Below, in pieces: positions 1 through 64,000 of a stretch of 64,000 nt of DNA; position 1 is the first letter of the stretch; every line of letters begins with the position of its first letter. A program made the translations under genes and the position numbers. The notes below the pieces were generated by a model that saw nothing but the letters and a program-made list of their open reading frames with translations, was not told the origin of the DNA and did not search any database. The stretch comes from Candidatus Poribacteria bacterium (lineage in GTDB: Bacteria; Poribacteria; WGA-4E; WGA-3G). The stretch is taken from contig OZ251518.1 in the NCBI GenBank assembly GCA_965242965.1, positions 4,000,001-4,064,000 of the forward strand, in the 5' to 3' direction.

Positions 1-2292
1 TCCTGCGTCGCTGTCGTTGCTGCCCATTTGGAAGTCGCCGGCGGGAATCAGCACCATTTCAGTAGTATCTGGTATAGCAGCGGGTTTGGGACGTGCTTGT
101 GTTTCCAATTGGACATCCTGTTGCACCTCCTGACCTCCTTGTGTAACATCCCTCGCGCAACGAAAACCGAAGTGGCCGTCCGTGCTCGCTGGCGTATTGC
201 CGCCGCGACCGGCGACACGCAAATCCTGTGCGGTAAAGATCCAACTGCCGCCGCGCAACACGCGCGAGGTTGTAACGTTTTTGTAATTCGTCATCACTTC
301 CGTTAGGTTCATCTCGCCGGCGAGCGGATTCCGCCGCGTTGAACGCGCATAGGAATCATACGCATCAAGGCACCACTCCCACACATTGCCGGCCATATCG
401 TATAACCCATACCCATTCGGCGGATACGTGCCAACCGGCATTGTGTTTCCAACAGTCTTGTTGTAGTTTGCTTGGCTGATGTCAATTGCATTGCCCCACG
501 GGTATTTCTTGCCCACTAAGCCGCCGCGGGCGGCTTTCTCCCACTCTGCCTCTGTCGGGAGCCGTTTGCCGGCCCACTGCGCATACGCTATCGCTGCATA
601 CCAACTCACATGCCTTACCGGATGGTTCGATTTCCCACGGGGATAATTATTGCCATCCCAATGCATGAGGTAACCGTGGAAGTCAGTGGGCATGGCGAAC
701 TGCTCATCAATTTTGTCTTTTTGCCACTGTGGGTTTGCATCGACAAACGCCTTGAACTGTGCATTCGTCACTTCGTATTTATCGATGTAGAACGCGTCTA
801 CGTAAACGGTATGCATCGGTTTTTCATGGCTGTATGCCTCGTGGTCGTTGCTGCCCATTTGGAACTCGCCGGCGGGGATGAGCACCATTTCAGTAGAGGC
901 TGGCATAGCAGCGGGTTTGGGACGTGCTCGTTTCTCCAATTGAACATCCCACGGAACTTCTTGTCCACCCCTCAGTGTCACACCTCTCACTTGGCTTTTG
1001 TAACCGGGGAGTTCTATGCCAAGTTCTACCTGCTTTTCTCGCGTTGTTCCGGTGTCAACCTCAAAGCCGCGCAACGGCGTTTTGCCGATAGCGGCACCGT
1101 CAAGATAAACACTCGCGCCGTTCGGTGTGCTGGTCACCTGCAAGGTTGCGATGGTGGCAAACTTTTCCAATCGGACTGTCCATGGCATGCTTTGCCCACC
1201 TTTCAATGTCAAGGTTGTTGTTCGGCTTTTATAGCCTTCGGATTCCAAGCGGACATGAACCTGTTTGACGCGTCTCACCCCAGTGTCGATTTGATAGCCG
1301 CGCATCGGTGTTTTCCCGATGACAATCCCCTCAAGATAAACCGTCGCGCCGCGGGGAGTGCTTGTTACGTTTAACGTCGCTATTGTAGATAAGGCATCGC
1401 CAGGAGGAGGAGGTGCTTCCCGCGGCAAGACGAATACAAAATCCCCCTGGTTCAGTTTGGGGTTGTTGATTTTGCCATACTGCGGGTTTTGCCCACGGTT
1501 ATATTTCGGGACTTCGGTTTTCAGATAGAGCCCTAACTCCGCGCCGGTAATGTAACCGTCCGCAATAGGTTCCTGCGCGATGCCTTTAACGAGGTTCAGA
1601 AATGCCTCCTTAAAAACACTGTGATCTGGCACGGTTTCATCGGCGCGGCCGGCCGTGATGAATTGTCGCACGGGATATTTGACGTTGTTTGAGACATAAG
1701 GCGGCGGAATCTGGCTGCGCGCATTGAGAATCGTGCCAGAGAAACAGCTGTCAAACATAAACAGCACATGCCGTGACTGCATGCGCCGTGACTGCGTCAC
1801 CAGCGATTCCATGTCCACACTTTTGCTACCGTCGATGCCGTCGTTTTTTGGGAAAGGCGCGTCTACCATGACGAGGTATCCAAGGTGTTCGCCATCGGCA
1901 AGTTCCTCAGTGTAACCGTGGCCCGCGTAGTAGAAAAGGAGTCGGGCATCCTCGTTTTTTCCGTTCTGGACGAACGTCTCAAAGGCATCTTCAAACTTGT
2001 CTTTTGTCAGGTCGGTTTTGAGGGTGACGTTGAAGCCGTGTGTTTTGAGTGCCGCGGCGACTTCCTGCACGTCGCGAGTTGCGCCGGGCAGCGGGTCCCA
2101 GCCATTTCGGTAATTTCCGTTTCCGACGATGAGCGCGTAAGAGGCTTTATAGAGTTCAATCTCTTCGCCGGTGTTTGTTCGGACGCTGATTTTCATGCCG
2201 CGGTTGGTTTGCGGGCAGAGGTCTGGCGCGCCGATGAAAATGGCGGCACTACCAAAGACGATGGCAATAAGGGTGATGAATACGGTTTTCAT
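1..2292 (-). CDS. Secreted caspase (peptidase C14)-2xPEGA-FGE/CLec-FGE protein, runs off the window start
   Basis: Manual translation from ATG 2292 (MKTVFITLIAIVFG...) in frame to base 1: FYYAGHG, MFDSCFSG, two PEGA-like repeats, RVLRGGSW...GFRCAR, then a second EMVLIPAGDFQMGS domain. Paralog of 5225 and 8403. Confidence 0.85.
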   Translation of the reverse strand, partial: MKTVFITLIAIVFGSAAIFIGAPDLCPQTNRGMKISVRTNTGEEIELYKASYALIVGNGNYRNGWDPLPGATRDVQEVAAALKTHGFNVTLKTDLTKDKFEDAFETFVQNGKNEDARLLFYYAGHGYTEELADGEHLGYLVMVDAPFPKNDGIDGSKSVDMESLVTQSRRMQSRHVLFMFDSCFSGTILNARSQIPPPYVSNNVKYPVRQFITAGRADETVPDHSVFKEAFLNLVKGIAQEPIADGYITGAELGLYLKTEVPKYNRGQNPQYGKINNPKLNQGDFVFVLPREAPPPPGDALSTIATLNVTSTPRGATVYLEGIVIGKTPMRGYQIDTGVRRVKQVHVRLESEGYKSRTTTLTLKGGQSMPWTVRLEKFATIATLQVTSTPNGASVYLDGAAIGKTPLRGFEVDTGTTREKQVELGIELPGYKSQVRGVTLRGGQEVPWDVQLEKRARPKPAAMPASTEMVLIPAGEFQMGSNDHEAYSHEKPMHTVYVDAFYIDKYEVTNAQFKAFVDANPQWQKDKIDEQFAMPTDFHGYLMHWDGNNYPRGKSNHPVRHVSWYAAIAYAQWAGKRLPTEAEWEKAARGGLVGKKYPWGNAIDISQANYNKTVGNTMPVGTYPPNGYGLYDMAGNVWEWCLDAYDSYARSTRRNPLAGEMNLTEVMTNYKNVTTSRVLRGGSWIFTAQDLRVAGRGGNTPASTDGHFGFRCARDVTQGGQEVQQDVQLETQARPKPAAIPDTTEMVLIPAGDFQMGSNDSDAG

Positions 2293-2364
2293 GATGGCGC
2301 GGATTTTAGCATGTTACGCCTTAAAAAGCAAGGGTATTTTCTCTATAATCAGAAAAACGTCCCA

Positions 2365-2606
2365 GTGCGCGCGTAGGGCGAGGGCCTGTCCCTCGCCGTG
2401 CTGGGTTCTGATTCCCGTTGCGCGCGTAGGGCGAGGGCCTGTCCCTCGCCGTGCTGCGGTCTAACGCCTCGGGAGTTCGTAGGGCGCGGGCCTGTCCCTC
2501 GCCATGCTGGGTTCTGGTTTTGCATCGAGACCAGGAGGTCTCTCCTACCGGTGTTGCATCGAGACCAGGAGGTCTCTCCTACCGGGGCCGCCTGTCCCTC
2601 GCCCTA
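2365..2606. repeat. REP cluster (GTAGGGCGAGGGCCTGTCCCTCGCC x3-4; ATCGAGACCAGGAGGTCTCTCCTAC x2)
   Basis: Directly visible palindromic repeats. The last REP supplies the TAG stop of the 2604..4253 gene. Confidence 0.9.
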
Positions 2607-4253
2607 CGGTTGTGTGGCGTTTTTGCTAAGCGTCGTAATCACAAGACGCGCTTCACTCTGTTGCGCATGAGGACGTTGCTGCTTCTTTTTCATCCCGCGA
2701 AAAGCGCGAGCTGCCTGTTCAGCATCTTCTGCCTTCAAAAATAGATACCCATCGCTTTCGTAGGACTCGATGACTGGAAACTTATCGGTCCGCGCCGCGA
2801 CGATAAGCAATTCTGCGCCAAACGGAGCTGCACACTCAAACTCTTCCGGAATCTCAACAACACGATTAACCTTCGACTCATCGATATAGTAGTTGTCATA
2901 GAGGAGCGTGTGCCGGCCATCGGCAAGGATATAGAGGATGCGGATGTAAGCCGCTTGATTGACACGGACAGAAACCAGCATTGTCTCGCCTTCGGTATAA
3001 AGCGGATGCTCACTCGGGCTGTTTGTCCAGACATCCACCCGCAGCGCGCCACTGACGAATTCGCCTTCGGCAAACGCTTTTTGTGATATGAGAGCCGCCT
3101 GCCAATTTTGCGGTTTGAAGTCCATATCCGTAAGGCGCGAGAAGGTGACTGCGGTGCCAGCCTTGACTGCACCGGTATCGACATCGCGCAGCGTCGTCCG
3201 AAGGGTGATTGCATCGCTGTTTTCCCAATAGGTGCCGGAGAGCAGCAACGTCGCGCCCGCACTTTTGGTAAAATCGCGCATCAGTTGCGCGGAACGGGGA
3301 CGAACGTTTCCGCGGGAACGGTGCTTTTCAGTGACGGTGTGCCACTTGCCGATTTGTCCGAGTTGTGCCTCCAGCGCGGCGCGGAATTCACGCGAAAAAC
3401 GGCTATTCATCTGCGTATCTTGATAGGTAGGGGCTACCAGCAACACTTTCCCTGCGAGGTGACGCACCTGTTTTGAGAGTTGAAAGACAACGGCACGCGC
3501 AATATCATCAACGGAAGTGATTGCGGCAGTTGAGACGAGGTGCTCAACGCGATTCATTACCTCGGTGTGCGACATCAGGGGACTATCTCCCACGCCGGAA
3601 TCGCCTTTTGTGGCTCTTTCCAATTCGGCGAAGGCGGTGTCTGCAGAAATCGCGACCGGGAGGGCGCGCCTACTGGAGAGTTTTGCCACCGTCAAGATAG
3701 TCTCCGCCTCTTTCAACGCTTCGTAAAGCGGCGCGGTGCTCAGGTATTTCTCCACGGCGAGAGAGATTTTATCCTCGTTTTCTGCGGTGTGGGCATCGGC
3801 AAGGATGCGCCGGATTTCGGCGCGGCGTTGGACAGCGCGTTGCGTATAGAGCCGCTTGAGCTCGGCGCGCGAAATCCATGCGAGGACATACGCGGTATGC
3901 TGGCCATCGTAATGCTCAAGCGAAAGTCCCATCAGTTGCAGCGCAGTGGAACTTTGAGTGGTTGCACTGAAATGTTCGGAGACACCGTGCCTCGTCTCTT
4001 CCTCGCCGGTGGAAATAACGCTTTTGATGTTTGTGACAATGTGGCGAGAAACTTCTGCGCGGGCGTTGTCTGCGGCAATCTGGCGTGATTCGGCACCGTT
4101 CCCCTGCGCACTCCCGAAGCCGACGAGATAACTGTGTGATGGATGCCTTTTGGACACGCCGAAGTTGCGGACCCAATCGGGTGCGTCGGCGTGCGCGGTT
4201 GTGGTGAGGGAGATAAGGAATATGAAAAATAGAGAGATGCGCGTGGTTTTCAT
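2604..4253 (-). CDS. Secreted LPP20-like / FlgO-like / DUF4384-like domain protein
   Basis: 549 aa with signal peptide; PDWV...YLVGFGSA...AADNARAEVS (LPP20-like); C-terminal VDVWTN...YTEGE...PFGAELL (DUF4384-like). Confidence 0.65.
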   Translation of the reverse strand: MKTTRISLFFIFLISLTTTAHADAPDWVRNFGVSKRHPSHSYLVGFGSAQGNGAESRQIAADNARAEVSRHIVTNIKSVISTGEEETRHGVSEHFSATTQSSTALQLMGLSLEHYDGQHTAYVLAWISRAELKRLYTQRAVQRRAEIRRILADAHTAENEDKISLAVEKYLSTAPLYEALKEAETILTVAKLSSRRALPVAISADTAFAELERATKGDSGVGDSPLMSHTEVMNRVEHLVSTAAITSVDDIARAVVFQLSKQVRHLAGKVLLVAPTYQDTQMNSRFSREFRAALEAQLGQIGKWHTVTEKHRSRGNVRPRSAQLMRDFTKSAGATLLLSGTYWENSDAITLRTTLRDVDTGAVKAGTAVTFSRLTDMDFKPQNWQAALISQKAFAEGEFVSGALRVDVWTNSPSEHPLYTEGETMLVSVRVNQAAYIRILYILADGRHTLLYDNYYIDESKVNRVVEIPEEFECAAPFGAELLIVAARTDKFPVIESYESDGYLFLKAEDAEQAARAFRGMKKKQQRPHAQQSEARLVITTLSKNATQP

Positions 4254-4646
4254 AGCGATCCTTGGAGAACAGATTCTAGCCTATCGTAATATAGCATCGG
4301 ATCGATTAAAAGGCAAGCGTTTTTTTAATCAGGATTTGCAGGATTTGCAAGATTAGAGGACATTCGCGTTATGGAAATCTGCTGGAGGTCTGAATTTTCT
4401 TTCCATTGATCTTTGTGATAGATCTAGACCGCAAGACGATCCGAGTTGACAATAAAGCGCAGATCTGAAGAAAAATTGATTGCGATCAAAAAAATAAAAT
4501 TGGATTTAGATATTCGCAAAAGAATACTATATTAAGCCTAGTAGGAGTTTTCAGGTGCCATTCGTCGCGCGGGAGAAAATGCTCCCGCTTCTTGTGCAAT
4601 CACTTGTTAGTGACTCTGAAATTAATATATAATAAGGAGAAAAATA

Positions 4647-4976
4647 ATGCAATTTGAAAGGAAGACGAAATCCGAGACAACAGAAACAGTAAAAATCTCT
4701 ACAGATCCAGCGGAGAGGGCCCATGTTCGGGTTAATCAAAAATCCGGTGAATATGAGATCACTACCTCGCCAATTCCCTGTGATCACAAATCGGGTGAAT
4801 GTAAAGTCATCACCTTGCGAATTCCTTCCATAGGTGGTTGTCTACGCAGATGCCTCACCTTCGTTAAGGATTGGAATTTTCTGTTCCAGGCAGTTAGATT
4901 CGTCATGGAGAACTTCCCAGAGTTTGTCTTAATTGTCTGGGCTTTGTTCCGTTTTCTAGGTGTTATGCCCAATTAG
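4647..4976 (+). CDS. Hypothetical 109-aa protein with C-terminal hydrophobic segment
   Basis: AAGGAG SD before ATG; lies in an AT-rich segment. Confidence 0.55.
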   Translation: MQFERKTKSETTETVKISTDPAERAHVRVNQKSGEYEITTSPIPCDHKSGECKVITLRIPSIGGCLRRCLTFVKDWNFLFQAVRFVMENFPEFVLIVWALFRFLGVMPN

Positions 4977-5224
4977 TTTCTGTAGTTCGGGATCGCCTGA
5001 TCCCGAACAGTCAAGATCGCTTGGAAACCAGTATGCCAGAGTTTCAGGCGATTTTGACCTACAGAGACGAGGCAAATCAACGTCAGTTGGTATTAGAGGG
5101 AAATCTTTATGCAAACAAGGCATGCTATCGGATAATTGGATAGTTTTGTTCGTCTTTTTGTGCAAAGGTGCAATTACTTGTAGTGCTACTATCTGCAAGA
5201 ACAGAAGGGGTAAAGGAGTTAGGG

Positions 5225-8092
5225 TTAAGGGGTAACATCCTTCGCGCAACGAAAACCGAGGTTGACGGCCGTGAACGTTGGCGGATTCCTGTTGCGATTG
5301 GCGACACGCAAGGCCAGCACTGACGAGAGCCAACTGCCGCCGCGCAACACGCGGTCATTGTGGTCCTGAACCTTCGCGAAGCCATCTTCAACCCATCCTC
5401 CCGCCACCGGATTCCGATGTGGCGAACGCCTATAGAAAGCTGCCTCCCACTCATCAATGCACCACTCGTAGACATTGCCCGCCATATTGTGTAATCCGTA
5501 TCCGTTCGCCGGGTAACTGCCGACAGGGGCAATGAACGCGTGCCCATCGTTCACACTGTCATCTGTCCAAGTTATCCAATCAATATTGAGGTTAGCTAGA
5601 GTGACATCGGCGAAGTTACACTGCGTTCCATCCGGCGCACTGTTACCCCACGGGTATTTCTTGCCTTCCAAGCCGCCGCGTGCGGCTTTCTCCCACTCTG
5701 CCTCTGTCGGGAGCCGTTTGCCGGCCCACTGCGCATACGCCATCGCTGCATACCAACTCACGAACATCACAGGGTGGGTGTCTTCCCCACTCGGATAACT
5801 GTTCTCCGTCCAGGAGTCTAGGTAGTCTCCATCATGATATTTGTCAGGGATGTTGTCCTTCCGCCACTGTGGGTTTGCATTGACAAACGCCTTGAACTGC
5901 GCGTTCGTCACCTCGTATTTGTCCATGTAGAATGCACCGACGTAAACGGTATGCACAGGTCTTTCATTGCCTTCCGTGTTGCTGTCGTTGCTGCCCATTT
6001 GGAACTCGCCGGCGGGGATCAGCGCCATATCCGCGCCATCTTGTCCAAGAATCGTTGATGGGTGCGCGCCTTGCTGAGGGATTGCCTGTTTTTCCAATTG
6101 GACATCTCGCGGTCCCTCCTGACCTCCTTGCGTAACAGCCCTCGCGCAACGAAAACCGATGAGGTTGAACGTGGCCGTGGGCGGCCTGCTGTTGCGATCG
6201 GCGACATGCAAGCTCCGTGCGACGAAGCCCCACGACCCGCCGCGCAACACGCGGGCATTGTGGGTCTGAACCTTCGCGAAGCCATCTCCAACCCATCCCC
6301 CCGCTACCGGATTCCGATGTGGAGAACGCGAATAGAAAGCTGCATCCCACTCATCAATGCACCACTCGTGGACATTGCCCGCCATATTGTGTAATCCGTA
6401 TCCGTTCGCCGGGTAACTGCCGACAGGGGCAGTGAACGCGTGACCATCGTTCACATTGTCATTTGTCCAAGTTATCTCATCAATATTGCGGTTAGCCAGA
6501 GTGACATCGGCGAAGTTACACTGCGTTCCGTCCGGCGCACTGTTGCCCCACGGGTATTTCTTGCCTTCCAAGCCGCCGCGTGCGGCTTTCTCCCACTCTG
6601 CCTCTGTTGGGAGCCGTTTGCCGGCCCACTGCGCATACGCCATCGCCGCATACCAGCTTACAAGAACAACTGGATGGTTACCGGCCCCACTCGGATAGTC
6701 GTTGCCATTCCAGAGGTTGAGGTAGTAGCCATTGTGGTATTTGTCAGGGATGTTGTCCTTCTGCCACTGTGGGTTTGCGTCGACAAACGCCTTGAACTGC
6801 GCGTTCGTCACCTCGTATTTGTCCATGTAGAATGCATTGATGTAAACGGTATGCACTGGTTTTTCATAGTCTTCTGCCTCGCTGTCGTTGCTGCCCATTT
6901 GGAACTCGCCGGCGGGGATGAGCACCATCTCGGCACCGTCTCGTCCAATTATCGTCGGAGCAAGCGTTGATTCTAAGGCGACATCCCAGGGGAGGTTTTG
7001 TCCACCTGTCACTGTAACGTTTTTCATTAGGTTTTTGTAACCAGCGAGTTCTAAGCCGATTTCTATCTGCTTTTCACGCCTGATTCCCGTGTCAATCTCC
7101 TGGTTGTGTAATGGCGTTTTTCCGACAGCGGCCCCATCAACGTAGACTGTTGCACCGCTGGGAGTGCTCGTTATATGCAACGTTGCGAGTGTAGGGAGTT
7201 CGGCAGTGTTTCGCTGCGGTAGCACGAAGACAAAATCGCCCTTATCTAACTTCGGGTCTTGGATTTTACCGTATTGTGGGTGTTGCGCCTCGTTGTATAT
7301 CGGGACCTGATTCTTCAGATACAATCCCAACTCCGCACCAGTGATATAACCATCGCGGAACGGTTCGGCAGCGCGGCCGTCAATGAGGTCAAGGAACGCT
7401 GTTTTGAACACGCTCCGGTCAGGCACGGGTTCGTTCGCGCGCCCGGCGGTGATGAATTGCCGCACGGGATGCCGAATGTTATCCGAAATGCTCTCGGGTC
7501 TCACCCGGTCGCGTGCATTCAAAATAGTGCCGGAGAAGCAGCAGTCAAACAGGAACAGGACATGCCGTGCGAGTATCGCCTTGGATTCACCGACAAGCGT
7601 TTCCATGTTGACGCTTTCTCGGACAAAGCCGAGTTTGTCGATGTCAGGTTCTGGTGCGTCTACCATGACGAGATACCCGCGTTCCTGGGCGTTGGCAAGT
7701 GGCAGGGTGTAACCGTGTCCTGCATAGTAAAAGAGGAGACGGTTGTTTTCGTCTGCCCCGTGCTCTAACACGAATGTGAGGAATGCGTCCTCAAATTCAT
7801 CTGCGGTGAGATCGGTTTTAAGGGTGACGTTGAAGTCGTGTGTTTGGAGTGCCTCGGCGACTTCTTTCACGTCTTGTATCGCGCCCGGCAGCGGGTCCCA
7901 TCCGTTAGTGTAGTTTCCATTTCCGATGACGAGTGCGTAAGAGGCGTTGTAGAGTTCAATGTGTTCGCCGGCACTGGTGCGGACGCTAATTTTCATGCCG
8001 CGGCGGGTTTGTGGGTGCAGCGTTGTGGTGCCGATGAAAATGAGGGCACCACAGAGCAAAACAACAAAAAGTGAGATGCTAAAGATTTTCAC
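5225..8092 (-). CDS. Secreted caspase-PEGA-2x FGE/CLec protein (putative DGR target)
   Basis: Likely GTG start at 8092 after GAGGTG SD; FYYAGHG and FDCCFSG His-Cys dyad; ITSTPSGATVYVDG..GKTP (PEGA); two RLPTEAEWEKAARGG...RGGSW...GFRC domains. Confidence 0.9.
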   Translation of the reverse strand: MKIFSISLFVVLLCGALIFIGTTTLHPQTRRGMKISVRTSAGEHIELYNASYALVIGNGNYTNGWDPLPGAIQDVKEVAEALQTHDFNVTLKTDLTADEFEDAFLTFVLEHGADENNRLLFYYAGHGYTLPLANAQERGYLVMVDAPEPDIDKLGFVRESVNMETLVGESKAILARHVLFLFDCCFSGTILNARDRVRPESISDNIRHPVRQFITAGRANEPVPDRSVFKTAFLDLIDGRAAEPFRDGYITGAELGLYLKNQVPIYNEAQHPQYGKIQDPKLDKGDFVFVLPQRNTAELPTLATLHITSTPSGATVYVDGAAVGKTPLHNQEIDTGIRREKQIEIGLELAGYKNLMKNVTVTGGQNLPWDVALESTLAPTIIGRDGAEMVLIPAGEFQMGSNDSEAEDYEKPVHTVYINAFYMDKYEVTNAQFKAFVDANPQWQKDNIPDKYHNGYYLNLWNGNDYPSGAGNHPVVLVSWYAAMAYAQWAGKRLPTEAEWEKAARGGLEGKKYPWGNSAPDGTQCNFADVTLANRNIDEITWTNDNVNDGHAFTAPVGSYPANGYGLHNMAGNVHEWCIDEWDAAFYSRSPHRNPVAGGWVGDGFAKVQTHNARVLRGGSWGFVARSLHVADRNSRPPTATFNLIGFRCARAVTQGGQEGPRDVQLEKQAIPQQGAHPSTILGQDGADMALIPAGEFQMGSNDSNTEGNERPVHTVYVGAFYMDKYEVTNAQFKAFVNANPQWRKDNIPDKYHDGDYLDSWTENSYPSGEDTHPVMFVSWYAAMAYAQWAGKRLPTEAEWEKAARGGLEGKKYPWGNSAPDGTQCNFADVTLANLNIDWITWTDDSVNDGHAFIAPVGSYPANGYGLHNMAGNVYEWCIDEWEAAFYRRSPHRNPVAGGWVEDGFAKVQDHNDRVLRGGSWLSSVLALRVANRNRNPPTFTAVNLGFRCAKDVTP

Positions 8093-8191
8093 GGGATTCA
8101 CCTCTTCAAGAAGAACGATTTTGGGCAAGGTTACGAAGAATTTCCTGCGGAGATGGTTGCCGGCCAGCAGAAAACCGAAAACCAAATGACG

Positions 8192-8229
8192 TTGACATTA
8201 ATTATACACAAAATGTTGATTAATGTCAA
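8192..8229 (-). promoter_or_regulatory. Consensus sigma70 promoter with overlapping 11-bp inverted repeat
   Basis: Minus strand TTGACA-17-TATAAT; TTGACATTAAT (8192-8202) / ATTAATGTCAA (8219-8229). Confidence 0.75.
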
Positions 8230-8402
8230 AGTTGTGGGGAAATTTCATGGCAATTCAGTTTTCCTCATAACCACTTTTCGTTTGATAGGCACGCAACTGA
8301 CTGGAAAACGGAACGCCTCTCTCCTCGGGTTGTGCCGAAGTTTGATTATTTGTGATGCCTTTTCTATAAACAGCAGATCAGAAGAGGTAAAGGTGTGACG
8401 AA

Positions 8403-11249
8403 TTAAGGGGTAACATCGCTCGCGCAACGAAAACCGGTGTCGACGTTCGTGAGCGTTGGCGGATTCCTGTAGCGATTGGCGACACGCATGAACTGCGCTG
8501 TACCGCCACAACCGCCGCCGCGCAACACGCGGGCATTGTGGTCCTGAACCTTCGCGAAGCCATCTCCAACCCATCCCCCCGCTACCGGATTCCGATGTGG
8601 AGAACGCGAATAGAAAGCTGCATCCCACTCATCAATGCACCACTCGTAGACATTGCCCGCCATATTGTGTAATCCGTATCCGTTCGCCGGGTAACTGCCG
8701 ACAGGGGCAGTGAGCGCGTGACCGTCGTTCACATTGGCATCCGTCTCAATTCTCTCATCAATGTTAGCATCAATGTTAGCCAGAGTGACATCGGCGAAGT
8801 TACACTGCGTTCCGTCCGGCGCACTGTTGCCCCACGGGTATTTCTTGCCTTCCAAGCCGCCGCGTGCGGCTTTCTCCCATTCTGCCTCTGTCGGGAGCCG
8901 TTTGCCGGCCCACTGCGCATACGCCATCGCCGCATACCAGCTTACAAAAACAACTGGATAGTTACCTTGTCCACTCGGATAGTCGTTGCCATTCCAGAGG
9001 CCTAGGTAGTCTCCATCGTGGTAGACGTGCGGAATTTGGTTTTTCCGCCACTGCGGATTTGCATCGACAAATGCCTTGAACTGCGCGTTCGTCACTTCGT
9101 ATTTGTCGATGTAGAATGCATCGACATAAACGGTATGCACCGGTTTTTCATTGTTATTTGCCTCGCTGTCGTCGCTGCCCATCTGGAACTCACCTGCGGG
9201 GATGAGCACCATCTCGCTCGTGTCTGGCATAGCATTGGCTTTGGGAGGTGCTTGTTTTTCCAGTAACTTCGTTGGAGTAACAGCCCTCGCGCAACGAAAA
9301 CCGCCGCTTGAGTCCGTGGCCGCGGGCGTAAACCAGAAGCGATAGGCGACGCGCAAGCCCGATGCGGCGGTGCCCCACGACCCGCCGCGCCACACGCGGG
9401 CACTGTAGGTCTGAACCTTCGCGAATCCATCTCCAACCCATCCACGCCCCACCGGATTCCGATGTGGCGAACGCCTATAGAAAGTTGCATCCCACTCATC
9501 AATGCACCACTCGTAGACATTGCCCGCCATATTGTGTAATCCGTATCCGTTCGCCGGGTAACTGCCGACAGGGGCAGTGAGCGCGTGACCATCGTTCACA
9601 TTGGCATCTGTCCAAATTCTATAATCAGGATCGAGGTTAAGCAGAGTGACATCGGCGAAGTTACACTGCGTTCCATCCGGCGCACTGTTGCCCCACGAGT
9701 AGGTCTTGCCATCTAACCCACCACGGGCGGCTTTCTCCCATTCTGCCTCTGTCGGGAGCCGTTTGCCGGCCCACTGCGCATACGCCATCGCCGCATACCA
9801 GCTTACAAAAACAACTGGATAGTTACCTGTTCCACTCGGATAGTCGTTGCCATTCCAGAGGTCTAGGTAGCTTCCATCATGATATTTCTCAGAGATGTTG
9901 TCTTTCCGCCACTGTGGATTTGCATCGACAAACGTCTTGAACTGCGCGTTCGTCACTTCGTATTTGTCGATGTAGAATGCATCGACGTAAACGGTATGCA
10001 CCGGTTTTTCATTGTCTTTTGCGTTGCTGTCGTCGCTGCCCATCTGGAAGTCGCCGGCGGGGATGAGCACCATCTCCGCGCCATCTTGTCCAATAATCTG
10101 TTGGACAAGCATAGGTTCTAAGGGGATATCCCAGGGCACGTTTTCTCCGCCTATCAAGGTGACGTTTTTCACCCGGCTTTTGTAACCGGCGAGTTCTAAG
10201 CCGATTTCTACCGGCTTCTCACGCTGCACACCCGTGTCAATTTCATAGTTGCGTAAGGGCGTTTCCCCGATGGGGGCACCGTCAAGATAGACCGTCGCGC
10301 CGTTCGGTGTGCTCGTCACATTCACCGTCGCGAGTGGCGGGAGGTCTGCCTGAGGTGGCGAAGTATGCCGCTGAGGCAGCACGAAGACAAAATCGCCTTT
10401 GTCTAACTTCGGGTCTCGGATTTTACCGTATTGTGGGTGTTGCGCCTCGTTGTATATCGGTACCTGATTCTTCAGATACAATCCCAACTCTGCACCGGTA
10501 ATGTAACCATCGCGGAACGGTTCAGCAGCGCGGCCATCAATGAGGTCGAGGAATGCGGTTTTGAACACGCTCCGGTCAGGCACGGGTTCGTTCGCGCGCC
10601 CGGCGGTGATGAATTGCCGCACAGGATGCCGAATGTTATCCGAAATGCTCTCGGGGCTGATTCTGTCGCGCGCGTTGAGAATGGTGCCGGAGAAGCAGCA
10701 GTCAAACAGAAACAGGACATGCCGTGCGAGTATCGCCTTGGATTCACCGACAAGGGTTTCCATGTTGATACTGCCTCGGACGAAGCCGAGTTTGTCGGTG
10801 TCGGGCTCTGGTGCGTCTACCATGACGAGATAGCCGCGCTCCTGCTCGTTGGCAAGCGGCAGGGTGTAACCGTGTCCGGCGTAGTAAAAGAGGAGCCGGT
10901 TGTTTTCGTCTGCGCCATGTTCCAACACGAACGTGAGGAACGCGTCCTCAAACTCATCTGCGGTGAGATCGGTTTTGAGGGTGACGTTGAAGTCGTGTGT
11001 TTTGAGTGCCTCGGCGACTTCTTTCACGTCTTGTAGTGCCCCGGGCAGCGGGTCCCATCCGTTTGTGTAATTGCCATTTCCGATGACGAGTGCATAGGAG
11101 GCGTTATAGAGTTCAATGTGTTCGCCGGCACCGGTGCGGACGCTAATTTTCATGCCGCGGCTGGTTTGGGAGCGCAAGTCTGTGGTGCTGATGAAGATGA
11201 TGGCACCACAGAGGATGATAACAAATAGGAAAATGAGAGACGTTTTCAT
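8403..11249 (-). CDS. Secreted caspase-PEGA-2x FGE/CLec protein (putative DGR target)
   Basis: 948 aa, same architecture as 5225..8092, caspase domain nearly identical. Confidence 0.92.
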   Translation of the reverse strand: MKTSLIFLFVIILCGAIIFISTTDLRSQTSRGMKISVRTGAGEHIELYNASYALVIGNGNYTNGWDPLPGALQDVKEVAEALKTHDFNVTLKTDLTADEFEDAFLTFVLEHGADENNRLLFYYAGHGYTLPLANEQERGYLVMVDAPEPDTDKLGFVRGSINMETLVGESKAILARHVLFLFDCCFSGTILNARDRISPESISDNIRHPVRQFITAGRANEPVPDRSVFKTAFLDLIDGRAAEPFRDGYITGAELGLYLKNQVPIYNEAQHPQYGKIRDPKLDKGDFVFVLPQRHTSPPQADLPPLATVNVTSTPNGATVYLDGAPIGETPLRNYEIDTGVQREKPVEIGLELAGYKSRVKNVTLIGGENVPWDIPLEPMLVQQIIGQDGAEMVLIPAGDFQMGSDDSNAKDNEKPVHTVYVDAFYIDKYEVTNAQFKTFVDANPQWRKDNISEKYHDGSYLDLWNGNDYPSGTGNYPVVFVSWYAAMAYAQWAGKRLPTEAEWEKAARGGLDGKTYSWGNSAPDGTQCNFADVTLLNLDPDYRIWTDANVNDGHALTAPVGSYPANGYGLHNMAGNVYEWCIDEWDATFYRRSPHRNPVGRGWVGDGFAKVQTYSARVWRGGSWGTAASGLRVAYRFWFTPAATDSSGGFRCARAVTPTKLLEKQAPPKANAMPDTSEMVLIPAGEFQMGSDDSEANNNEKPVHTVYVDAFYIDKYEVTNAQFKAFVDANPQWRKNQIPHVYHDGDYLGLWNGNDYPSGQGNYPVVFVSWYAAMAYAQWAGKRLPTEAEWEKAARGGLEGKKYPWGNSAPDGTQCNFADVTLANIDANIDERIETDANVNDGHALTAPVGSYPANGYGLHNMAGNVYEWCIDEWDAAFYSRSPHRNPVAGGWVGDGFAKVQDHNARVLRGGGCGGTAQFMRVANRYRNPPTLTNVDTGFRCASDVTP

Positions 11250-11273
11250 AGAATTTCCTCAGGCTACAGATTC

Positions 11274-11430
11274 GTCGGTGATCGAACGGATACGAACTAT
11301 CGAGACCGGGAGGTCTCGCCTACGGGAGCATCCGATGCGTCGGTGATCGAACGGATACGAACCATCGAGACCGGGAGGTCTCTCCTACAGGAGCATCCGA
11401 TGTGTCGGTTATTGAACGGATACGAACGCC
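11274..11430. repeat. About 2.5 tandem ~64-bp units each containing a REP
   Basis: GTCGGTGATCGAACGGATACGAAC-ATCGAGACCGGGAGGTCTC-CCTAC-GGAGCATCCGATG repeated. Confidence 0.85.
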
Positions 11431-11469
11431 TTTAGGAGAGGCGCGGGTATCGCCCGCGCCTAGCATAGG

Positions 11470-12111
11470 TTATTGCGTTGCACCGGTTTCTGGTTGTTCC
11501 GGCGGTTGTTCCTCGCCATCTTGTGCGCGTTTTTCCTCAATAGCGTGCTCAAGTTCCTTGAACCCTTCCGAAGCGCGCCATCGGTTGTATAACGCCTTAT
11601 CCCGGCTGATGGTGCCGACAGCCTGAGTGCCTAGCATGCCGGCCGGCAGTTCCATCAAGACGTAAACGGTGTTGGTAAGTCCATCAGGATTCTGAAGCCG
11701 ATGGACTTTGGCTGGACTCGATCCGACGAGCCGCTGATCAGCCACGGTCCTCGAGATTTGGGCGAAAAGTCCGTTGGCTTCCGCGCTCGCCGCGTCGCCG
11801 CCTACTTCTTCCTCAAAACTTTTGACGAGAACGGTGACTGCTGCTTCGATCTTCAGTGCCAGTGCGGCTCTCGCGTTTTGGACGGCTTTTCGTTCTGCGC
11901 GGCCCATGTCGCGGGACGCGCCTGATTCAACGACGTAAATAAATTCGTCGTCGTCCTGCGGTGGGCTATCTACCCAGCCGGGCAGCTCGGGCAGTGGCGG
12001 CGGTGGTGATTGTTGCGCCAGCGGCGAGGTGCGCTTACTTCCGCAACCAATGAGGCACACGAGTGCGCCGATGCAGAGAATTGATATGAAATTGAACCCG
12101 GTTTTGTTCAT
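11470..12111 (-). CDS. LPP20-family lipoprotein
   Basis: Lipobox LIGC; PGWV...ESGAS.D...AE.KAVQNARAALA. Confidence 0.7.
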   Translation of the reverse strand: MNKTGFNFISILCIGALVCLIGCGSKRTSPLAQQSPPPPLPELPGWVDSPPQDDDEFIYVVESGASRDMGRAERKAVQNARAALALKIEAAVTVLVKSFEEEVGGDAASAEANGLFAQISRTVADQRLVGSSPAKVHRLQNPDGLTNTVYVLMELPAGMLGTQAVGTISRDKALYNRWRASEGFKELEHAIEEKRAQDGEEQPPEQPETGATQ

Positions 12112-12190
12112 AATGTGGTTCCTTTTTTAATCCGCAGGCGCGATGTCAAACCGCGCCTGCGGGGGACGTTTTGCGTAAATCCTGTTAAGT

Positions 12191-12618
12191 GAGGGGTTTC
12201 GTAAATCCCCGTAGGAGAGACCTCCTGGTCTCGATGCAATAGGGCGGCGCGCCTCCCAGGGCCGCGGCGGCAGAAGGTCCCCCTTTTACCCCTGTAGGTC
12301 AGGATCGCCTGATCCTGACCTGTTTGTGATCAGGCGAGCACAAACTACAGACAGGGAAACACACATCCTAACGATAGAGATCGCGGGGGACAGGCCCCCG
12401 CGCTACGGTAAAAAACGGTTCCCTTCACCGTAGGGCGAGGGCCTGTCCCTCGCCATCGCCCGCGCAATCCAATGATCGCGGGGGAAACCCGCTCGGATGC
12501 GCGTATGGCATCCGAGGGCCCCCGCGCTACGGGAACATCGAGACCGGGAGGTCTCGCCTACCGGAAATCGAGCCCCGAGGTCTCGCCTACCGAACACATC
12601 GAAATATGAAACATCCTC
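12191..12618. mobile_element. TIR-bounded REP cassette (MITE-like)
   Basis: GAGGGGTTTCGTA ... TATGAAACATCCTC ends; GTTAAGT duplicated on both flanks. Confidence 0.8.
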
Positions 12619-12695
12619 GTTAAGTTAGCGGCGAAGGCAGATGTGCTTCCGCCGCGGAAATCGGTTTTTTCCTTACCGATAAAATGATACTAAAT

Positions 12696-14081
12696 TCATT
12701 CCGAAATGTCAAGCGAAAATTCTGTCAACAACGCCGCCAACGGGTTGCAGAGAATCTCTTCGCTTTCGGCATCTATCAAGGAATGACACGTGCCATCTTT
12801 CAACTCATAAACGGCGACTTCGTCGGCAGAGAGCCAACACCGGTCTGGTGCAAGTTTGGCTATCCGGGCCGCCGCCGCCACCGAGGACTGCTTTTTTATC
12901 GCTGGTGCCGCACGCAACAAGGTTTGAAGCACCGTCAACACATACGGACTATGCGTTGTCAGCACGACTTGGGATTCCTCCGTGTTCAGCAGCAACGCGA
13001 TACACTCGATGAGTTCCTTCTGCGCGGTTGGATAGAGACTCGCCTCGGGTTCTTCGATTACCCGAAATACGGTGTCATTGTATATCACCGTGAAGAAGAT
13101 GTCTTGGAGGAGGCGGAGCGTGTTCTGTTCGCCGGCTGAAGCCGCGAGTAACGGGACCGAGCCTTCGCCGGTAGGCTGATTGAACAGCGATTTTTTGTCA
13201 TCTGCCGTTCCGTATGTGCCTTTGAGGATGCGCGCCATCTTTTCCATGAGGAATTCTGCGGCAGGCGCATCGAGTTCATCATCCTCATCATCCTCATCAT
13301 CCTCGCCTACCCGTTCGGCGAGGAGGGCATGGTAGTCTTGCTCGTTAAAGGTTTGCAAGAACTCCTCGTTTTTCTCCAAGAGCTGCGCCAGGAGGTAGCT
13401 CTGCACGGCGGGTGCAGGGTTGCGTTCTACATCGCGTTCAAAGAGCTCCCTTTTGATGCCGCCGTAGAAGACGCGTTTGAAGGCATCCGGATAGTGTGAG
13501 ATAATCTGCCGGCCTGCCGGGATATAGAGGTTTCTGAACTGCGTGCCGAAGAACCGTTCGGTGATGCCGCGAATCCCGGTCCCGAGGAAGATTTCAAGGA
13601 ACATCCGTTCACCGGGGGTAAACGTATTCGCTTGTTGGGAAGTGCCCTCCTTGAGAGACTTCTCCTTCGCCTTGCGCAGGCCAGCCTGATACTCCTTGTA
13701 AACTTCGTTCAGCTCGTCCGTGAGAGCGGGGAGCGTGATGTCGAGCTGCCCATCGTCCGTTAAAGCGAGGGTGACAGCACTTTCATCGGTATAGTGATAC
13801 GTAATCTCAAACGGACCGAGGTGGGTGAGTTCACCAAAAAAGAGGCGGAATTGCTGCGCAAAGTGGTGCTGGAACGTTGGAACGAGTTGCTGCTCGCCTT
13901 CCCAATTCACCTCCCAGAGCCATTTGCGGAGGGAGTAGGTGACGTTGTGGAAGAAGTAGAGCAGTTGCGCGAGCGTGCTTTTGCCACTGGCCTGTTCGCC
14001 GATGAGCACGACAAGTTTCTTATCCATGTCAAGCTCCGCCTCGCGGGTATGAATGAAATTTTTCACGATGAGTTTTGGCAT
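12696..14081 (-). CDS. ABC/SMC-type AAA ATPase (AAA_15/AAA_21-like)
   Basis: Walker A GEQASGKST, signature SAGEQ, Walker B IEEPE, H-loop TTHS. Confidence 0.85.
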   Translation of the reverse strand: MPKLIVKNFIHTREAELDMDKKLVVLIGEQASGKSTLAQLLYFFHNVTYSLRKWLWEVNWEGEQQLVPTFQHHFAQQFRLFFGELTHLGPFEITYHYTDESAVTLALTDDGQLDITLPALTDELNEVYKEYQAGLRKAKEKSLKEGTSQQANTFTPGERMFLEIFLGTGIRGITERFFGTQFRNLYIPAGRQIISHYPDAFKRVFYGGIKRELFERDVERNPAPAVQSYLLAQLLEKNEEFLQTFNEQDYHALLAERVGEDDEDDEDDELDAPAAEFLMEKMARILKGTYGTADDKKSLFNQPTGEGSVPLLAASAGEQNTLRLLQDIFFTVIYNDTVFRVIEEPEASLYPTAQKELIECIALLLNTEESQVVLTTHSPYVLTVLQTLLRAAPAIKKQSSVAAAARIAKLAPDRCWLSADEVAVYELKDGTCHSLIDAESEEILCNPLAALLTEFSLDISE

Positions 14082-14090
14082 TTTTACTTC

Positions 14091-15473
14091 CTATAAATCG
14101 TTAGTATCAATGAGACAGACACCCTCTTCGGCTGCGCGGTGTTTGAGTGCATCTGTCCAGCCGCTGACAGAAAATAGCAGATATCGGGGATGCTGCCGCC
14201 ATGCATCTGGGACTTTCTGCGCGTTTTCCATGAGGCGAATCAGGACATTTTCACCGACCGGGGTATGCCACCATTTGCACTCCCCGAACGAGTGGCTTCC
14301 GTCAAGATTTTCTGTCAACACGTCAATCTCAACGTCGGAACCCCAGTGCGCGCCCACTCGTTGAGGGGCAACCTTGAGTTTCTCGTCCCAATGAAAGGTG
14401 ACATATTGGCGGCAAATGTCTTCAAAAACCGTTCCCATGTATTGCGAAAGGTTGGGCGCGATGCGCTGCTGATAGACGAAATCGGCGTTCCCGGATTCGA
14501 TGAGACTCCGATTCGGTAGCACAAACCGAAACCAAAAATTGACGTAGTTGTCGGCAATTTTGTAGAGCCCTTTTCTGCTCTTTTGCGGGGCGCGTTCGGT
14601 GATAGATGTCTCCCGTTTCACCAGTTTCAAGTCTCGCAGCACCGTCAGATATTTATTCGCTTGTGTCGGTTCAAGTCCGACGCGCTGGGAAATCTCATTA
14701 AGTCGCGTCGCGCCGCCGGCGATGGCGTGCAGGAGGCTAGCATACGTGCGCGGTTCTCGGAGTTCCATCCGCAGCAGGAAGTTCACCTCATCGAACAGAT
14801 AACTTTGTGGCGCGAGCAGCGCGTCTTTGATGTTCTGTTCCAGCGTTTTCTCACTCGCGAATTGGTTGAGATACGCCGGAATCCCGCCGAGGATGCCGTA
14901 GGCGGTTATCTTCTCCTTCGCCGAGTAGGATGGCAAAAACCGGCCACTCTCGCGGTAAGAGAGCGGCAACAGCTGCTGCTGTCCCGTGCGGCGGCCATAC
15001 AGCGGTGAACGTTCCGCCAGCACTTCTCGCTCCATGAAACTCACCTGCGAACCGCACAGAATCAGGAAGAGTTTGCTGTGTCTCCCATGCAAATCCCAGA
15101 AACGTTGGATTTGCGATGGCAATGCTCCATTATCTTCGCATAGATACTGAAATTCGTCAAGCACTAAGATGAGGCGTTCCTGTTGTGCCTGCTGCGCGAA
15201 ATAGATGAGTGCCGATTCCCAGTCCGAAAACGTAAGGCTTTGGAGCAGCGCATCATCAATGACGTGTCGTGCTGCTTCGGTGAGCTGCTGCAGCTGGTCT
15301 GGTGCTTTCAACTGGCTGGCGAGAAAATAGATGCTCCGTTTGCCTTTGCAAAACTGCGTGAGGAGTTCGGTTTTTCCGACGCGTCTTCTGCCATACAGCA
15401 CGAAGAATTCGGCGGCATCTGAGTGCCACATCCTGTCTAATGCAGTTAATTCTTGTTCGCGATTGATGAACAT
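14091..15473 (-). CDS. Archaeal-type ATPase with wHTH and DUF234 (PD-(D/E)XK-like) C-terminus
   Basis: FINRE.EL, YGRRRVGKT, LDEFQ, CGS, DNY..FWFRF, EID...GECKW. Confidence 0.9.
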   Translation of the reverse strand: MFINREQELTALDRMWHSDAAEFFVLYGRRRVGKTELLTQFCKGKRSIYFLASQLKAPDQLQQLTEAARHVIDDALLQSLTFSDWESALIYFAQQAQQERLILVLDEFQYLCEDNGALPSQIQRFWDLHGRHSKLFLILCGSQVSFMEREVLAERSPLYGRRTGQQQLLPLSYRESGRFLPSYSAKEKITAYGILGGIPAYLNQFASEKTLEQNIKDALLAPQSYLFDEVNFLLRMELREPRTYASLLHAIAGGATRLNEISQRVGLEPTQANKYLTVLRDLKLVKRETSITERAPQKSRKGLYKIADNYVNFWFRFVLPNRSLIESGNADFVYQQRIAPNLSQYMGTVFEDICRQYVTFHWDEKLKVAPQRVGAHWGSDVEIDVLTENLDGSHSFGECKWWHTPVGENVLIRLMENAQKVPDAWRQHPRYLLFSVSGWTDALKHRAAEEGVCLIDTNDL

Positions 15474-15572
15474 AGGTTTGTCTCTCCGTTTACCGATCTG
15501 TTGGTGTGCAGCAGCTTGCCATCGGGTTGCATTCTGAATACTTTGGCTGCACTATGCGCGTCAACTTTGGTG

Positions 15573-15614
15573 TTATACTCTAAAGTATTATACGCTAAAG
15601 TATAATAAATGTCA
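15573..15614 (-). promoter_or_regulatory. sigma70 promoter overlapped by two 15-bp direct repeats (candidate operator)
   Basis: Minus strand TTGACA-17-TATAAT; TTATAC(T/G)CTAAAGTA at 15573 and 15588. Confidence 0.7.
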
Positions 15615-15649
15615 AGGTTCCGACTTTGTCTGAGACATTCAGCCCGATG

Positions 15650-15935
15650 TCTGGGTAGGAGGGGCATCCTTGTCCCGATATGCCCTCTTGGTAGGAGGAA
15701 CATCCTTGTCCCGATACCGATGTTTGGGTAGGAGGGACATCCTTGTCCCGATACGGCATTGCATCGAGACCAGGAGGTCTCTCCTACGGGGGAAAATCGA
15801 GACCGGGAGGTCTCTCCTACTGGGTATCAAGACCAGGAGGTCTCTCCTACTGGGTATCAAGACCAGGAGGGCTCTTCTACCGGCAATAGCGCGCGGGCTG
15901 TCCCCGCGCCGTTGCACGATTTATGAAACACCCTC
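15650..15935. repeat. REP cluster with right TIR only
   Basis: GTAGGAGGGACATCCTTGTCCCGAT x3, GAGACC..GGTCTCTCCTAC x4, ends TATGAAACACCCTC. Confidence 0.85.
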
Positions 15936-15937
15936 GG

Positions 15938-16450
15938 TTAAATTCCCATCCGAAGCGCGACAGCCGCCAGCAAAATCAGCAGCGAAACAACACCCATTAG
16001 ACTAGATACCACCGACATTTGCGAACGGAGCCGCTGAACATCCGACGGAAGTTCCTCCAGATTGATATCTAACTCCGAAATCGCGGCAGACATCTTCGGG
16101 CCGAAGACAAAGCCGTGCAACGCGGTAAGGATAATTAGCACGACGAAAAGCATTAGTTTGATAAACAGCGTGCGCATAAACGCGCCGATTAACTCCGGCG
16201 GCGCAGTAGTCGTCAGCACGCCCGACATGAAAATGTTAAAGATGCCGGTGAAGAATAGCACGCCGACACAACACCACACGACAGGCTCAAACCGTTTGCC
16301 TATCTCTGCTAAAATCTGAACCCGTTGGACAGGCGGAAGACTCTTTCTGAAATAGGGAACGATGACCAGGGCAATGATGAGGTTACCGCCGATCCAGACA
16401 ACCGCGGCGATGACGTGTAACCAAAGGATAAGGAGCGAGAGGAGTTCCAT
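15938..16450 (-). CDS. CopD/DUF4149-like membrane protein
   Basis: Start MELL at 16450; WLHVIAAVVWIGG, KL.L...LTALH, 4 TM segments. Confidence 0.75.
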   Translation of the reverse strand: MELLSLLILWLHVIAAVVWIGGNLIIALVIVPYFRKSLPPVQRVQILAEIGKRFEPVVWCCVGVLFFTGIFNIFMSGVLTTTAPPELIGAFMRTLFIKLMLFVVLIILTALHGFVFGPKMSAAISELDINLEELPSDVQRLRSQMSVVSSLMGVVSLLILLAAVALRMGI

Positions 16451-16554
16451 TGTATTGTGTTTCCTTTCTGAAGTTGAGAAGCCTTGTTCTGTAGTTCGGA
16501 CTCGCCTGAGCCCGAATGGGGCAAAATCGGACGAGACGCTACAGACGCTTGTTT

Positions 16555-18198
16555 TTAAGAATTTCCTATCTGTTGAATAACCTTCTCGGCGCGGGAAATT
16601 AACGCGTGCCGCTCCTCTGCCGGAAGCGGCGCGGGGGAAAACCGATAGTAATCGCACTGCGCCAAGATATCCACGACTTCCTGAATTGTGGCATCCGAGA
16701 GCCCCGCCTGCGCGCAAGTTTCGCGCACCGCATCAGGACTGGCAGAGCCCGCGACAAGCGAGATGCCTAACGTTTCACTGAGATATTCATATAAGACTTG
16801 GGCGATGGCATTCCCGAACGCCGTGGCGTTGTCTGCACGACTCTCCAAGATTTCCGTGAGCGTCGCGAGAGCCTCCTGTTCTGGCGGCACGTCGTGCTCT
16901 TCAATTTCCGCACGCGCGCTTGCCCGACGGCGATACCATAAATAGCCTCCCGCAACAAAACCAATAACGAGCACGGAGAGCCCTATTAAGAGCAACCACT
17001 TCCCCCACGCCACGCCATCGGGTTCAACCTCAACCAGCGCGCTCGGTTTCGGTGTCACGGTAAACGGAATCGGTGCTGTCTCTGTCGTTTGGTAGGTGCC
17101 GAGTTCCGGCGCGAAATAGGTATAAGAAATCGCAGGGATGCGCACTGTCCCGGCTTGCGACGGCACAAGCGCGTAGGCATAAACGTAACTCTGCTGCGTA
17201 GAACCGACACCGGGATTCGGACCGGATACGGTGACACCCGGTATCGCTGGAATCTGTGGCGCGGTGAGCGTCTGCATGTTGCCGCGTCCAGAGATACGCA
17301 CGGATAACGTGAGTCCTCTTCCCACTTCAACGCGAGTTTTGTCGATTTGCGCGGTGATTTGGTAGTCGCCGATAGCACCAGAAAACGGTGCGCTGTTGGA
17401 AGCTGCGTCTACCGGCAGAGCCGGCAGTGGCCGCACAGACAACGTGAGCGGTTTGGTTTTCAACGTTTTTGGAGCTCGGTTGAGCGGCAGCCTCAGTGAA
17501 GCGGGTTCAATGACAATACTGCCCGTTTTCTGTGGATAGAGCCGCCGCACCTCCGCCTGCACATGAAACGTTTGTCCGCGAATCCGCTTTGTCTCGTTCA
17601 GCGGCGCGGGGAGCTCTGTCACTAAAAAACCTGAAAAATCGGGAAGCGTGGCGACTGGCGATTCTCGCGTCGGCAACACGGTGGTGTAGAGATAGCGGAA
17701 CGTATACGTCACCTCCTGATTGAGATAGGGGTTTGAAGGCGTTACCTCCGCCTCCACTTGATGAACCCCATCAGTGGAGGTATCCCGATACGTGTCTTCA
17801 CCACTCACCCGAACAGTGCCGGGATTCGCGAAATAGGGAGTGCCTTGATATGAGAAACGGACATCCGAAAGCGCGAAATCACCTATCTCCTGTGGAATCA
17901 GTTCATAATACCACGCCTTGGAGACAGCGATTTTATCGCCTTCTAGCCGCGGCGTGGTGGAAGAACGCAGCGGCACGGCGAGAAACGCAGGCAGAAAATT
18001 GAAGATTGGCGCATCAATATGTTCAATGAATGTCTTCCCGGAGAGCACAAGCTCCAAAGTCGCTTTCTCGCTAAATTGGATGTCCCGCGGTTGGACTACG
18101 GCGGAAACATCAATTTCTGCCGCACCGATGCCCACGAGAAAAAATAACGCGAAAGACGTGGTGATGAGTTTTTGATGATGCGTTGAGAAACGTTGCAT
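16555..18198 (-). CDS. batD: BatD-family protein
   Basis: Signal peptide, repeated Ig-like units (LYPQKTG..IEP, GAIGDY, ISGRGN, LVPSQAG..IP), C-terminal TM and DYYRFSP. Confidence 0.8.
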   Translation of the reverse strand: MQRFSTHHQKLITTSFALFFLVGIGAAEIDVSAVVQPRDIQFSEKATLELVLSGKTFIEHIDAPIFNFLPAFLAVPLRSSTTPRLEGDKIAVSKAWYYELIPQEIGDFALSDVRFSYQGTPYFANPGTVRVSGEDTYRDTSTDGVHQVEAEVTPSNPYLNQEVTYTFRYLYTTVLPTRESPVATLPDFSGFLVTELPAPLNETKRIRGQTFHVQAEVRRLYPQKTGSIVIEPASLRLPLNRAPKTLKTKPLTLSVRPLPALPVDAASNSAPFSGAIGDYQITAQIDKTRVEVGRGLTLSVRISGRGNMQTLTAPQIPAIPGVTVSGPNPGVGSTQQSYVYAYALVPSQAGTVRIPAISYTYFAPELGTYQTTETAPIPFTVTPKPSALVEVEPDGVAWGKWLLLIGLSVLVIGFVAGGYLWYRRRASARAEIEEHDVPPEQEALATLTEILESRADNATAFGNAIAQVLYEYLSETLGISLVAGSASPDAVRETCAQAGLSDATIQEVVDILAQCDYYRFSPAPLPAEERHALISRAEKVIQQIGNS

Positions 18199-18246
18199 AT
18201 TTTTTCAGGTATCTGACAGATAGAGATGTCCGTCCTTACGGCACGA

Positions 18247-18849
18247 TTACCAATCCTTCTCCCGGCGATAGCCGCTTTTGAATTGCCGTTGCAACGACTT
18301 GCGCCGGATGCTGTTTTCCTTTTCGCGCAGCTGCGCCAATAAACGGCGTGTCTCAGATTCGGAAACGCTCGGGTTCGGGCGTTCCTGCCGCTCAGTTTTT
18401 TGTTGCCCACCTACTTTCGGCTGATTTTGTTGCTGCTGGAGTGCCAATGCAAGGTTGTGCTTGGCATCCGCGTCGGTTGGTGTTAATTGCAGCGCGTTCC
18501 GATAAGCCTCAATTGCTTTGTCAAGTTCGCCTGATTGAAACTGCGCGTTGCCGAGGTTATAGTAGGTTGCGGCGCGCGGTTCGCCTGTCAGAAGCGATGC
18601 CTGAAACGCCGCCGCCGCCATTTCAAATTGCCCCTGTTTGTAGAGCGCGGTACCGAGGTTATAGTGCGCGAGCGGATTATCGGGCTTCTGGCGCACCGCC
18701 TGTTGGAAGGCGTTCATTGCCGCGTCGTAATTGCCTCGCCGATACGCCACGTTACCAGACTGCATCTCGCGATGCCACGTCCCGAACCATCCGCCGAAGA
18801 CAATAGCGGATATGATGATAAGTGAGAGAGTGAGGGTGCGTTTCCACAT
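18247..18849 (-). CDS. BatC-like TPR protein
   Basis: YNLGTALY and YNLGNAQF TPRs, Q-rich linker, C-terminal KDW; start MWKR at 18849. Confidence 0.8.
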   Translation of the reverse strand: MWKRTLTLSLIIISAIVFGGWFGTWHREMQSGNVAYRRGNYDAAMNAFQQAVRQKPDNPLAHYNLGTALYKQGQFEMAAAAFQASLLTGEPRAATYYNLGNAQFQSGELDKAIEAYRNALQLTPTDADAKHNLALALQQQQNQPKVGGQQKTERQERPNPSVSESETRRLLAQLREKENSIRRKSLQRQFKSGYRREKDW

Positions 18850-18913
18850 GGTATCTATTATATACGATAACGCTGTGGATTGCAAGAAATTGTGCAAACA
18901 GGCTGGAACAAAT

Positions 18914-19441
18914 GAGAGTGTTTCATATCTCGATGGCTTCCCGGTAGGCGAGACCTCCTGGTCTCGATGTTCCCGTAGCGCGGGGGCCTATCCCCCGTGA
19001 GTGCTCAAGAACCGTTTTTTTTATCGTAGCGCGGGGGCCTGTCCCCCGCGATCGTCCATTGTCAAGTTATGTTTTTAGGGCCTTTAGGTCCTACATGTCT
19101 ATAGCAACACGTGTCGGCCCGTTTTCAAGGTCCTTTAGGTCCTTAATAAAAAACACGCGGACTTGGCAAAACCTATTAAGGACCTAAAGGACCTTAGGAT
19201 TCTTCGCGGGTGCGCGGGCTATAGACATTAAGGTCCTACGGACCTAAGAGACGTTTTTTCAAGGGGGGGGCTGCCGCCGCTGTCCCGGTAGGCGCGCCGC
19301 CCTATTGCATCGAGACCGGGAGGTCTCTCCTACCGGCAGAAATCGGGACAGGTAGGAGGGACATCCTTGTCCCGATACGCACAGGAACAAAACGCATCGA
19401 GACCGGGAGGTTTCTCCTACACGGTTTTATGAAACACCCTG
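18914..19441. mobile_element. TIR-bounded REP cassette
   Basis: GAGAGTGTTTCATA ... TATGAAACACCCTG; AACAAAT on both flanks. Confidence 0.8.
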
Positions 19442-19546
19442 AAACAAATACCAGAATTCTCCATCAATAAGCGCGATTTGAAATCGCGCAGGCGGGATGC
19501 GTTCTACGTGAGTTCTCTCAAAAAAAGCGGACAAAAAAGGCGGACA

Positions 19547-19579
19547 AAAAAAGGCGGCTTGGGTAAACAAGCCGCCTTC
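19547..19579 (-). terminator. Intrinsic terminator
   Basis: AAGGCGGCTTG...CAAGCCGCCTT hairpin with U-tract on the minus strand. Confidence 0.7.
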
Positions 19580-19594
19580 TGGAAAGCGAACGCG

Positions 19595-20425
19595 CTATTT
19601 GCGCCGGATATCAGCCCACGTCGTCGTCAACTTCCCTTTCGGTTCAACCGGGGTAAGCGGCGTGATTTCATCAAAGAAACTCTGCTTATCGGTTGCATCC
19701 TTGGGGTAAATGGTGACAGCGTCGTGCGTGGCATCGTCAAAGTGCAGGTTGAAATAGGCGGAGCCGCCGCTTTCACCGCACCGGTAGACAAGGACGTTCG
19801 CGCCTTTTTGCAACTCAACTTCAACGTTATAGTCGACTTGTTGCGCTGCCCCTGTCCAGGCGGAGTTGTTATACCATTTTTCACCGTTAATCCAGATGTG
19901 CGCGTGGTCATCGTGTGCGGGCGACATCACGGAAGTCATGTCGCTCGGTGCATCGATAACAATAACAGCGTAGGTGTCAATGTTATCGGCAGGGCCGCCG
20001 CGGTTCATATTGTCGCCATCGGCCGGATCGATCTCAAAGACGGTCCAGGCGCGTGTGCCGCCGTGGTCATCGCCCCAGACGACATCGGTAGTCTGCGTGA
20101 GAAGCAAGCCTTCCAGCGTGGAGAGGGAGGCATCGGTGATTTTACCGCCGGTGCCTTCATCCATGAAATCAACGAGGGCCGAGACCGCGAATCCGCCGTT
20201 ATTTTCGTAGTTACCATCGGGCCCATACCACTTGGTAATCCACGTTTCAACATCGGCGTGGTCTTCGTTGAGTGCGGCCTCTGTCGGATTTTCCAATTGC
20301 GCGTCTTCGGCGAGCGGGCCGCCGGTAATGTTCACAACGCCTTGCGCGGCGGCGAAGTGCGAGAAACTGACTGCAACGGCGAAAAGCATCACCATTGCGA
20401 GCGTCAAACGAGAAAATGTGTTCAT
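19595..20425 (-). CDS. Secreted beta-sandwich (PA14-like) protein with C-terminal VEPxGKLTTxW motif, paralog 1
   Basis: Signal peptide; HDDHAHIWINGE, VELQKGANVL; C-terminal VEPKGKLTTTWADIR. Confidence 0.8.
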   Translation of the reverse strand: MNTFSRLTLAMVMLFAVAVSFSHFAAAQGVVNITGGPLAEDAQLENPTEAALNEDHADVETWITKWYGPDGNYENNGGFAVSALVDFMDEGTGGKITDASLSTLEGLLLTQTTDVVWGDDHGGTRAWTVFEIDPADGDNMNRGGPADNIDTYAVIVIDAPSDMTSVMSPAHDDHAHIWINGEKWYNNSAWTGAAQQVDYNVEVELQKGANVLVYRCGESGGSAYFNLHFDDATHDAVTIYPKDATDKQSFFDEITPLTPVEPKGKLTTTWADIRRK

Positions 20426-20615
20426 TTGAACTCCTTCTATTATTTACGGTAAATTTTGCGCGGGAACAATTTTGTTGCCGCGCGTCTAACAAGACAGAAC
20501 TGACGCGAAAAATGTATACGTTCCGCGTCTGTCCTGCCATTTGATGACATAATTATAGTTTTTCAACACAAATTAGTCAAGAAAAAACGGATTTTCCGTG
20601 CGAACGGATTCGCGG

Positions 20616-21446
20616 TTAGCGATTGCGCTTAATAGCCGCCCACCTTGTTGTCAACTTTCCGGCAGGTTCCACCGGAAGAATGCCGGCGACTTCGTCGAAG
20701 AAGCTGTCCTGGTTCCGCGCTTTGTCGGGATAGATTTTGGCGACTTTGTGCGTGTTGTCGTCAAAGTGGAGGTTCATATACGCGGAACCTCCGCTTTCGC
20801 CGCACCGGTAAAGCACGACATTCGCGCCTTTTTGCAGGTCGACCTCGATATTGTAGTCAACTTCCTGCGCGGCACCTGTCCAAGCGGAGTTGTTATACCA
20901 CTTTTCACCGTTGATCCAGATTTGCGCGTAGTCATCGTGCGCGGGCGACATCACGGCTTTCATAGCCTGGGGCGCAGCCACGACGACGATACCGTAAGTA
21001 TCAATGTTATCGGCGGGCCCGCCGCGGTTCATATTGTCGCCGTTCGCCGGTTCAAGTTCAAAGACGGTCCACTCGCGGGTGCCCCCGTTCTGCTTATCCC
21101 ACTCCATTTTAATATTTTGGGTCTTCTGCAAACCGGCGGCGGTGGAGAGATCAACCTGTGTCAACTTGCCGTTAGTGCCTTCGTCAATGAGGTCCTTCGG
21201 CGCGGAGGCGGGGAATCCACCGTTGTTTTCGTAGTTACCGTCAGGCCCATACCACTTGGTAATCCACGTCTTCTCCCCGGCATGGCTTTCGTTCAGCGGA
21301 GCTTCTCCCGGGTTTTTCAGCCAATCGGCCTCTTTTATTGGGCCGTCTTTGATGTTGACTTTCTGCGCGAACGCAAGGTGCGAGCTGCCCGCAGCCAGCG
21401 CGAAAATTAGCGCGATTGCGAGCAGAAAGGAACAAAATTTTTTCAT
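20616..21446 (-). CDS. Secreted beta-sandwich protein, paralog 2
   Basis: High similarity to its neighbours; VEPAGKLTTRWAAIK. Confidence 0.85.
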   Translation of the reverse strand: MKKFCSFLLAIALIFALAAGSSHLAFAQKVNIKDGPIKEADWLKNPGEAPLNESHAGEKTWITKWYGPDGNYENNGGFPASAPKDLIDEGTNGKLTQVDLSTAAGLQKTQNIKMEWDKQNGGTREWTVFELEPANGDNMNRGGPADNIDTYGIVVVAAPQAMKAVMSPAHDDYAQIWINGEKWYNNSAWTGAAQEVDYNIEVDLQKGANVVLYRCGESGGSAYMNLHFDDNTHKVAKIYPDKARNQDSFFDEVAGILPVEPAGKLTTRWAAIKRNR

Positions 21447-21606
21447 AAAGGTTTTTCTCCTTGTCGGTTATGTGCTTCCGATACATGTCTGTCATTCAGG
21501 AACGATGCGCCTGAACAGTCAAAATCGGGAGCTCTTAAACTACAGGTGGGGTATGAGTTGTCAGGACAGATAGTTAACGACATCTGTCCTGACATCCGAT
21601 TCTCGG

Positions 21607-22440
21607 TTAGCGGTTGCGCTTAATATCGCCCCAGATTGTCGTCAATTTTCCGGCAGGCTCAACGGGTAGGACACCTGCAACTTCCCTGAAGAAACTGGCC
21701 TGGTCCTTCGCCTTGTCCGGATAGATGTCGACAACTTTGTCGGTTGCATCGTCAAAATGCAGGTTCATATACGCGTGCCCGCCGGATTCCCCGCACCGAT
21801 AGAGTAAAACGTTCGCGCCTTTTTGCAACTGAACTTCAACGTTGAAGTCGACTTGTTGCGCGGCGCCGGTCCAGCGGGAATTGTTATACCACTTTTCGCC
21901 GTTGATCCAAATTTGCGCGTGATCATCGTGCGCGGGGGACATGACGGCTTTCATGTCCTTGGGTGCATCGATGACACAGATGGCATAGGTATCCATGTTA
22001 TCGGCTGGGCCGTCCCTGTTCATGTGGTGCGCGTCCGCGGGGTCCAGTTCAAAGACGGTCCATTTGCGCGCGCCGCCGTTTGCGCCTTTCCAACCGATAT
22101 CGACAGTCTGCGTCAGTTGCAGCCCTTCAACGGTAGAGAGGGAGACCTGTGTCAACTTGCCGTTGGTGCCTTCGTCAATGAGGTCCTTCGGTGCGGAGGC
22201 ACCGAATCCGCCGTTGTTTTCGTAGTTCCCATCGGGGCCGTACCACTTGGTGATCCACGTCTTCTCACCGGAATGGTCTTCGTTCAGTTCGGCTTCCGCC
22301 GGGTCCTTCAGCCAATCGGCCTCTTTTATCGGGCCGTCTTTGATGTTGACCTTCTGCGCGAACGCAGAGTCGATTTGACCCCCCCCGATCAGGGCGAAAA
22401 CCAGCATCGCTGCGAGGGTAAACAAATAAAATTTTTTCAT
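21607..22440 (-). CDS. Secreted beta-sandwich protein, paralog 3
   Basis: Start MKKFY at 22440 after AGGAGG; VEPAGKLTTIWGDIK. Confidence 0.85.
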   Translation of the reverse strand: MKKFYLFTLAAMLVFALIGGGQIDSAFAQKVNIKDGPIKEADWLKDPAEAELNEDHSGEKTWITKWYGPDGNYENNGGFGASAPKDLIDEGTNGKLTQVSLSTVEGLQLTQTVDIGWKGANGGARKWTVFELDPADAHHMNRDGPADNMDTYAICVIDAPKDMKAVMSPAHDDHAQIWINGEKWYNNSRWTGAAQQVDFNVEVQLQKGANVLLYRCGESGGHAYMNLHFDDATDKVVDIYPDKAKDQASFFREVAGVLPVEPAGKLTTIWGDIKRNR

Positions 22441-22646
22441 TCTGAACTTGCCTCCTGAGTTGGTAAGACAATTTTTCTTCAACTTTATGCCGTATTATGG
22501 CAAACTTCCAAAAAATTGTCAAGGAAAAATTCAAAAAAGGAATTGCTAATTAGCAATTGCAAATAATGATACAATTTTGTCAAAAAATTGTCAATAAGAT
22601 TTTTTGTCTATCCAGAGACATTCAGTATTCTGCTGCCCAGTTAAGG

Positions 22647-22925
22647 GAGGGTGTTTCATATCTCGATGACTTCCCGGTAGGAGAGACCTCCCGGTCTCGA
22701 TGTTCCCGTAGCGCGGGGGCCCTCGGATGCCACACGCGCATCCGAGCGGGTTTCCCCGCGTTGTCTCAAGCACCGTTTTTTTTATCGTAGCGCGGGGGCC
22801 TGTCCCCCGCGATCGTTGGGGTGCGCGGACGATGGCGAGGGACAGGCTCGCCCTACGATGAAGGGGGGCTTTCTGCCACAGCGGCCCCGGGTACTGCATC
22901 GAGACCGGGAGGGCTCTCCTACGGT
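22647..22925. repeat. REP cluster with left TIR
   Basis: Starts GAGGGTGTTTCATA; contains A, B and C type REPs. Confidence 0.85.
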
Positions 22926-22976
22926 AGAACGCGGGTGGGTGTATCAACGTTCGGTGTTTTCCGTTTGACGCGAGCG

Positions 22977-24017
22977 TTACCGGCTTTGTTTCTTCTGCGA
23001 GGCGTGCTTTATCTTTCCCCACTGCGTCGGCAACTTCCCGTGCGGTGAGACAGACAACGCGCCTTCTACCCAGTCGGGCCACTTCTCATCACTCGGTTCG
23101 CGTGTGATGCGTTTCAGACTCCGCGTGTCAAACGTATAGCGATAGAGGTTATAATTCGGGGTGGCTTTATCCTTTAACATCAGTGAAAAGAGAATGGCAC
23201 GATCCTTCTCCATCCAACATGCAGTGGATCCTACCCAATTGTTACCGAGTCTGTCATTAATATCTGTAATTTCCTTTTTCCGGCGGCCGATCCGCTGAAC
23301 GATGAGTTTCTCGAGATGTCCATCTTTAAGCCACTTGACTTCAGCGAAGAGGATCCGTTGTCCATCCGCAGACCAACGCGGAAAGAACCGGAGGGTGGGG
23401 AGGTCGCCTACCTCTGGATCCGGGAGAAGCGGACGCTGGTGCTGCCCATCCGCAGACATCACGTAAATATTTTTCGGGTTGAGCCCGGCTTTGATGCAGA
23501 GGAACCGCTCAAAAGCCAGTTGCGTGCCATCGGGGGACCAGTCCGGGGCAACAGAGCCTCTCCCGTTATCGTCTGCCAGGGTTAACTGTGTAACGGCACC
23601 CGACACCAAATCAAGGACGTGCACCTCACCTCTTCCACTTCGATCGCTCATAAAGGCGATTTTTGTGCCATCAGGAGACCAGGAGAGATAGTGATCAGTG
23701 ACGTTGTTATGGGTGAGTCGTTGTGGTTCTGTTCCATCTGCATTCATCAGGAACAGTTCCGACGAGGTTTGTATCTTGTCCTTGTCCATGTATCGCGTAA
23801 AGGCGATTTTTGTGCCATCGGGAGACCAGCGCGGGTAACTGTCTTTCGCCGTGGTATTGTGGGTCAGCCTGCGTCTGCCAGAGCCATCATCGTTCATGAC
23901 ATAAATGTCATTGTCCACACAAAAGACAATCTTCGCATCAACGCAGACCTGCGCACCGGCGAACAAGAGCAGACTGCAAGCGAAGAAAAATATGAAGGCG
24001 TTTTTTTGACTATTCAT
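22977..24017 (-). CDS. TolB-like (PD40) beta-propeller secreted protein
   Basis: Repeated WSPDG motifs; C-terminal VSPHGKLPTQWGKIK. Confidence 0.88.
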   Translation of the reverse strand: MNSQKNAFIFFFACSLLLFAGAQVCVDAKIVFCVDNDIYVMNDDGSGRRRLTHNTTAKDSYPRWSPDGTKIAFTRYMDKDKIQTSSELFLMNADGTEPQRLTHNNVTDHYLSWSPDGTKIAFMSDRSGRGEVHVLDLVSGAVTQLTLADDNGRGSVAPDWSPDGTQLAFERFLCIKAGLNPKNIYVMSADGQHQRPLLPDPEVGDLPTLRFFPRWSADGQRILFAEVKWLKDGHLEKLIVQRIGRRKKEITDINDRLGNNWVGSTACWMEKDRAILFSLMLKDKATPNYNLYRYTFDTRSLKRITREPSDEKWPDWVEGALSVSPHGKLPTQWGKIKHASQKKQSR

Positions 24018-24339
24018 CTGTAGACTCCTCAGGGAATAGAGAAATCTGCCCTTACGTTTGCGGCACTTTGCGTGTGCGTTGCCAAACCTTTCGTATTACG
24101 GTTAATTATACCACAAAAAGTGTTGGATGTCAAATTTTTGGAAAAATCCGTGAAAAATCTGCATCGTGGATTAATCTATCACATTTCGCTGTTTTTTCTC
24201 AAGTTTCCGATATTCTTTTTCTGTACCCACGTCAACAGAGGAAAACTAAAGATTCTGACATTTTCTAGATTTTTCTTGACAAAATGTAAAAAAAATGTTA
24301 CGATATTAAAATACGTTAAAAAACAACAGGACTAACAAA

Positions 24340-24951
24340 ATGTCAAAACGAAAAAGAAAATCGAAAGACTCGCAACCAGCTGCCGATGCCGTGGTGGAAG
24401 AAGAACCGTGTTTGCGTCAGACGGCACCGCTACAACTCCGTTACTACGGCGACCCGGTCCTCCGCAAAAAGGCGGAGCCGGTAGCGGAAATTACCGAGGC
24501 GGAACTCCAACTTGCGGAGGAGATGCTAATTACGATGTATGCCACCGGGAACGGTATCGGACTTGCCGCGCCGCAGGTAGGCGTTCTGAAACGCTTCCTT
24601 ATCGTTGACGTGAGTGCGGTTGACGACGAAGAATACGAACCGGTGATGTTGTTTAACCCCGAAATTCTGGGCGAGGAAGGGGAAATTGTCGCGGAAGAAG
24701 GGTGCCTCAGCATTCCGAATGTCACCGCCGATGTGAAACGTCCGGAGAAAGTGGTAGTTGAAGGGATTAACGTTGCGCGTGAACAGGTTCGGATTGAGGC
24801 AGAGGGCTTGTTGGCACGCGCGCTGCAACACGAGATCGATCATCTCAACGGGGTGCTGTTTATCGACAAACTCAGCGGCTTGAAACGACAGCTGCTCGCT
24901 GGCAAGTTGCGGCAGATTCAATTAGCGGAACGCCCGGGAGATAACGGATGA
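24340..24951 (+). CDS. def: Peptide deformylase
   Basis: GIGLAAPQ, EGCLS, QHEIDHLNG. Confidence 0.97.
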   Translation: MSKRKRKSKDSQPAADAVVEEEPCLRQTAPLQLRYYGDPVLRKKAEPVAEITEAELQLAEEMLITMYATGNGIGLAAPQVGVLKRFLIVDVSAVDDEEYEPVMLFNPEILGEEGEIVAEEGCLSIPNVTADVKRPEKVVVEGINVAREQVRIEAEGLLARALQHEIDHLNGVLFIDKLSGLKRQLLAGKLRQIQLAERPGDNG

Positions 24952-25667
24952 AAACCGCCGTCATATTGCTTATTCTCGTGGGTCTCCTGCTGCCGAATGC
25001 CTTAGTGTTTGGAGATCTCACGTTTGAAGATGTTCAGAAAATTCGGGACACTCTCAAACCGGAATTTGACGCAATAAACAAGCTGTTTGACGATGTGAAC
25101 CAACGCCTTGGCGATGTGAACCAACGCTTCAATGTTGTGTGGATGTTCCTGATTGCGGTGCTTGTGGCGGTTATCGGGATGCCCCTCTATCGCGACCGGA
25201 AAAAGGAGCGTAACGGAACGCCCGGGAGGCAACGAATGAAAACCATCGTATTGCTTATTTTCGTGGGGCTCCTGCTGCCGAGTGCCTTAGTGTATGGAGA
25301 TCTCACGTTTGAGGATGTTCAGAAAATTCGGGACACTCTCAAACCGGAATTTGACGCAATAAACAAGCGGTTTGACGATGTGAACCAACGCTTCAATGTT
25401 GTGTGGATGTTCCTGCTTGCGGTGCTTGCGGCAGTTATCGGGATGCCCCTCTATCGCGACAGGAAAAAGGATCGCGAACAGGATGAGAAAATTGCGGCAC
25501 TCACCCGAATCGTTGAGGAACAGCAAGCAGAGATAGAGCAACAGAAAGCGGAAATCTCCAGCCAGCGCGCGGAACTCAACAGCCTGAAAACGCACGTAGA
25601 TCCGCCCGCAGCCGCGCCTAAGCACACAACCGCACTGTCAATAGAATCAAAAGAGGTTAACGGATGA
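24948..25667 (+). CDS. Internally duplicated small membrane/coiled-coil protein
   Basis: Two near-identical ~90-aa units; second ATG at 25236. Confidence 0.7.
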   Translation: MKTAVILLILVGLLLPNALVFGDLTFEDVQKIRDTLKPEFDAINKLFDDVNQRLGDVNQRFNVVWMFLIAVLVAVIGMPLYRDRKKERNGTPGRQRMKTIVLLIFVGLLLPSALVYGDLTFEDVQKIRDTLKPEFDAINKRFDDVNQRFNVVWMFLLAVLAAVIGMPLYRDRKKDREQDEKIAALTRIVEEQQAEIEQQKAEISSQRAELNSLKTHVDPPAAAPKHTTALSIESKEVNG

Positions 25668-26527
25668 GAAATGCCATGGTGAAAACATTGGAATTGCCAC
25701 ACCTGCAAGCGAAAGTAGACGCACTTTATACTTGCTTGCGCGATTATCAGAAAGTTATCGTAGCCTTTTCGGGGGGCGTGGATAGCACTTTCCTCGCGGA
25801 GGCGGCGCAACACGCGCTCGGCGATGATGCGCTCGCTGTCACTGCCATCTCCGATTCCTATCCCATCCGCGAAATGCGGGCGGCGCAGGATATCGCCAAA
25901 CAGATCGGCATCCGTTTTGAAACGGTGCATACCGAAGAATTGGAGCTGGAAGGCTACGCCAGCAACCCGACGAATCGTTGCTACTTCTGTAAGACAGAAT
26001 TGTTCGATAAACTCCGTCCCATCGCCGAGAAATACGATGTCGGCACTATCGTCTACGGCGCGATTCCGGACGATGTCGGAGATCATCGGCCGGGGATGGA
26101 CGCGGCGAAGCGGATGGGCATCCAGGCACCGCTAATTGATGTCGACTTGACGAAGGCGGAGATTCGCGAGATTTCAAAGGCGTGGCAGCTTCCGACGTGG
26201 GATAAGCCGGCGTTCGCGTGCTTGTCCTCCCGTTTTCCGTACGGCATGCGGATTACGCGCGAATTGCTGCGGCAAGTCGATGCCGCCGAGCAGTTCCTTT
26301 ACGATTTAGGCATCCGGCAATTCCGCGTGCGTCACCACGGCGAACTGGCCCGCATTGAATTAGAACCGGCGGAGATGTCGCGATTCCTGCGGACGGATGC
26401 GCGGCAGCAAGTCAGCGCGCATTTCAAAACGTTGGGATACGCGCATGTCACGCTAGATTTGCAGGGTTACCGTTCAGGTAGCCTGAATGAAGGCGTTGCG
26501 AAGATTCTCAGGGGCAAAGCCGCTTAA
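25664..26527 (+). CDS. larE: LarE-family ATP-dependent sulfur transferase (TIGR00268-like)
   Basis: AFSGGVDS, NRCYFCK, RPG, WDKP..ACLSSR, GYRSGSLN. Confidence 0.92.
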   Translation: MRNAMVKTLELPHLQAKVDALYTCLRDYQKVIVAFSGGVDSTFLAEAAQHALGDDALAVTAISDSYPIREMRAAQDIAKQIGIRFETVHTEELELEGYASNPTNRCYFCKTELFDKLRPIAEKYDVGTIVYGAIPDDVGDHRPGMDAAKRMGIQAPLIDVDLTKAEIREISKAWQLPTWDKPAFACLSSRFPYGMRITRELLRQVDAAEQFLYDLGIRQFRVRHHGELARIELEPAEMSRFLRTDARQQVSAHFKTLGYAHVTLDLQGYRSGSLNEGVAKILRGKAA

Positions 26528-26529
26528 TT

Positions 26530-26907
26530 GAGGGTGTTTCATAACTCAAGAAACCGTCCGGTTACCGTAGCGCGGGGGCCTGTCCCCCGTGATCGTCCCG
26601 TAGGAGAGCCCTCCCGGTCTCGATGCAACTCTAAACCTTATTAAGGTCCTACGGACCTTGATAGGGTGCGGCACGTTTTTCTATAGACATGTAGGTCCTA
26701 CGGACCTAAAAGAGCGGTTCGGTGGACCGCAGCATGGCGAGGGACAGGCCCTCGCCCTACGGTGAAAGGGGACCGTTCTGCGGCCAAGAAACCGTCCGGT
26801 TACCGTAGCGCGGGGGCCTGTCCCCCGCGATCGTCCCTACCAAGAGGGCTCGGTAGTCGCCTGCTCCAGGGGCGATAACTACCGAAACGGAGTTATGAAA
26901 CACCCTC
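26530..26907. mobile_element. TIR-bounded REP cassette with 8-bp target duplication
   Basis: 18-bp perfect TIR GAGGGTGTTTCATAACTC; GCTTAATT at 26522-29 and 26908-15. Confidence 0.9.
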
Positions 26908-26927
26908 GCTTAATTGAGGTGGCATCC

Positions 26928-27542
26928 ATGGCTTTTAGCGATTTCAAAACAATCCCCGAGGTCCTCGAAACATTTCAGATTACCTACGTCCGCCGTGACT
27001 TCGTCAAGAGTGGAGCAGTTGCCACCCCGTCGGAGCATTTTCTGCAAGACTTTGAATTTAACCAGCAATATATCGACGTTTTCGCATCCGAGGGCGCGCG
27101 ATGTGAGGCGATAATCTTTCCGGTGCTGAAGGAAGTCTATAAGGCTTATGCCAAGGACTACGCGCTCTGGATAAAGAAATCCATCGTTTGCGACGAAACC
27201 TTGAGCGGTATACCCGATTACTTCATCGCCACCCGGTCGAAACTGGGGATTCCCGTTGTCGGCAAGCCCCTGATAATGATGGTAGCGGCGAAGCAGAACG
27301 ACTTTGAGCAAGGCTGGGGGCAATGTCTCGCTGAATTGATAGCCGTGCAAAAGATGAATGACGATGCGGCTACGCCGGTGCATGGAATTGTCACCGATGG
27401 AAAGTTGTGGGAGTTCGGGCGGCTCGTCGGCGATGTCTTTACCCGAAATCGAACGAGTTTTACCTCGGATAATTTGCCGGTGCTACTCGGTGCAGTAGAT
27501 TCGGTATTTGATACCGCAACGGGAGCCGCGATTGAAGGCTAA
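26928..27542 (+). CDS. PD-(D/E)XK / HsdR_N-like hypothetical protein
   Basis: MAFSDFK start after GAGG; G.PDY...VAAK..DFEQGWGQCLAEL..GIVTDG..WEF. Confidence 0.7.
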   Translation: MAFSDFKTIPEVLETFQITYVRRDFVKSGAVATPSEHFLQDFEFNQQYIDVFASEGARCEAIIFPVLKEVYKAYAKDYALWIKKSIVCDETLSGIPDYFIATRSKLGIPVVGKPLIMMVAAKQNDFEQGWGQCLAELIAVQKMNDDAATPVHGIVTDGKLWEFGRLVGDVFTRNRTSFTSDNLPVLLGAVDSVFDTATGAAIEG

Positions 27543-27551
27543 GGTGGCGGC

Positions 27552-27935
27552 ATGACGATGGAATTCCTCTCTGAACTTGCCAAATCCATCATCGGAGCCA
27601 TTCTCTTGTTATTGGGGAGCATCCCTGTGCTGATTTGGTGGTTGGCTCCGTGTTTATTGGCATTCGTCCTTTTCCGCACGGCGATAAGAAAACGGAAAAG
27701 CGCGCAGGATTTCCGCATCGCTCCGAAGTCTGCCTCCCTGAAAAAGGGAAAGTTGTCACAGGAAGATAAACAGCAGCTTGCCGAGAAGATTCGGGAAAGC
27801 CGCACCACCAATCTGAAAAAAAGTTTCGCTGGCGAAGCCGGGTCCAAATACATGGCCTACGCCACAGTCGGGTTGATTTTGCTCACGCTACTGTTCGTTC
27901 TTGCAATGGTAGTTTTGAGATTTCATAGATACTAG
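27552..27935 (+). CDS. Hypothetical membrane protein
   Basis: SD AAGGTGG; hydrophobic N- and C-terminal segments. Confidence 0.6.
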   Translation: MTMEFLSELAKSIIGAILLLLGSIPVLIWWLAPCLLAFVLFRTAIRKRKSAQDFRIAPKSASLKKGKLSQEDKQQLAEKIRESRTTNLKKSFAGEAGSKYMAYATVGLILLTLLFVLAMVVLRFHRY

Positions 27936-27988
27936 TTGAGGAAGAAATTGAGACCGGGAGGTCTCGCCTACAGCGTTCGGTTTGTAAT

Positions 27989-29353
27989 ATGTCCAATCCA
28001 CACACACAGCCGCTCGTCGGCATCGAGAACTTCAGTTGGCAGAAATGGGATGCCTGCACGCACTGCGGGCTCTGCCTCCCCACCTGTCCTACCTACCGCG
28101 AATTAGGTTTGGAGACAGATTCGCCGCGGGGTAGGTTGTATCTCATGGGCAGCGCGTTTAAGCCGGAAAATGCTACGCCGCTCAACGAAGAGTGGGCAGA
28201 ATACATCTACCGATGCTTGGATTGCCGGGCGTGCGAGACGGCTTGTCCCTCCGGCGTTCACTTCGGCGAACTGCTTGAACAGGCGCGCGCCATCTACGAA
28301 AGCAACGCAAACCGTTCCACAGGATACCGATTCTGGAATGAACTCGTCTTCAAGCGGCTGCTCCCGAACCGTGAACGGCTGGATCTCCTCTTTGAACTGA
28401 TGTGGTTATACCAACGTTTGGGCATCCGCTGGCTCGTCCAAAAAACGGGGATTCTCAAGTTAATGGGACGGCTTGGGACGATGGAATCGCTGCTGCCAAA
28501 AATTCCGCCGCCGCGACTCAAATACACGATACGTGACATCACACCTGCGGAAGGCGAAACGCGGTATCGCGTCGGATTTATACCGGGTTGCGTGATGAAC
28601 CAAGTCTTCACCGAAACGAACTTGGCAACCATTCGCGTCTTGACTCGGAACGGGTGCGAGGTAGTCACGCCGCGACAGCAGACGTGCTGCGGCGCGTTGC
28701 ATCTCCATAACGGCGCGCGGGAACTCGCCGCAACCCTCGCGAAGCAGAATATTGATGCATTCGGGGACAACCATGGAAATCCATCCGCACAGTCCCTGGA
28801 AGGACTTGACGCGATTATCATCAACGCTGCAGGCTGCGGCGCGACGCTTAAGGAATACGATGCACTCCTTGAAAACGACGCGGACTACGCGGAAAAGGCG
28901 AAGCAATTCAGCGGAAAAATGCGCGACATCAGCGAATTCTTGGCTGAAATCGAAATGGTGAAACCGACTCGCGAAATGCAACGGCGTGTCACTTACGACG
29001 AACCGTGCCATCTCTTGCATGGACAAAAGGTTGGCGCGCAACCACGCAAAGTCCTCCAAGCCATTCCGGGCATTGAGTTAGTGGAATTAACCGAAGCGGA
29101 GTGGTGTTGCGGCAGCGCGGGCATCTATAACATCACGCAGCCTGAACTCTCGCAGGAGATTCTGGAACGAAAGATGGGGCATCTCGCCGATACGAACGCG
29201 GACATCGTCGCGACCGGCAATCCGGGTTGCCTCCTCCAAATTCAGGTCGGCATCCAAAAGCACGGGTTACCGATGAAAGCGATGCATCCGGTGAATCTGT
29301 TGGATTGCGCGTATCGCGGCATCGCACCGGAGGAGTGGGAATCCGTTGGCTGA
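27989..29353 (+). CDS. glcF: GlcF-like Fe-S oxidoreductase subunit
   Basis: Two CxxCxxCxxxCP motifs and two CCG domains. Confidence 0.85.
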   Translation: MSNPHTQPLVGIENFSWQKWDACTHCGLCLPTCPTYRELGLETDSPRGRLYLMGSAFKPENATPLNEEWAEYIYRCLDCRACETACPSGVHFGELLEQARAIYESNANRSTGYRFWNELVFKRLLPNRERLDLLFELMWLYQRLGIRWLVQKTGILKLMGRLGTMESLLPKIPPPRLKYTIRDITPAEGETRYRVGFIPGCVMNQVFTETNLATIRVLTRNGCEVVTPRQQTCCGALHLHNGARELAATLAKQNIDAFGDNHGNPSAQSLEGLDAIIINAAGCGATLKEYDALLENDADYAEKAKQFSGKMRDISEFLAEIEMVKPTREMQRRVTYDEPCHLLHGQKVGAQPRKVLQAIPGIELVELTEAEWCCGSAGIYNITQPELSQEILERKMGHLADTNADIVATGNPGCLLQIQVGIQKHGLPMKAMHPVNLLDCAYRGIAPEEWESVG

Positions 29354-29357
29354 ATTC

Positions 29358-29664
29358 GGTAGGCGAGACCTCCTGCGTCTCGATGTGCCCGTAGCGCGGG
29401 GGCCCTCGGATGCCATACGCGCATCCGAGCGGGTTTCCCCCGCGAGCTCCATCGTCACGATGTGTGTTTCACCCTCTGTAGTTTGTGATCGCCTGATCAC
29501 AAACAGGTCAGGATCAGGCGATCCTGACCTACAGGGGTGAGGCGGTCTGACAGCCAAACGCATGGCGAGGGACAGGCCCTCGCCCTACGATGAAGGGACG
29601 GCGTTTTTTTCACCGCAGCGCGGGGCATGTCACCGCGACACCAAGCGATTTATGAAACCTTCTC
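29358..29664. repeat. REP cluster with right TIR
   Basis: REP modules; ends TATGAAACCTTCTC. Confidence 0.85.
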
Positions 29665-29730
29665 AGCTAAATCCTTCTGGGTTAAAAAATAAAAATTTGA
29701 CTTTTTTTGTTAAATGTGGTAAAATTAATT

Positions 29731-30309
29731 ATGGTTTTGTCAGATAGGGATATTCTTCAGTATATGAAGGCGGGGAAAATCAAAATTACGCCCGCGCCGG
29801 ATTTAGAGACGCAACTCGGCAGTTGCTCAATTGACTTCAGGTTGGGCAACACGTTTCGCGTGTTTGAGCATAGCAAGTATCCCTACATCGATCTGCGCGG
29901 AGAGATTGATGTCGACGACTTGATGCGACGCGTGGACGTTCCCGATGACAATGCCTTCACGATGCAACCGGGTGAGTTCGTTCTTGCAGCAACTCGCGAG
30001 AAACTGGAGCTCGCCGATGACGTGATGGCGCGCCTCGAAGGCCGGAGCAGCCTCGGTAGACTCGGCATCATCGTGCATAGCACCGCGGGGCTCTTTGACC
30101 CGGGGTGGATAGGCATCGCGACGTTGGAGTTGGGCAACCTCGGACGCATGCCAGTCCAGTTGTATCCGGGGATGCGGATTTGTGCGTTCACATTTGAGCA
30201 GCTCTCTTCGCCTGCGAAAGTGCCCTATCAACAAAAGCCTGCAAATAAATACGCAGGCCAAAACGGCCCGGAGACAAGTCGCTTCGCGAAGGATGTTGAA
30301 TTCCGATAG
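29731..30309 (+). CDS. dcd: dCTP deaminase
   Basis: MVLSDRDI, SIDFRLG, GRSSLGRLG, TAGLFDPGW, KYAGQ. Confidence 0.96.
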   Translation: MVLSDRDILQYMKAGKIKITPAPDLETQLGSCSIDFRLGNTFRVFEHSKYPYIDLRGEIDVDDLMRRVDVPDDNAFTMQPGEFVLAATREKLELADDVMARLEGRSSLGRLGIIVHSTAGLFDPGWIGIATLELGNLGRMPVQLYPGMRICAFTFEQLSSPAKVPYQQKPANKYAGQNGPETSRFAKDVEFR

Positions 30310-30330
30310 GGAGTGGTTTGACACCGCGCA

Positions 30331-30461
30331 TGCTGAAACGTTGGGCAATTTTATGCCTAATAATAGGGCAAATCCGACAGGCATTGCCCCGTCGGAAGCC
30401 GTTCCTTGTCAAGAGTAGCAGGCGTTGCAACTCCGTCGCTACGTTTGGCACGTATTTTGCA
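30331..30461 (+). promoter_or_regulatory. sigma54 promoter with two upstream NtrC-like boxes
   Basis: TGGCAC-N5-TTGCA at 30446-30461; TGC-N11-GCA boxes at 30331-47 and 30354-70. Confidence 0.75.
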
Positions 30462-30606
30462 ATTTTTAATTTGGTATAGGACTTACGCAGCAGGAATGCG
30501 GATTCCAGCATTTGCGTTAGTCCTGTCGGTTTGGTAACGTGTTCGTCAAATGAAATGAGTTGCGCATTCAGTGACGAATCTATTATGTGTTGATAATTAG
30601 GAGGAA

Positions 30607-32034
30607 ATGCGAATGGCAATGACACCAAGTGAGGTGGTCGCACTCGCAAAAGAGAACGATATAAAAATCGTCGACCTCAAATTCATGGATCTCCCCGGCA
30701 TGTGGCAGCATTTAACGATTTTGCCCGGCGAGGTGGACGAATCCTTGTTTGAGGATGGGATTGGCTTTGACGGGTCGAGTATCCGTGGCTTCCAAGCCAT
30801 TAACGAAAGCGATATGCTGCTCTTCCCAGACCCGGCGACAGCGATGATCGACCCGGTTTGCAAGGTGCCGACGCTGAGCATCACGTGTAATATCAAAGAC
30901 CCGATTACGTTGGAGAATTACACGCGCGATGTGCGGCATATCGCACAGAAGGCCGAGGCATACCTGCAGTCCACCGGGATTGCGGATATCAGTTACTGGG
31001 GTCCTGAGGCGGAGTTCTATCTGCTCGATGATCTTCGCTATGGGCAAAACCAGCATTCGGGTTATTACTTCGTTGACTCCATCGAAGGGAGTTGGAACTC
31101 CGGCCGCGAAGAGAATCCGAACCTCGCCTATAAGCCGCGCTATAAAGAGGGTTACTTCCCCGTGCCGCCATCGGATACTTATCAGGACCTCCGTTCTGAG
31201 ATGTGTCTTAAGCTCATCGATGCTGGCATTGAAGTCGAAATGCATCACCATGAAGTCGGCACAGCTGGCCAAGGTGAGATCGACATCCGATTCGACACGA
31301 TGACCCGGGTCGGCGACAAAATTGCGTTGTATAAGTATATCATCAAGAACGTCGCCCGCGCTAACAACCTGATTGCCACGTTCATGCCGAAGCCGCTGTT
31401 CCAAGACAACGGTTCGGGGATGCACGTGCATCAAAGTCTGTGGAAGAACGGGAAGAACCTCTTCTACGATCCGCAGGGGTATTCACTGCTGAGCGATGAC
31501 GCGCTTTACTACATCGGCGGCTTGCTCACGCATGCCCGTTCGCTTTGTGCTATCATCGCGCCGACTACCAACTCCTACAAACGATTGGTACCGGGGTATG
31601 AAGCACCCGTGAACATCGCCTACTCGCAAAGGAACCGGAGCGCGTGTGTGCGCATCCCCGTCTACTCCAAGAGCGAAAAGGGGAAACGGATTGAGTTCCG
31701 CACGCCGGACCCGTCTTGCAACCCGTATCTCGCATTCAGCGCATTGCTGATGGCGGGCCTTGACGGCATCCAAAACCGCATCCATCCGGGGGACCCGCTC
31801 GACAAGGATCTCTATGATCTGGAACCGGAAGAACTCGCCGACATTGAGTCCACACCCATGTCTCTCGGCGATTCCCTCGATGCGTTAGAGGATGACCACG
31901 AGTATCTCCTCAAGGGCGATGTATTCACGCAAGATGTCATTGATGTCTGGATCGATTACAAGCGTGAGAATGAGGTCGATGCTGTGAACATGCGGCCGCA
32001 CCCGTATGAGTTCTACCTCTATCACGATATTTAA
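30607..32034 (+). CDS. glnA: Glutamine synthetase type I
   Basis: FDGSSI, HHEV, TFMPKP, NGSGMH, RIEFR, adenylylation-site DLYDL. Confidence 0.98.
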
Positions 32035-32041
32035 GGTGGTT

Positions 32042-32071
32042 CCGGGTGGATTGTTTCGGCAATCCACCCGG
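32042..32071 (+). terminator. Hairpin after glnA
   Basis: CCGGGTGGATTG-TTTCGG-CAATCCACCCGG. Confidence 0.55.
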
Positions 32072-32080
32072 CGTAACCCT

Positions 32081-32238
32081 AACGAATACCGAATTCGTCT
32101 CTGTGGTTCGGGTTTGAACGAATACCGAATTCGCCTATGCAGTTTGGTTTGAACGAATACCGAATTCGCCTATGCCGTTCGGGTTTGAACAAATACCGAA
32201 TTCGTCTCTGTAGTTCGGGCTCGCCTGAGCCCGAACTC
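32081..32238. repeat. Four ~36-bp tandem repeats ending in a GTAG REP
   Basis: AACGAATACCGAATTCG... x4, then GTAGTTCGGGCTCGCCTGAGCCCGAAC. Confidence 0.85.
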
Positions 32239-32257
32239 TAGAGAAGAGACGATTTAA

Positions 32258-32608
<351 letters not shown>

Positions 32609-32698
32609 CCTGTAGTGTTTTTGTGGTGCGCGTAGCGGTTCCAGCGCGCCTGAAACGGTAAGGACAGGCATACGTTGCCTGTCCTTTCTGTTTAACGT

Positions 32699-33570
32699 GG
32701 GGGTGTTTCATAAATCCGTTTTCCCCGGTAGGAGAGACCTCCCGGTCTCGATGTTCCCGCCGGTCTCGATGTTCCCGTAGCGCGGGAGCCTGTCCCCCGC
32801 GAGCGTTGAATTGCGCGAGGCATGGCGAGGGGAACCCGCTCGGATGCGCGTGTGGCATCCGAGGGCCCAAGCCCTACGATAAAGTACCGCTTCTTTCCCG
32901 TAGCGCGGGGCCTGTCCCCCGCGATCTCCATCGTCACGATGCGTCTTAGGTCCTTTAGGACCTACATGTCTATAGAAAAACGTATCGGCACCTATCAAGG
33001 TCCGTAGGACCTTAATAGGAAAACGCGCGGCACATCAAGACACATTAAGGACCTAAAGGACCTTAAAGCTCTTCGCAGCCTGACGTGCTATAGACATTAA
33101 GGTCCTACGGACCTAAAGAGACGTTTTTTTCGTAGCGCGAGGCATGGCGAGGGACAGGCCCTCGCCCTACGGTGAAAAGGGGCCGTTCTGCGGCCAAGAA
33201 ACCGTCCGGTTACCGTAGCGCGGGGGCCTGTCCCCCGCGACCGTCCCGTAGGAGAGCCCTCCCGGTCTCGATGCAACCTAAAAGAGCGGTTCGGTGGACC
33301 ACAGCATGGCGAGGGGAACCCTCTCGCATGCGCGTGTGGCATGCGAGGGCCCAAGCCCTATGGTGAAAAGGGGGCCGTGCTGCGGCCAAAAAACCGTCCG
33401 GTTACCGTAGCGCGGGGGCCTGTCCCCCGCGATCGCCATCGTCACGATGCGTCTTAGGTCCTACAGCCCTAATAGCACGCGCGCCGTTTTTTTTCGTTCT
33501 CCCCTCTCTGTAGTTTGTGATCGCCTGATCACAAACGGGTCAAGATCGGGCGATCTTGACCTACAGGGGT
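32699..33570. repeat. Largest REP cluster, left TIR only
   Basis: GGGGGTGTTTCATA followed by many modules of at least 5 types. Confidence 0.9.
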
Positions 33571-33594
33571 AAGGGTGGATGTCCATAGCCGCCC

Positions 33595-34959
33595 TTAATC
33601 CCCGGAGGCGCGTTTTAACATTGACGCGACAACCGCCTCCATCGCCGGCACGGTGCCGACAGCAGGCAGCGACGACATCGCCGCCCATGTTTCATAACCT
33701 CCCTCCTGCGTCAATGCCTCGTCTGTGCAGATGTAGCCGATATAACCGTTCGCCAAACTGACGATGAACAGCGGCGCGGCATCCGATGCTGCCTTGATGT
33801 TCACGCCTGTCTCAACAAAAACTTCGCCGGGCAACGCCACAATCGCCGCCTCGCCGAGGCGCAACACTTGGATGGGCGCGGTGAGGTGTTCGGGTAACTT
33901 CGCCACGCGCTGGCATTCCATAGCGTAAATGTCAACTAACGTCTTCGGAATCGGTTGTCCGACTACCCAACTAAACGGACCGGTTTCGTAATCGTCATAA
34001 GTGCCGGGTGGCACAGATAAGATTCGTTCGGCGAGCCCGAGGTCTTCGGCGGTGATGCTTTTGCGCCGGAACTTCAACGTGCGCAATTCGCCGCTGAGCG
34101 GCAGCGTCTCGTGCATCTCCATGAACTGCATCTCGGTGATAAAATGCCCGGCGAGGACGTTCGCCATCTTCTCTGCCTGCCGATGTCCGCGCGTTGTCCA
34201 TTTCCGTTTCCCACTGAAATCAGTGTTATTAATCTGTCCCGACGCGGCGTTCCATAGTAGCGAGACGCGCGTCTCTCCCAGATAGCGTTGCATCAGCCTC
34301 CCGAAATGCCCGAAGTAGTCCGCGGAGAGCGCGTTGCCGTTGTCCGTGCCGATGTAATGCAGCGAGAAGTTGGCGACGGCGGACAGCGGCGTGCCATCCT
34401 CAGCCTCCACGAACATCATTGTTAACTCGGGGTCGATCTTGCCGGTAGGGCGAACCAGGTCTGGGTATTCAACTCCAGGGTTCATTCTCACGGTGCCATC
34501 TTTGACATGCCACCGTCGGTTGAAAGTGATGCGTTCTTCATTGACGCTGGCAAATCCTACCCGCGCCGGTGTCAGTCGCCAGACAGCTAATTCCACGGCA
34601 TCGGCGATTTTCAGCGGCACCCATTCGGTATAATCGGTATCCTCTGGGGTGCCAAGCAGGTTGGCGATTGCGACAGCGGTATGCGTATGCGTGGCGTTTA
34701 CCATCACATGGTTAGCGGGGATACCGCACCTATCGGCGATGCGTTGCTTGGCGCAGTCCACCATCTGCTCCGTAACGGCGATGAGATCACAAGTTACCAA
34801 GGCGATGCGAGTTTCGCCGTTATCAAGCACAACGGCTTTCGCGAAGAGTTCGTCGTCAACATTTTCGGCGTAACGCGCCCGAAAGCCGCCGGGTATCGCT
34901 GTACCGAGGGGCGGCGTGATATTCGCGGTGGCACTGCCGGCTTTGAGTGTCGTTGGCAT
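33595..34959 (-). CDS. Neutral/alkaline ceramidase-like protein
   Basis: ITPPLG, D.LFAKA, NATHTHT, NRR, ANFSLH, SADY, LPGE.F, LANGYIGY, GGYE. Confidence 0.8.
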   Translation of the reverse strand: MPTTLKAGSATANITPPLGTAIPGGFRARYAENVDDELFAKAVVLDNGETRIALVTCDLIAVTEQMVDCAKQRIADRCGIPANHVMVNATHTHTAVAIANLLGTPEDTDYTEWVPLKIADAVELAVWRLTPARVGFASVNEERITFNRRWHVKDGTVRMNPGVEYPDLVRPTGKIDPELTMMFVEAEDGTPLSAVANFSLHYIGTDNGNALSADYFGHFGRLMQRYLGETRVSLLWNAASGQINNTDFSGKRKWTTRGHRQAEKMANVLAGHFITEMQFMEMHETLPLSGELRTLKFRRKSITAEDLGLAERILSVPPGTYDDYETGPFSWVVGQPIPKTLVDIYAMECQRVAKLPEHLTAPIQVLRLGEAAIVALPGEVFVETGVNIKAASDAAPLFIVSLANGYIGYICTDEALTQEGGYETWAAMSSLPAVGTVPAMEAVVASMLKRASGD

Positions 34960-35103
34960 GTGTCCGGTCTCCTTTTGGCGTTTTGTCTATTCTAACAGAT
35001 TTTAACAAAATGCTGTAGAGAAGATTTTCAGATATAGGGCGGTTCGTTCGTAAAACTTTCCAAAGAAAATTATTTTTTGGTGGATTTTTTTTGGGGGATT
35101 TAT

Positions 35104-35131
35104 GGTACCTTTTGCGGGATAAGCACGTCTA
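35104..35131 (+). promoter_or_regulatory. Putative ECF promoter GGTACC-N16-CGTCTA
   Basis: Same motif and spacing at 37553, 43486 and 55382(-). Confidence 0.7.
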
Positions 35132-35266
35132 GTGTTTTTAAAAGCGTGTAGTCGTCACTTCCTTTCCGCCGTGCATAGGAATAAACAGTCGTTTTCATTT
35201 TTAACCCAGCGCGGGTGTTGTTCACCGTTGAGCAACATCCGTCTCCATCTATAGGAGTTTAGAACG

Positions 35267-36352
35267 ATGAAGATCAGACCACTACCTGTCATCGGTATCA
35301 TCGCTATAGCCCTGGTCATCGGTGTCGTCGGCTGGTTTGCGCTTAACAAGCCGCCGACGGAACCTGTGAGGATATACAAAGCCAGCGTTCCTGCACAAAA
35401 AGTTGGGCAGCAGGCAACCGAATTGACACAAACCCAAAAGGACGAGGAAGCCCAGGAAGAGGTTCAGCAAACGAGAGACAGGATGCTCGCTACGCTTGGA
35501 GCTTTGGGCGTGAAGACTGACGAACCTTATTGGCAAGAGTTCGCAAAAGTGCTGGAATCGCCAGCATTTGCCGAATACCAGAAAGCGCAAGCGAAGAGAG
35601 CCCCTGGCACCAATCTCAGTCTCTGGTGGGACTTCCTTGAATCCCAAGGCCGCACCTCCGGTAGAATTGCACAGGAAAGACAGTTCCGGGAACACTTTCC
35701 AACGGGGGACTACGCCGATTATGAACCGATGATGCGGCAGCGTCTGGCGGCACTCTTCCTGGCCGCAGAACCGCCTGAGGAAGGAACTACCGCGTTCATG
35801 CATACGCTAAATATCATGACAGAGTTTCGTAGAGAAGACGACGCGCAGCGTGTCTGGATGCGGGGGCACTTCAATGGCTACGATGGAGACTTGGCCTGGG
35901 CTGACGAGGTGCGGCAGAATGCCGCAAGCATTGTCGCTGAAGCAACCCAAATGCCCCTGGATACGGCACCGGAGTTGCCAGTTCCAAGTGCCACGCCTCC
36001 AAACCTAACGGATGTCAGTGGCGAGAATAGAGATATGGCCCCCGAGTCCCCTGCCCTCAGCGGAGACACACCATCTTTCGGAACTCTCGTGCCGCTGCCA
36101 GAAACCATCGAAGACGTTGAGACTGAACTGCTGGAACAGTTCAGTCCCGAAACACCCGAACTACCGAGGCTCCCGACTGAGGCAGATTTTGAAACCGTGC
36201 TGCGTGAACAGCTGCCACCGTCGCGATTCCAGAGTGCCATGCAAATCTTGGATCGCGACGGACTGGAAGCAGGGCTCCGGCACCTCAGGATAGCAGATCC
36301 GGAAGTTGCAGCACGCCTTGAACGCCTCATTCAGCAGAAACAGGAGGAATAA
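35267..36352 (+). CDS. Family A membrane-anchored hypothetical protein, copy 1
   Basis: N-terminal TM; LWWDFLESQG, FREHFPTG.Y.DYEPMMR, WMRG.FNGYDGD. Confidence 0.85.
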   Translation: MKIRPLPVIGIIAIALVIGVVGWFALNKPPTEPVRIYKASVPAQKVGQQATELTQTQKDEEAQEEVQQTRDRMLATLGALGVKTDEPYWQEFAKVLESPAFAEYQKAQAKRAPGTNLSLWWDFLESQGRTSGRIAQERQFREHFPTGDYADYEPMMRQRLAALFLAAEPPEEGTTAFMHTLNIMTEFRREDDAQRVWMRGHFNGYDGDLAWADEVRQNAASIVAEATQMPLDTAPELPVPSATPPNLTDVSGENRDMAPESPALSGDTPSFGTLVPLPETIEDVETELLEQFSPETPELPRLPTEADFETVLREQLPPSRFQSAMQILDRDGLEAGLRHLRIADPEVAARLERLIQQKQEE

Positions 36353-36493
36353 ACAGCGTATTCTCTTTTTGCTGTCAATAAGGGGAAACGCTAGGGCTAC
36401 CACAAATGCCATAAGAATTCCCGGGGGCGCGCTGCCAAGGCGCGCTCACCGGATTCGTTCTACGGCAGTTCAATTTCTTAAGGGAGGTATTTC

Positions 36494-37273
36494 ATGAAAA
36501 TCGTAACATCGCTCTGCCTGCTCTTTTTAATCACTGGGGGATTGCTAGGTGCAGCGACGGAATACAAGCATGCCGAGACAGCACCGACACGGCTTGAAAA
36601 AGAGACATTCGCGCGCCTGAAAAAGAAGTTCCCCAGTGCTATACTGGATAGGCACCTGAAAACCCTGCGCGAACTCGCCGAGAGTCCAGCGTATCTCAAC
36701 TTCCTATCGGTAAAGTATCCGCACCTCGCGCCCTTTAACGCGTTTGCGGATGTCGCCGACAACGTCGTCCCTGCCAAAACGCGCTACTTAACATTCTGTC
36801 GAGAACATCTCGGTATTTCGACAGCGGCGGAAATAACCGATAATGAACAGTTTGTCATACATCACGTCGTCACAGCGAGTTGGCATACTCACGCGCACCA
36901 CCGCAGTGGTGAAAAAGCGACGTACCCGGGCAAAGTGAGTCGTCCAGGCGTAGGAATCCTTAGCGAACCAGAAGGAAGAAAACTGCTGGAACGCCGATTG
37001 GGTATCCCATCCACCGATAAACTGACCCCATTGGAGTGGCACCTCACTTTCAAGGTGTTTATGTATATTGTGCCGATAGCCGAAGCACACCTCATGGAGG
37101 ATATCCGTTGGGTAAAGACGCTGTTTGAAAAACATGGGCAATCCGAGGGGATGTTGTGGGTGGCCGTGCAGGATCCGATTCTGTTTGATAGGATTCTTCA
37201 CACGTTTAGCACGGACACCACGTTCCTCAAATGTCTTTATGAACCGATTGAGGACAACCGTGACAAACGTTAG
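36494..37273 (+). CDS. Family B secreted hypothetical protein, copy 1
   Basis: Signal peptide; TLRELAESPAYL; EKHGQSEGMLWVAVQDP. Confidence 0.85.
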   Translation: MKIVTSLCLLFLITGGLLGAATEYKHAETAPTRLEKETFARLKKKFPSAILDRHLKTLRELAESPAYLNFLSVKYPHLAPFNAFADVADNVVPAKTRYLTFCREHLGISTAAEITDNEQFVIHHVVTASWHTHAHHRSGEKATYPGKVSRPGVGILSEPEGRKLLERRLGIPSTDKLTPLEWHLTFKVFMYIVPIAEAHLMEDIRWVKTLFEKHGQSEGMLWVAVQDPILFDRILHTFSTDTTFLKCLYEPIEDNRDKR

Positions 37274-37552
37274 CGCATGCAGCGTGAAACAACGTAACGG
37301 GAACGCTCTGAACCTTCAAGACGAAGAAAAAACGTGCCGCATACCGTAGGGCGAGGGCCTGTCCCTCGCCAGGCTCTGGGGCACGCCAGCGATCGCGGGG
37401 GACAGGCCCCCGCGCTACGGGCCAGGGAGGAGTTCTCCTCGGCGATCGCGGGGGACAGGCCCCCGCGCTACGGGCCAGGGAGGAGTTCTCCTCGCCATGC
37501 GCCGTTCGGGATCAGGCGATTCAACAGAAAATCATTTTTTTCGTGGCTTTAT

Positions 37553-37580
37553 GGTACCTTTTGCGTAATAAACACGTCTA
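37553..37580 (+). promoter_or_regulatory. Putative ECF promoter
   Basis: GGTACC-TTTTGCGTAATAAACA-CGTCTA. Confidence 0.7.
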
Positions 37581-37671
37581 GTGTTTTTAAAAGCGTGTAT
37601 TCGTCATGCGATTTCCATTTTACGAGGGACGGATTTTGTCCATCTAAACCCTCTCTAACAGGAGAATAGCA

Positions 37672-38739
37672 ATGAACATCAAACCAATGCATGTCGTCGG
37701 CATCCTCATGATACTGGCCGTCGGCATCTGTGCAATCAGCGTGCTTTTCCTCACGTCGGAAGAAAAAGCACCGGTGGTGACATACAAAACCACCGTTCCG
37801 AAATCTCAGGCTGCCGAGTCTGCCGACAGCCGCAGTGAAGCGACGTTAAAAGAACGGGCAGAAACCTCCAAGGAACGTATCTTGGCGAGTATGCAGATGC
37901 ACGGGATGGAGGCTGATCCCGCTCGTCTACAAGCGATGGAGAGAGCCTTAGCATCTCCGGCCTATCTTGAATATCTGAGAAAGCAAGATGCTGTCTTCCC
38001 AGGGTTTAATCTAGGCCTCTGGTGGGACTTCTTGGAATCTCAAGGGGTTTCTTCATCCGGAAGGCAGTTGCAGGAAGAAAATTTCCGCGAGCACTTTCCA
38101 ACCGGCGACTACGCCGATTATGAACCGATGATGCGGCACAACCTCGCCGAACTTTTTCTAGAGACAGAGCCACCCGAAGATCCAACGGATAAACGGGAGA
38201 TGCGACAGTATACCCTCGCTGTCATGGGCATGTTTCGTAAGGATTGGGCGAACAAGATTTGGATGCGCGGATACTTCAACGGCTACGATGGCGATGTCGC
38301 CTGGGCTGACACTATCCGTCAGAACGCGGAAAGCATCGTGGCAGCGGGACCCGCAGCAGTGACAGATGCCTCATCCCTGTTGACAGATCCGGCAGTCACT
38401 ACCGTGACGAGTCTGACAGATGTTGCTGAAGAGCCTCAAGACGCGCAACCGGCGCAGCGCAATGAAAACACGCTGTTTGAAGAGGCAGCGCAGCAGTCAC
38501 AGAACCTGGCAGACGTTGAGGGAAAACCGACAGAACTTTTCACCCTGCCTGAGCTCCCTACTGAGGGGAGTCTTGAAAAGGCACTGCGGCAACAAGTGTC
38601 ACCGGAACGGTTCAACCGCGCTATTGATATCTTGAATCGCTACGGACCTCGGGAGGGCATCCGCCGCCTTAAGGAAGCAGACCCGGGTGCTGCGGCACAG
38701 GTTGAACGCTTTCTTCAGCGAAAACAAGAGGATAACTGA
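37672..38739 (+). CDS. Family A protein, copy 2
   Basis: Shared family motifs; TGA stop overlaps the TIR at 38738. Confidence 0.85.
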   Translation: MNIKPMHVVGILMILAVGICAISVLFLTSEEKAPVVTYKTTVPKSQAAESADSRSEATLKERAETSKERILASMQMHGMEADPARLQAMERALASPAYLEYLRKQDAVFPGFNLGLWWDFLESQGVSSSGRQLQEENFREHFPTGDYADYEPMMRHNLAELFLETEPPEDPTDKREMRQYTLAVMGMFRKDWANKIWMRGYFNGYDGDVAWADTIRQNAESIVAAGPAAVTDASSLLTDPAVTTVTSLTDVAEEPQDAQPAQRNENTLFEEAAQQSQNLADVEGKPTELFTLPELPTEGSLEKALRQQVSPERFNRAIDILNRYGPREGIRRLKEADPGAAAQVERFLQRKQEDN

Positions 38740-39275
38740 GGGTGTTTCATATTTCGATGTGTTCGGTAGGAGAGCCCTCGGGGCTCGATGTTCCCGTAGC
38801 GCGGGGGCCTGTCCCCCGCGATCTCCATCGTCTCAATGTGCCCGTAGCGCGGGGTCCTGTCCCCCGCGCGCGTTGGATTCCGCGAGCGATGGCGAGGGAA
38901 ACCCGCTCGCATGCGCGTGTGGCATCCGAGGGCCCTCGCCCTACGGTGAGGGGGGGGCATTTTTTATCGTAGCGCGGGGGCCTGTCCCCCGCGATCTCCA
39001 TCGGCATGATGTGTGTTTCCGCTTCTGTAGTTTGTGATCGCCTGATCACAAACGGGTCAGGATCAGGCGATCCTGACTTACAGGGCCTGGCACACGCACG
39101 ATGGCGAGGGAAACCCGCGATCGCCATCGTCAAAGTATGTTTTTAAGTCCTTTAGCACCTACATGTCTATCGCACCACGTGTCGTGCCGTTTTCAAGGGC
39201 CTTTAGGTCCTTGATAAAAAAACGCGCGGCCCTAGCAAAAACTATTAAGGTGAGCGAAGACCTGTCCCTCGCGCA
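38738..39275. repeat. REP cluster with left TIR
   Basis: GAGGGTGTTTCATA followed by REP modules. Confidence 0.85.
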
Positions 39276-39296
39276 CCTGAAAACGGAGGCACACTC

Positions 39297-40118
39297 ATGA
39301 AAATCGTAACCGTCCTCTGCTTGCTCGTTTGGTTCGCCACGGCGGCGGAAAACTCGCAATCGGAACCTGTCACGCGAGGGCCCGCGGTATATCAGCATGC
39401 TGAGAGAGCCCCTACGCCGCTTGAAGCCGAAACGTATGCAGCACTCAAACAGCGGTTCCCCGGCGACGTGCTTGACGCGGAACTCCACACACTCCGCGAA
39501 CTCGCTGAGAGCCCCGCATATCTGCAGTTCCTCGAGGAACGATTCCCTACCTCGGCACCCTTTGTGATGTTTGAGGATCTCTTTGACAAGGTGCTGCCGC
39601 CCAAAGCACGTTACCACTCATTCTTTCACGCGCAATTCGGGGTGAAAACGGTGGACGAAATCGGGGATGACGAACATCTGGTAGCGCATCGTTTCGCGTC
39701 CGGCTTCTGGATACTGCCCGCTTATGAACGCGGGGCAGATAAACCGCCGCACATGCGCGCAGGCCGCCACTGGCGCAAGTTGCAGCTGGATATGCGTTCT
39801 TTGCTGCAGCCTGAAGCGCGCAAAATGCTGGAAGCCCGCATCGGCATCAGTGCCGAGGGACGCCTCGGCGGCCCGGGAACCTGGGGACACATCATCCAGA
39901 CCTTCGGGCCCCTTATCAGATTGGCGAGCGTGCACCTTGACGAGGATGTCCGGTGGATAAAAACGCTGTTTGAAAAACACGGGCAATCCGAAGGGATGTT
40001 GTGGGTGGCCGTGCAGGATCCGATTCTGTTTGACAGAATACTCTACGCGTTCAGCACGGACACCACGTTCCTCAAATGTCTTTATGAACCGATTGAGGAC
40101 AACCGTGACAAACGTTAG
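39297..40118 (+). CDS. Family B protein, copy 2
   Basis: Shared motifs; 3' end almost identical to copy 1. Confidence 0.85.
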   Translation: MKIVTVLCLLVWFATAAENSQSEPVTRGPAVYQHAERAPTPLEAETYAALKQRFPGDVLDAELHTLRELAESPAYLQFLEERFPTSAPFVMFEDLFDKVLPPKARYHSFFHAQFGVKTVDEIGDDEHLVAHRFASGFWILPAYERGADKPPHMRAGRHWRKLQLDMRSLLQPEARKMLEARIGISAEGRLGGPGTWGHIIQTFGPLIRLASVHLDEDVRWIKTLFEKHGQSEGMLWVAVQDPILFDRILYAFSTDTTFLKCLYEPIEDNRDKR

Positions 40119-40211
40119 CGCATGCAGCGTGAAACAACGTAACGGGAACGCTCTGAACCTTCAAGGACGAAGCAACCTCTTTTTTTGCTGGCTTTATGGT
40201 ACCTTTTGCGT

Positions 40212-40503
40212 GAGGGTGTTTCATAAATCGCTCAACAAGGGGCCGTTTTTTTCACCGTAGCGCGGGGGCCTGTCCCCCGCGAGCGTTGGGGTGTGCGAAC
40301 GATGACGAGGGACAGGCCCTCGCCCTACGGTGACCGAGCCGCCCTCCTCTGTAGGTGGAGATCGTCTGAAGCTCTGGCATGTTTGCCAAGCGATCTTGAC
40401 CCGTTCGGGAGCAGGTGCTCCCGAACTACGGTCTCTCGCATGCGCGATGCATCGAGACCAGGAGGTCTCTCCTACCGGGGAAAACGATTTATGAAACACC
40501 CTC
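40212..40503. mobile_element. TIR-bounded REP cassette inserted in an ECF promoter spacer
   Basis: Perfect 14-bp TIRs; no target duplication visible. Confidence 0.8.
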
Positions 40504-40694
40504 AATTAACTATATCCTAGCATTTTTCCGCCTTTGTTTGTGTCAAGAGCGGGAGAAAAAATTGCATTTTATGCAACCTTTTCCACTTGAATTCGCGTCA
40601 TTATATAGTGACAACTGAGAAGTGCTCAGCATGTTCGGATATGGAAAAACCAAATGCGAAAAGGCGGCTGCACCTCGTGCCGCCGCTAGTTTTG

Positions 40695-41012
40695 GATTAC
40701 GCGAGCGATGGCGAGGGGAACCCGCTCGGATGCGCGTGTGGCATCCGAGGGCCCTCGCCCTACGGTGAGGGGGGCGTTTTTTATCGTAGCGCGGGGGCCT
40801 GTCCCCCGCGAGCGTTGGATTATGCGAGCGATGGCGAGGGGAACCCGCTCGGATGCGCGTGTGGCATCCGAGGGCCCTCGCCCTACGGTGAGGGGGGCGT
40901 TTTTTATCGTAGCGCGGGGGCCTGTCCCCCGCGAGCGTTGGAGTGCGCGGACGCTGGCGAGGGGAACCCGCTCGCCTGCGCGTGTGGAAACCTGCGAGGG
41001 CCCAAGCCCTAC
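40695..41012. repeat. About 2.6 tandem 120-bp REP-doublet units
   Basis: 120-bp periodicity between 40701 and 40821. Confidence 0.9.
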
Positions 41013-41158
41013 GATGCACGTCTAGTCTTTTTAAAAGCGTGCATTATCACTTCCTTTCCGCCGTGCAGTGGAAGATGGAAACGTTTTTTATAGATTAAGT
41101 TACAGCGGATGTTGCGCCATCTGGAGCAACATCCGCTGCCTATCCAGGAGTCAAAACC

Positions 41159-42238
41159 ATGAACATCAAACCCATGCAGTGGCTCGGTGCCCTTGTGATA
41201 CTCGTCGGCATCTGTGCTGTCACCCTATTTTTTGTCACGCGCCCGGAGAAAGTGCCAGTCCGGAAATACGTGGCAACATCTCAGGGAGAGTCCGATGCAA
41301 CGGAAACGAGCGAAACGCCGAAAGAGCAAACGGACGCGGCACCACAGGACGATACAAAGCGGGCGAAAGACTGGCACTTGTCTAAACTTCACCTTATCGG
41401 AACGGACGAGAACGATGCCTATCGGGCAGCATACAAGAAAGCCATAGAATCTCCCGCTTTTGCTGAATACCGGAAAAAGCAGGATGCGCTATCTCCGGGG
41501 TATAATCTCGGACTCTGGTGGGACTTTCTTGAATCGCAAGGACTCAGTTCCGGTCGGACGGCGCAAGAAAAAAGGTTCCGCGAGCATTTCCCCACAGGGG
41601 AATATGTGGATTACGAACCGATGATGCGCCAACGCCTTGCCGAACGCTTTCTTGAAGCCGGGCTACTCCCTGTCCAAGGCGACGACGAAGAAAGTGCAAT
41701 AGAGACAATCTCTGTCATGCAACAGTTTCGGATAGCAACAAACGAAAACCGTGTCTGGATGCGCGGTTATTTTAATGGCTACGATGGCGACTTGGCGTGG
41801 GCGAAAGACATCCGGCAGAACGCCGCAAGCATTGTTGCAGAGGCAACATCTGAACCTCTAGACGCGGCACAGCCTGCCACAGAACCCAAGTTCCTTGCTG
41901 AGCCAATTCCAACGGACGAAAATCTCTTGGAGAGTCAGCCGCAACCTCCGCTATCTAACGAAGAGGCACCGGTGCCTGAAGCCCTAAAGCCGATGTCACA
42001 AAGCCTCGAAAAAATTGAGGCGGAGTTGCTGAGAACGTTTTCACTTGAAGGCGAAGAAGTAGACGCGAACATTGAAACGTCTCTTCGCGAACAGTTTTCG
42101 TATGAGCGGCTCAACAGCGCGATGCACACCTTGAATCAATACGGTCCCGAAGAGGGGCTCCGTCGTCTCAAGGAAGCCGATCCTGAACTCGCCTCACGCA
42201 TTGAACGCCGCCTACCGAAAAAACCGGAGGACAATTAA
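41159..42238 (+). CDS. Family A protein, copy 3
   Basis: Shared family motifs. Confidence 0.85.
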   Translation: MNIKPMQWLGALVILVGICAVTLFFVTRPEKVPVRKYVATSQGESDATETSETPKEQTDAAPQDDTKRAKDWHLSKLHLIGTDENDAYRAAYKKAIESPAFAEYRKKQDALSPGYNLGLWWDFLESQGLSSGRTAQEKRFREHFPTGEYVDYEPMMRQRLAERFLEAGLLPVQGDDEESAIETISVMQQFRIATNENRVWMRGYFNGYDGDLAWAKDIRQNAASIVAEATSEPLDAAQPATEPKFLAEPIPTDENLLESQPQPPLSNEEAPVPEALKPMSQSLEKIEAELLRTFSLEGEEVDANIETSLREQFSYERLNSAMHTLNQYGPEEGLRRLKEADPELASRIERRLPKKPEDN

Positions 42239-42275
42239 AATGGTGACTACACTTTTTACACCCGGAGGCTATCTC

Positions 42276-43082
42276 ATGAAGATGCTCACCGTATTCTGCC
42301 TGCTCTGTTTGCATGTCAGCGGCGTGTTCACTGCAGCAGAATATCCGGCATACGAACATGCCGAAATAGAACCTACCTCGCTTGAGAGTGAGACGTTCGA
42401 CGTGTTAAAACGGAGATTCCCAGGCGAGATACTTGATGAGAAACTCAAAACGCTCCGCGAACTCGCCGGGAGCACCGAGTATCTGACGTTTCTCTCGAAA
42501 AGGTATCCTAGCCTTGAGATTAAAGCGTTTGAAGATGTCGCCAACAAGGTCACGCCACCGAAAGAGCGATACTTCCAATTCTTTGACGAACACCTCTACG
42601 TGCCAACCGTAGAAGAAATACAGGATGAGGAACAGTGGGTGATACACCACTTGGCCACAGCGGATTGGTACACCGCGGCATATCAGCGTGGCGGCGACAC
42701 GATCCCAGGGATGCGCAAGGGCGCAGTTTCCCGGCGGGGAACGCTGATTGTTACCAAGCCTATTGGGAGGAAGGTGCTCGAACACCGCCTCTTTATTGAC
42801 TCAACTCATGAGAAACTCACACCGGAGGATTGGGGCACCGTATTAGTCATCTTCCGGCACCTGGTTTCTCTCACCCATTCACATCTCGATGAGGATGTCC
42901 GGTGGATAAAAATGCTGTTTGAAAAACACGGGCAATCCGAGGGGATGTTGTGGGTGGCCATCCGAGATCCGATTTTGTTGGATCGGCTTCTCTACGCGTT
43001 CAGTACGGACACGACGTTCCTCAAATGTCTTTACGAGCCGAAAGGGAAAGAAGCACCGGAGGCATCCAAGCCAGGGGATTAA
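42276..43082 (+). CDS. Family B protein, copy 3
   Basis: Start MKML at 42276 after GGAGG; shared motifs. Confidence 0.85.
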   Translation: MKMLTVFCLLCLHVSGVFTAAEYPAYEHAEIEPTSLESETFDVLKRRFPGEILDEKLKTLRELAGSTEYLTFLSKRYPSLEIKAFEDVANKVTPPKERYFQFFDEHLYVPTVEEIQDEEQWVIHHLATADWYTAAYQRGGDTIPGMRKGAVSRRGTLIVTKPIGRKVLEHRLFIDSTHEKLTPEDWGTVLVIFRHLVSLTHSHLDEDVRWIKMLFEKHGQSEGMLWVAIRDPILLDRLLYAFSTDTTFLKCLYEPKGKEAPEASKPGD

Positions 43083-43084
43083 CG

Positions 43085-43416
43085 GAGGGTTTTCATAATT
43101 CGATGCGTTCGGTAGGAGAGCCCTCCGGGTCTTGATGTCTTCCCGTAGCGCGGTTGCCTGTCCCCCGCGAACTCCATCGTCCCGATGTGTGTTTCCGCCG
43201 CTGTAGTTTGTGATCGCCTGATCACAAACAGGTCAGGATCAGGCGATCCTGACTTACAGGGGTGATGCGTTCTGACACCAAAACGCATGGCGAGGGGAAC
43301 CCGCTCGCATGCGCGTGTGGCATCCGAGGGCCCTCGCCCTACGGTGAGGGAGGGCGTTTTTTCTCGTAGCGCGGGGGCATGTCACCGCGACGTTGAACGA
43401 TTTATGAAACACCCTC
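43085..43416. mobile_element. TIR-bounded REP cassette
   Basis: GAGGGTTTTCATA ... TATGAAACACCCTC. Confidence 0.8.
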
Positions 43417-43485
43417 ATTTTAATGCACTATTTTCCTTGACAAACAATCTATTTTTGTGTTAAAATAAAAAAATCAATCGTTTTT

Positions 43486-43513
43486 GGTACCTTTTGTCCC
43501 AAATCAACGTCTA
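43486..43513 (+). promoter_or_regulatory. Putative autoregulatory ECF promoter
   Basis: GGTACC-N16-CGTCTA upstream of the ECF sigma gene; TTGACA...TAAAAT sigma70 promoter just upstream. Confidence 0.7.
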
Positions 43514-43664
43514 ACGTACCAAAAACGTGCATTTTCGTCGTTTCCTCCACTGCAACGCAGCAGAAGAAATGATGAGGATGCAGAACGGATACTGCAACTG
43601 AGTTGACTAGCAACGCTGTCATAACAATCTGAGTTATCTCACCTCAATATAGGAGGGAAGAGTA

Positions 43665-44423
43665 ATGAACGATGCCGCAGGACGTATCCAAGAATTGGTG
43701 GACAGCGAAGCCGGCCAGGCTTTGCTTTACCGAGAGTCTTACCAAGACGTTTTCCAGACAGCCTACCGTGTCTTGGGAAATTACATGGATGCTGAGGAGA
43801 TTGCCGACGATGCCTTCGTGAAGGCGTTCAATAATCTCCATCAGCTCAGTGATATGGCAAAATTTCCGGCGTGGTTAAAAACCATCGCGCGCAATCTTGC
43901 CGTGGATAGACTTCGTGCAGCCAAACATCGGGGCAATCACGTCCCGTTTGACGACACGCAGTCGCGCTATATTGGAGACGCAGTCGATTACCGCTCTACC
44001 GAACAGTGCGCCATCCGGCGGACGCGGGTTACGCTGCAAAACCGCTTGCTTCGCTTGATGCCGCCGAAAGACCGGCAGGTGATGGAACTCCACTATCTTG
44101 AAGGTAAAACCTACATGAAGATAGCGGAGGTAATCGGCGCGACAGAGAGAGCTGTCGGGAATCGGGTGAGACGGGCGCGAAGGTTTTTGAAAATCGTCGC
44201 TAACGAGATTGATGACTGGTTCCTCGCCCTGAAGGATGACCCGACAAAGGCACTCGATCTGCTTGCTGTCATCCCACCGGACGAAGCGAGGATGACAGAA
44301 TTGTATCTGTTGGACCAGTGCTCTCTCGCCGAAACCGCGAAGTCCCTACATGTCTCGCCGCGAGACATCGTGAAGGGTTTGAAACACGCGGTGAAGCAGT
44401 GGAAAATCCGCATCGAAAGTTAG
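43665..44423 (+). CDS. ECF sigma factor with a second region-4-like C-terminal domain
   Basis: DAEEIADDAFVKAF, FPAWLKTIARN.AVD (region 2); MPPKDRQVMELHYLEG..Y..IAE (region 4); extra IPPDEAR..ELY..D.SLAETA. Confidence 0.88.
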   Translation: MNDAAGRIQELVDSEAGQALLYRESYQDVFQTAYRVLGNYMDAEEIADDAFVKAFNNLHQLSDMAKFPAWLKTIARNLAVDRLRAAKHRGNHVPFDDTQSRYIGDAVDYRSTEQCAIRRTRVTLQNRLLRLMPPKDRQVMELHYLEGKTYMKIAEVIGATERAVGNRVRRARRFLKIVANEIDDWFLALKDDPTKALDLLAVIPPDEARMTELYLLDQCSLAETAKSLHVSPRDIVKGLKHAVKQWKIRIES

Positions 44424-44491
44424 GAGGTTTGAAGTGAGTCTTGTCACTCAAAACAGAGGGAATGGCCGATGTATCGGGACACCCTCACCGT

Positions 44492-44529
44492 AAAAAGGCA
44501 GCGTCAAACGCGTGACGCTGCCTTTTTTT
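44492..44529 (+). terminator. Intrinsic terminator (bidirectional)
   Basis: AAAAAGGCAGCGTCA...TGACGCTGCCTTTTTTT. Confidence 0.8.
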
Positions 44530-44547
44530 GTCATTGAAGAAGAAATT

Positions 44548-45170
44548 CGAGACCGGGAGGTCTCTCCTACCTAGAGGGCATCGAGACCGGGAGGTCCCTC
44601 CTATCCAAAGGATGCACTGCATTTCGCACGCTAATCCCGTAAATCCGCGCTACGGTGAAAAAACGCCTTCTCTTCACGTAGGGCGAGGGCCCTCGCATGC
44701 CACACGCGCATGCGAGCGGGTTTCCCTCGCCATCGTCCGCGCTACGGAAAAAACGTTTCTTCAGGTCCTTTAGGTCCTGAATGTCTATAGCAGGCGCGAA
44801 CGCGAAGAACGCTAAGGTCCTTTAGGTCCTTAATGTGTTTTGCCATGTCCGCGTGTTTTCTATTAAGGACCTAAAGGACCTTGCCGTGAGACCTGCACGT
44901 TTTTCTATAGACATGTAGGACCTAAAGGACCTAAAACGCCATCTCGTGACGATGGAGATCGCGGGGGACAGGCCCCCGCACTACGAAAAAAAACGGTTCT
45001 TGAGCCATCGCGGGGGAAACCCTCTCGGATGCGCGTGTGGCATCCGAGGGCCCCCGCGCTACGGAGATACATCGAGACCGGGAGGTCTCTCCTACCTGGA
45101 GGGCATCGAGACCAGGAGGTCTCTCCTACCAGGAAGGCATCGAGACCGGGAGGTCTCTCCTACCGGAATG
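44548..45170. repeat. REP cluster
   Basis: C, A, GGTCC/GGACC and B modules. Confidence 0.9.
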
Positions 45171-45338
45171 CATCCAAACGGTTCACTAAATCGCCGCCGA
45201 ATTAAAAAAATTTGCAATTTCCCTCAGTATCGTGTAAAATATTAACGTAATCCGCGCTTTGAGTCACAAAAAGCGTAAAATTCTTAAAACAAGCAAAAAG
45301 CCGGGCCGTTAGGACCGGAATGTCTATAGGAAACCGTA

Positions 45339-47132
45339 ATGCGTGAACCCAATCAACCCGACAATGCCGAGTATCTACAACGGCTGCGTCATTCCACGGC
45401 GCATATCATGGCGTATGCCGTGCAGCAACTTTTTCCGGATGGCGAAACCAGCGTGAAATTGGCGATCGGTCCGCCTATTGAGAACGAGTTCTATTACGAT
45501 ATGGAGGTGCCGCGTCCGATTACGCCCGACGATTTTCCCGAAATTGAACGGCACATGAAGGCGATGATTAAAGCCAACGTGCCGTTCCAGCAGGAGGACT
45601 GGGATTACGACGCGGCGCGCAACTGGTTCGCCGAACGCGACCAGAAGTTCAAACTTGAACTGATTGACGGCATTTCTGACCGGAACGTCAGCGCGACTGA
45701 CGAAGGTGTCGCCGACGAAGGCGTGTCTATCTATCACAACGGCGATTTCACCGATCTCTGCAAGGGACCGCACGTTGCTACCACCAGTGAGTGTCGTCAC
45801 TTCAAACTGCTCCGCGTCTCCGGTGCTTATTGGCGCGGCGATAGCAATCGTGAGCAGTTACAGCGGATTTACGGCACCGCCTGGGAGACGAAGGCTGACT
45901 TGTCAGCCTACTTGACACAGCGCGAGGAAGCGGCGAAGCGAGATCATCGGAAATTGGGGCGCGAATTGGAACTGTTCCAGATGCATCCGGAATCGCCGGG
46001 CAGCGCGTTTTGGCTGCCCAAAGGCGCGCTCATCTACAACATCTTGTCGGAAAAAGTGCGGAAACTCTATCTCAGCGAAGGCTATCAAGAGGTGCGCACA
46101 CCGCTCATTTACGACAGTAGTCTCTGGGAAACCTCCGGGCATTGGGAACATTTCAAGGAGGATATGTTCGTCATTGAGAGCGGCGAGGGTGAACCGGTAA
46201 ACGCGCTCAAACCGATGAACTGTCCCGCGCACATGCTGATTTATCGCAGCAAACGCCACAGTTACCGCGATTTGCCCTACCGTCTGCATGACCAGGGTGT
46301 GTTGCATCGGAACGAAGCGACAGGAACGTTGAGCGGGCTCTCGCGCGTGCGGCAGATGTGCCAAGATGACGCGCATAACTTCATCACCGAAGCACAAATC
46401 GCCGAGGAATATGAACGCATACTCGGGCTCTTCCAGCGGATTTACGGCACGTTTGATCTGCCGTTCCGCTGTAATTTAAGCACTCGTAACCCTGACAAGT
46501 TCATGGGCGATGTTGAGGTGTGGAACCACGCCGAAGCGATGCTGGAAGATGTGCTGAAAAACAACCAGATTGTCTACACGGTGGAACCGGGCGAGGCGGC
46601 GTTTTACGGGCCGAAACTTGATTTCCAGGTCAAGGATTCGCTCAACCGCGAGGTGCAATGCGCCACCGTGCAACTTGACTTCCAACTGCCGGAACGTTTT
46701 GAGTTGATTTACGTCGCGCAGGATGGCAGTGAAAAGCGGCCTGTCGTCGTGCATCGCGCGCTGTGCGGCAGTTTTGAACGCTTCATCGCGATGCTGATTG
46801 AGCATTACGCAGGGGCATTTCCGACCTGGCTCTCGCCGGTGCAGTGCGTCGTGATGACTATCAGTGAACGCTTCGTCGACTACGGCAGAGAGGTGCAGCA
46901 GTTGCTGTTGCAAAAAGGTTGCCGTGTTGAATTAAACGGTAGTGACGACAAAATCGGCGCGAAAATTCGGCTGGCGCGCTTGGAGCGCGTGCCTTACATG
47001 CTTATCATCGGGGGGCGCGAACAGGAAAACCGCACCGTCAGCGTTCGCAGCCGCGATGAAGGTGACCTCGGCGCGATGCCGCTTGCCGCCTTTGTTGATA
47101 AATTCGCCGCCGAAGCCGATTTGGATTTTTGA
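45339..47132 (+). CDS. thrS: Threonyl-tRNA synthetase
   Basis: RHSTAH, DLCKGPH, RDHRKLG, KPMNCP, AFYGPK, HRA. Confidence 0.98.
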   Translation: MREPNQPDNAEYLQRLRHSTAHIMAYAVQQLFPDGETSVKLAIGPPIENEFYYDMEVPRPITPDDFPEIERHMKAMIKANVPFQQEDWDYDAARNWFAERDQKFKLELIDGISDRNVSATDEGVADEGVSIYHNGDFTDLCKGPHVATTSECRHFKLLRVSGAYWRGDSNREQLQRIYGTAWETKADLSAYLTQREEAAKRDHRKLGRELELFQMHPESPGSAFWLPKGALIYNILSEKVRKLYLSEGYQEVRTPLIYDSSLWETSGHWEHFKEDMFVIESGEGEPVNALKPMNCPAHMLIYRSKRHSYRDLPYRLHDQGVLHRNEATGTLSGLSRVRQMCQDDAHNFITEAQIAEEYERILGLFQRIYGTFDLPFRCNLSTRNPDKFMGDVEVWNHAEAMLEDVLKNNQIVYTVEPGEAAFYGPKLDFQVKDSLNREVQCATVQLDFQLPERFELIYVAQDGSEKRPVVVHRALCGSFERFIAMLIEHYAGAFPTWLSPVQCVVMTISERFVDYGREVQQLLLQKGCRVELNGSDDKIGAKIRLARLERVPYMLIIGGREQENRTVSVRSRDEGDLGAMPLAAFVDKFAAEADLDF

Positions 47133-47159
47133 TGTTGATGCACTTAAGTCGCTCCTGTC

Positions 47160-47421
47160 CGTAGGGCAGTGGGAAAACCTGTCCCTCGCTAGGCTTGGGA
47201 CGTGTCTTACCGTAGGGCGAGGGCCTGTCCCTCGCCATGCTGCTGTCTACCGAACGATCGCGGGGGAAACCCGCTCGGATGCGCGTGTGGCATCCGAGGG
47301 CCCCCGCGCTACGGGAAAAATAACGTCAATAGTCCGCGGGGGCCTGTTCCCCGCGCTACGTGATACGCAGGCAAACGCCTGCATAAAGTAAAGATAAGGG
47401 CGGGTTTCTATAGCCGCCCGC
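47160..47421. repeat. REP cluster
   Basis: A and B REPs; AGGGCGG..CTATAGCCGCCC (also at ~33572 and ~51762). Confidence 0.8.
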
Positions 47422-47443
47422 ATAAAATAAAGGAATACATCAG

Positions 47444-48046
47444 ATGAATAAAATTTTGACATACCCGATACTACTCGGACTCATCCTTCTCATCGGGTGC
47501 AGTCCCGCGAAACAGGTAACGCGCGTCGATAGCGATACCACCATCGATCTTTCCGGCCGTTGGAACGACACCGATTCCCGCATGGTAGCGGAGGGCATCA
47601 TCGGTGACTGTTTGAGCCATCCGTGGCTGACTGAGCACATGGTAGACGCTTCGGCGAAACCGGTCGTCATCGTCGGCGGCATTCGGAATAAGAGCATGGA
47701 GCATATCGCTGTGCAGACATTCATCAGCGATATTGAGCGGGCTTTTATCAATTCCGGCAAGGTTCGCCCGGTGTCAGGTGCCAGTGAGCGTGGTGAAATC
47801 CGAGAGGAACGCGCCGACCAGGGCGAATTCGCCGCCATCGAAACCATCAAACGGATGGGAAGAGAACTCGGTGCCGATTACATGATGACAGGCGAGATCA
47901 ACACCATCGAAGACCGGGAGGGTGGAGACCAGGTTATGTTCTATCAGACAGATTTGACGTTGACGAACATCGAAACCAACGAAAAAGTCTGGATCGGGCA
48001 GGAAAAGATAAAGAAGTTCATTGGGCGCGGCAAGTTTAAGATGTAG
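47444..48046 (+). CDS. LpoB-like lipoprotein
   Basis: Lipobox LIGC; DLSGRWNDTD, NKS.EHI, GADY. Confidence 0.8.
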   Translation: MNKILTYPILLGLILLIGCSPAKQVTRVDSDTTIDLSGRWNDTDSRMVAEGIIGDCLSHPWLTEHMVDASAKPVVIVGGIRNKSMEHIAVQTFISDIERAFINSGKVRPVSGASERGEIREERADQGEFAAIETIKRMGRELGADYMMTGEINTIEDREGGDQVMFYQTDLTLTNIETNEKVWIGQEKIKKFIGRGKFKM

Positions 48047-48054
48047 CCGTGTTT

Positions 48055-48335
48055 GCGGTCGGAGAGACATCGGCACCCGATGCAGCCGCCGGTAGGAGAG
48101 ACCTCCCGGTCTCGATTTTTAAACATATCGGGACAAGGATGTCCCTCCTACTGAAAAACGCACTGCCGCGGAGAAACGCCGGTAGGAGAGACCTCCCGGT
48201 CTCGATGCACATCGTATCGGAAGAACACCGTATCGGGACAAGGATGTCCCTCCTACGGGAGTCGGGACAAGGATGTCCCTCCTACTGGCGCACAACGAAC
48301 CCCGTAGACGCGGTTTGAAACCGTGCCTACCGGTG
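48055..48335. repeat. REP cluster
   Basis: C, D and F type REPs. Confidence 0.85.
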
Positions 48336-48367
48336 GAGAATGATGAAATTTGCGTAACCTGAAAATT

Positions 48368-49723
48368 ATGAGCAAAACATTACCGATTCTGTTATCCCTG
48401 TGCTTCTTGCTGGCGATAGGCTGTAGTCCCTATAACATGCAAGAACTCCGTGTTTCAATGGAGACTGGGGACTACGCGCAAGCCTACACAAAACTGAAGG
48501 AACAGGCGGCGAAGAAGGCAGATATCCCGCTGCTCTTTGAGTTTGGGTTGGTTGCGCATTACGCGAACCAGTTCACAGATAGCAACAATGCCCTTGAAGA
48601 CGCAGAAGGTATCGCGGATGACAGGTGGACGAGGAGTCTTTCAAAAGAGGCAATCTCGCTTGTTACCTCCGATAAGGTGCGTCCATATCCCGGCAAACGT
48701 TATGAGCGGCTTTTGGGCTACTACTATCAGATTCTCAACTACATTTACCTCAATCAATTTGACGGGGCACTCGTAGAATGCCGCCAAGCGGCAGGCATTA
48801 TCAACGCGTTCAAAAATGATGTCAAGGACTATGATTTCTTCGGTAGTGCGTTTTCTGCACATCTGTCTGCTATGGTTTTTGAAGCCACCGGTGAGTGGAA
48901 CGATGCTTTCATCTCTTACCGGCAGGCAGAGGAATACTATCAAAATGCCGCCGAGAAGACAGAGGTGTCACCGCCTGAAGATGTTGGCAAGGCTCTCGTC
49001 AGATTGTCACGCAAGTTGGGATTCACCGATTTTGTTGAACGTTACCAAAAACAGTATGGCGAACCGCTTGAGCATCCTGAGGAGCACGGCGAACTCATCC
49101 TCTTTTACGAGACCGGGTATGTGCCGTCCAAGACAGAAAGTAATCTGATATTTCCCATTCTGAAAACGGATAAGTTTGACGAAGACGATGAGGAGCTTGA
49201 CAAGTTTATCCCGACGCTTTTAGGGCGCGAGGGAAAAACCTATCCGGAGGTTGAATTGGAATATCTCCTGCGCGTCGCAATGCCGACAATTGACTCAAAA
49301 CGTCCGCAATTCGCTGGGATTCAGGTGCAGGTTGGCGACGCGAAAGCGAGGGGCATTTTGGTAGAAGATGTAGAGAAAATCGCGCTAGAAACCTTTGAAG
49401 CCGAGTATCCCGTAATTCTCTTCCGAACTTTGTTGCGCGCTTTGGGAAAATACCTCATCTACCGCGAGGCAAACAAGAAAGACGATATTCTTGGAACGCT
49501 TGTGAATCTTGCAGGCGTGTTCACCGAAGGAGCGGATACACGTGCATGGCAGACGCTGCCAAACCAGATACTCATGGTGCGGATGCCTATTCCCGCAGGG
49601 ACGCATACGGTGAACCTCTCGTTTTTAAATCGGAACGGCGGTGTCGCTTCCCGCCATTCCCTTCGGGATGTTGCAATTACGGCGAATCGGATAACCTTTC
49701 TCAATTTCCGAACGTATGAATAG
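48368..49723 (+). CDS. COG3014-like TPR lipoprotein
   Basis: Lipobox AIGC; Y.G..YE, ALVECR, ADTRAW.TLP; typically adjacent to LpoB-like genes. Confidence 0.75.
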   Translation: MSKTLPILLSLCFLLAIGCSPYNMQELRVSMETGDYAQAYTKLKEQAAKKADIPLLFEFGLVAHYANQFTDSNNALEDAEGIADDRWTRSLSKEAISLVTSDKVRPYPGKRYERLLGYYYQILNYIYLNQFDGALVECRQAAGIINAFKNDVKDYDFFGSAFSAHLSAMVFEATGEWNDAFISYRQAEEYYQNAAEKTEVSPPEDVGKALVRLSRKLGFTDFVERYQKQYGEPLEHPEEHGELILFYETGYVPSKTESNLIFPILKTDKFDEDDEELDKFIPTLLGREGKTYPEVELEYLLRVAMPTIDSKRPQFAGIQVQVGDAKARGILVEDVEKIALETFEAEYPVILFRTLLRALGKYLIYREANKKDDILGTLVNLAGVFTEGADTRAWQTLPNQILMVRMPIPAGTHTVNLSFLNRNGGVASRHSLRDVAITANRITFLNFRTYE

Positions 49724-49732
49724 CGCGAGGAC

Positions 49733-50899
49733 ATGACTATGGAACGCATCTATTTAGATTACAACGCCACCACGCCGCTCCGTCCCGAAGTGCGGGATAC
49801 CATGATGCCTTATCTCACTGAGGCATTCGGCAACGGCTCCAGCATTCACGCCTACGGCCGTGAGGCGCGTAACGCCATTGATACCGCTCGCGAACAGGTC
49901 GCCGCGCTCATCGGCGCGAAAAGTCCAAGCGAAATCGTGTTCACCGGCAGCGGCACGGAGGCGGATAACCACGCCATCAAGGGACTGACAGAACTCGAAA
50001 AGAGCCGCGGTAAGGGCAACCATATCATCACCTCGTCTGTAGAACATCACGCCGTGTTGCATACGTGCCACTACCTTGAGCAACGCGGGTTTGAAGTGAC
50101 GTATCTCCCTGTAGACAGGTATGGACGGATTTGCTCGCAGCAACTCCGCGATGCCATTCGCGAGACGACGGTGCTGATATCCATCATGCACGTCAACAAC
50201 GAAAATGGCACCATCCAACCGCTTGAGGAAATTTGCGAGATTGCGCAGGCGCACGGAATTCCGTTGCATACCGATGCCGTGCAATCGGTGGGAAAGTTAG
50301 ATATTGACGTTCAGGCGTTGGGGGTTAACCTGCTGACGTTGTCCGGACATAAGATTTACGGGCCGAAGGGCATCGGCGTGCTTTACATCCGCCGTGGTAC
50401 CCGATTAGCGAATCTCGTCCACGGCGGTTCGCACGAACGCAACCGTCGCGCCGGGTCGGAAAATGTCCCTGCCATCGTAGGGCTCGGCACTGCAGCCGAA
50501 TTGGCGAAACAGGAGCAGAACGCTTACGCCGCGCACCTCCATAACGTAACACAGCGATTGCGCGACGGGTTGGATAAGCACCTCAAGGGGCTTCACTACA
50601 ACGGGCATCCTGAGCATTGCGCACCCGGCACCCTCAACGTCTCCTTTGAAAACGTTGAAGGCGAGAGTCTCATTTTACGGTTAGATATGGAGGGCATCTG
50701 TGTCTCCACCGGCTCTGCCTGCACTTCGGGTTCAATGGAGCCGTCGCATGTGCTGGCGGCATTAGGGTTACCGCCCCGTTTAGCGCAGGGCACAGTCCGC
50801 TTCTCCCTCGGCAGCAGGACGACAGCGGCAGAAATTGACGCGGTCCTCGCAAAATTACCGAAAGTTATCCAGCAGATGCGGGCATTGTATCGTGGTTAA
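49733..50899 (+). CDS. iscS: Cysteine desulfurase (IscS/NifS)
   Basis: YLDYNATTP, HTDAVQ, SGHKIYGPKG, STGSACTS. Confidence 0.93.
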   Translation: MTMERIYLDYNATTPLRPEVRDTMMPYLTEAFGNGSSIHAYGREARNAIDTAREQVAALIGAKSPSEIVFTGSGTEADNHAIKGLTELEKSRGKGNHIITSSVEHHAVLHTCHYLEQRGFEVTYLPVDRYGRICSQQLRDAIRETTVLISIMHVNNENGTIQPLEEICEIAQAHGIPLHTDAVQSVGKLDIDVQALGVNLLTLSGHKIYGPKGIGVLYIRRGTRLANLVHGGSHERNRRAGSENVPAIVGLGTAAELAKQEQNAYAAHLHNVTQRLRDGLDKHLKGLHYNGHPEHCAPGTLNVSFENVEGESLILRLDMEGICVSTGSACTSGSMEPSHVLAALGLPPRLAQGTVRFSLGSRTTAAEIDAVLAKLPKVIQQMRALYRG

Positions 50900-50970
50900 A
50901 GGACCGTTAATCCGCGGCACGTAGCGCGGGGCTTATCCCGCGTTTTTTTATTGATTGGGAGGAAACCAAC

Positions 50971-51762
50971 ATGGCTTTCAAATTTGGATACAGCACTTTA
51001 CGTTGGCAAACGCCAGATTTCGAGGAACTCCTCACGCAGCTCAAGGCGGCTGGCTGGGATGGCTGGGAAATGCGGCAGTCGTTAGACTGGGTAGGCACGC
51101 CGAAACACATCCGCCAGGTGTGTGATAACGTCGGGCTTCCTATCGCCGCTGTCACTGCGCGCGGCTTGCCGATTGACAAGGAGCGGCAGCAGATGGAACT
51201 GAACAAACGGCGCATCGATTTCGCAGCGGAAGTAGAGGCAGACTGCTTCATGTTCATGGGCGCGGGGAAACCGAAGGACCGGGGGGTTGAGGATGCTGAT
51301 CTTGCCGCCCTCGCCGATGTCTCCGAGGACTGGGCAGAATACGCCGCGCAGTATGGGCTCGACATCTGCTATCATATCCACACCAATACCACCGTCGATT
51401 CGATTGACGATTGGGCGAAATACATGAGCCTGCTCCGCAAGTGCAAACTCTGTATTGACGTGTCGCATTCCGCGCTTTGGGGCTATGATCCGGTTGAATC
51501 CATCCGCCGTTATCGCGACGCGCTTGTCTATGTCCATCTGCAGGATTATTCCGGTGTCACCGGCGGCGACAGCACGCCTTACGATGTCGATTGGGTGGAT
51601 GTCGGCAGCGGCACCGTGATGGACTTCCCCAAGATTATGGCGACGCTGGACGAACTCGGCTACGATAGATGGATTACGGCGTGTCCTGGACAGGTAGAAG
51701 CCCGTTCGGACGTGGAGCGGATGTCTGTCAATCGGGAGTATTTGCGGCAATTGGGGTATTAA
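50971..51762 (+). CDS. Sugar phosphate isomerase/epimerase (TIM barrel)
   Basis: GWDGWE, CYHIH, CIDVSH, YVHLQD, G.G.MDF. Confidence 0.85.
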   Translation: MAFKFGYSTLRWQTPDFEELLTQLKAAGWDGWEMRQSLDWVGTPKHIRQVCDNVGLPIAAVTARGLPIDKERQQMELNKRRIDFAAEVEADCFMFMGAGKPKDRGVEDADLAALADVSEDWAEYAAQYGLDICYHIHTNTTVDSIDDWAKYMSLLRKCKLCIDVSHSALWGYDPVESIRRYRDALVYVHLQDYSGVTGGDSTPYDVDWVDVGSGTVMDFPKIMATLDELGYDRWITACPGQVEARSDVERMSVNREYLRQLGY

Positions 51763-51807
51763 GGGCGGATGTCTATAGCCGCCTGATTTGAAAGGAACAC
51801 AACACCT

Positions 51808-53628
51808 ATGCAGGATAGGGACATCAAGTCTATTCTTGCCACAGATTGTGGCAGCACGACAACCAAAGCGATTCTGATTGAGAAGCGCGGCGATGCGTAT
51901 CAACTTATCGTGCGCGGCGAAGCACCGACTACCGTGGAGGCACCCGTTGAAGACGTAACCGCCGGCGTTATCAACGCCATCACCGAAGTGGAGGAACTCG
52001 CCGGCCGGAAGTTGCTGGACGGCGGGCTCATCCTGAAACCGCAACGCGGTGAAGAAGGCGTAGATATCTACATTTCCACCAGCAGTGCCGGCGGCGGGTT
52101 GCAGATGATGGTAGCCGGTGTTGTCCGCAATCTCACGGCGGAGAGTGCAGAGCGCGCCGCCCTCGGTGCTGGCGCGATTGTCATGGATGTCATCGCCTCC
52201 AACGACAAACGTCTGCCGCACGAGAAAATCGAACGGATTCGGCACTTGCGTCCCGACATGCTGCTCCTCTCCGGCGGCATTGATGGCGGTACCACCTCAC
52301 ACGTCGTGGAATTGGCGGAGATTATCGCCGCCGCGCGGCCGCAACCACGGCTAGGCATCGCTTACGAACTGCCGCTGATTTACGCAGGGAACAAAGATGC
52401 CCGCGAGTTGATTCGGGAACGCTTGGAAGGCGTGATGTCCTTGGAAATAGTCGACAACCTCCGTCCGGTTTTAGAGCGCGAAGCGTTAATGCCGACGCGC
52501 CTCAAAATTCAGGAGCAGTTCCTTGAGCACGTTATGGCACACGCACCGGGCTATAAGAAACTCATCAGCTGGACAGACGCGCCGATTATGCCGACACCGG
52601 GTGCTGTCGGCGCGATTATCCAGACTGTGGCATCGCAACAGGATATTGAGGTAGTCGGCGTGGACATCGGCGGCGCGACGACTGATGTGTTCTCTGTCTT
52701 CAAAAACAAGGAGGCGGAACCGATTTTCAACCGCACCGTCAGCGCGAACCTCGGCATGAGTTACAGCGTCTCAAACGTCCTTGCCGAAGCCGGGCTTGAG
52801 AACGTCCTGCGATGGGTGCCGTTTGACATTGAAGTGGGTGATCTTCGGAATCGCGTCAAAAACAAGATGATCCGTCCGACAACGATACCACAGACGTTGC
52901 AGGAACTGATTCTGGAGCAGGCTATCGCGCGCGAGGCACTGCGGTTAGCCTTTGAACAACACAAACAGCTCGCCGTGGAATTGCGCGGCGTTCAGCAACA
53001 GCGCACCATCTCTGAAGCGTTTGACCAGACGGAAAGCGGACAAACGCTTGTGAATATGCTCAGTTTGGACATGCTTGTCGGGAGCGGCGGTGTGCTCTCG
53101 CACGCGCCGCGCCGGCAGCAGGCGATGCTGATGATGATAGACGCATTCCAGCCCGAAGGACTCACGCACCTCGCCGTGGATAGTATCTTCATGATGCCAC
53201 AACTCGGGGTGCTCGCGCAAGTGAACGCCGAAGCCGCGACACACGTTTTTGAACGCGATTGTTTAATTCACCTCGGCACCTGTATCGCCCCGGTTGGCAT
53301 CGGAAAGCCGGGGGAGGCATGCCTCTCTGTTGAAATTCACGCCGATGGAAAACCGCCACAAACGGAGGAAATTCCTTTTGGGGAACTGCGGCTATATCCG
53401 CTAGCATTAGGTGAAAAGGCGACAGTCAAACTCCAACCTGAACGCCGGTTTGACATGGGGAACGGGAGCGGGCACGCCGTTGAAGCGGAGGCGATGGGTG
53501 GCATCGTCGGTTTAGTAGTGGATACCCGCGGCAGACCGCTTGAAATTCCCACCGATGCTGGCCAGCGCGTGGCGCAACTGAAAAAGTGGCAAGGCGCGTT
53601 GGATGCGTATCCTGCCTTGGACGAATAG
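51808..53628 (+). CDS. GlmL/MutL-like actin-fold ATPase (glutamate mutase L family)
   Basis: TDCGSTTTK, SSAGGGL, GGIDGG, MPTPGAV, DIGGATTDVFS. Confidence 0.85.
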   Translation: MQDRDIKSILATDCGSTTTKAILIEKRGDAYQLIVRGEAPTTVEAPVEDVTAGVINAITEVEELAGRKLLDGGLILKPQRGEEGVDIYISTSSAGGGLQMMVAGVVRNLTAESAERAALGAGAIVMDVIASNDKRLPHEKIERIRHLRPDMLLLSGGIDGGTTSHVVELAEIIAAARPQPRLGIAYELPLIYAGNKDARELIRERLEGVMSLEIVDNLRPVLEREALMPTRLKIQEQFLEHVMAHAPGYKKLISWTDAPIMPTPGAVGAIIQTVASQQDIEVVGVDIGGATTDVFSVFKNKEAEPIFNRTVSANLGMSYSVSNVLAEAGLENVLRWVPFDIEVGDLRNRVKNKMIRPTTIPQTLQELILEQAIAREALRLAFEQHKQLAVELRGVQQQRTISEAFDQTESGQTLVNMLSLDMLVGSGGVLSHAPRRQQAMLMMIDAFQPEGLTHLAVDSIFMMPQLGVLAQVNAEAATHVFERDCLIHLGTCIAPVGIGKPGEACLSVEIHADGKPPQTEEIPFGELRLYPLALGEKATVKLQPERRFDMGNGSGHAVEAEAMGGIVGLVVDTRGRPLEIPTDAGQRVAQLKKWQGALDAYPALDE

Positions 53629-53864
53629 TGCGCTCAGCGGTAGGCGAGGGCACCCTGGCTTGATGCCGGCAAAACTGCCGTTTCCGAGGGAAACTAAACA
53701 TCTGTGCAGTTTAGGCTTGATTTTTCCCATGAAATGTCGTATAATAGACGTAAAAACAATAGAGGAACGGGCGTTCGCACCGGCGGACACCCGTTCGTTG
53801 AAAGCGCATCCGTAACCTAAAACCACAATCTACGTAACATCTCGCACTCCCAAGGATGCAGCGG

Positions 53865-54950
53865 CTAAAAAGGCGGAGGGACGTTCGGCGACTCGCCTGC
53901 CTTTATTTTGCTCCATTGCGTGGTGAGTTTTCCCGCAGATGAGAGAGACAGACTTCGAGCCGTCCAGTCCACCCCCCAATCCTCACTAGGATGGTTGGTG
54001 AGGTTGGTAATCTGTCGGCTAGCAAGTTCATAACGATAGATGTCATAAGGCGGATTATCCTTTTCCACCAAGCCGTTTTCGGATGCATCAAAAAGAATCA
54101 CCGCTCCCTCCTCTGCCCAGCATGCGGCCCCGAGTCGCCAGGTCTTCGGAGTGTCAAGGGCCTGTGGATTGGAACCGTCTCTGTCGCGAATTATGAAACG
54201 TTCTTCAGCCAATCGAAAGTCGTTTCCTTCTCGCACCGACTTCACCGCGCGATAGAGAAGACGTTCACTGTCGGGTGCCCAACGCGGACTGAAATTCATC
54301 AAGAGTGTCCCTAGGATAAGGGGTGCTTGCTTGACGAGGGGCCGATTCCGTTTTCCATCTGCATCCATCAGGTAGATGTGTCTGCCTTGTCCCGGAATCG
54401 CGAGTTCATAGGCAATCTCGCTGCCATCGGGAGACCAGGCTGGGGCGGTGGCGTATCCGCTGACTTCCGCCACGCTGTGCGTCAGTTGCTGGAGGGCCCC
54501 GCTGTCAAGATGCAGCACATAGATTTCCAACAGGCCGTTCCGCGTGCTTGAAAAGGCAATGCACTGTCCATCGGGGGCCCAAGATGGCTGTCCATCTAGC
54601 GCGGGATGTGCGATGAGTCCCCGCAACCGGTGTCCGTCCAGATTCATCAGGAAGATATCATCATGTTTCTCCTGTGCGGGAGGGACTGGCTCCAGATCCA
54701 GTGAAAAAAGGAGGGCCCTGCCATCAGGAGACCACCGCACTATCCTTTTCCGGTGTCCATCGTGTGTTATCCGGCGGACATTGCTGCCATCATCGTTCAT
54801 GACATAGATTTCGTTGTCAAGCGACGCTAACTGTCCATCCCGATTAGAGGTGAAGACGATGTCTGCAACCGCTGCGTGAGAAACAAATAAGCAGAGGAGG
54901 CAGAGCGCGGCTGTGTGTCGCCTGACGCTGCCGATACTGTGTCTGTTCAT
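53865..54950 (-). CDS. TolB-like (PD40) secreted protein
   Basis: WSPDG/WAPDG repeats; C-terminal SAGKLTTQWSKIK. Confidence 0.85.
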   Translation of the reverse strand: MNRHSIGSVRRHTAALCLLCLFVSHAAVADIVFTSNRDGQLASLDNEIYVMNDDGSNVRRITHDGHRKRIVRWSPDGRALLFSLDLEPVPPAQEKHDDIFLMNLDGHRLRGLIAHPALDGQPSWAPDGQCIAFSSTRNGLLEIYVLHLDSGALQQLTHSVAEVSGYATAPAWSPDGSEIAYELAIPGQGRHIYLMDADGKRNRPLVKQAPLILGTLLMNFSPRWAPDSERLLYRAVKSVREGNDFRLAEERFIIRDRDGSNPQALDTPKTWRLGAACWAEEGAVILFDASENGLVEKDNPPYDIYRYELASRQITNLTNHPSEDWGVDWTARSLSLSSAGKLTTQWSKIKAGESPNVPPPF

Positions 54951-54988
54951 GGTATTTCTCCTGCTTTTAAAAGAGGCGGTGCTGCTTG

Positions 54989-55198
54989 TCACACTTTAGA
55001 GACAGAAACGTGGTGCGAGGTCCTTGTACCGGGGTGATTCCATCTGAGCCCCCATATCTCAACTGAACCGTAGACGTTGTTCACCCAGTGAGATTGCCGC
55101 CTGGAGGGCGGATGATCTGTGGGTGCAATATCGGTGATGACGAGGCTAAATAGCGCAAGTATCCCGATGAGCGTCAGGAATTTCACTGCCGTTTTCAT
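54989..55198 (-). CDS. Small secreted hypothetical protein
   Basis: GGAGG SD, signal-peptide-like N-terminus. Confidence 0.6.
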   Translation of the reverse strand: MKTAVKFLTLIGILALFSLVITDIAPTDHPPSRRQSHWVNNVYGSVEIWGLRWNHPGTRTSHHVSVSKV

Positions 55199-55354
55199 TT
55201 TTATTTCCTCCGTTTGCCTCCCTCTAAAAGAGAGACACCTTTGACATGCGGAAAAATCTATTGCCGATTCCGCTCAGCATCATTCTATACCCTCATCGGG
55301 GGACATTTTTTCAAAGTGCCCCAACTTTTTGGATATATCCGCTTTTAAACACCC

Positions 55355-55382
55355 TAGACGTGTTTGTTACGCAAAAGGTACC
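55355..55382 (-). promoter_or_regulatory. Putative ECF promoter
   Basis: Minus strand GGTACC-TTTTGCGTAACAAACA-CGTCTA followed by GGGTGTTTAAAAGCG. Confidence 0.7.
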
Positions 55383-55424
55383 ACAAAATTTGAAAAAAAT
55401 GACTTTTTCTCAATTTAAGGCTTT

Positions 55425-56984
55425 TTAATCCGCAGGCATTTGATAAAGATAGAATTCTTCGTCACCAATGGTAGAACCGGTAAAATGTGCCACGTCGGAG
55501 AGACGGTACTGCTTCTGCAGCTGCGCGCTCACGGCGCGGTTGAGGATAATCAGCACCTCTTGCGAATTCTGCGTCCTTAACGCTTTTGCCGCTTCGAGGA
55601 CATCGGCAGTGGGAACTTCGGCAGTGCGCGTGTTGTCCCATCGGATAAATGAACCGAATCGACTGCCTCGCGGATAGTAGATAGTCTCTTTTTCCAGATA
55701 CCCGACGACGGTGCTAGTGGCGAAATCGGTGTCGCCTACCATCAACATTTCCTGCATTCCCCGCGCTTTAATAGCTGCTGCTGTTTGTCTGCCGCAAGAG
55801 AAAATATGTCGGTTATCCATGAAAACCGCCGTGACTCCGCCGATAAAATGGCAAGCAAGGATGAGAGTGAGGAGGATACTAAAGGCGCGTTCCCCAAGCG
55901 TTTTCTCCCTTTCGGTAGGCGCGGTTTCAAACCGCGCACTCGTCCTTATTTCCTGACACTCCCGATAAATCCACGCAACCATCAAAAACGTTAAGAACAG
56001 AAACCCGTGGTGGCGGATGCTGCCGTAATACTTGACATAGAAGAACGCGAGCAGTCCAAGCGTCGCCGTGAGATAGATGAGCAGCACGGTTGGACGTTTA
56101 TATAGCAACACTACGCCGCAGAGAATGAGGAGAAAACAGAGCGGAATCTGGAGGGTTTGGAAGAGTGGGTATGCCTCAAGTTGATGCGAATTCCAAAAAT
56201 GGAGCGTTGACTTCGGGATAGGCAGATATGCACGCGAGATGAGTTTGATGACTTTGAAAAGATGATTCGTTTCATAGTCAAATTTCCAGCCGACAGCGAA
56301 CCCGGTATCGGGCGGCGGCTTGAGTTGCCAAACCGAAGTCAAGATGCCGATGCCGATGAGCGCGAAACTGAGCCAAATTAACTTTCTGTCGGTGGGCGTG
56401 GTTTGAAACCGCGCTTTTTTCATGAGAAGATACTCACAAAACAGCGCGAAACTTATCGCGATGGTGACAATCAAGGCATGAACGCTGGTGTGCGCGAGCA
56501 GAAAGAGGATGCCGCCAATCCACAGCGGCCGTTTGTAACGTTCCCTGAAAAGCACGCAGAAGAGGGTGATGAGCAGCAAACCGAGGGCATAATTTCGCGC
56601 GACGATGGCGTATTCATAAAGCGCGAAGTAACCGAAACAGAACAGAAACTTCTGCAAACGATTGAAAGGCGCGTATCGTGTGAAAAGGTAGACGCTCACG
56701 CCTGCGATGAGCAGATGGAACACTTGCATGATGACAGGCGAGGCGGTAATGCGGCTGAGCGGCATGAGGCAGAGATGCCATAGCCCTGGGTGCCCTTCAT
56801 ATTTGAGGTGCGCAAAGAGCTCAAAGAGGGACGTGCTATCCCGCGCAAGCAGCCACGCTTGGATTTCGTCTCGCCATATTTCGTGGTTGAATGCGGTAAC
56901 ACTGCCCACGGCAAGGAAGGTAAGTGTCACACCGAGGGCATAACGCGCATCATTTCTCTGGGAGTGGTGATTTTTCGTTTCCAA
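55425..56984 (-). CDS. Polytopic membrane protein, GT-C glycosyltransferase-like
   Basis: HEIWRDEIQAW, YEGHPGLW, YEYAIVARNY; many TM segments. Confidence 0.7.
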   Translation of the reverse strand: METKNHHSQRNDARYALGVTLTFLAVGSVTAFNHEIWRDEIQAWLLARDSTSLFELFAHLKYEGHPGLWHLCLMPLSRITASPVIMQVFHLLIAGVSVYLFTRYAPFNRLQKFLFCFGYFALYEYAIVARNYALGLLLITLFCVLFRERYKRPLWIGGILFLLAHTSVHALIVTIAISFALFCEYLLMKKARFQTTPTDRKLIWLSFALIGIGILTSVWQLKPPPDTGFAVGWKFDYETNHLFKVIKLISRAYLPIPKSTLHFWNSHQLEAYPLFQTLQIPLCFLLILCGVVLLYKRPTVLLIYLTATLGLLAFFYVKYYGSIRHHGFLFLTFLMVAWIYRECQEIRTSARFETAPTEREKTLGERAFSILLTLILACHFIGGVTAVFMDNRHIFSCGRQTAAAIKARGMQEMLMVGDTDFATSTVVGYLEKETIYYPRGSRFGSFIRWDNTRTAEVPTADVLEAAKALRTQNSQEVLIILNRAVSAQLQKQYRLSDVAHFTGSTIGDEEFYLYQMPAD

Positions 56985-57047
56985 TTTTCTGTCCCCGATG
57001 GGTTTTCCAGTTGCTATTCTTGCCCGATTAAAGTATACTCTTAAAAT

Positions 57048-57321
57048 GAGGGTGTTTCATAAATCGTTCAACGTCGCGGGGACAGGCCCCGCGCTACGGT
57101 GAAAAAACGCCTCCCCTTTACGTAGGGCGAGGGCCTGTCCCTCGCCATGCGTTTTGGTGTCAGACCGCATCATCCCTGTAGGTCAAGATCGCCTGATCTT
57201 GACCCGTTTTACCGCCCGCCCACGGGCGAGCCCGAACTACAGCGATGGGCCCGATGCCTGCCGGGATTCGCCTGCCTTCCAAGGCAGGATAAATACCGAA
57301 ACGGAGTTATGAAACCCCCTC
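57048..57321. mobile_element. TIR-bounded REP cassette with 11-bp target duplication
   Basis: ACTCTTAAAAT at 57037-47 and 57322-32. Confidence 0.9.
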
Positions 57322-57498
57322 ACTCTTAAAATAACAGAAAAACGGCTGCTTTGCAAAGCCTTTTTTCCTCAGGCTGGACACAGCAACACTTCTCGGTAGG
57401 TGCTGTTTGAAACCGCACCTACGGAAAATATTGAAATTGACTGTAGGCATCGCGCCCGGGAGGACGCGCCTGCGGCACCATTAAAGGAGAGTTGAACC

Positions 57499-58764
57499 AT
57501 GAAACGCTTAAACTTCGGACAGACCGGAAATCTGTCCATCATTTGCCTGACGCTTGCCGTTGCAATTTGCATGCTGCAAGGATGCGGGGAGCTGCAGAAA
57601 CCGTTCCTCGGAGTTACCGGCACAACAGGAGACGACACGGTAGGGTTTTCCGGGCGCGTCGTCGGACCCGAGGGAGATGCGGTTGCCGGGCTCGCACTGA
57701 CGATTGAACCAGACCGGTGGAGTGCTTCTGATTTTGACGAGACAGAACAGTTACTGCCGCCGCCCACAACCGTAACCGATCCGACAGGGGCCTTCTCCCT
57801 GACTGGCATCACTTCTGGGCGCGTTGGGTTGGCATTATTGGCGGATAACTATGAAGAGGGTTTATATCCCGAACCGGAATACGAGATTCTCTCCATCAAA
57901 ATCGGGGAGATCCTCTACCATCAGAACGAGCCGCCGCCTTTCGGTGGTATCATATTTACCATTACCCCGGGGGTGCATGTCCAGGAAGCGGTGGTTACCG
58001 TGAAACGTCGGATGCGTATCGTGGGACAAATCGTTTTCAATGATGGCACCCCACTTGCGAATGTTCGCTTGTCTATCAACACGCAGCGTCGAGATCTGGA
58101 CGGAAGCGGCAGTTCCAGTTCAGGTGGCGGTGGGCAGACAGATGTCGAGGGGAAATTTATCGAATACGTTGATGAAGGCGGGTTGTTCTGGATTTCGATA
58201 GAATACGAAGGGCTTTCCGTCACGTCGGAGCAGTTCGTCCTGAACGATGGCGAACGCCGAGAAGACTTGGTTTTAACGCTTGATAGCGAACCTATTGAAC
58301 CGATGGACGCGGAGACAGGCGGGACCGCGCACATCAACGAAAGAGCCGTGTGGGTAGTGAATCCTGCAAACGGACACGCCTACAAATCGGTTTATGTTCA
58401 AAATCGCGACGAAGCGCAAGCGTTGGCTGCCGCCCAAAATGCCTACCTTGTCGCCATTAACGATAAAGCCGAACAGCAGTGGTTGGAGAGTATCTTCGGA
58501 CCGGGACCGTTTTGGCTCGGATTGAGCGATGCGGAAACGGAAGGTGAATGGCTGTGGGATAGCGGTGAGCCGCTTACCTATACCGATTGGAGCAGCATAG
58601 ACATCTTTCCTAGTGAGGAGGCGGATGCCGACAAAGACTATGCCGTATCCACTTTCCGGGGAAAATGGCAGGCAGTCGGACCCGAGAGTCCGTTCTGGAA
58701 CATTACCAGCAGGGCAATTCTTGAGGCGGAAGAGGTGCCTCCCGAAATGCCGATGGAAGAATAG
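57499..58764 (+). CDS. Carboxypeptidase-regulatory-like + C-type lectin lipoprotein, paralog 1
   Basis: LQGC lipobox; GRVV..TD..G.F; NPANGHAY, LVAIND.AEQ.W, WLGLSD..EG.W.W.SGE. Confidence 0.85.
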   Translation: MKRLNFGQTGNLSIICLTLAVAICMLQGCGELQKPFLGVTGTTGDDTVGFSGRVVGPEGDAVAGLALTIEPDRWSASDFDETEQLLPPPTTVTDPTGAFSLTGITSGRVGLALLADNYEEGLYPEPEYEILSIKIGEILYHQNEPPPFGGIIFTITPGVHVQEAVVTVKRRMRIVGQIVFNDGTPLANVRLSINTQRRDLDGSGSSSSGGGGQTDVEGKFIEYVDEGGLFWISIEYEGLSVTSEQFVLNDGERREDLVLTLDSEPIEPMDAETGGTAHINERAVWVVNPANGHAYKSVYVQNRDEAQALAAAQNAYLVAINDKAEQQWLESIFGPGPFWLGLSDAETEGEWLWDSGEPLTYTDWSSIDIFPSEEADADKDYAVSTFRGKWQAVGPESPFWNITSRAILEAEEVPPEMPMEE

Positions 58765-58834
58765 ACACGCTAACACGCACCAGGTAGGTGCGGTTTGAAA
58801 CCGCACCTACCGCGGATTAAAGGAGGATTAAACC

Positions 58835-60130
58835 ATGAAACGCTTAAACCTCACGCACACCCTCGCGCTCCTCATCGGAGTTGCAGTGATGTGCTTTCAG
58901 AGCATCGCGGCGGAAGACGCGGCAGAGATGGTAACCTTCGCCGGCCGCGTTGTTGATGAGTCAGGCGAACCGGTTGTCGGCGTTACCGTGGCCCTGATGC
59001 CGGTGGAAGATGGCAATGGCGCGTGGTTTCCGATAGGCGAGTGGCCGAACGATCCGTGGGCATTTTCCGCCGTAACCGATGCCCAAGGCGAGTTTGCTAT
59101 CACCGATTTTACCCCTGGCCCGATGTTATTCGGGCTACTTCCATATCATGAACCGAAGGGCCATGGCTTATCCAAGGTGAACATCGGCGGCGTGAGCCAC
59201 TATCCAACTGAGGGGGAGGAAGACGGCGGCATCGTATTCGCCGTTGAGGCAGGAACACGCATCAGTAACGTAGAAGTGACGGTGCGGCGTTTCATGGAAA
59301 TCCGTGGCAAAGTGCTGCAGATGGATGGAACGCCTCTTGCTGATGCCGACATCAAACTTGATATTCGGACAGAAGCTCTCAACGGCTCGGCAAGCAGCAG
59401 CGGCTCTTATGGTAGGTTAAAGACAGATGCGGCGGGAATCTTTGTCAAATACCTAGCGGACGATGACGAAGGTCCTGCGGAAATATCGCCCGCGTGGTTT
59501 CCTGAATTTCCCAGTCCAATGCGAGAGCGTGAGGTTGAAAATCCGTCCATGCACTACATCGTCGCTGTTATCTATCAGGGACGGCGTGCTCAGGCGAAGC
59601 CGTTTATTCTCAAACCGGGAGAGCGCATGCCTGAGTTGACGTTTACCTACACAGCCCCGCTGCCGCGTTCCCCTGACACCGAAACGCGTCGGCGTGAAGC
59701 AAGTGCCAGTGTTTCTTCTGGACGGAAACGGGAAGGCGTGTGGATTGTCAATCCGGCAAATGGACACGCCTACATCAAAATTCGGTGTAGCGGACCGGAG
59801 GATGCCATCTCCCAGGCAAGTTCGGCAGGGGCCTATCTCGTCTCCATTAACGACGAAGCGGAGCAGCAGTGGCTGGAGCGCGTTTTCCCACCGCATCCAA
59901 CGCTCATTGGACTCAACGATATCGCGAATGAAGGCGAATGGCGATGGCACAGCGGCGAACCCGTTACCTACACCAATTGGGCACGCCATGAACCGCATGA
60001 TACCGACAGAGGCGATGAAGATTACGTCATCTGGTACCACCGATGGGAGGACATCGGACCTGACCAGGTTGTGTGGCGACTTTTACGGACAGCACTCCTT
60101 GAAAAGGATGTGCCACCGGCGGAGGATTAA
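58835..60130 (+). CDS. Secreted C-type lectin protein, paralog 2
   Basis: Same architecture; WARHEP..., WED. Confidence 0.85.
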   Translation: MKRLNLTHTLALLIGVAVMCFQSIAAEDAAEMVTFAGRVVDESGEPVVGVTVALMPVEDGNGAWFPIGEWPNDPWAFSAVTDAQGEFAITDFTPGPMLFGLLPYHEPKGHGLSKVNIGGVSHYPTEGEEDGGIVFAVEAGTRISNVEVTVRRFMEIRGKVLQMDGTPLADADIKLDIRTEALNGSASSSGSYGRLKTDAAGIFVKYLADDDEGPAEISPAWFPEFPSPMREREVENPSMHYIVAVIYQGRRAQAKPFILKPGERMPELTFTYTAPLPRSPDTETRRREASASVSSGRKREGVWIVNPANGHAYIKIRCSGPEDAISQASSAGAYLVSINDEAEQQWLERVFPPHPTLIGLNDIANEGEWRWHSGEPVTYTNWARHEPHDTDRGDEDYVIWYHRWEDIGPDQVVWRLLRTALLEKDVPPAED

Positions 60131-60133
60131 ACG

Positions 60134-61585
60134 ATGAAACGCAGCGTTGTTACGACACTTGCACTGCTCACGGTTTTCCTGTGCATCGCTTCAGACAGCC
60201 CGGCACAGGAGACGACAGCGACTTTCAGTGGGCGCATTGTCGATGTGACAGGGAATCCGGTGCCTGATTTACCTGTCCTAATCGGTTCCGTTGAAATGCG
60301 CGGCACGTGGGTTCAGCCCAGTTTGGAAGACACAGCCATATATCTCTTTTTGCGTCGTGCGCGCACAGATGCCGAAGGAAGGTTTTCCATCACCGGCATC
60401 CCGGCTGCACCGGCATACTTCAGGGCACTTCCTGACGACATTGAGACTCGGTTCCCGAGTCGCGCCGTAGAGAAAATCCGTTCCCTCATGAGAGAGGCAA
60501 TCGTAAAAGAAGAGCGAAGCGAGGAGTTCGGTGAAATCATGCGCCGGATGCCGGAGATGCAGTCAGACGATTTTGAACCGGATGTTGAAGTCGTCTCCAT
60601 CCAGATGCAGGGACTAACCTTCTACCCGCGCACCGATTTTGATAAATCCCTCATGACAATTGTCTTCAGTCTTCAACCGGGTGTCCACGTGGAGAACGTC
60701 GTTGTCACGGTGCAACCGCGGATGCGGATTCGGGGAAGAATTGTTTTCAAGGATGGCACGCCGCTTGCCAACGCGCGGGTTTCGATGCCGCTCCGATACA
60801 CCACTGCCGATGGAACAGGCAGTGGACGTTCAGGCAGAGAACCGTTGACAGACAGCAACGGCTACTTCGCCTACTATCTTGATGAAAGGGATAATGCCGC
60901 CTTTTATACACTCTCGGCAGAATACCAAGAGATTGTAGCCGTAGGAGAACCGGTGCTGCTAGAACCCGGCGGCCGCTATGACGATTTGGTGTTGACGCTT
61001 GATAGCGAACCCACTGCTCCTGAACCGGGGCCGAGTGAGACGTGGGCAGAACTGCTTGACATCCCGATAGAACCAACAATTCCATCTTCGGATGCAACGG
61101 ATACCGGCGAAGACAGTGAGGTGCCTGCCACTCTGCCGCGCCGGGAATCAAGGGCAGTATGGATAGGCAACCCTGCAAACGGACACGCCTACAAACGCAT
61201 TTATTGCAAGACGCGCGAAGACGCACTCGCGCAAGCCGCCGCCGAAAACGTGCACCTCCTCGCTATTAACAACGAAGAGGAACAGCGATGGATAGAGGCT
61301 GTGTTTGGACGCGGATGCTATTGGCTCGGGCTCCGCCGCGGACCCGGCACTACCGACTGGCAGTGGGATACCGGGGAACCCATAACGTATCACAACTGGT
61401 TACCGGACGATTACTTTGATGAAGATATCGCTGCGACTGACAGGCAGACGGCTGTCATGACGTTCGCGGAAGGGAAATGGTATGCTGTTGGCAGTGACAG
61501 CATTATGTTGCGACTCACCAGGATGGCAATCCTCGAAAAACTTGAAGTGGAAGAGGTGTCGCCGGATATGCCGATGGAAAAGTAG
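60134..61585 (+). CDS. Secreted C-type lectin protein, paralog 3
   Basis: Same architecture. Confidence 0.85.
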   Translation: MKRSVVTTLALLTVFLCIASDSPAQETTATFSGRIVDVTGNPVPDLPVLIGSVEMRGTWVQPSLEDTAIYLFLRRARTDAEGRFSITGIPAAPAYFRALPDDIETRFPSRAVEKIRSLMREAIVKEERSEEFGEIMRRMPEMQSDDFEPDVEVVSIQMQGLTFYPRTDFDKSLMTIVFSLQPGVHVENVVVTVQPRMRIRGRIVFKDGTPLANARVSMPLRYTTADGTGSGRSGREPLTDSNGYFAYYLDERDNAAFYTLSAEYQEIVAVGEPVLLEPGGRYDDLVLTLDSEPTAPEPGPSETWAELLDIPIEPTIPSSDATDTGEDSEVPATLPRRESRAVWIGNPANGHAYKRIYCKTREDALAQAAAENVHLLAINNEEEQRWIEAVFGRGCYWLGLRRGPGTTDWQWDTGEPITYHNWLPDDYFDEDIAATDRQTAVMTFAEGKWYAVGSDSIMLRLTRMAILEKLEVEEVSPDMPMEK

Positions 61586-61649
61586 GCACGAACCTTGGTA
61601 GGCGCGGTTGCAAACCGCGCCTACTGCGAAACTCAAGGAGAATTAAAAT

Positions 61650-63086
61650 ATGAAACGCTTAAACCTCACGCACACCCTCGCGCTCCTCATCGGAATTGCG
61701 GCGATGTGCTTTCAGTGCATCGCGGCGGAAGACACGGCAGAGATGGTAACCTTCGCCGGCCGCGTTGTTGATGTGGAAGGAAATCCTATGCCAGGATTTG
61801 TTTTCGCTATTCAGGGTGCCAACATGTATCAACAGCAGGTAGACATAACCACTCGCTATGCAATGAGTGACCCGGGCGTGGAACAAGACTCAATGCTACC
61901 TCCTGTTTTCGTGCCTGTTGAAACCGATGAAGCGGGAACTTTCTCTATCACCGAAGGGATTGCCGGGAAGGTTCAATTGGTGGTGCGACACAATATCGCT
62001 GAACCTCCGAAAGTCGGAACATTTGACAAGAAACCTGCGCATGCGATTGTCTCCATCGACATCGGCGGGATAATCTTCTATCCGAACCCTGGGCACCGAT
62101 ATTCGTCCCCCACTGGCCTGACGTTTTCTCTCAAACCGGGCGCGCGGTTTGAGAACGTTGAAGTGACGGTGCAGCCACGGACGCGCGTCCGAGCCAAAAT
62201 CGTTTTTAAGGATGGCACGCCGCTTGCCAACGCGCAGGTTATAGCAGAAACTGCCAATCGGGATTTAAGGGGGCTCACACGCGAGAGTTCAAAGGGAGCA
62301 AGGCGGACAGATGCGGAGGGTTACATTGCAGAATACCCGAAAGAGTCTAGCATCTTCACGATATTAGTGACATATCAGGGGCTTGCCTCCACATCGGAGA
62401 CAATTACTGTCAAGGCGGGAGAACGACATGAGATAGTTTTGACGTTTGACAGCGAACCGATTGCCGACATGCCTGTGGAACAGCCGCCCGTTGAGTTGGA
62501 AATCGAGCCGCCCGGCGCGCCCAAAACAGCGGAGATACCACTCGAAGACTTGCCGCCACCCGCAGCACTGCACACCCACGGAACAGATATAAATCAGGTG
62601 TGGAACGAGAAGGCGGTGTGGGTAGTCAATCCTGCAAATGGACATGCTTACAAGCAGGTTTATTGCGGAAATTGGGATGAGGCGGAATCGTTCGCTATTG
62701 CTGAAGAAGCACATCTTGTCTCAATTAACGATGAGGCAGAACAGAAGTGGTTGGAGGGAGCCTTTAAGACAGATGGGTTTCGGCATTTTTGGATTGGCCT
62801 CACCGATGTGGAGAAAGAGGGTGAATGGCGATGGACGAGCGGCGAGCCTGTCACCTATACTAATTGGGCATCCGCAGCACCTTTTCCCGATGAACTTGAT
62901 GCATCAGAGAAAGACTATGTCACGATGGGATTTCTCGGCGGGAAGTGGGTGGCAGTAGGTGAACTAGGTGAAACGGGACCGTATATCCATCCTCATTTCG
63001 CGATTCTTGAGAGAGATGGCTTGCTTTCCAAAACCCCCGTTAAAGCGACGGAAGAGGGGAAGTCATCGGGGATAGAGGATAGGTAA
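61650..63086 (+). CDS. Secreted C-type lectin protein, paralog 4
   Basis: Same architecture; first ~120 bp nearly identical to paralog 2. Confidence 0.85.
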   Translation: MKRLNLTHTLALLIGIAAMCFQCIAAEDTAEMVTFAGRVVDVEGNPMPGFVFAIQGANMYQQQVDITTRYAMSDPGVEQDSMLPPVFVPVETDEAGTFSITEGIAGKVQLVVRHNIAEPPKVGTFDKKPAHAIVSIDIGGIIFYPNPGHRYSSPTGLTFSLKPGARFENVEVTVQPRTRVRAKIVFKDGTPLANAQVIAETANRDLRGLTRESSKGARRTDAEGYIAEYPKESSIFTILVTYQGLASTSETITVKAGERHEIVLTFDSEPIADMPVEQPPVELEIEPPGAPKTAEIPLEDLPPPAALHTHGTDINQVWNEKAVWVVNPANGHAYKQVYCGNWDEAESFAIAEEAHLVSINDEAEQKWLEGAFKTDGFRHFWIGLTDVEKEGEWRWTSGEPVTYTNWASAAPFPDELDASEKDYVTMGFLGGKWVAVGELGETGPYIHPHFAILERDGLLSKTPVKATEEGKSSGIEDR

Positions 63087-63089
63087 TTT

Positions 63090-63382
63090 GAGGGTGTTTC
63101 ATATTTCGATGCACACCCGTAGGAGAGACCTCCTGGTCTCGATGTTCCGGTAGCGCGGGGGCCTGTCCCCCGCGAGTTCAATCGGCCCGATGTGTGTTTC
63201 CCCTTCTGTAGTTTGTGATCGCCTGATCACAAACAGGTCAGGATCAGGCGATCCTGACCTACAGAGCCTGGCTCGCGAGCGATGGCGAGGGACAGGCCCT
63301 CGCCCTACGTGAAGGGGAGACGTTTTTTCACCGTAGCGCGGGGCCTGTCCTCGCGACGTTGAGCGATTTATGAAACACCCTC
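63090..63382. mobile_element. TIR-bounded REP cassette with 9-bp target duplication
   Basis: AGGTAATTT at 63081-89 and 63383-91. Confidence 0.9.
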
Positions 63383-63432
63383 AGGTAATTTGGGAGATAG
63401 GCGCGCGTTGAAAGCGCGTCTGCCGGCACCTC

Positions 63433-64000
63433 CTATGTATCAACAAGGCATCCACAATACGCACAGACAGCGAACATATCGCCGAACGTTTCGCACTCGG
63501 GAGCCAGATAGGACTCGTGGTGTGTGACACATCCCGGATTGTCGCACGGATTTTCTGCCGCGGCGATGTTTCGTTGTGGCGGCTGCGTCAATATGAGCTG
63601 CTCCAATCCGAGGAGACTGGAGATGAGTGCCATCCGAATCGGTACAGCGTTGGCAGATTGTTCAAAATACGCGGCCCTCGGGTCATCGTCCAATTCGTAA
63701 GAGAGCTCATTGACACGCGGAAGCGGGTGCATAATCATCGCATCGGGTTTCGCGTGTTTCATTACCGCCGCGTTCAGCAGATAACTGCCGCGCACCGCCG
63801 CCGGGTTCACCTCTGGCGGGAGCCGCTCCTCCTGTAACCTATTGACGTAGATGACATCCAACGCCGCGATAACGTCTCGGATTTGCTCAACTTCAAGCGG
63901 TTTCTGCGCGTGAAGTTTATCCAACCGCGTCAGCACCCAAGGCGGCATCTGAAGTCCACTCGGCCCGATGTGAACGAGTTCCCCGCCAAATCTTGCTACG
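63433..64000 (-). CDS. pyrB: Aspartate carbamoyltransferase catalytic subunit (3' part) with fused PyrI-like Zn domain
   Basis: DVIYVNRLQEER, MHPLPRVNEL, AAYFEQ; C-terminal CDNPGCVTHHE...CAYCG. Confidence 0.9.
   Translation of the reverse strand, partial: VARFGGELVHIGPSGLQMPPWVLTRLDKLHAQKPLEVEQIRDVIAALDVIYVNRLQEERLPPEVNPAAVRGSYLLNAAVMKHAKPDAMIMHPLPRVNELSYELDDDPRAAYFEQSANAVPIRMALISSLLGLEQLILTQPPQRNIAAAENPCDNPGCVTHHESYLAPECETFGDMFAVCAYCGCLVDT

What the first reader, a model, noticed from the sequence alone, without database searches (positions are those of the whole stretch)
154..9398. Five DGR-type variable repeats in secreted caspase-FGE/CLec proteins, with no RT or template in the window
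Seen: each complete FGE domain ends in a 111-bp block (154-264, 5243-5353, 6143-6253, 8421-8531, 9288-9398; minus strand) running from CGCGTGT(T/G)GCGCGGCGG to GGTTTTCGTTGCGCG. Aligned by hand, codon positions 1-2 vary freely while position 3 stays fixed. After RGGxW: ctc/ggc/ggc/ggc/atc. After VA: aat/gat/aat/tat/ggt. After R: aac/aac/tac/ttc/ggc. Last four codons before GF: gcc-gtc-aac-ctc, ttc-aac-ctc-atc, aac-gtc-gac-acc, gac-tca-agc-ggc, gac-ggc-cac-ttc. Sequence just upstream is near-identical among the four domains of the two complete genes. Established: DGRs mutate template adenines, turning AAC/AAT into NNC/NNT, typically at the end of FGE-type C-type-lectin folds. Inference: a remote template resembling TGG AAC ... 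GTC GCC AAT CGC AAC ... ACG AAC ACG AAC AAC AAC AAC GGT TTT CGT TGC diversifies this array in trans. Two sub-types (GGC AGT..CCA vs GGG TCG..CCC) hint at two or more templates.
Basis: partly seen in the sequence, partly recalled or inferred. Interest (0 to 1): 0.92.

Follow-up and report, generated by a model that had tools for sequence, protein, structure and literature searches.

The report
Orphaned DGR variable repeats, caspase-lectin genes
The five hypervariable gene ends were written by a mutagenic retroelement (DGR) that relatives still carry, but this genome keeps only a helper gene and frozen targets, a situation already described in other bacteria.

Summary
Observation confirmed. The five 111-bp blocks sit where stated, each closing an FGE/C-type-lectin domain of three caspase-PEGA-FGE genes. 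They belong to 23 such blocks in 17 ORFs of this genome. Variation falls on the adenines of template repeats (TRs) found in three relatives of the same family: 0.659 against 0.164 mismatches per site. Third codon bases stay fixed while the amino acids change.

This 5.70-Mb, 2-contig assembly has no reverse transcriptase (RT) and no non-coding TR copy. It holds a truncated cassette: target gene plus intact avd (NF033474, 118 bits). The RT-TR half is replaced by repeat-filled DNA. Two window blocks are identical, at full depth, in contigs of four sponge metagenome runs from two studies.

Best reading (about 0.7): leftover DGR targets after recent loss of RT-TR. Ten blocks still fit one vanished template. 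Main rival: RT-TR exists but is unassembled or polymorphic.

Orphan targets, caspase-lectin targets and tandem variable repeats are all published (PMC4891356, PMC7517822, PMC10907252). This scan has noted orphaned DGR repeats before on other DNA. New member of a known kind.

The parts
154..264 (-). VR-type block b154. It is internal, closing the first of three FGE domains of the caspase-PEGA-FGE gene that runs off the window start. AGT-type.
   Evidence: Alignment and codons. It deviates at 3 of 77 non-adenine sites from the ten-block core consensus, with 20 of 34 adenine sites changed. It is followed by a coding linker and no hairpin.
5243..5353 (-). VR-type block b5243, at the C-terminus of the 986-aa gene. 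AGT-type.
   Evidence: It deviates at 3 of 77 non-adenine sites. Contigs of 4 runs span 4981/5002-5385 with 0 other letters.
6143..6253 (-). VR-type block b6143, internal in the 986-aa gene. TCG-type (second template kind).
   Evidence: It deviates at 8 of 77 non-adenine sites from the core consensus. It differs from b5243 at 11 of 81 non-adenine columns despite 93% identical flanks.
8421..8531 (-). VR-type block b8421, at the C-terminus of the 948-aa gene. AGT-type.
   Evidence: It deviates at 3 of 77 non-adenine sites. Contigs of 4 runs span 7847/7849-8563 with 0 other letters.
9288..9398 (-). VR-type block b9288, internal in the 948-aa gene. TCG-type.
   Evidence: It deviates at 7 of 77 non-adenine sites. 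It differs from b6143 at 8 of 81 non-adenine columns.
1..2292 (-). Caspase (Peptidase_C14) + 2 PEGA + FGE gene. The 3' part lies before the window. The whole frame is 1287 aa stop to stop, with three FGE domains and three blocks (C1:3998578, 3999433, 4000264).
5225..8185 (-). Caspase + PEGA + 2 FGE gene (986 aa from the first listed start codon).
   Evidence: Pfam: FGE-sulfatase 3.1e-131 in 2 stretches, Peptidase_C14 4.2e-19, PEGA 1.5e-13.
8403..11249 (-). Caspase + PEGA + 2 FGE gene (948 aa).
   Evidence: Pfam: FGE-sulfatase 1.1e-129 in 2 stretches, Peptidase_C14 9.8e-19, PEGA 7.8e-11.
5190..5224 (-). Non-coding leader after the stop codon of the 986-aa gene. It resembles the conserved element that follows VR genes elsewhere in this genome and in relatives. 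The hairpin that follows that element elsewhere is missing here. The coordinates are approximate and were read off the printed string.
   Evidence: compared with c1244307, c1252982 and c5271114.
8365..8402 (-). The same kind of leader after the stop codon of the 948-aa gene, with no perfect hairpin. The coordinates are approximate.
2604..4253 (-). DUF4384/LPP20 lipoprotein-like gene between the caspase genes. It is a neighbour, not a DGR part.
   Evidence: It is 90% identical to a syntenic gene in same-genus genome G002.

Best explanation
The five blocks are genuine variable repeats (VRs) written by a diversity-generating retroelement (DGR). They sit in the ligand-binding loops of lectin-fold (FGE-like, non-catalytic) domains of caspase-PEGA-FGE proteins.

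Mechanism, as established for DGRs. An error-prone RT copies a template repeat. It misreads adenines, and the cDNA overwrites the VR. AAC/AAT codons therefore become NNC/NNT.

What is shown here:
- the adenine-site footprint;
- the sharp 5' boundary of DNA homology at the block start;
- a real avd gene;
- complete avd-RT-TR cassettes in relatives of the same family.

What is inferred:
- This lineage had such a cassette at C1:5.271 Mb (target gene, avd, RT, TR) that served at least ten VRs in eight genes in trans, including b154, b5243 and b8421.
- A second, older template wrote the TCG-type blocks b6143 and b9288.
- The RT-TR half was then lost and replaced by REP/MITE-type repeats.
- The VRs are now frozen leftovers that evolve like ordinary sequence.
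For: 1. Footprint. Across 21 gap-free blocks, pairwise mismatch is 0.659 per site at the 30 TR-adenine columns and 0.164 at the 81 other columns. The third base is kept in 0.727 of different-amino-acid pairs at AAY codons, against 0.368 in the upstream domain.

2. Homogenised block. Identity at non-adenine columns is 0.836, against 0.42-0.62 in the 40 codons upstream. b154 against b5243 or b8421 has 6 of 81 non-adenine mismatches, with flanks only 54-58% identical.

3. Rewriting after duplication. The genes at C1:1252982 and C1:1260897 are identical for about 320 nt upstream, yet differ at 21 block positions. Eighteen of these are at relatives' TR-adenine columns. The other three are at columns where the own blocks also show A.

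4. Relatives. G004, G009 and G024 have avd, an RT of 356-372 aa and a TR just after the RT. G009's best three VRs differ from its TR at 1-2 of 77 non-adenine sites and 18-25 of 34 adenine sites.

5. Truncated own cassette. The ORF at C1:5271392-5271757 matches PF22296 bAvd (82.5 bits, cut-off 40) and NF033474 (118 bits, cut-off 80). It is 76-82% identical to the relatives' avd. It follows a cohesin-dockerin-FGE target gene that is 55% identical to the target in G024's cassette. Homology to the relatives stops at the end of avd, and about 1.5 kb of repeat DNA follows.

6. No RT and no TR. PF00078 gave 0 matches in the own genome. tblastn with the two DGR RTs (L005, L006) gave nothing below E 0.3. 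All 23 blocks are in long ORFs.

7. Static VRs. In runs X7, X8, X9 and X11 (2 studies), contigs cover b5243 and b8421 with 0 other letters, at depths like the neighbouring pieces.

8. Repeated decay in the family. Avd pieces without a DGR-type RT occur in G007 and G020.

9. Control. 16 other FGE domains of this genome that lack the block show mixed third bases in the same loops, judged by eye from the printed codons.
Against: - The ten core blocks look fresh. They deviate at only 0-3 of 77 non-adenine sites from their own consensus. That consensus was built from those same blocks, so the measure is biased low. In G009, which has a working cassette, only 3 of the 29 scored blocks are that close to the TR. 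Loss must therefore be recent, or the RT-TR is simply not in the assembly.
- The avd ORF is intact.
- The assembly is estimated 94.66% complete, in 2 contigs.
- The population evidence comes from assembled contigs, which drop rare variants. It covers only 2 of the 5 blocks, and at least one run may be the sample the genome came from.
- Both same-genus genomes also lack RT and avd. If the loss were that old, the identical flanks of the C1:1252982 and C1:1260897 pair would be hard to explain. Independent losses have to be assumed.
Confidence: 0.7

Rival explanations
1. The DGR is still active. The RT and TR exist in this organism or population but are missing from the assembly. Possible reasons are a collapse at the repeat island after avd, a presence/absence polymorphism, or a place on an unassembled mobile element. 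The window VRs would then be serviced in trans.
For: - Ten VRs fit one consensus at 0-3 of 77 non-adenine sites, as well as or better than most VRs in a relative with an intact cassette.
- avd is intact.
- Three VRs keep a perfect 9-bp hairpin with a 4-nt loop downstream.
- Genes with identical flanks differ only in the VR.
- Estimated completeness is 94.66%.
Against: - No RT of any kind was found in 5.70 Mb.
- There is no TR-like non-coding copy.
- The assembly is nearly closed, without N.
- b5243 and b8421 are identical in contigs of 4 runs from 2 studies, at flank-like depth.
- The window's C-terminal VRs have lost the hairpin.
Confidence: 0.2
2. The template and RT are supplied from outside the cell line, by a phage or another co-resident element of the sponge community. 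The genome would keep only targets and avd.
For: avd and pristine targets exist without RT or TR. The block's 24-base 5' end occurs unchanged in DGR TRs and VRs of many phyla, which suggests that cassettes of this type move between lineages.
Against: - The 24-mer has 0 exact matches in viral contigs.
- Among the 29 blocks scored from the genome-contig hits, none is closer than 16 of 77 non-adenine mismatches to the own consensus.
- The own avd is syntenic with chromosomal cassettes of relatives.
- The VRs are static in 4 runs.
Confidence: 0.05
3. No retroelement is involved. The pattern would come from ordinary divergence of paralogous lectin loops under diversifying selection, together with codon bias or gene conversion.
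For: The variable codons lie in loops that differ among FGE-fold paralogues in general.
Against: - Selection on amino acids does not hold third bases fixed (0.727 against 0.368).
- It does not place the changes on the adenines of relatives' templates.
- It does not give block identity above flank identity.
- It does not give 21 changes inside otherwise identical DNA.
- FGE paralogues without the block lack the pattern.
Confidence: 0.02

Closest known systems
[quoted passage not shown]
   Same: The genomes have neither an RT gene nor a TR, yet keep FGE/lectin-type target genes. Their VRs differ from the TRs of DGR-bearing relatives mostly at adenines, and the authors read them as leftovers. Remote (trans) targets also occur.
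   Different: Here the comparison is between genera of one family, not between isolates of one species. An intact avd and the cassette's own target remain. There are 23 blocks in 17 ORFs, with up to three per protein. The N-terminal parts are caspase-PEGA, not lipoprotein only.
Cyanobacterial DGRs with remote variable proteins, including orthocaspase-CLec fusions (BMC Genomics 2020, PMC7517822; passages read)
   Same: A caspase-type peptidase is grafted onto C-terminal CLec domains. Many remote paralogous targets are spread over the genome. Transposable elements lie near the cassettes.
   Different: That paper reports remote TR matches only near the 3' ends of genes, and RT/TR are present. Here three of the five window blocks are internal, and the genome has no RT or TR.
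Clade 5 DGRs of multicellular bacteria, e.g. Thiohalocapsa PB-PSB1 (PNAS 2024, PMC10907252; passages read)
   Same: Target genes have three tandem CLec domains, each with a VR. Caspase-like, CHAT and peptidase effector domains occur in or beside the targets. MITE-like repeats degrade DGR components. The authors read the targets as diversified sensors of conflict systems.
   Different: Eight of nine loci there diversify in nature, whereas here no variation was seen. Whether the relatives' RTs here fall in clade 5 was not tested. No STAND, vWA or MoxR partner was looked for. The host is a sponge-associated bacterium.
TvpA of T. denticola (PDB 2Y3C) and formylglycine-generating enzymes (PDB 6MUJ, 2Q17 and others)
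   Same: The sequence match to FGE structures is E 1.2e-44, and to TvpA E 4.3e-10. The VR covers the C-terminal loops of the fold.
   Different: In the alignment to 6MUJ, the loop that holds the two cysteines of the enzyme is shortened by three residues and carries no cysteine. That those cysteines are the catalytic ones is recalled. The domain is therefore a binding module, not an FGE.

Membership tests
Diversity-generating retroelement (complete, working system) | DGR-type reverse transcriptase encoded in the genome | tested here: not met
   PF00078 gave 0 matches and 0 first-look candidates in G000. tblastn with the two DGR RTs (L005, L006) gave a best E of 0.32; the six other RT-locus ORFs in the query set (five RTs and one Cas1-like) gave one weak RT row, E 0.004 over 63 residues of L001. 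The assembly has 2 contigs and is estimated 94.66% complete.
Diversity-generating retroelement (complete, working system) | Template repeat: a non-coding, A-rich near-copy of the VR | tested here: not met
   blastn with word size 7 found 23 block copies and one 32-bp fragment. All 23 lie in ORFs of 272-1287 aa.
Diversity-generating retroelement (complete, working system) | VR differences concentrated at template adenines | tested here: met
   Tested by proxy, because no own TR exists. With the adenine columns of three relatives' TRs, mismatch is 0.659 against 0.164 per site, and 29 of 30 against 18 of 81 columns vary in the five window blocks.
Diversity-generating retroelement (complete, working system) | Accessory variability determinant (Avd) | tested here: met
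   C1:5271392-5271757 matches PF22296 at 82.5 bits (cut-off 40) and NF033474 at 118 bits (cut-off 80). It lies outside the window.
Diversity-generating retroelement (complete, working system) | Target protein with a C-type-lectin/FGE fold and the VR at the C-terminal end of the fold | tested here: met
   PF03781 matches span profile positions 3-255 and end at the blocks. PDB matches are to FGE structures and TvpA.
Diversity-generating retroelement (complete, working system) | Cis elements 3' of the VR (an IMH-like end and a hairpin/cruciform; their role is recalled from work on phage BPP-1) | tested here: inconclusive
   The 3' end GGTTTTCGTTGCGCG is invariant in the five blocks. A perfect 9-bp stem with a 4-nt loop follows 3 VRs elsewhere in the genome. 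The two C-terminal window VRs keep only the leader, and the three internal ones run into coding sequence.
Diversity-generating retroelement (complete, working system) | Ongoing diversification in the population | tested here: not met
   Contigs of 4 runs cover b5243 and b8421 with 0 other letters. Contigs can hide rare variants. The other three blocks could not be judged, because the tables are cut.
Formylglycine-generating enzyme (catalytic) | Cysteine pair in the active-site loop | tested here: not met
   In the alignment to 6MUJ, the enzyme has two cysteines in the loop between RGGS and RVA. The query has a 3-residue gap there and no cysteine. That these are the catalytic residues is recalled.
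Caspase-type peptidase (Peptidase_C14) | Domain match above the curated cut-off; His-Cys dyad | tested here: met
   PF00656 scores 68.4-69.6 bits (cut-off 21.4) in all three proteins. The motifs AGHG and D(S/C)CFSG are visible in the translations. That they are the dyad is recalled, not tested.

The most novel reading that the evidence does not exclude
The RT-TR module is a removable part. In this sponge-associated lineage the mutagenic half of the cassette would be cut out, and perhaps regained, at REP/MITE-rich junctions. avd, the cis elements and at least ten template-matched VRs stay in place. Hypermutation of a whole family of caspase-lectin sensors would then be switched off and on at the population level. 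The sequenced haplotype would be the 'off' state, not a dead end.
Probability: 0.12. Interest if true: 0.6.

Novelty: new member of a known kind. Interest (0 to 1): 0.4.

Why it matters
The finding shows that a large family of 'sulfatase-modifying factor'-annotated domains in a sponge-associated bacterium are retroelement-written binding modules and not enzymes. At least 40 FGE-domain matches were found, and 23 carry the block. The DGR of this bacterial family serves many scattered genes, including proteins that couple a caspase-type protease to two or three variable lectin domains.

The genome also gives a dated snapshot of DGR decay. The target gene, avd and pristine VRs remain, while the RT and TR are gone.

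For annotation, VR footprints without an RT should not be read as active hypermutation.

I found no paper on DGRs in Poribacteria or sponge symbionts in the library searched. The phenomenon itself is already in print for other bacteria.

Tried and rejected
- Non-coding TR in the own genome. blastn with word size 7 and the five blocks plus 30-base flanks found only coding copies and one 32-bp fragment at C1:31251-31282. That fragment is VR-like at its 3' end, not TR-like.
- RT in the own genome. A PF00078 search and tblastn with 8 ORFs from relatives' RT loci (7 RTs and one Cas1-like) found no RT. The only strong row was the Cas1-like ORF.
- RT remnant after avd. The 1.5 kb after avd holds only repeat-like DNA, and the listed ORFs are short. 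No tblastn hit fell there.
- Same-genus comparison. The G002 ortholog is only about 78-83% identical in DNA, and its block differs at non-adenine sites too. It could not date the last rewriting.
- Strain-level relatives with an RT after avd. The metagenome contig scan gave 45 loci. The best full-length match is 56% identical and the highest best-segment identity is 64%, so none is near-identical. Records near the window's genome may be left out by the tool.
- External donor. The exact 24-mer has 0 hits in viral contigs. The 29 blocks scored from the genome-contig hits are all at least 16 of 77 non-adenine mismatches from the own consensus.
- Reads at b154, b6143 and b9288. The tables are cut (186 further differences are not shown), and paralogous contigs overlay these parts. 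I draw no conclusion for these three blocks.
- Structure prediction, complex prediction and the large protein searches were not run. Pfam and PDB sequence matches already settle the fold.
Full report
**What is there**

The window starts with three minus-strand genes:
- 1..2292, which runs off the window start; the whole frame is 1287 aa stop to stop;
- 5225..8185, 986 aa;
- 8403..11249, 948 aa.

Each encodes an N-terminal hydrophobic segment, a Peptidase_C14 caspase domain, one or two PEGA domains, and two or three FGE-sulfatase domains. The five blocks of the finding are at the stated coordinates. Each forms the last 37 codons of one FGE domain. Two are at protein C-termini (5243-5353 and 8421-8531). 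Three are internal and run on into a linker and the next domain (154-264, 6143-6253, 9288-9398).

The domain aligns with solved formylglycine-generating enzymes (E 1.2e-44) and with the DGR variable protein TvpA (2Y3C, E 4.3e-10). The enzyme's cysteine-bearing loop is shortened by three residues and has no cysteine. It is therefore a lectin-fold binding module, not an FGE.

**Is the pattern real?**

The genome (G000: 5,700,154 bases, 2 contigs, no N) was laid for scripts. blastn with the five blocks found 23 copies in 17 ORFs, plus one 32-bp fragment. For the counts I used 21 of these. I dropped C1:331487 because it has a three-codon insertion. I dropped C1:1437200 because it breaks off mid-block. 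I also dropped the fragment.

The adenine columns were defined independently of this genome, from the template repeats of three relatives (see below). That gives 30 of 111 columns.
- Pairwise mismatch is 0.659 per site at adenine columns and 0.164 at the other columns.
- In the five window blocks, 29 of 30 adenine columns vary, against 18 of 81 other columns (Fisher p 2.6e-13).
- At the 12 codons that are AAY in those templates, pairs with different amino acids still share the third base in 1597 of 2196 cases (0.727). In the upstream domain the figure is 5432 of 14770 (0.368) (one search had a codon-mapping error caused by stop codons and was redone).
- Block identity at non-adenine columns (0.836) exceeds that of the 40 upstream codons (0.42-0.62).
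- Sixteen other FGE domains of this genome, without the block, show mixed third bases in the same loops. This was judged by eye from the printed codons.

The clearest single case lies outside the window. The genes at C1:1252982 and C1:1260897 are identical for about 320 nt upstream of the block. They then differ at 21 block positions. Eighteen are at the relatives' adenine columns, and three are at columns where the own blocks also show A.

**Relatives**

Of 40 relatives searched, three of the same family (G004, G009, G024) have a small RT of 356-372 aa with an IGNLTSQ motif. That this motif marks DGR RTs is recalled. Each RT lies just after an avd gene and just before an A-rich repeat.

These repeats read TGG AAC AAT ... 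AAT CGC AAC ... ACG AAC ACG AAC AAC AAC AAC GG(G/T) TT(C/T) CG(G/T) TG.

In G009, the three VRs that match best differ from the TR at 1-2 of 77 non-adenine sites and at 18-25 of 34 adenine sites. Most of the 29 blocks scored differ at 4-10 non-adenine sites or contain indels.

**What this genome has and lacks**

- No RT. PF00078 gave 0 matches and 0 candidates. tblastn with the two DGR RTs (L005, L006) gave nothing below E 0.3; the only other row was E 0.004 for the group II-type RT L001, over 63 residues.
- No TR. Every block copy is coding.
- A real avd at C1:5271392-5271757. It matches PF22296 (82.5 bits, cut-off 40) and NF033474 'diversity-generating retroelement protein Avd' (118 bits, cut-off 80). 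It is 76-82% identical to the relatives' avd.
- The avd follows a cohesin-dockerin-FGE gene whose block is C1:5271114. That gene is 55% identical over its full length to the target gene of G024's cassette.
- Homology to the relatives stops at the end of avd. Next comes about 1.5 kb of short palindromic repeats and no long ORF.

Earlier notes of this scan describe dense REP/MITE repeats in this genome and call it Candidatus Poribacteria. I did not test the name. The runs that hold the window are labelled sponge metagenome or carry coded organism names.

Avd pieces without a DGR-type RT also occur in G007 and G020. The two same-genus genomes have neither avd nor RT.

**How many templates, and how recent?**

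Ten blocks in eight genes, including b154, b5243, b8421 and the cassette's own VR, deviate from their common consensus at 0-3 of 77 non-adenine sites. At the same time, 17-22 of 34 adenine sites are changed. This is circular, because the consensus comes from those same blocks. Independent of that, their pairwise non-adenine mismatches are 1-9 of 81, with flanks as low as 51-58% identical.

b6143 and b9288 carry TCG instead of AGT before TGG. They differ from the AGT-type blocks of the same two genes at 11-13 of 81 non-adenine columns, although the flanks are 92-97% identical. They differ from each other at 8 of 81. This supports a second, probably older, template.

**Cis elements**

A conserved non-coding leader follows the stop codon of many VR genes, here and in relatives. 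A perfect 9-bp stem with a 4-nt loop follows it at C1:1244307, 1252982 and 5271114. The window's two C-terminal VRs keep the leader only.

**Population**

Eleven runs hold part of the stretch. I laid four of them (X7, X8, X9, X11; 2 studies). All four are held as assembled contigs. In each run, one contig spans 4981/5002-5385 and another spans 7847/7849-8563, with 0 other letters and depths like the neighbouring unique pieces. b5243 and b8421 are therefore the same in all four runs.

There are limits to this evidence. Contigs drop rare variants. One run may be the source of the genome. The tables are cut, so the other three blocks cannot be judged.

**Reading**

The blocks are DGR products. 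The simplest account of the truncated cassette, the absence of any RT or TR, and the static VRs is loss of the RT-TR half, which leaves orphaned targets (confidence about 0.7). The freshness of the ten core blocks and the intact avd mean that the loss is recent, or that the RT-TR is unassembled or polymorphic (about 0.2). An outside donor is possible but unsupported. Ordinary paralogue divergence is excluded.

**Known or new?**

All the main features are already in print:
- Leftover targets in T. denticola isolates that have neither RT nor TR (PMC4891356; passages read).
- Orthocaspase-CLec targets and many remote targets in cyanobacteria (PMC7517822; passages read).
- Targets with three tandem VR-bearing CLec domains, and MITE-driven decay of DGR parts, in Thiohalocapsa (PMC10907252; passages read).

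Supplements of these papers were not opened, and their target lists may bear on how unusual 23 blocks per genome is.

Two full-text searches found no paper on DGRs in Poribacteria or sponge symbionts. This scan has met orphaned DGR repeats several times on other DNA. This is a new member of a known kind. It is well documented but not surprising to a specialist.

Noticed in passing
window 2372-2587, 4980-5070, 11299-11391: Short interspersed repeats between the genes draw word depths hundreds to thousands of times the neighbouring depth. They also produce many 'joints' between these places in all four runs. This fits the REP/MITE families described in earlier notes on this genome.
   Followed up: partly
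G000 C1:5271760-5273290 (L014 5761-7290): The 1.5 kb after avd is built of repeated palindromic modules (for example CGCGGGGGACAGGCCCCCGCGCTACGG and GTAGGGCGAGGGCCTGTCCCTCGCC, several copies each). It sits exactly where relatives have the RT and TR.
   Followed up: partly
G000 C1:31251-31282 and C1:29660-30064: There is a 32-bp fragment of a block's 3' end, with stop codon and leader, but no gene around it. Nearby is an FGE-domain match that covers only profile positions 3-139 in a 185-aa frame. This is probably a decayed target gene.
   Followed up: no
G000 C1:1437200: An FGE domain whose block follows the family for about 21 codons and then diverges completely. The Pfam match ends at profile position 238. 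This is a truncated or recombined variable repeat.
   Followed up: no
G017 (relative), e.g. L004 and 10 further contigs: Long ORFs (736-1436 aa) with RT matches and a YLDDIIIFS motif resemble eukaryotic LTR-retrotransposon pol genes (recalled). They are repeated on many contigs of this bacterial assembly. This suggests host DNA in that bin.
   Followed up: no
L010 (G014) and G000 C1:5472930-5473940: In G014 a 543-aa RT lies directly before a 336-aa ORF. Its homologue (38% identity over 337 residues, E 5e-78) exists in the own genome without an RT. From the sequence it looks like Cas1 (recalled), which would mean an RT-associated CRISPR adaptation module in the relative.
   Followed up: no
Genome-contig loci L110-L138: The 24-base start of the block (coding RVLRGGSW) occurs letter for letter in DGR templates and variable repeats of MAGs labelled Bacteroidales, Saprospiraceae, Verrucomicrobia, Hydrogenedentota, Planctomycetes-type and others. 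The rest of those repeats is at least 16 of 77 non-adenine sites away.
   Followed up: partly
G000 C1:2678561-2680450: A 955-aa protein has three FGE domains separated by long T/P/D-rich repeat linkers (TGTVTPP...). Its three blocks are among the most decayed, at 10-14 of 77 non-adenine deviations.
   Followed up: no

Follow-up and report, generated by a model that had tools for sequence, protein, structure and literature searches.

The repeated elements in this DNA are real MITEs, and their ends come from a 1.1-kb IS that is now missing from the host genome. They unite selfish DNA of two known kinds, with unusual abundance and variability, and do not constitute a new kind of system. The explanation that we regard as probable is a MITE family built from REP DNA, together with ordinary turnover of REP arrays. 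On this explanation, the Candidatus Poribacteria chromosome would hold MITEs (non-autonomous DDE transposons) as a very large family, mobilized by the one DDE transposase, of the IS4/IS5/IS982 superfamily, that the 1.1-kb IS with GAGGGTGTTTCATAAAT ends encodes. This IS duplicates 8 bp on insertion, at A-T-rich targets that follow the pattern A.TTAA.T. The body of the MITEs would contain no IS-derived part, being composed of GTAG-tagged REP hairpins from a genus-wide pool.

Our analysis covers a stretch of 64,000 nucleotides (the window), the genome to which it belongs (G000; a sponge symbiont, 5.7 Mb in 2 contigs) and the genomes of two sister species (G001 and G002).

Terminal repeats and target duplications

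We scanned the window for the 14-base end GAGGGTGTTTCATA, allowing up to 2 mismatches and using 100 shuffles as the null. The end is present 16 times (0.39 expected; shuffle maximum 2; 0 of 100 shuffles reach 16), at the places where a preliminary description of this DNA had reported a shared terminal inverted repeat (TIR). The genome-wide scan that this description called for identified 1026 GAGGGTGTTTCATA ends in the 5.7-Mb genome. These include 363 adjacent +/- pairs, of which the 298 spanning less than 1 kb are two-ended elements of 69-948 bp, and 430 solo ends. The ends fall into few types (T1, T2 and T3) with preferred pairings (T1-T2, 82; T2-T3, 63). In a 1094-bp copy the only ORFs are spurious, reading through REPs.

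Of the 298 two-ended elements, 168 are flanked by target duplications that are AT-rich, 8 bp long and mismatched at no more than one position, compared with 1 of 298 in the control. Exact flanking repeats of at least 7 bp, mostly 8 bp, are found at 102/298 elements, and the shifted control has none of at least 5 bp (0/298). The duplication rate does not drop with element length (13/27 at 650-1000 bp), and the target logo of the insertions is A-a-T-T-w-A-a-T. Counting against the explanation that we favour, 60 of the 298 pairs have no duplication at all (at least 4 mismatches in 8).

A REP lies inward of 368/430 solo ends, at a distance of up to about 120 bp, and outward of 51. We also searched for degenerate partners of the solo ends (up to 4 edits), but this test was uninformative because matches were obtained for 354/430 ends and for 335/430 random segments.

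Elements in the window

All seven elements that had been described as two-ended are real. Both ends lie within 2 mismatches in the five elements at 18914, 26530, 40212, 57048 and 63090, and the left ends at 12191 and 43085 are one base short. The one-ended copies at 15935, 22647, 32699 and 38738 are equally real, their partner end being absent. The fifth such copy, at 29664, is present, although its end is degenerate. Two-ended elements are listed without a strand, and letters denote REP types.

12191..12618, two-ended element, 428 bp; left end one base short; interior C> E> G< B< A> C<; 7-bp duplication GTTAAGT
15647..15935, minus strand, one-ended element; perfect end 15922-15935; interior D D D C' C' C' C'; no left end
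18914..19441, two-ended element, 528 bp; C> B> B>, ~170-bp GGTCC/GGACC palindrome, C< D> C<; duplication AACAAAT
22647..22925, plus strand, one-ended element; perfect left end; C> B(loop insert)> B> A< C<; no right end
26530..26907, two-ended element, 378 bp; perfect ends; interior B> C> half palindrome A< B>; 8-bp duplication GCTTAATT
29358..29664, minus strand, one-ended C B G E' A' B subfamily copy; right end degenerate, left end missing
32699..33570 (extent approximate), plus strand, one-ended element; left end with 1 mismatch; long REP array; no right end
38738..39275 (extent approximate), plus strand, one-ended element; perfect left end; C B B B G E', truncated palindrome
40212..40503, two-ended element, 292 bp; perfect ends; B> A< E-type REP with loop insert, F< C<
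43085..43416, two-ended element, 332 bp; left end one base short; C B G E' A'(loop insert) B
57048..57321, canonical (commonest) form, reversed, 274 bp; member of a 57-copy cluster; 11-bp flanking direct repeat ACTCTTAAAAT
63090..63382, two-ended element, 293 bp; perfect ends; layout C B G E' A' B; 9-bp duplication AGGTAATTT

No target duplication is visible on reading the sequence at 40212 and 43085. The earlier statement that each interior is different proved overstated, as the elements at 43085 and 63090 and the truncated copy at 29664 have the layout C B G E' A' B in common, and the element at 57048 is the commonest form in the genome.

Comparison of filled with empty sites, which had been proposed as a check, identified empty sites in both sister species and also in one metagenome contig and at one paralogous locus. 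The 12191 site is empty in G002, where the two flanking HSPs overlap by 18 bp. The 26530 site is empty in G001, with flanks 92-94% identical and HSPs overlapping by 15 bp, and is empty in G002 too; in addition, a 2191-nt metagenome contig (run X5) connects 26520 directly with 26907. The 18914 element is missing from the orthologous spacer in G001 and G002, and the block 22647..22925 is wholly absent in G001. The flanks of 15647..15935 lie about 148 kb apart in G002, and this element is therefore located at a synteny break.

An autonomous IS with the same ends

An autonomous IS with the same ends, another proposed check, was found in sister Poribacteria genera. It is 1106-1124 bp long and has the 17-bp inverted repeats GAGGGTGTTTCATAAAT, which the MITE ends match over 14-17 bases. 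One genome (G022) has 7 identical 1107-bp copies with these ends and a single 332-353-aa ORF. Among 53 loci fetched, 24 carry the same 17-bp ends at a length of 1106-1124 bp; on visual inspection, exact 8-bp duplications flank 12 of the 24, and these are of the same A/T-rich type as those of the MITEs. The classification of the shells as DDE-type elements thus holds, since the same ends and the same 8-bp duplication belong to this IS. Empty sites and a cognate transposase, whose joint absence was to speak against the original proposal, have both been found.

In profile searches the IS transposase passes only the general Pfam domains DDE_Tnp_1_3 (39 bits, over the cut-off) and DDE_Tnp_1. The IS982 family profile NF033520 gives 55 bits against a curated NCBIfam cut-off of 130, and the NCBIfam scores for IS1182, IS5 and IS4, the candidates suggested previously, are below that of NF033520. 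A plasmid search for a family name returned one weak match, annotated only 'transposase'.

With a threshold of E<=1e-20, the transposase is found in 50 of the 112 family genomes and in none of the 3 genomes of the genus to which G000 belongs. The host genome lacks an intact cognate transposase and retains a 52-aa fragment that contains a stop. Since this decayed remnant is all that is left of the IS in its own genome, most copies have probably become stranded. It had been noted that neither a DDE transposase nor a RAYT lies in the window, and the genome has one trace of the former and one gene for the latter, both outside it:

C1:2371347-2371499, decayed DDE transposase remnant, 52 aa with a stop, 234 bp from a perfect end
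G000:C1:3147526-3147930, single RAYT gene; NF047646 120 bits against a cut-off of 80

These data bear on whether a DDE element is involved at all. The 14-mer could instead be a further BIME-like mosaic motif, given that the arrays are mosaic with conserved spacing like BIMEs, or the variety of copies could be an assembly artefact, given that short-read contigs collapse at every copy. We find this scarcely credible in view of 8-bp duplications far over the control, precise empty sites, the existence of an IS with identical ends, and a genome in 2 contigs in which each element copy sits within unique flanks. The short-read contigs came from four sequencing runs and break at every element, so they give no independent confirmation of the interiors; they yielded the one bridging empty-site contig, and further joints in them were set aside as repeat cross-matches.

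Contents move together with the ends

The claim that REPs are ferried in shells is borne out by a master form with four REPs, which has at least 57 copies in G000 and one in G001 with the same layout, including the loop insert. At 90% coverage and 80% identity, the two-ended elements include multi-copy clusters of 57 (about 266 bp), 6, 5 and 3 members, and 213 of the 298 elements are singletons.

One larger element has a gene between its ends:

G000:C1:54311-57212, 2902-bp element; perfect ends, duplication ATTTAAGT, ankyrin + dockerin ORF, no transposase

The passenger gene is bordered internally by REP arrays, and the site is empty in G001. Ankyrin-repeat genes are a class linked with sponge symbiosis. 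Exact 8-bp duplications flank 5 of 576 end pairs at 1-12 kb, compared with 17 of 8264 in a 20-200-kb control, which means that about one is expected by chance, and the 2902-bp element is the sole one confirmed by an empty site. We propose that whatever lies between two ends would move as a unit, be it the 4-REP master form, longer REP composites or the 2.9-kb ankyrin-gene block.

Interiors belong to a genome-wide REP pool

The modules described as A-E are real GTAG hairpins. The window contains 90 REP modules in 31 arrays, totalling 4.1 kb measured REP to REP; the earlier tally of about 7 kb exceeds this but is of the right order once element ends are added. Across the genome the pool comprises about 6300-8500 copies in about 2000 arrays. 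The GTAG tag with a perfect hairpin occurs at 6307 sites, as against 636 with a reversed tag, and the two commonest REP 25-mers have 1534 and 1416 identical copies. Doublets recur, with 701 A>B< pairs having spacers of 22 or 10 nt and 424 E>G< or E>F< pairs having a spacer of 1 nt.

The modules have the high copy number, GTAG tag and short GC-rich hairpin of REPs, and their arrays have the mosaic composition, alternating orientation and fixed-length spacers of BIMEs. REPs and REPINs are without TIRs and target duplications, whereas the shells have both; it is thus the contents that are REPs, and the shells around them do not count as REPINs. The HLH and Y..NP motifs of the single RAYT align with E. 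coli TnpA(REP) (PDB 4ER8). A search for RAYT genes flanked by each REP type had been suggested, and this one has F-type arrays on both sides and no other type. No RAYT for REP types A, B, C, D or E was found in the genome, in which A, B and C are far commoner than F.

The preliminary description envisaged a dedicated two-tier system. In its co-adapted version, DDE shells would be the main REP vehicle and the RAYT would actively load and rearrange REPs inside them. Some observations accord with such a system: the shells hold 973 of the 6307 perfect REPs in 2.1% of the genome (relative to the whole genome, not to intergenic DNA), solo ends have REPs mainly on their inner side, and in the master form the REP cores match the consensus better (0.91-0.96) than does the backbone (0.77-0.94, mostly 0.81-0.88). 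G000 also has about 100 times more ends than G001 and 10 times more REP B copies (ends with at most 1 mismatch: G000 900, G001 8, G002 1; exact REP B 25-mer: 1552, 155 and 66). Nevertheless, we judge a co-adapted system unlikely. As had been noted, the modules also occur without TIRs, and in fact 5334 of the 6307 perfect REPs (85%) are not part of a two-ended shell and the nearest end is more than 200 bp away for 1373 of 2029 arrays, although some G000 arrays can be shells that lost one end. REPs thrive in the sister species, which are almost devoid of ends, and REPs without a TIR also vary among G000, G001 and G002. The sole RAYT has only F-type flanks, and nothing ties it to any change in a shell interior.

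Interior diversity and sites shared between species

The 298 two-ended elements have 218 REP architectures, and the 168 with a duplication have 129. Within the MITE family that we propose, this diversity would have two sources: several subfamilies with differing subterminal end types, and REP-array turnover following insertion. Turnover might proceed by insertion of small hairpins into REP loops, gain and loss of REP units or doublets, some tandem duplication, and block replacement at REP boundaries, and would act in the same way on the arrays that have no ends, some 1400 in number.

Of the 575 copies of the loop insert, 509 are found in a REP context and 142 within shells. The master form carries it at two fixed positions, some copies having it in REP A and others in REP B. 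Spacers are more similar within arrays (0.65-0.77) than between arrays (0.41-0.64), and arrays without a TIR vary in the same manner as shell interiors. Simple mechanisms account for little of the diversity. Tandem duplication was rejected as the main source of long interiors, an internal tandem repeat (period of at least 40) being present in only 20/298 elements. Recent block copy-and-paste was likewise rejected: we saw no recent block transfer, since only 66 near-identical blocks (at least 100 bp, at least 97%; longest 225 bp) link 1389 arrays.

Sites shared between species provide the most direct comparison of interiors. Five loci in G001 bear ends, and two of them are empty in G000. The other three are filled in G000 at the same junction or with the same duplication and have a different interior, and at one of the three the two species have an interior stretch plus a local duplication in common. 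The differing interiors suggest turnover after insertion, although the shared sites could be independent hits because the target consensus is strong and the right-end type shared by two of them is a frequent one. A search within the genome for paralogous filled sites with differing interiors found only one paralogous pair, which is empty. The earlier word 'reshuffled' is thus only partly backed by the interiors at the three sites, with the reservation that the same target may have been hit repeatedly. The ends, the duplication, the IS, the empty sites, the ferrying of REPs and the different interiors at shared sites are established. That the interior differences arose in place is an inference, and so is their driver, which may be the single RAYT, hairpin-associated template switching or recombination among REPs of identical sequence.

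The diversity might instead reflect static subfamilies only, with many masters each transposing a few times, nothing altered after insertion, and the sites shared with G001 being hot targets. Few end types with preferred pairings, multi-copy clusters of 57, 6, 5 and 3, one layout common to three window copies, the strong target consensus and the rarity of recent block transfer would all fit. We give this account little credence, however, because 213 of 298 elements are singletons, 3 of 5 G001 loci are filled at the same junction in G000, one of these has an interior stretch and local duplication common to both species, and the same loop insert sits in REP A or REP B depending on the master copy.

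A more speculative possibility, which we hold tentatively, is that contents are exchanged through REPs and the shells are general cargo carriers. Any REP-flanked stretch could enter a shell because shell REPs are identical to thousands of others. A stretch of this kind, whether an array or a gene such as the ankyrin-repeat gene at C1:54311-57212, would be copied between the ends, either through template switching guided by REPs or through RAYT activity, before the DDE transposase moved the product. If true, REPs would gain a RAYT-independent route of spread, and an HUH system would be in functional cross-talk with a DDE system.

Relation to known elements

We found no description of REP arrays as the body of an IS-derived MITE in the open-access literature searched. 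The assertion that no family like this has been described was nevertheless too strong, as there are published parallels. IS-derived bacterial MITEs include Correia/NEMIS, Nezha, RUP and Chunjie (PMC3184786 table 1; PMC10969869). As far as the cited parts of these sources describe them, such MITEs resemble the present elements in being short, non-coding and high in copy number, with IS-matching TIRs, a fixed-length duplication, empty sites in relatives and common truncated copies. They differ in that the interior here is a REP hairpin array and not a deleted IS or single conserved sequence, and in the 218 layouts per 298 copies, the 69-948-bp range, the 1026 ends and the loss of the partner IS from the host.

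The contents share with REPs, BIMEs and REPINs, as portrayed in the relevant portions of Nunvar 2010 (PMC2817692), Bertels and Rainey 2011 (PMC3116915) and Di Nocera 2013 (PMC3733652), the GTAG tag, GC-rich hairpin, inverted doublets, regularly spaced mosaic arrays and a RAYT with its own REPs. Those portions present such repeats without TIRs or target duplication, whereas here an IS end lies near a third of arrays and the F type alone has a cognate RAYT. Among published accounts, the one closest to REPs in a palindromic shell concerns Anabaena variabilis, in which GTAG-15 dimers lie regularly within a long inverted repeat (Di Nocera 2013, PMC3733652, section 7). It is a one-paragraph remark, read there as REP insertion into a target palindrome, and has no IS partner, duplication, variable cargo or gene cargo.

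Conserved ends around a variable interior are also known. As outlined in the sections cited, BrickBuilt of Porphyromonas gingivalis has conserved end modules around variable internal repeats (PMC4596501), and BOX of S. pneumoniae (67-637 bp) and DTC84 of clam (PMC3879986) likewise have conserved ends and a variable internal repeat number, so that sizes vary widely, as here. On those accounts the repeated unit is the element's own single tandem repeat, whereas here it comprises several independently mobile, genome-wide REP families.

The 2902-bp copy has a parallel of its own. Mobile insertion cassettes have IS-like ends around passenger genes and no transposase. With its perfect ends, 8-bp duplication, passenger gene and lack of a transposase this copy resembles them, but it is a single confirmed case and its passenger is flanked inside by REP arrays.

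Implications

Small bacterial repeats are usually divided into classes that depend on different enzymes, with REPs in one and MITEs in another. The elements described here show that REPs do travel inside DDE-type elements and thereby have a second route of spread. Shells that differ at sites shared between species offer a natural system in which to measure how REP arrays change. With the partner IS lost from this genome but retained in sister genera, it becomes possible to date the burst and to test the ends with a known transposase. The elements may also move host-interaction genes, given that one copy carries an ankyrin-repeat gene. The REP-filled MITEs of this bacterium are thus an extreme and tractable case.

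IS-derived ends and target duplications

We used matches to the terminal motif GAGGGTGTTTCATA to assess the paired and single inverted ends that the preliminary description had placed across the window. Its element coordinates were borne out, with 16 matches at up to two mismatches against 0.39 expected, all falling on the positions listed there. On inspection of the sequence, inverted copies lie 274–528 bp apart and enclose GTAG-headed hairpins, and short A/T-rich direct repeats flank most of the two-ended elements. The left ends at 12191 and 43085 are each one base short, and 29664 has a degenerate end. A partner end for the one-ended copies in the window was looked for and is absent.

The window corresponds to G000:C1:4000001-4064000, and the analysis was extended to the whole of its own genome, G000 (5.66 Mb plus 38 kb), in which 1026 ends resolve into 298 two-ended elements shorter than 1 kb (69–948 bp, 121 kb summed) and 430 solo ends. 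Exact flanking repeats of at least 7 bp, mostly 8 bp, are found at 102 of the 298 elements; at control positions shifted by 25 bp, 0 of 298 reach an exact repeat of at least 5 bp. When one mismatch is allowed in an 8-bp duplication, 168 of 298 elements qualify, and the control yields 1 of 298. The frequency of duplication is flat with respect to element length, and the consensus of the duplicated sites is A-a-T-T-w-A-a-T. The solo ends are polar: a REP module lies no more than about 120 bp inward of 368 of the 430, compared with 51 that have one outward. Because of this polarity, we regard them as truncated elements and not as stray motifs. By every test that could be applied, the shells are IS-derived MITEs and their contents are GTAG REPs.

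One of the one-ended elements, at window 15485–15936, lies exactly at a synteny break relative to the sister species G002, where the left flank maps close to G002:C1:4239540 and the right one close to 4387605. Given this position, truncated copies may mark rearrangements. A short motif, GAGACATTCAG, is found by two one-ended elements (window 15630–15650 and 22610–22630), either immediately outside them or at their inner edge, and may be part of another repeat.

An autonomous partner in sister genera

The exact 15-mer end is present 396 times in G000 and 14 times in G022, a Poribacteria genome of a sister genus; of the 40 relatives searched, most have 0–3 copies. The G022 ends form seven pairs, 1107 bp apart, each enclosing one ORF of 332–353 aa and having an 8-bp duplication outside; the autonomous IS with the same ends that had been suggested as a check therefore exists. 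Its transposase carries DDE_Tnp_1_3 and DDE_Tnp_1 domains. We name no IS family for it, because the top NCBIfam match, IS982, scores 55 bits, well under the cut-off of 130. At E<=1e-20, the transposase is found in 50 of 112 genomes of the taxonomic family (17 of 40 in one genus and 33 of 65 in another) and in none of the three genomes of the window's own genus. Its bearers are Candidatus Poribacteria, with relatives at the 39–41% level in Chloroflexota. Boundaries were checked at 53 retrieved transposase loci of sufficient length: 24 are 1106–1124 bp long with identical 17-bp ends, at 2 the end is a variant, and 27, mostly relatives at no more than 48% identity, lack such ends.

The sole transposase trace in G000 is a 52-aa fragment containing a TGA stop, which we interpret as a decayed IS copy because a perfect end lies 234 bp away.

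IS remnant in G000
G000:C1:2371347-2371746 (locus L009): transposase piece and end, with about 400 bp missing between them

Empty sites and activity across species

The suggested comparison of filled and empty sites in relatives identified unfilled counterparts in both sister species of the genus, G001 and G002.

Empty counterparts of filled sites
Window 26530–26907: no insertion in G001 or G002, where the flank alignments overlap; in a metagenome contig, 26520 is joined straight to 26907
Window 12191–12618: no insertion in G002
Window 18914–19441: no insertion in G001 or G002
G000:C1:2879606-2879856: paralogous unfilled locus within G000

The reverse case is also seen: two G001 elements are missing from G000, and the only end in G002 has no counterpart there. 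Because elements of the sister species are themselves absent from G000, we take the family to have been active in each of the three species, with explosive expansion in G000 only. Over window 11500–30000, the short-read run X8 appears to contain two strains, contig depth being about 90 where identical to the window and about 260 where there are differences of about 0.5–1%.

Shells ferry REPs

The 298 elements fall into clusters of 57, 6, 5 and 3 members, seven pairs and 213 singletons. All 57 copies of the largest cluster, a master form of about 266 bp, follow one layout: an end with its own hairpin, an F-E' doublet, a spacer, A', a spacer, B and the second end. One copy of this layout, also with a loop insert, is carried by G001. 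Because the 57 copies and the G001 copy have a single layout, the four REPs are inherited within the master element; REPs are ferried by shells.

One element outside the window carries a gene.

Gene-carrying element
G000:C1:54311-57212 (locus L001 301-3202): 2902 bp, perfect ends as in the shells, 8-bp duplication ATTTAAGT

Its cargo is a 588-aa ORF with ankyrin and dockerin domains, with REP arrays inside each end, and the site is unfilled in G001. A paralogue of this gene at C1:1709822-1712343 has similar REP flanks and no ends. Three further end pairs of 3–5.5 kb with exact 8-bp flanking repeats are candidates, about one being expected by chance.

Candidate long end pairs
G000:C1:188873-192792
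G000:C1:1154352-1157375
G000:C1:1404312-1409765

Diversity and turnover of the interiors

The claim that each interior is different did not hold: the elements at window 43085 and 63090 and the truncated copy at 29664 have one layout in common, and that at 57048 is of the type most frequent in the genome. Across all 298 elements there are 218 REP layouts, with 129 in the 168 that bear duplications. A few subterminal end types occur in many pairings (T1-T2 82, T2-T3 63, T1-T3 23, T3-T3 14, and others). Turnover is seen most directly at the five end-bearing loci of G001, whose G000 counterparts are empty at two and filled at three.

Filled shared sites (G001 position, state in G000)
C102:11326-12188: duplication AGTTAATT and right 110 bp shared; interior and left end type differ
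C102:14122-14384: right junction shared; interior unrelated; left end absent
C102:21093: end and first module absent; part of the interior common, plus a local duplication

These three sites fit change after insertion; repeated hits on a preferred target are another possible explanation.

Several forms of turnover were seen. A hairpin of about 29–31 nt, TCGGATGC-N7-GCATCCGA, is inserted in fixed orientation in the loops of A- and B-type REPs, with 575 copies genome-wide, 509 of them in REP context. Its host varies by master copy, being REP A in some and REP B in others. A second loop insert, of 24–27 nt, is found in E-type REP loops (window about 40350–40380).

Loop inserts of the first kind in the window
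22727–22757
43283–43312
29404–29433

Gains of REP units and of A'-B doublets were also seen, and tandem duplication affects 20 of the 298 elements, 15 of which are among the 105 elements of at least 450 bp. The spacers of one array resemble each other more than they resemble those of other arrays. Few near-identical blocks are common to different arrays (66 in a set of 1389 arrays), so no recent large transfers are seen. In the master family, REP cores are better conserved (0.91–0.96) than the backbone (0.77–0.94, mostly 0.81–0.88), which means selection or homogenisation. At one fixed position in the 57-member alignment, the REP alleles are GGGAGC/GCTCCC, GGGATC/GATCCC and TGTGATC/GATCACA, with both stem arms changing together, and every combination of these three with two E-stem variants is present. 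This co-change resembles the product of conversion or of recurrent compensated change. In an orthologous spacer, TIR-less REPs also vary among the three species; REP turnover is therefore not specific to shells.

REP cargo and a RAYT gene

In G000, GTAG stands directly ahead of a perfect hairpin at 6307 sites, against 636 for the reversed tag, fuzzy matching to 11 types yields 8543 REP modules, and two 25-mers are present in 1534 and 1416 identical copies. Of the 6307 perfect REPs, only 973 lie within two-ended shells, and no end is found within 200 bp of 1373 of the 2029 arrays. Exact copies of the REP B 25-mer number 1552 in G000, 155 in G001 and 66 in G002, with none in 38 other relatives; this exact 25-mer is genus-specific.

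A search for RAYT genes flanked by each REP type had been suggested. G000 has one intact RAYT gene (NF047646, 120 bits), and the arrays at its flanks are of F type, so dense that mechanical ORFs run through them. The product aligns with E. coli TnpA(REP) (PDB 4ER8) over the HUH and tyrosine motifs.

RAYT locus
G000:C1:3146083-3149418 (locus L004): RAYT, 154 aa, at C1:3147526-3147930, with dense F-type REP arrays on both sides

An IS200/IS605-type element at G000:C1:3123891-3127127 (locus L003) has a Y1 transposase broken by two TGA stops and an intact TnpB-like ORF of 408 aa.

Relation to known elements

Published parallels to the REP-filled shells include A. variabilis GTAG-15, whose dimers lie within long palindromes according to section 7 of Di Nocera et al. 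2013 (PMC3733652), BrickBuilt, described with an internal minisatellite of variable size (PMC4596501), and BOX elements, for which a size range of 67–637 bp is given. No description of an IS-derived MITE with a variable REP array as its body was found in the open-access papers searched. The preliminary description had proposed two tiers, DDE-mobilised shells that ferry or attract REP arrays and a later reshuffling of those arrays. The ferrying stands on the 57-copy master form and the 2902-bp element; a dedicated reshuffling is unproven, as TIR-less REPs turn over too. The REP-filled shells are real, and they are an extreme case assembled from two known kinds of element.
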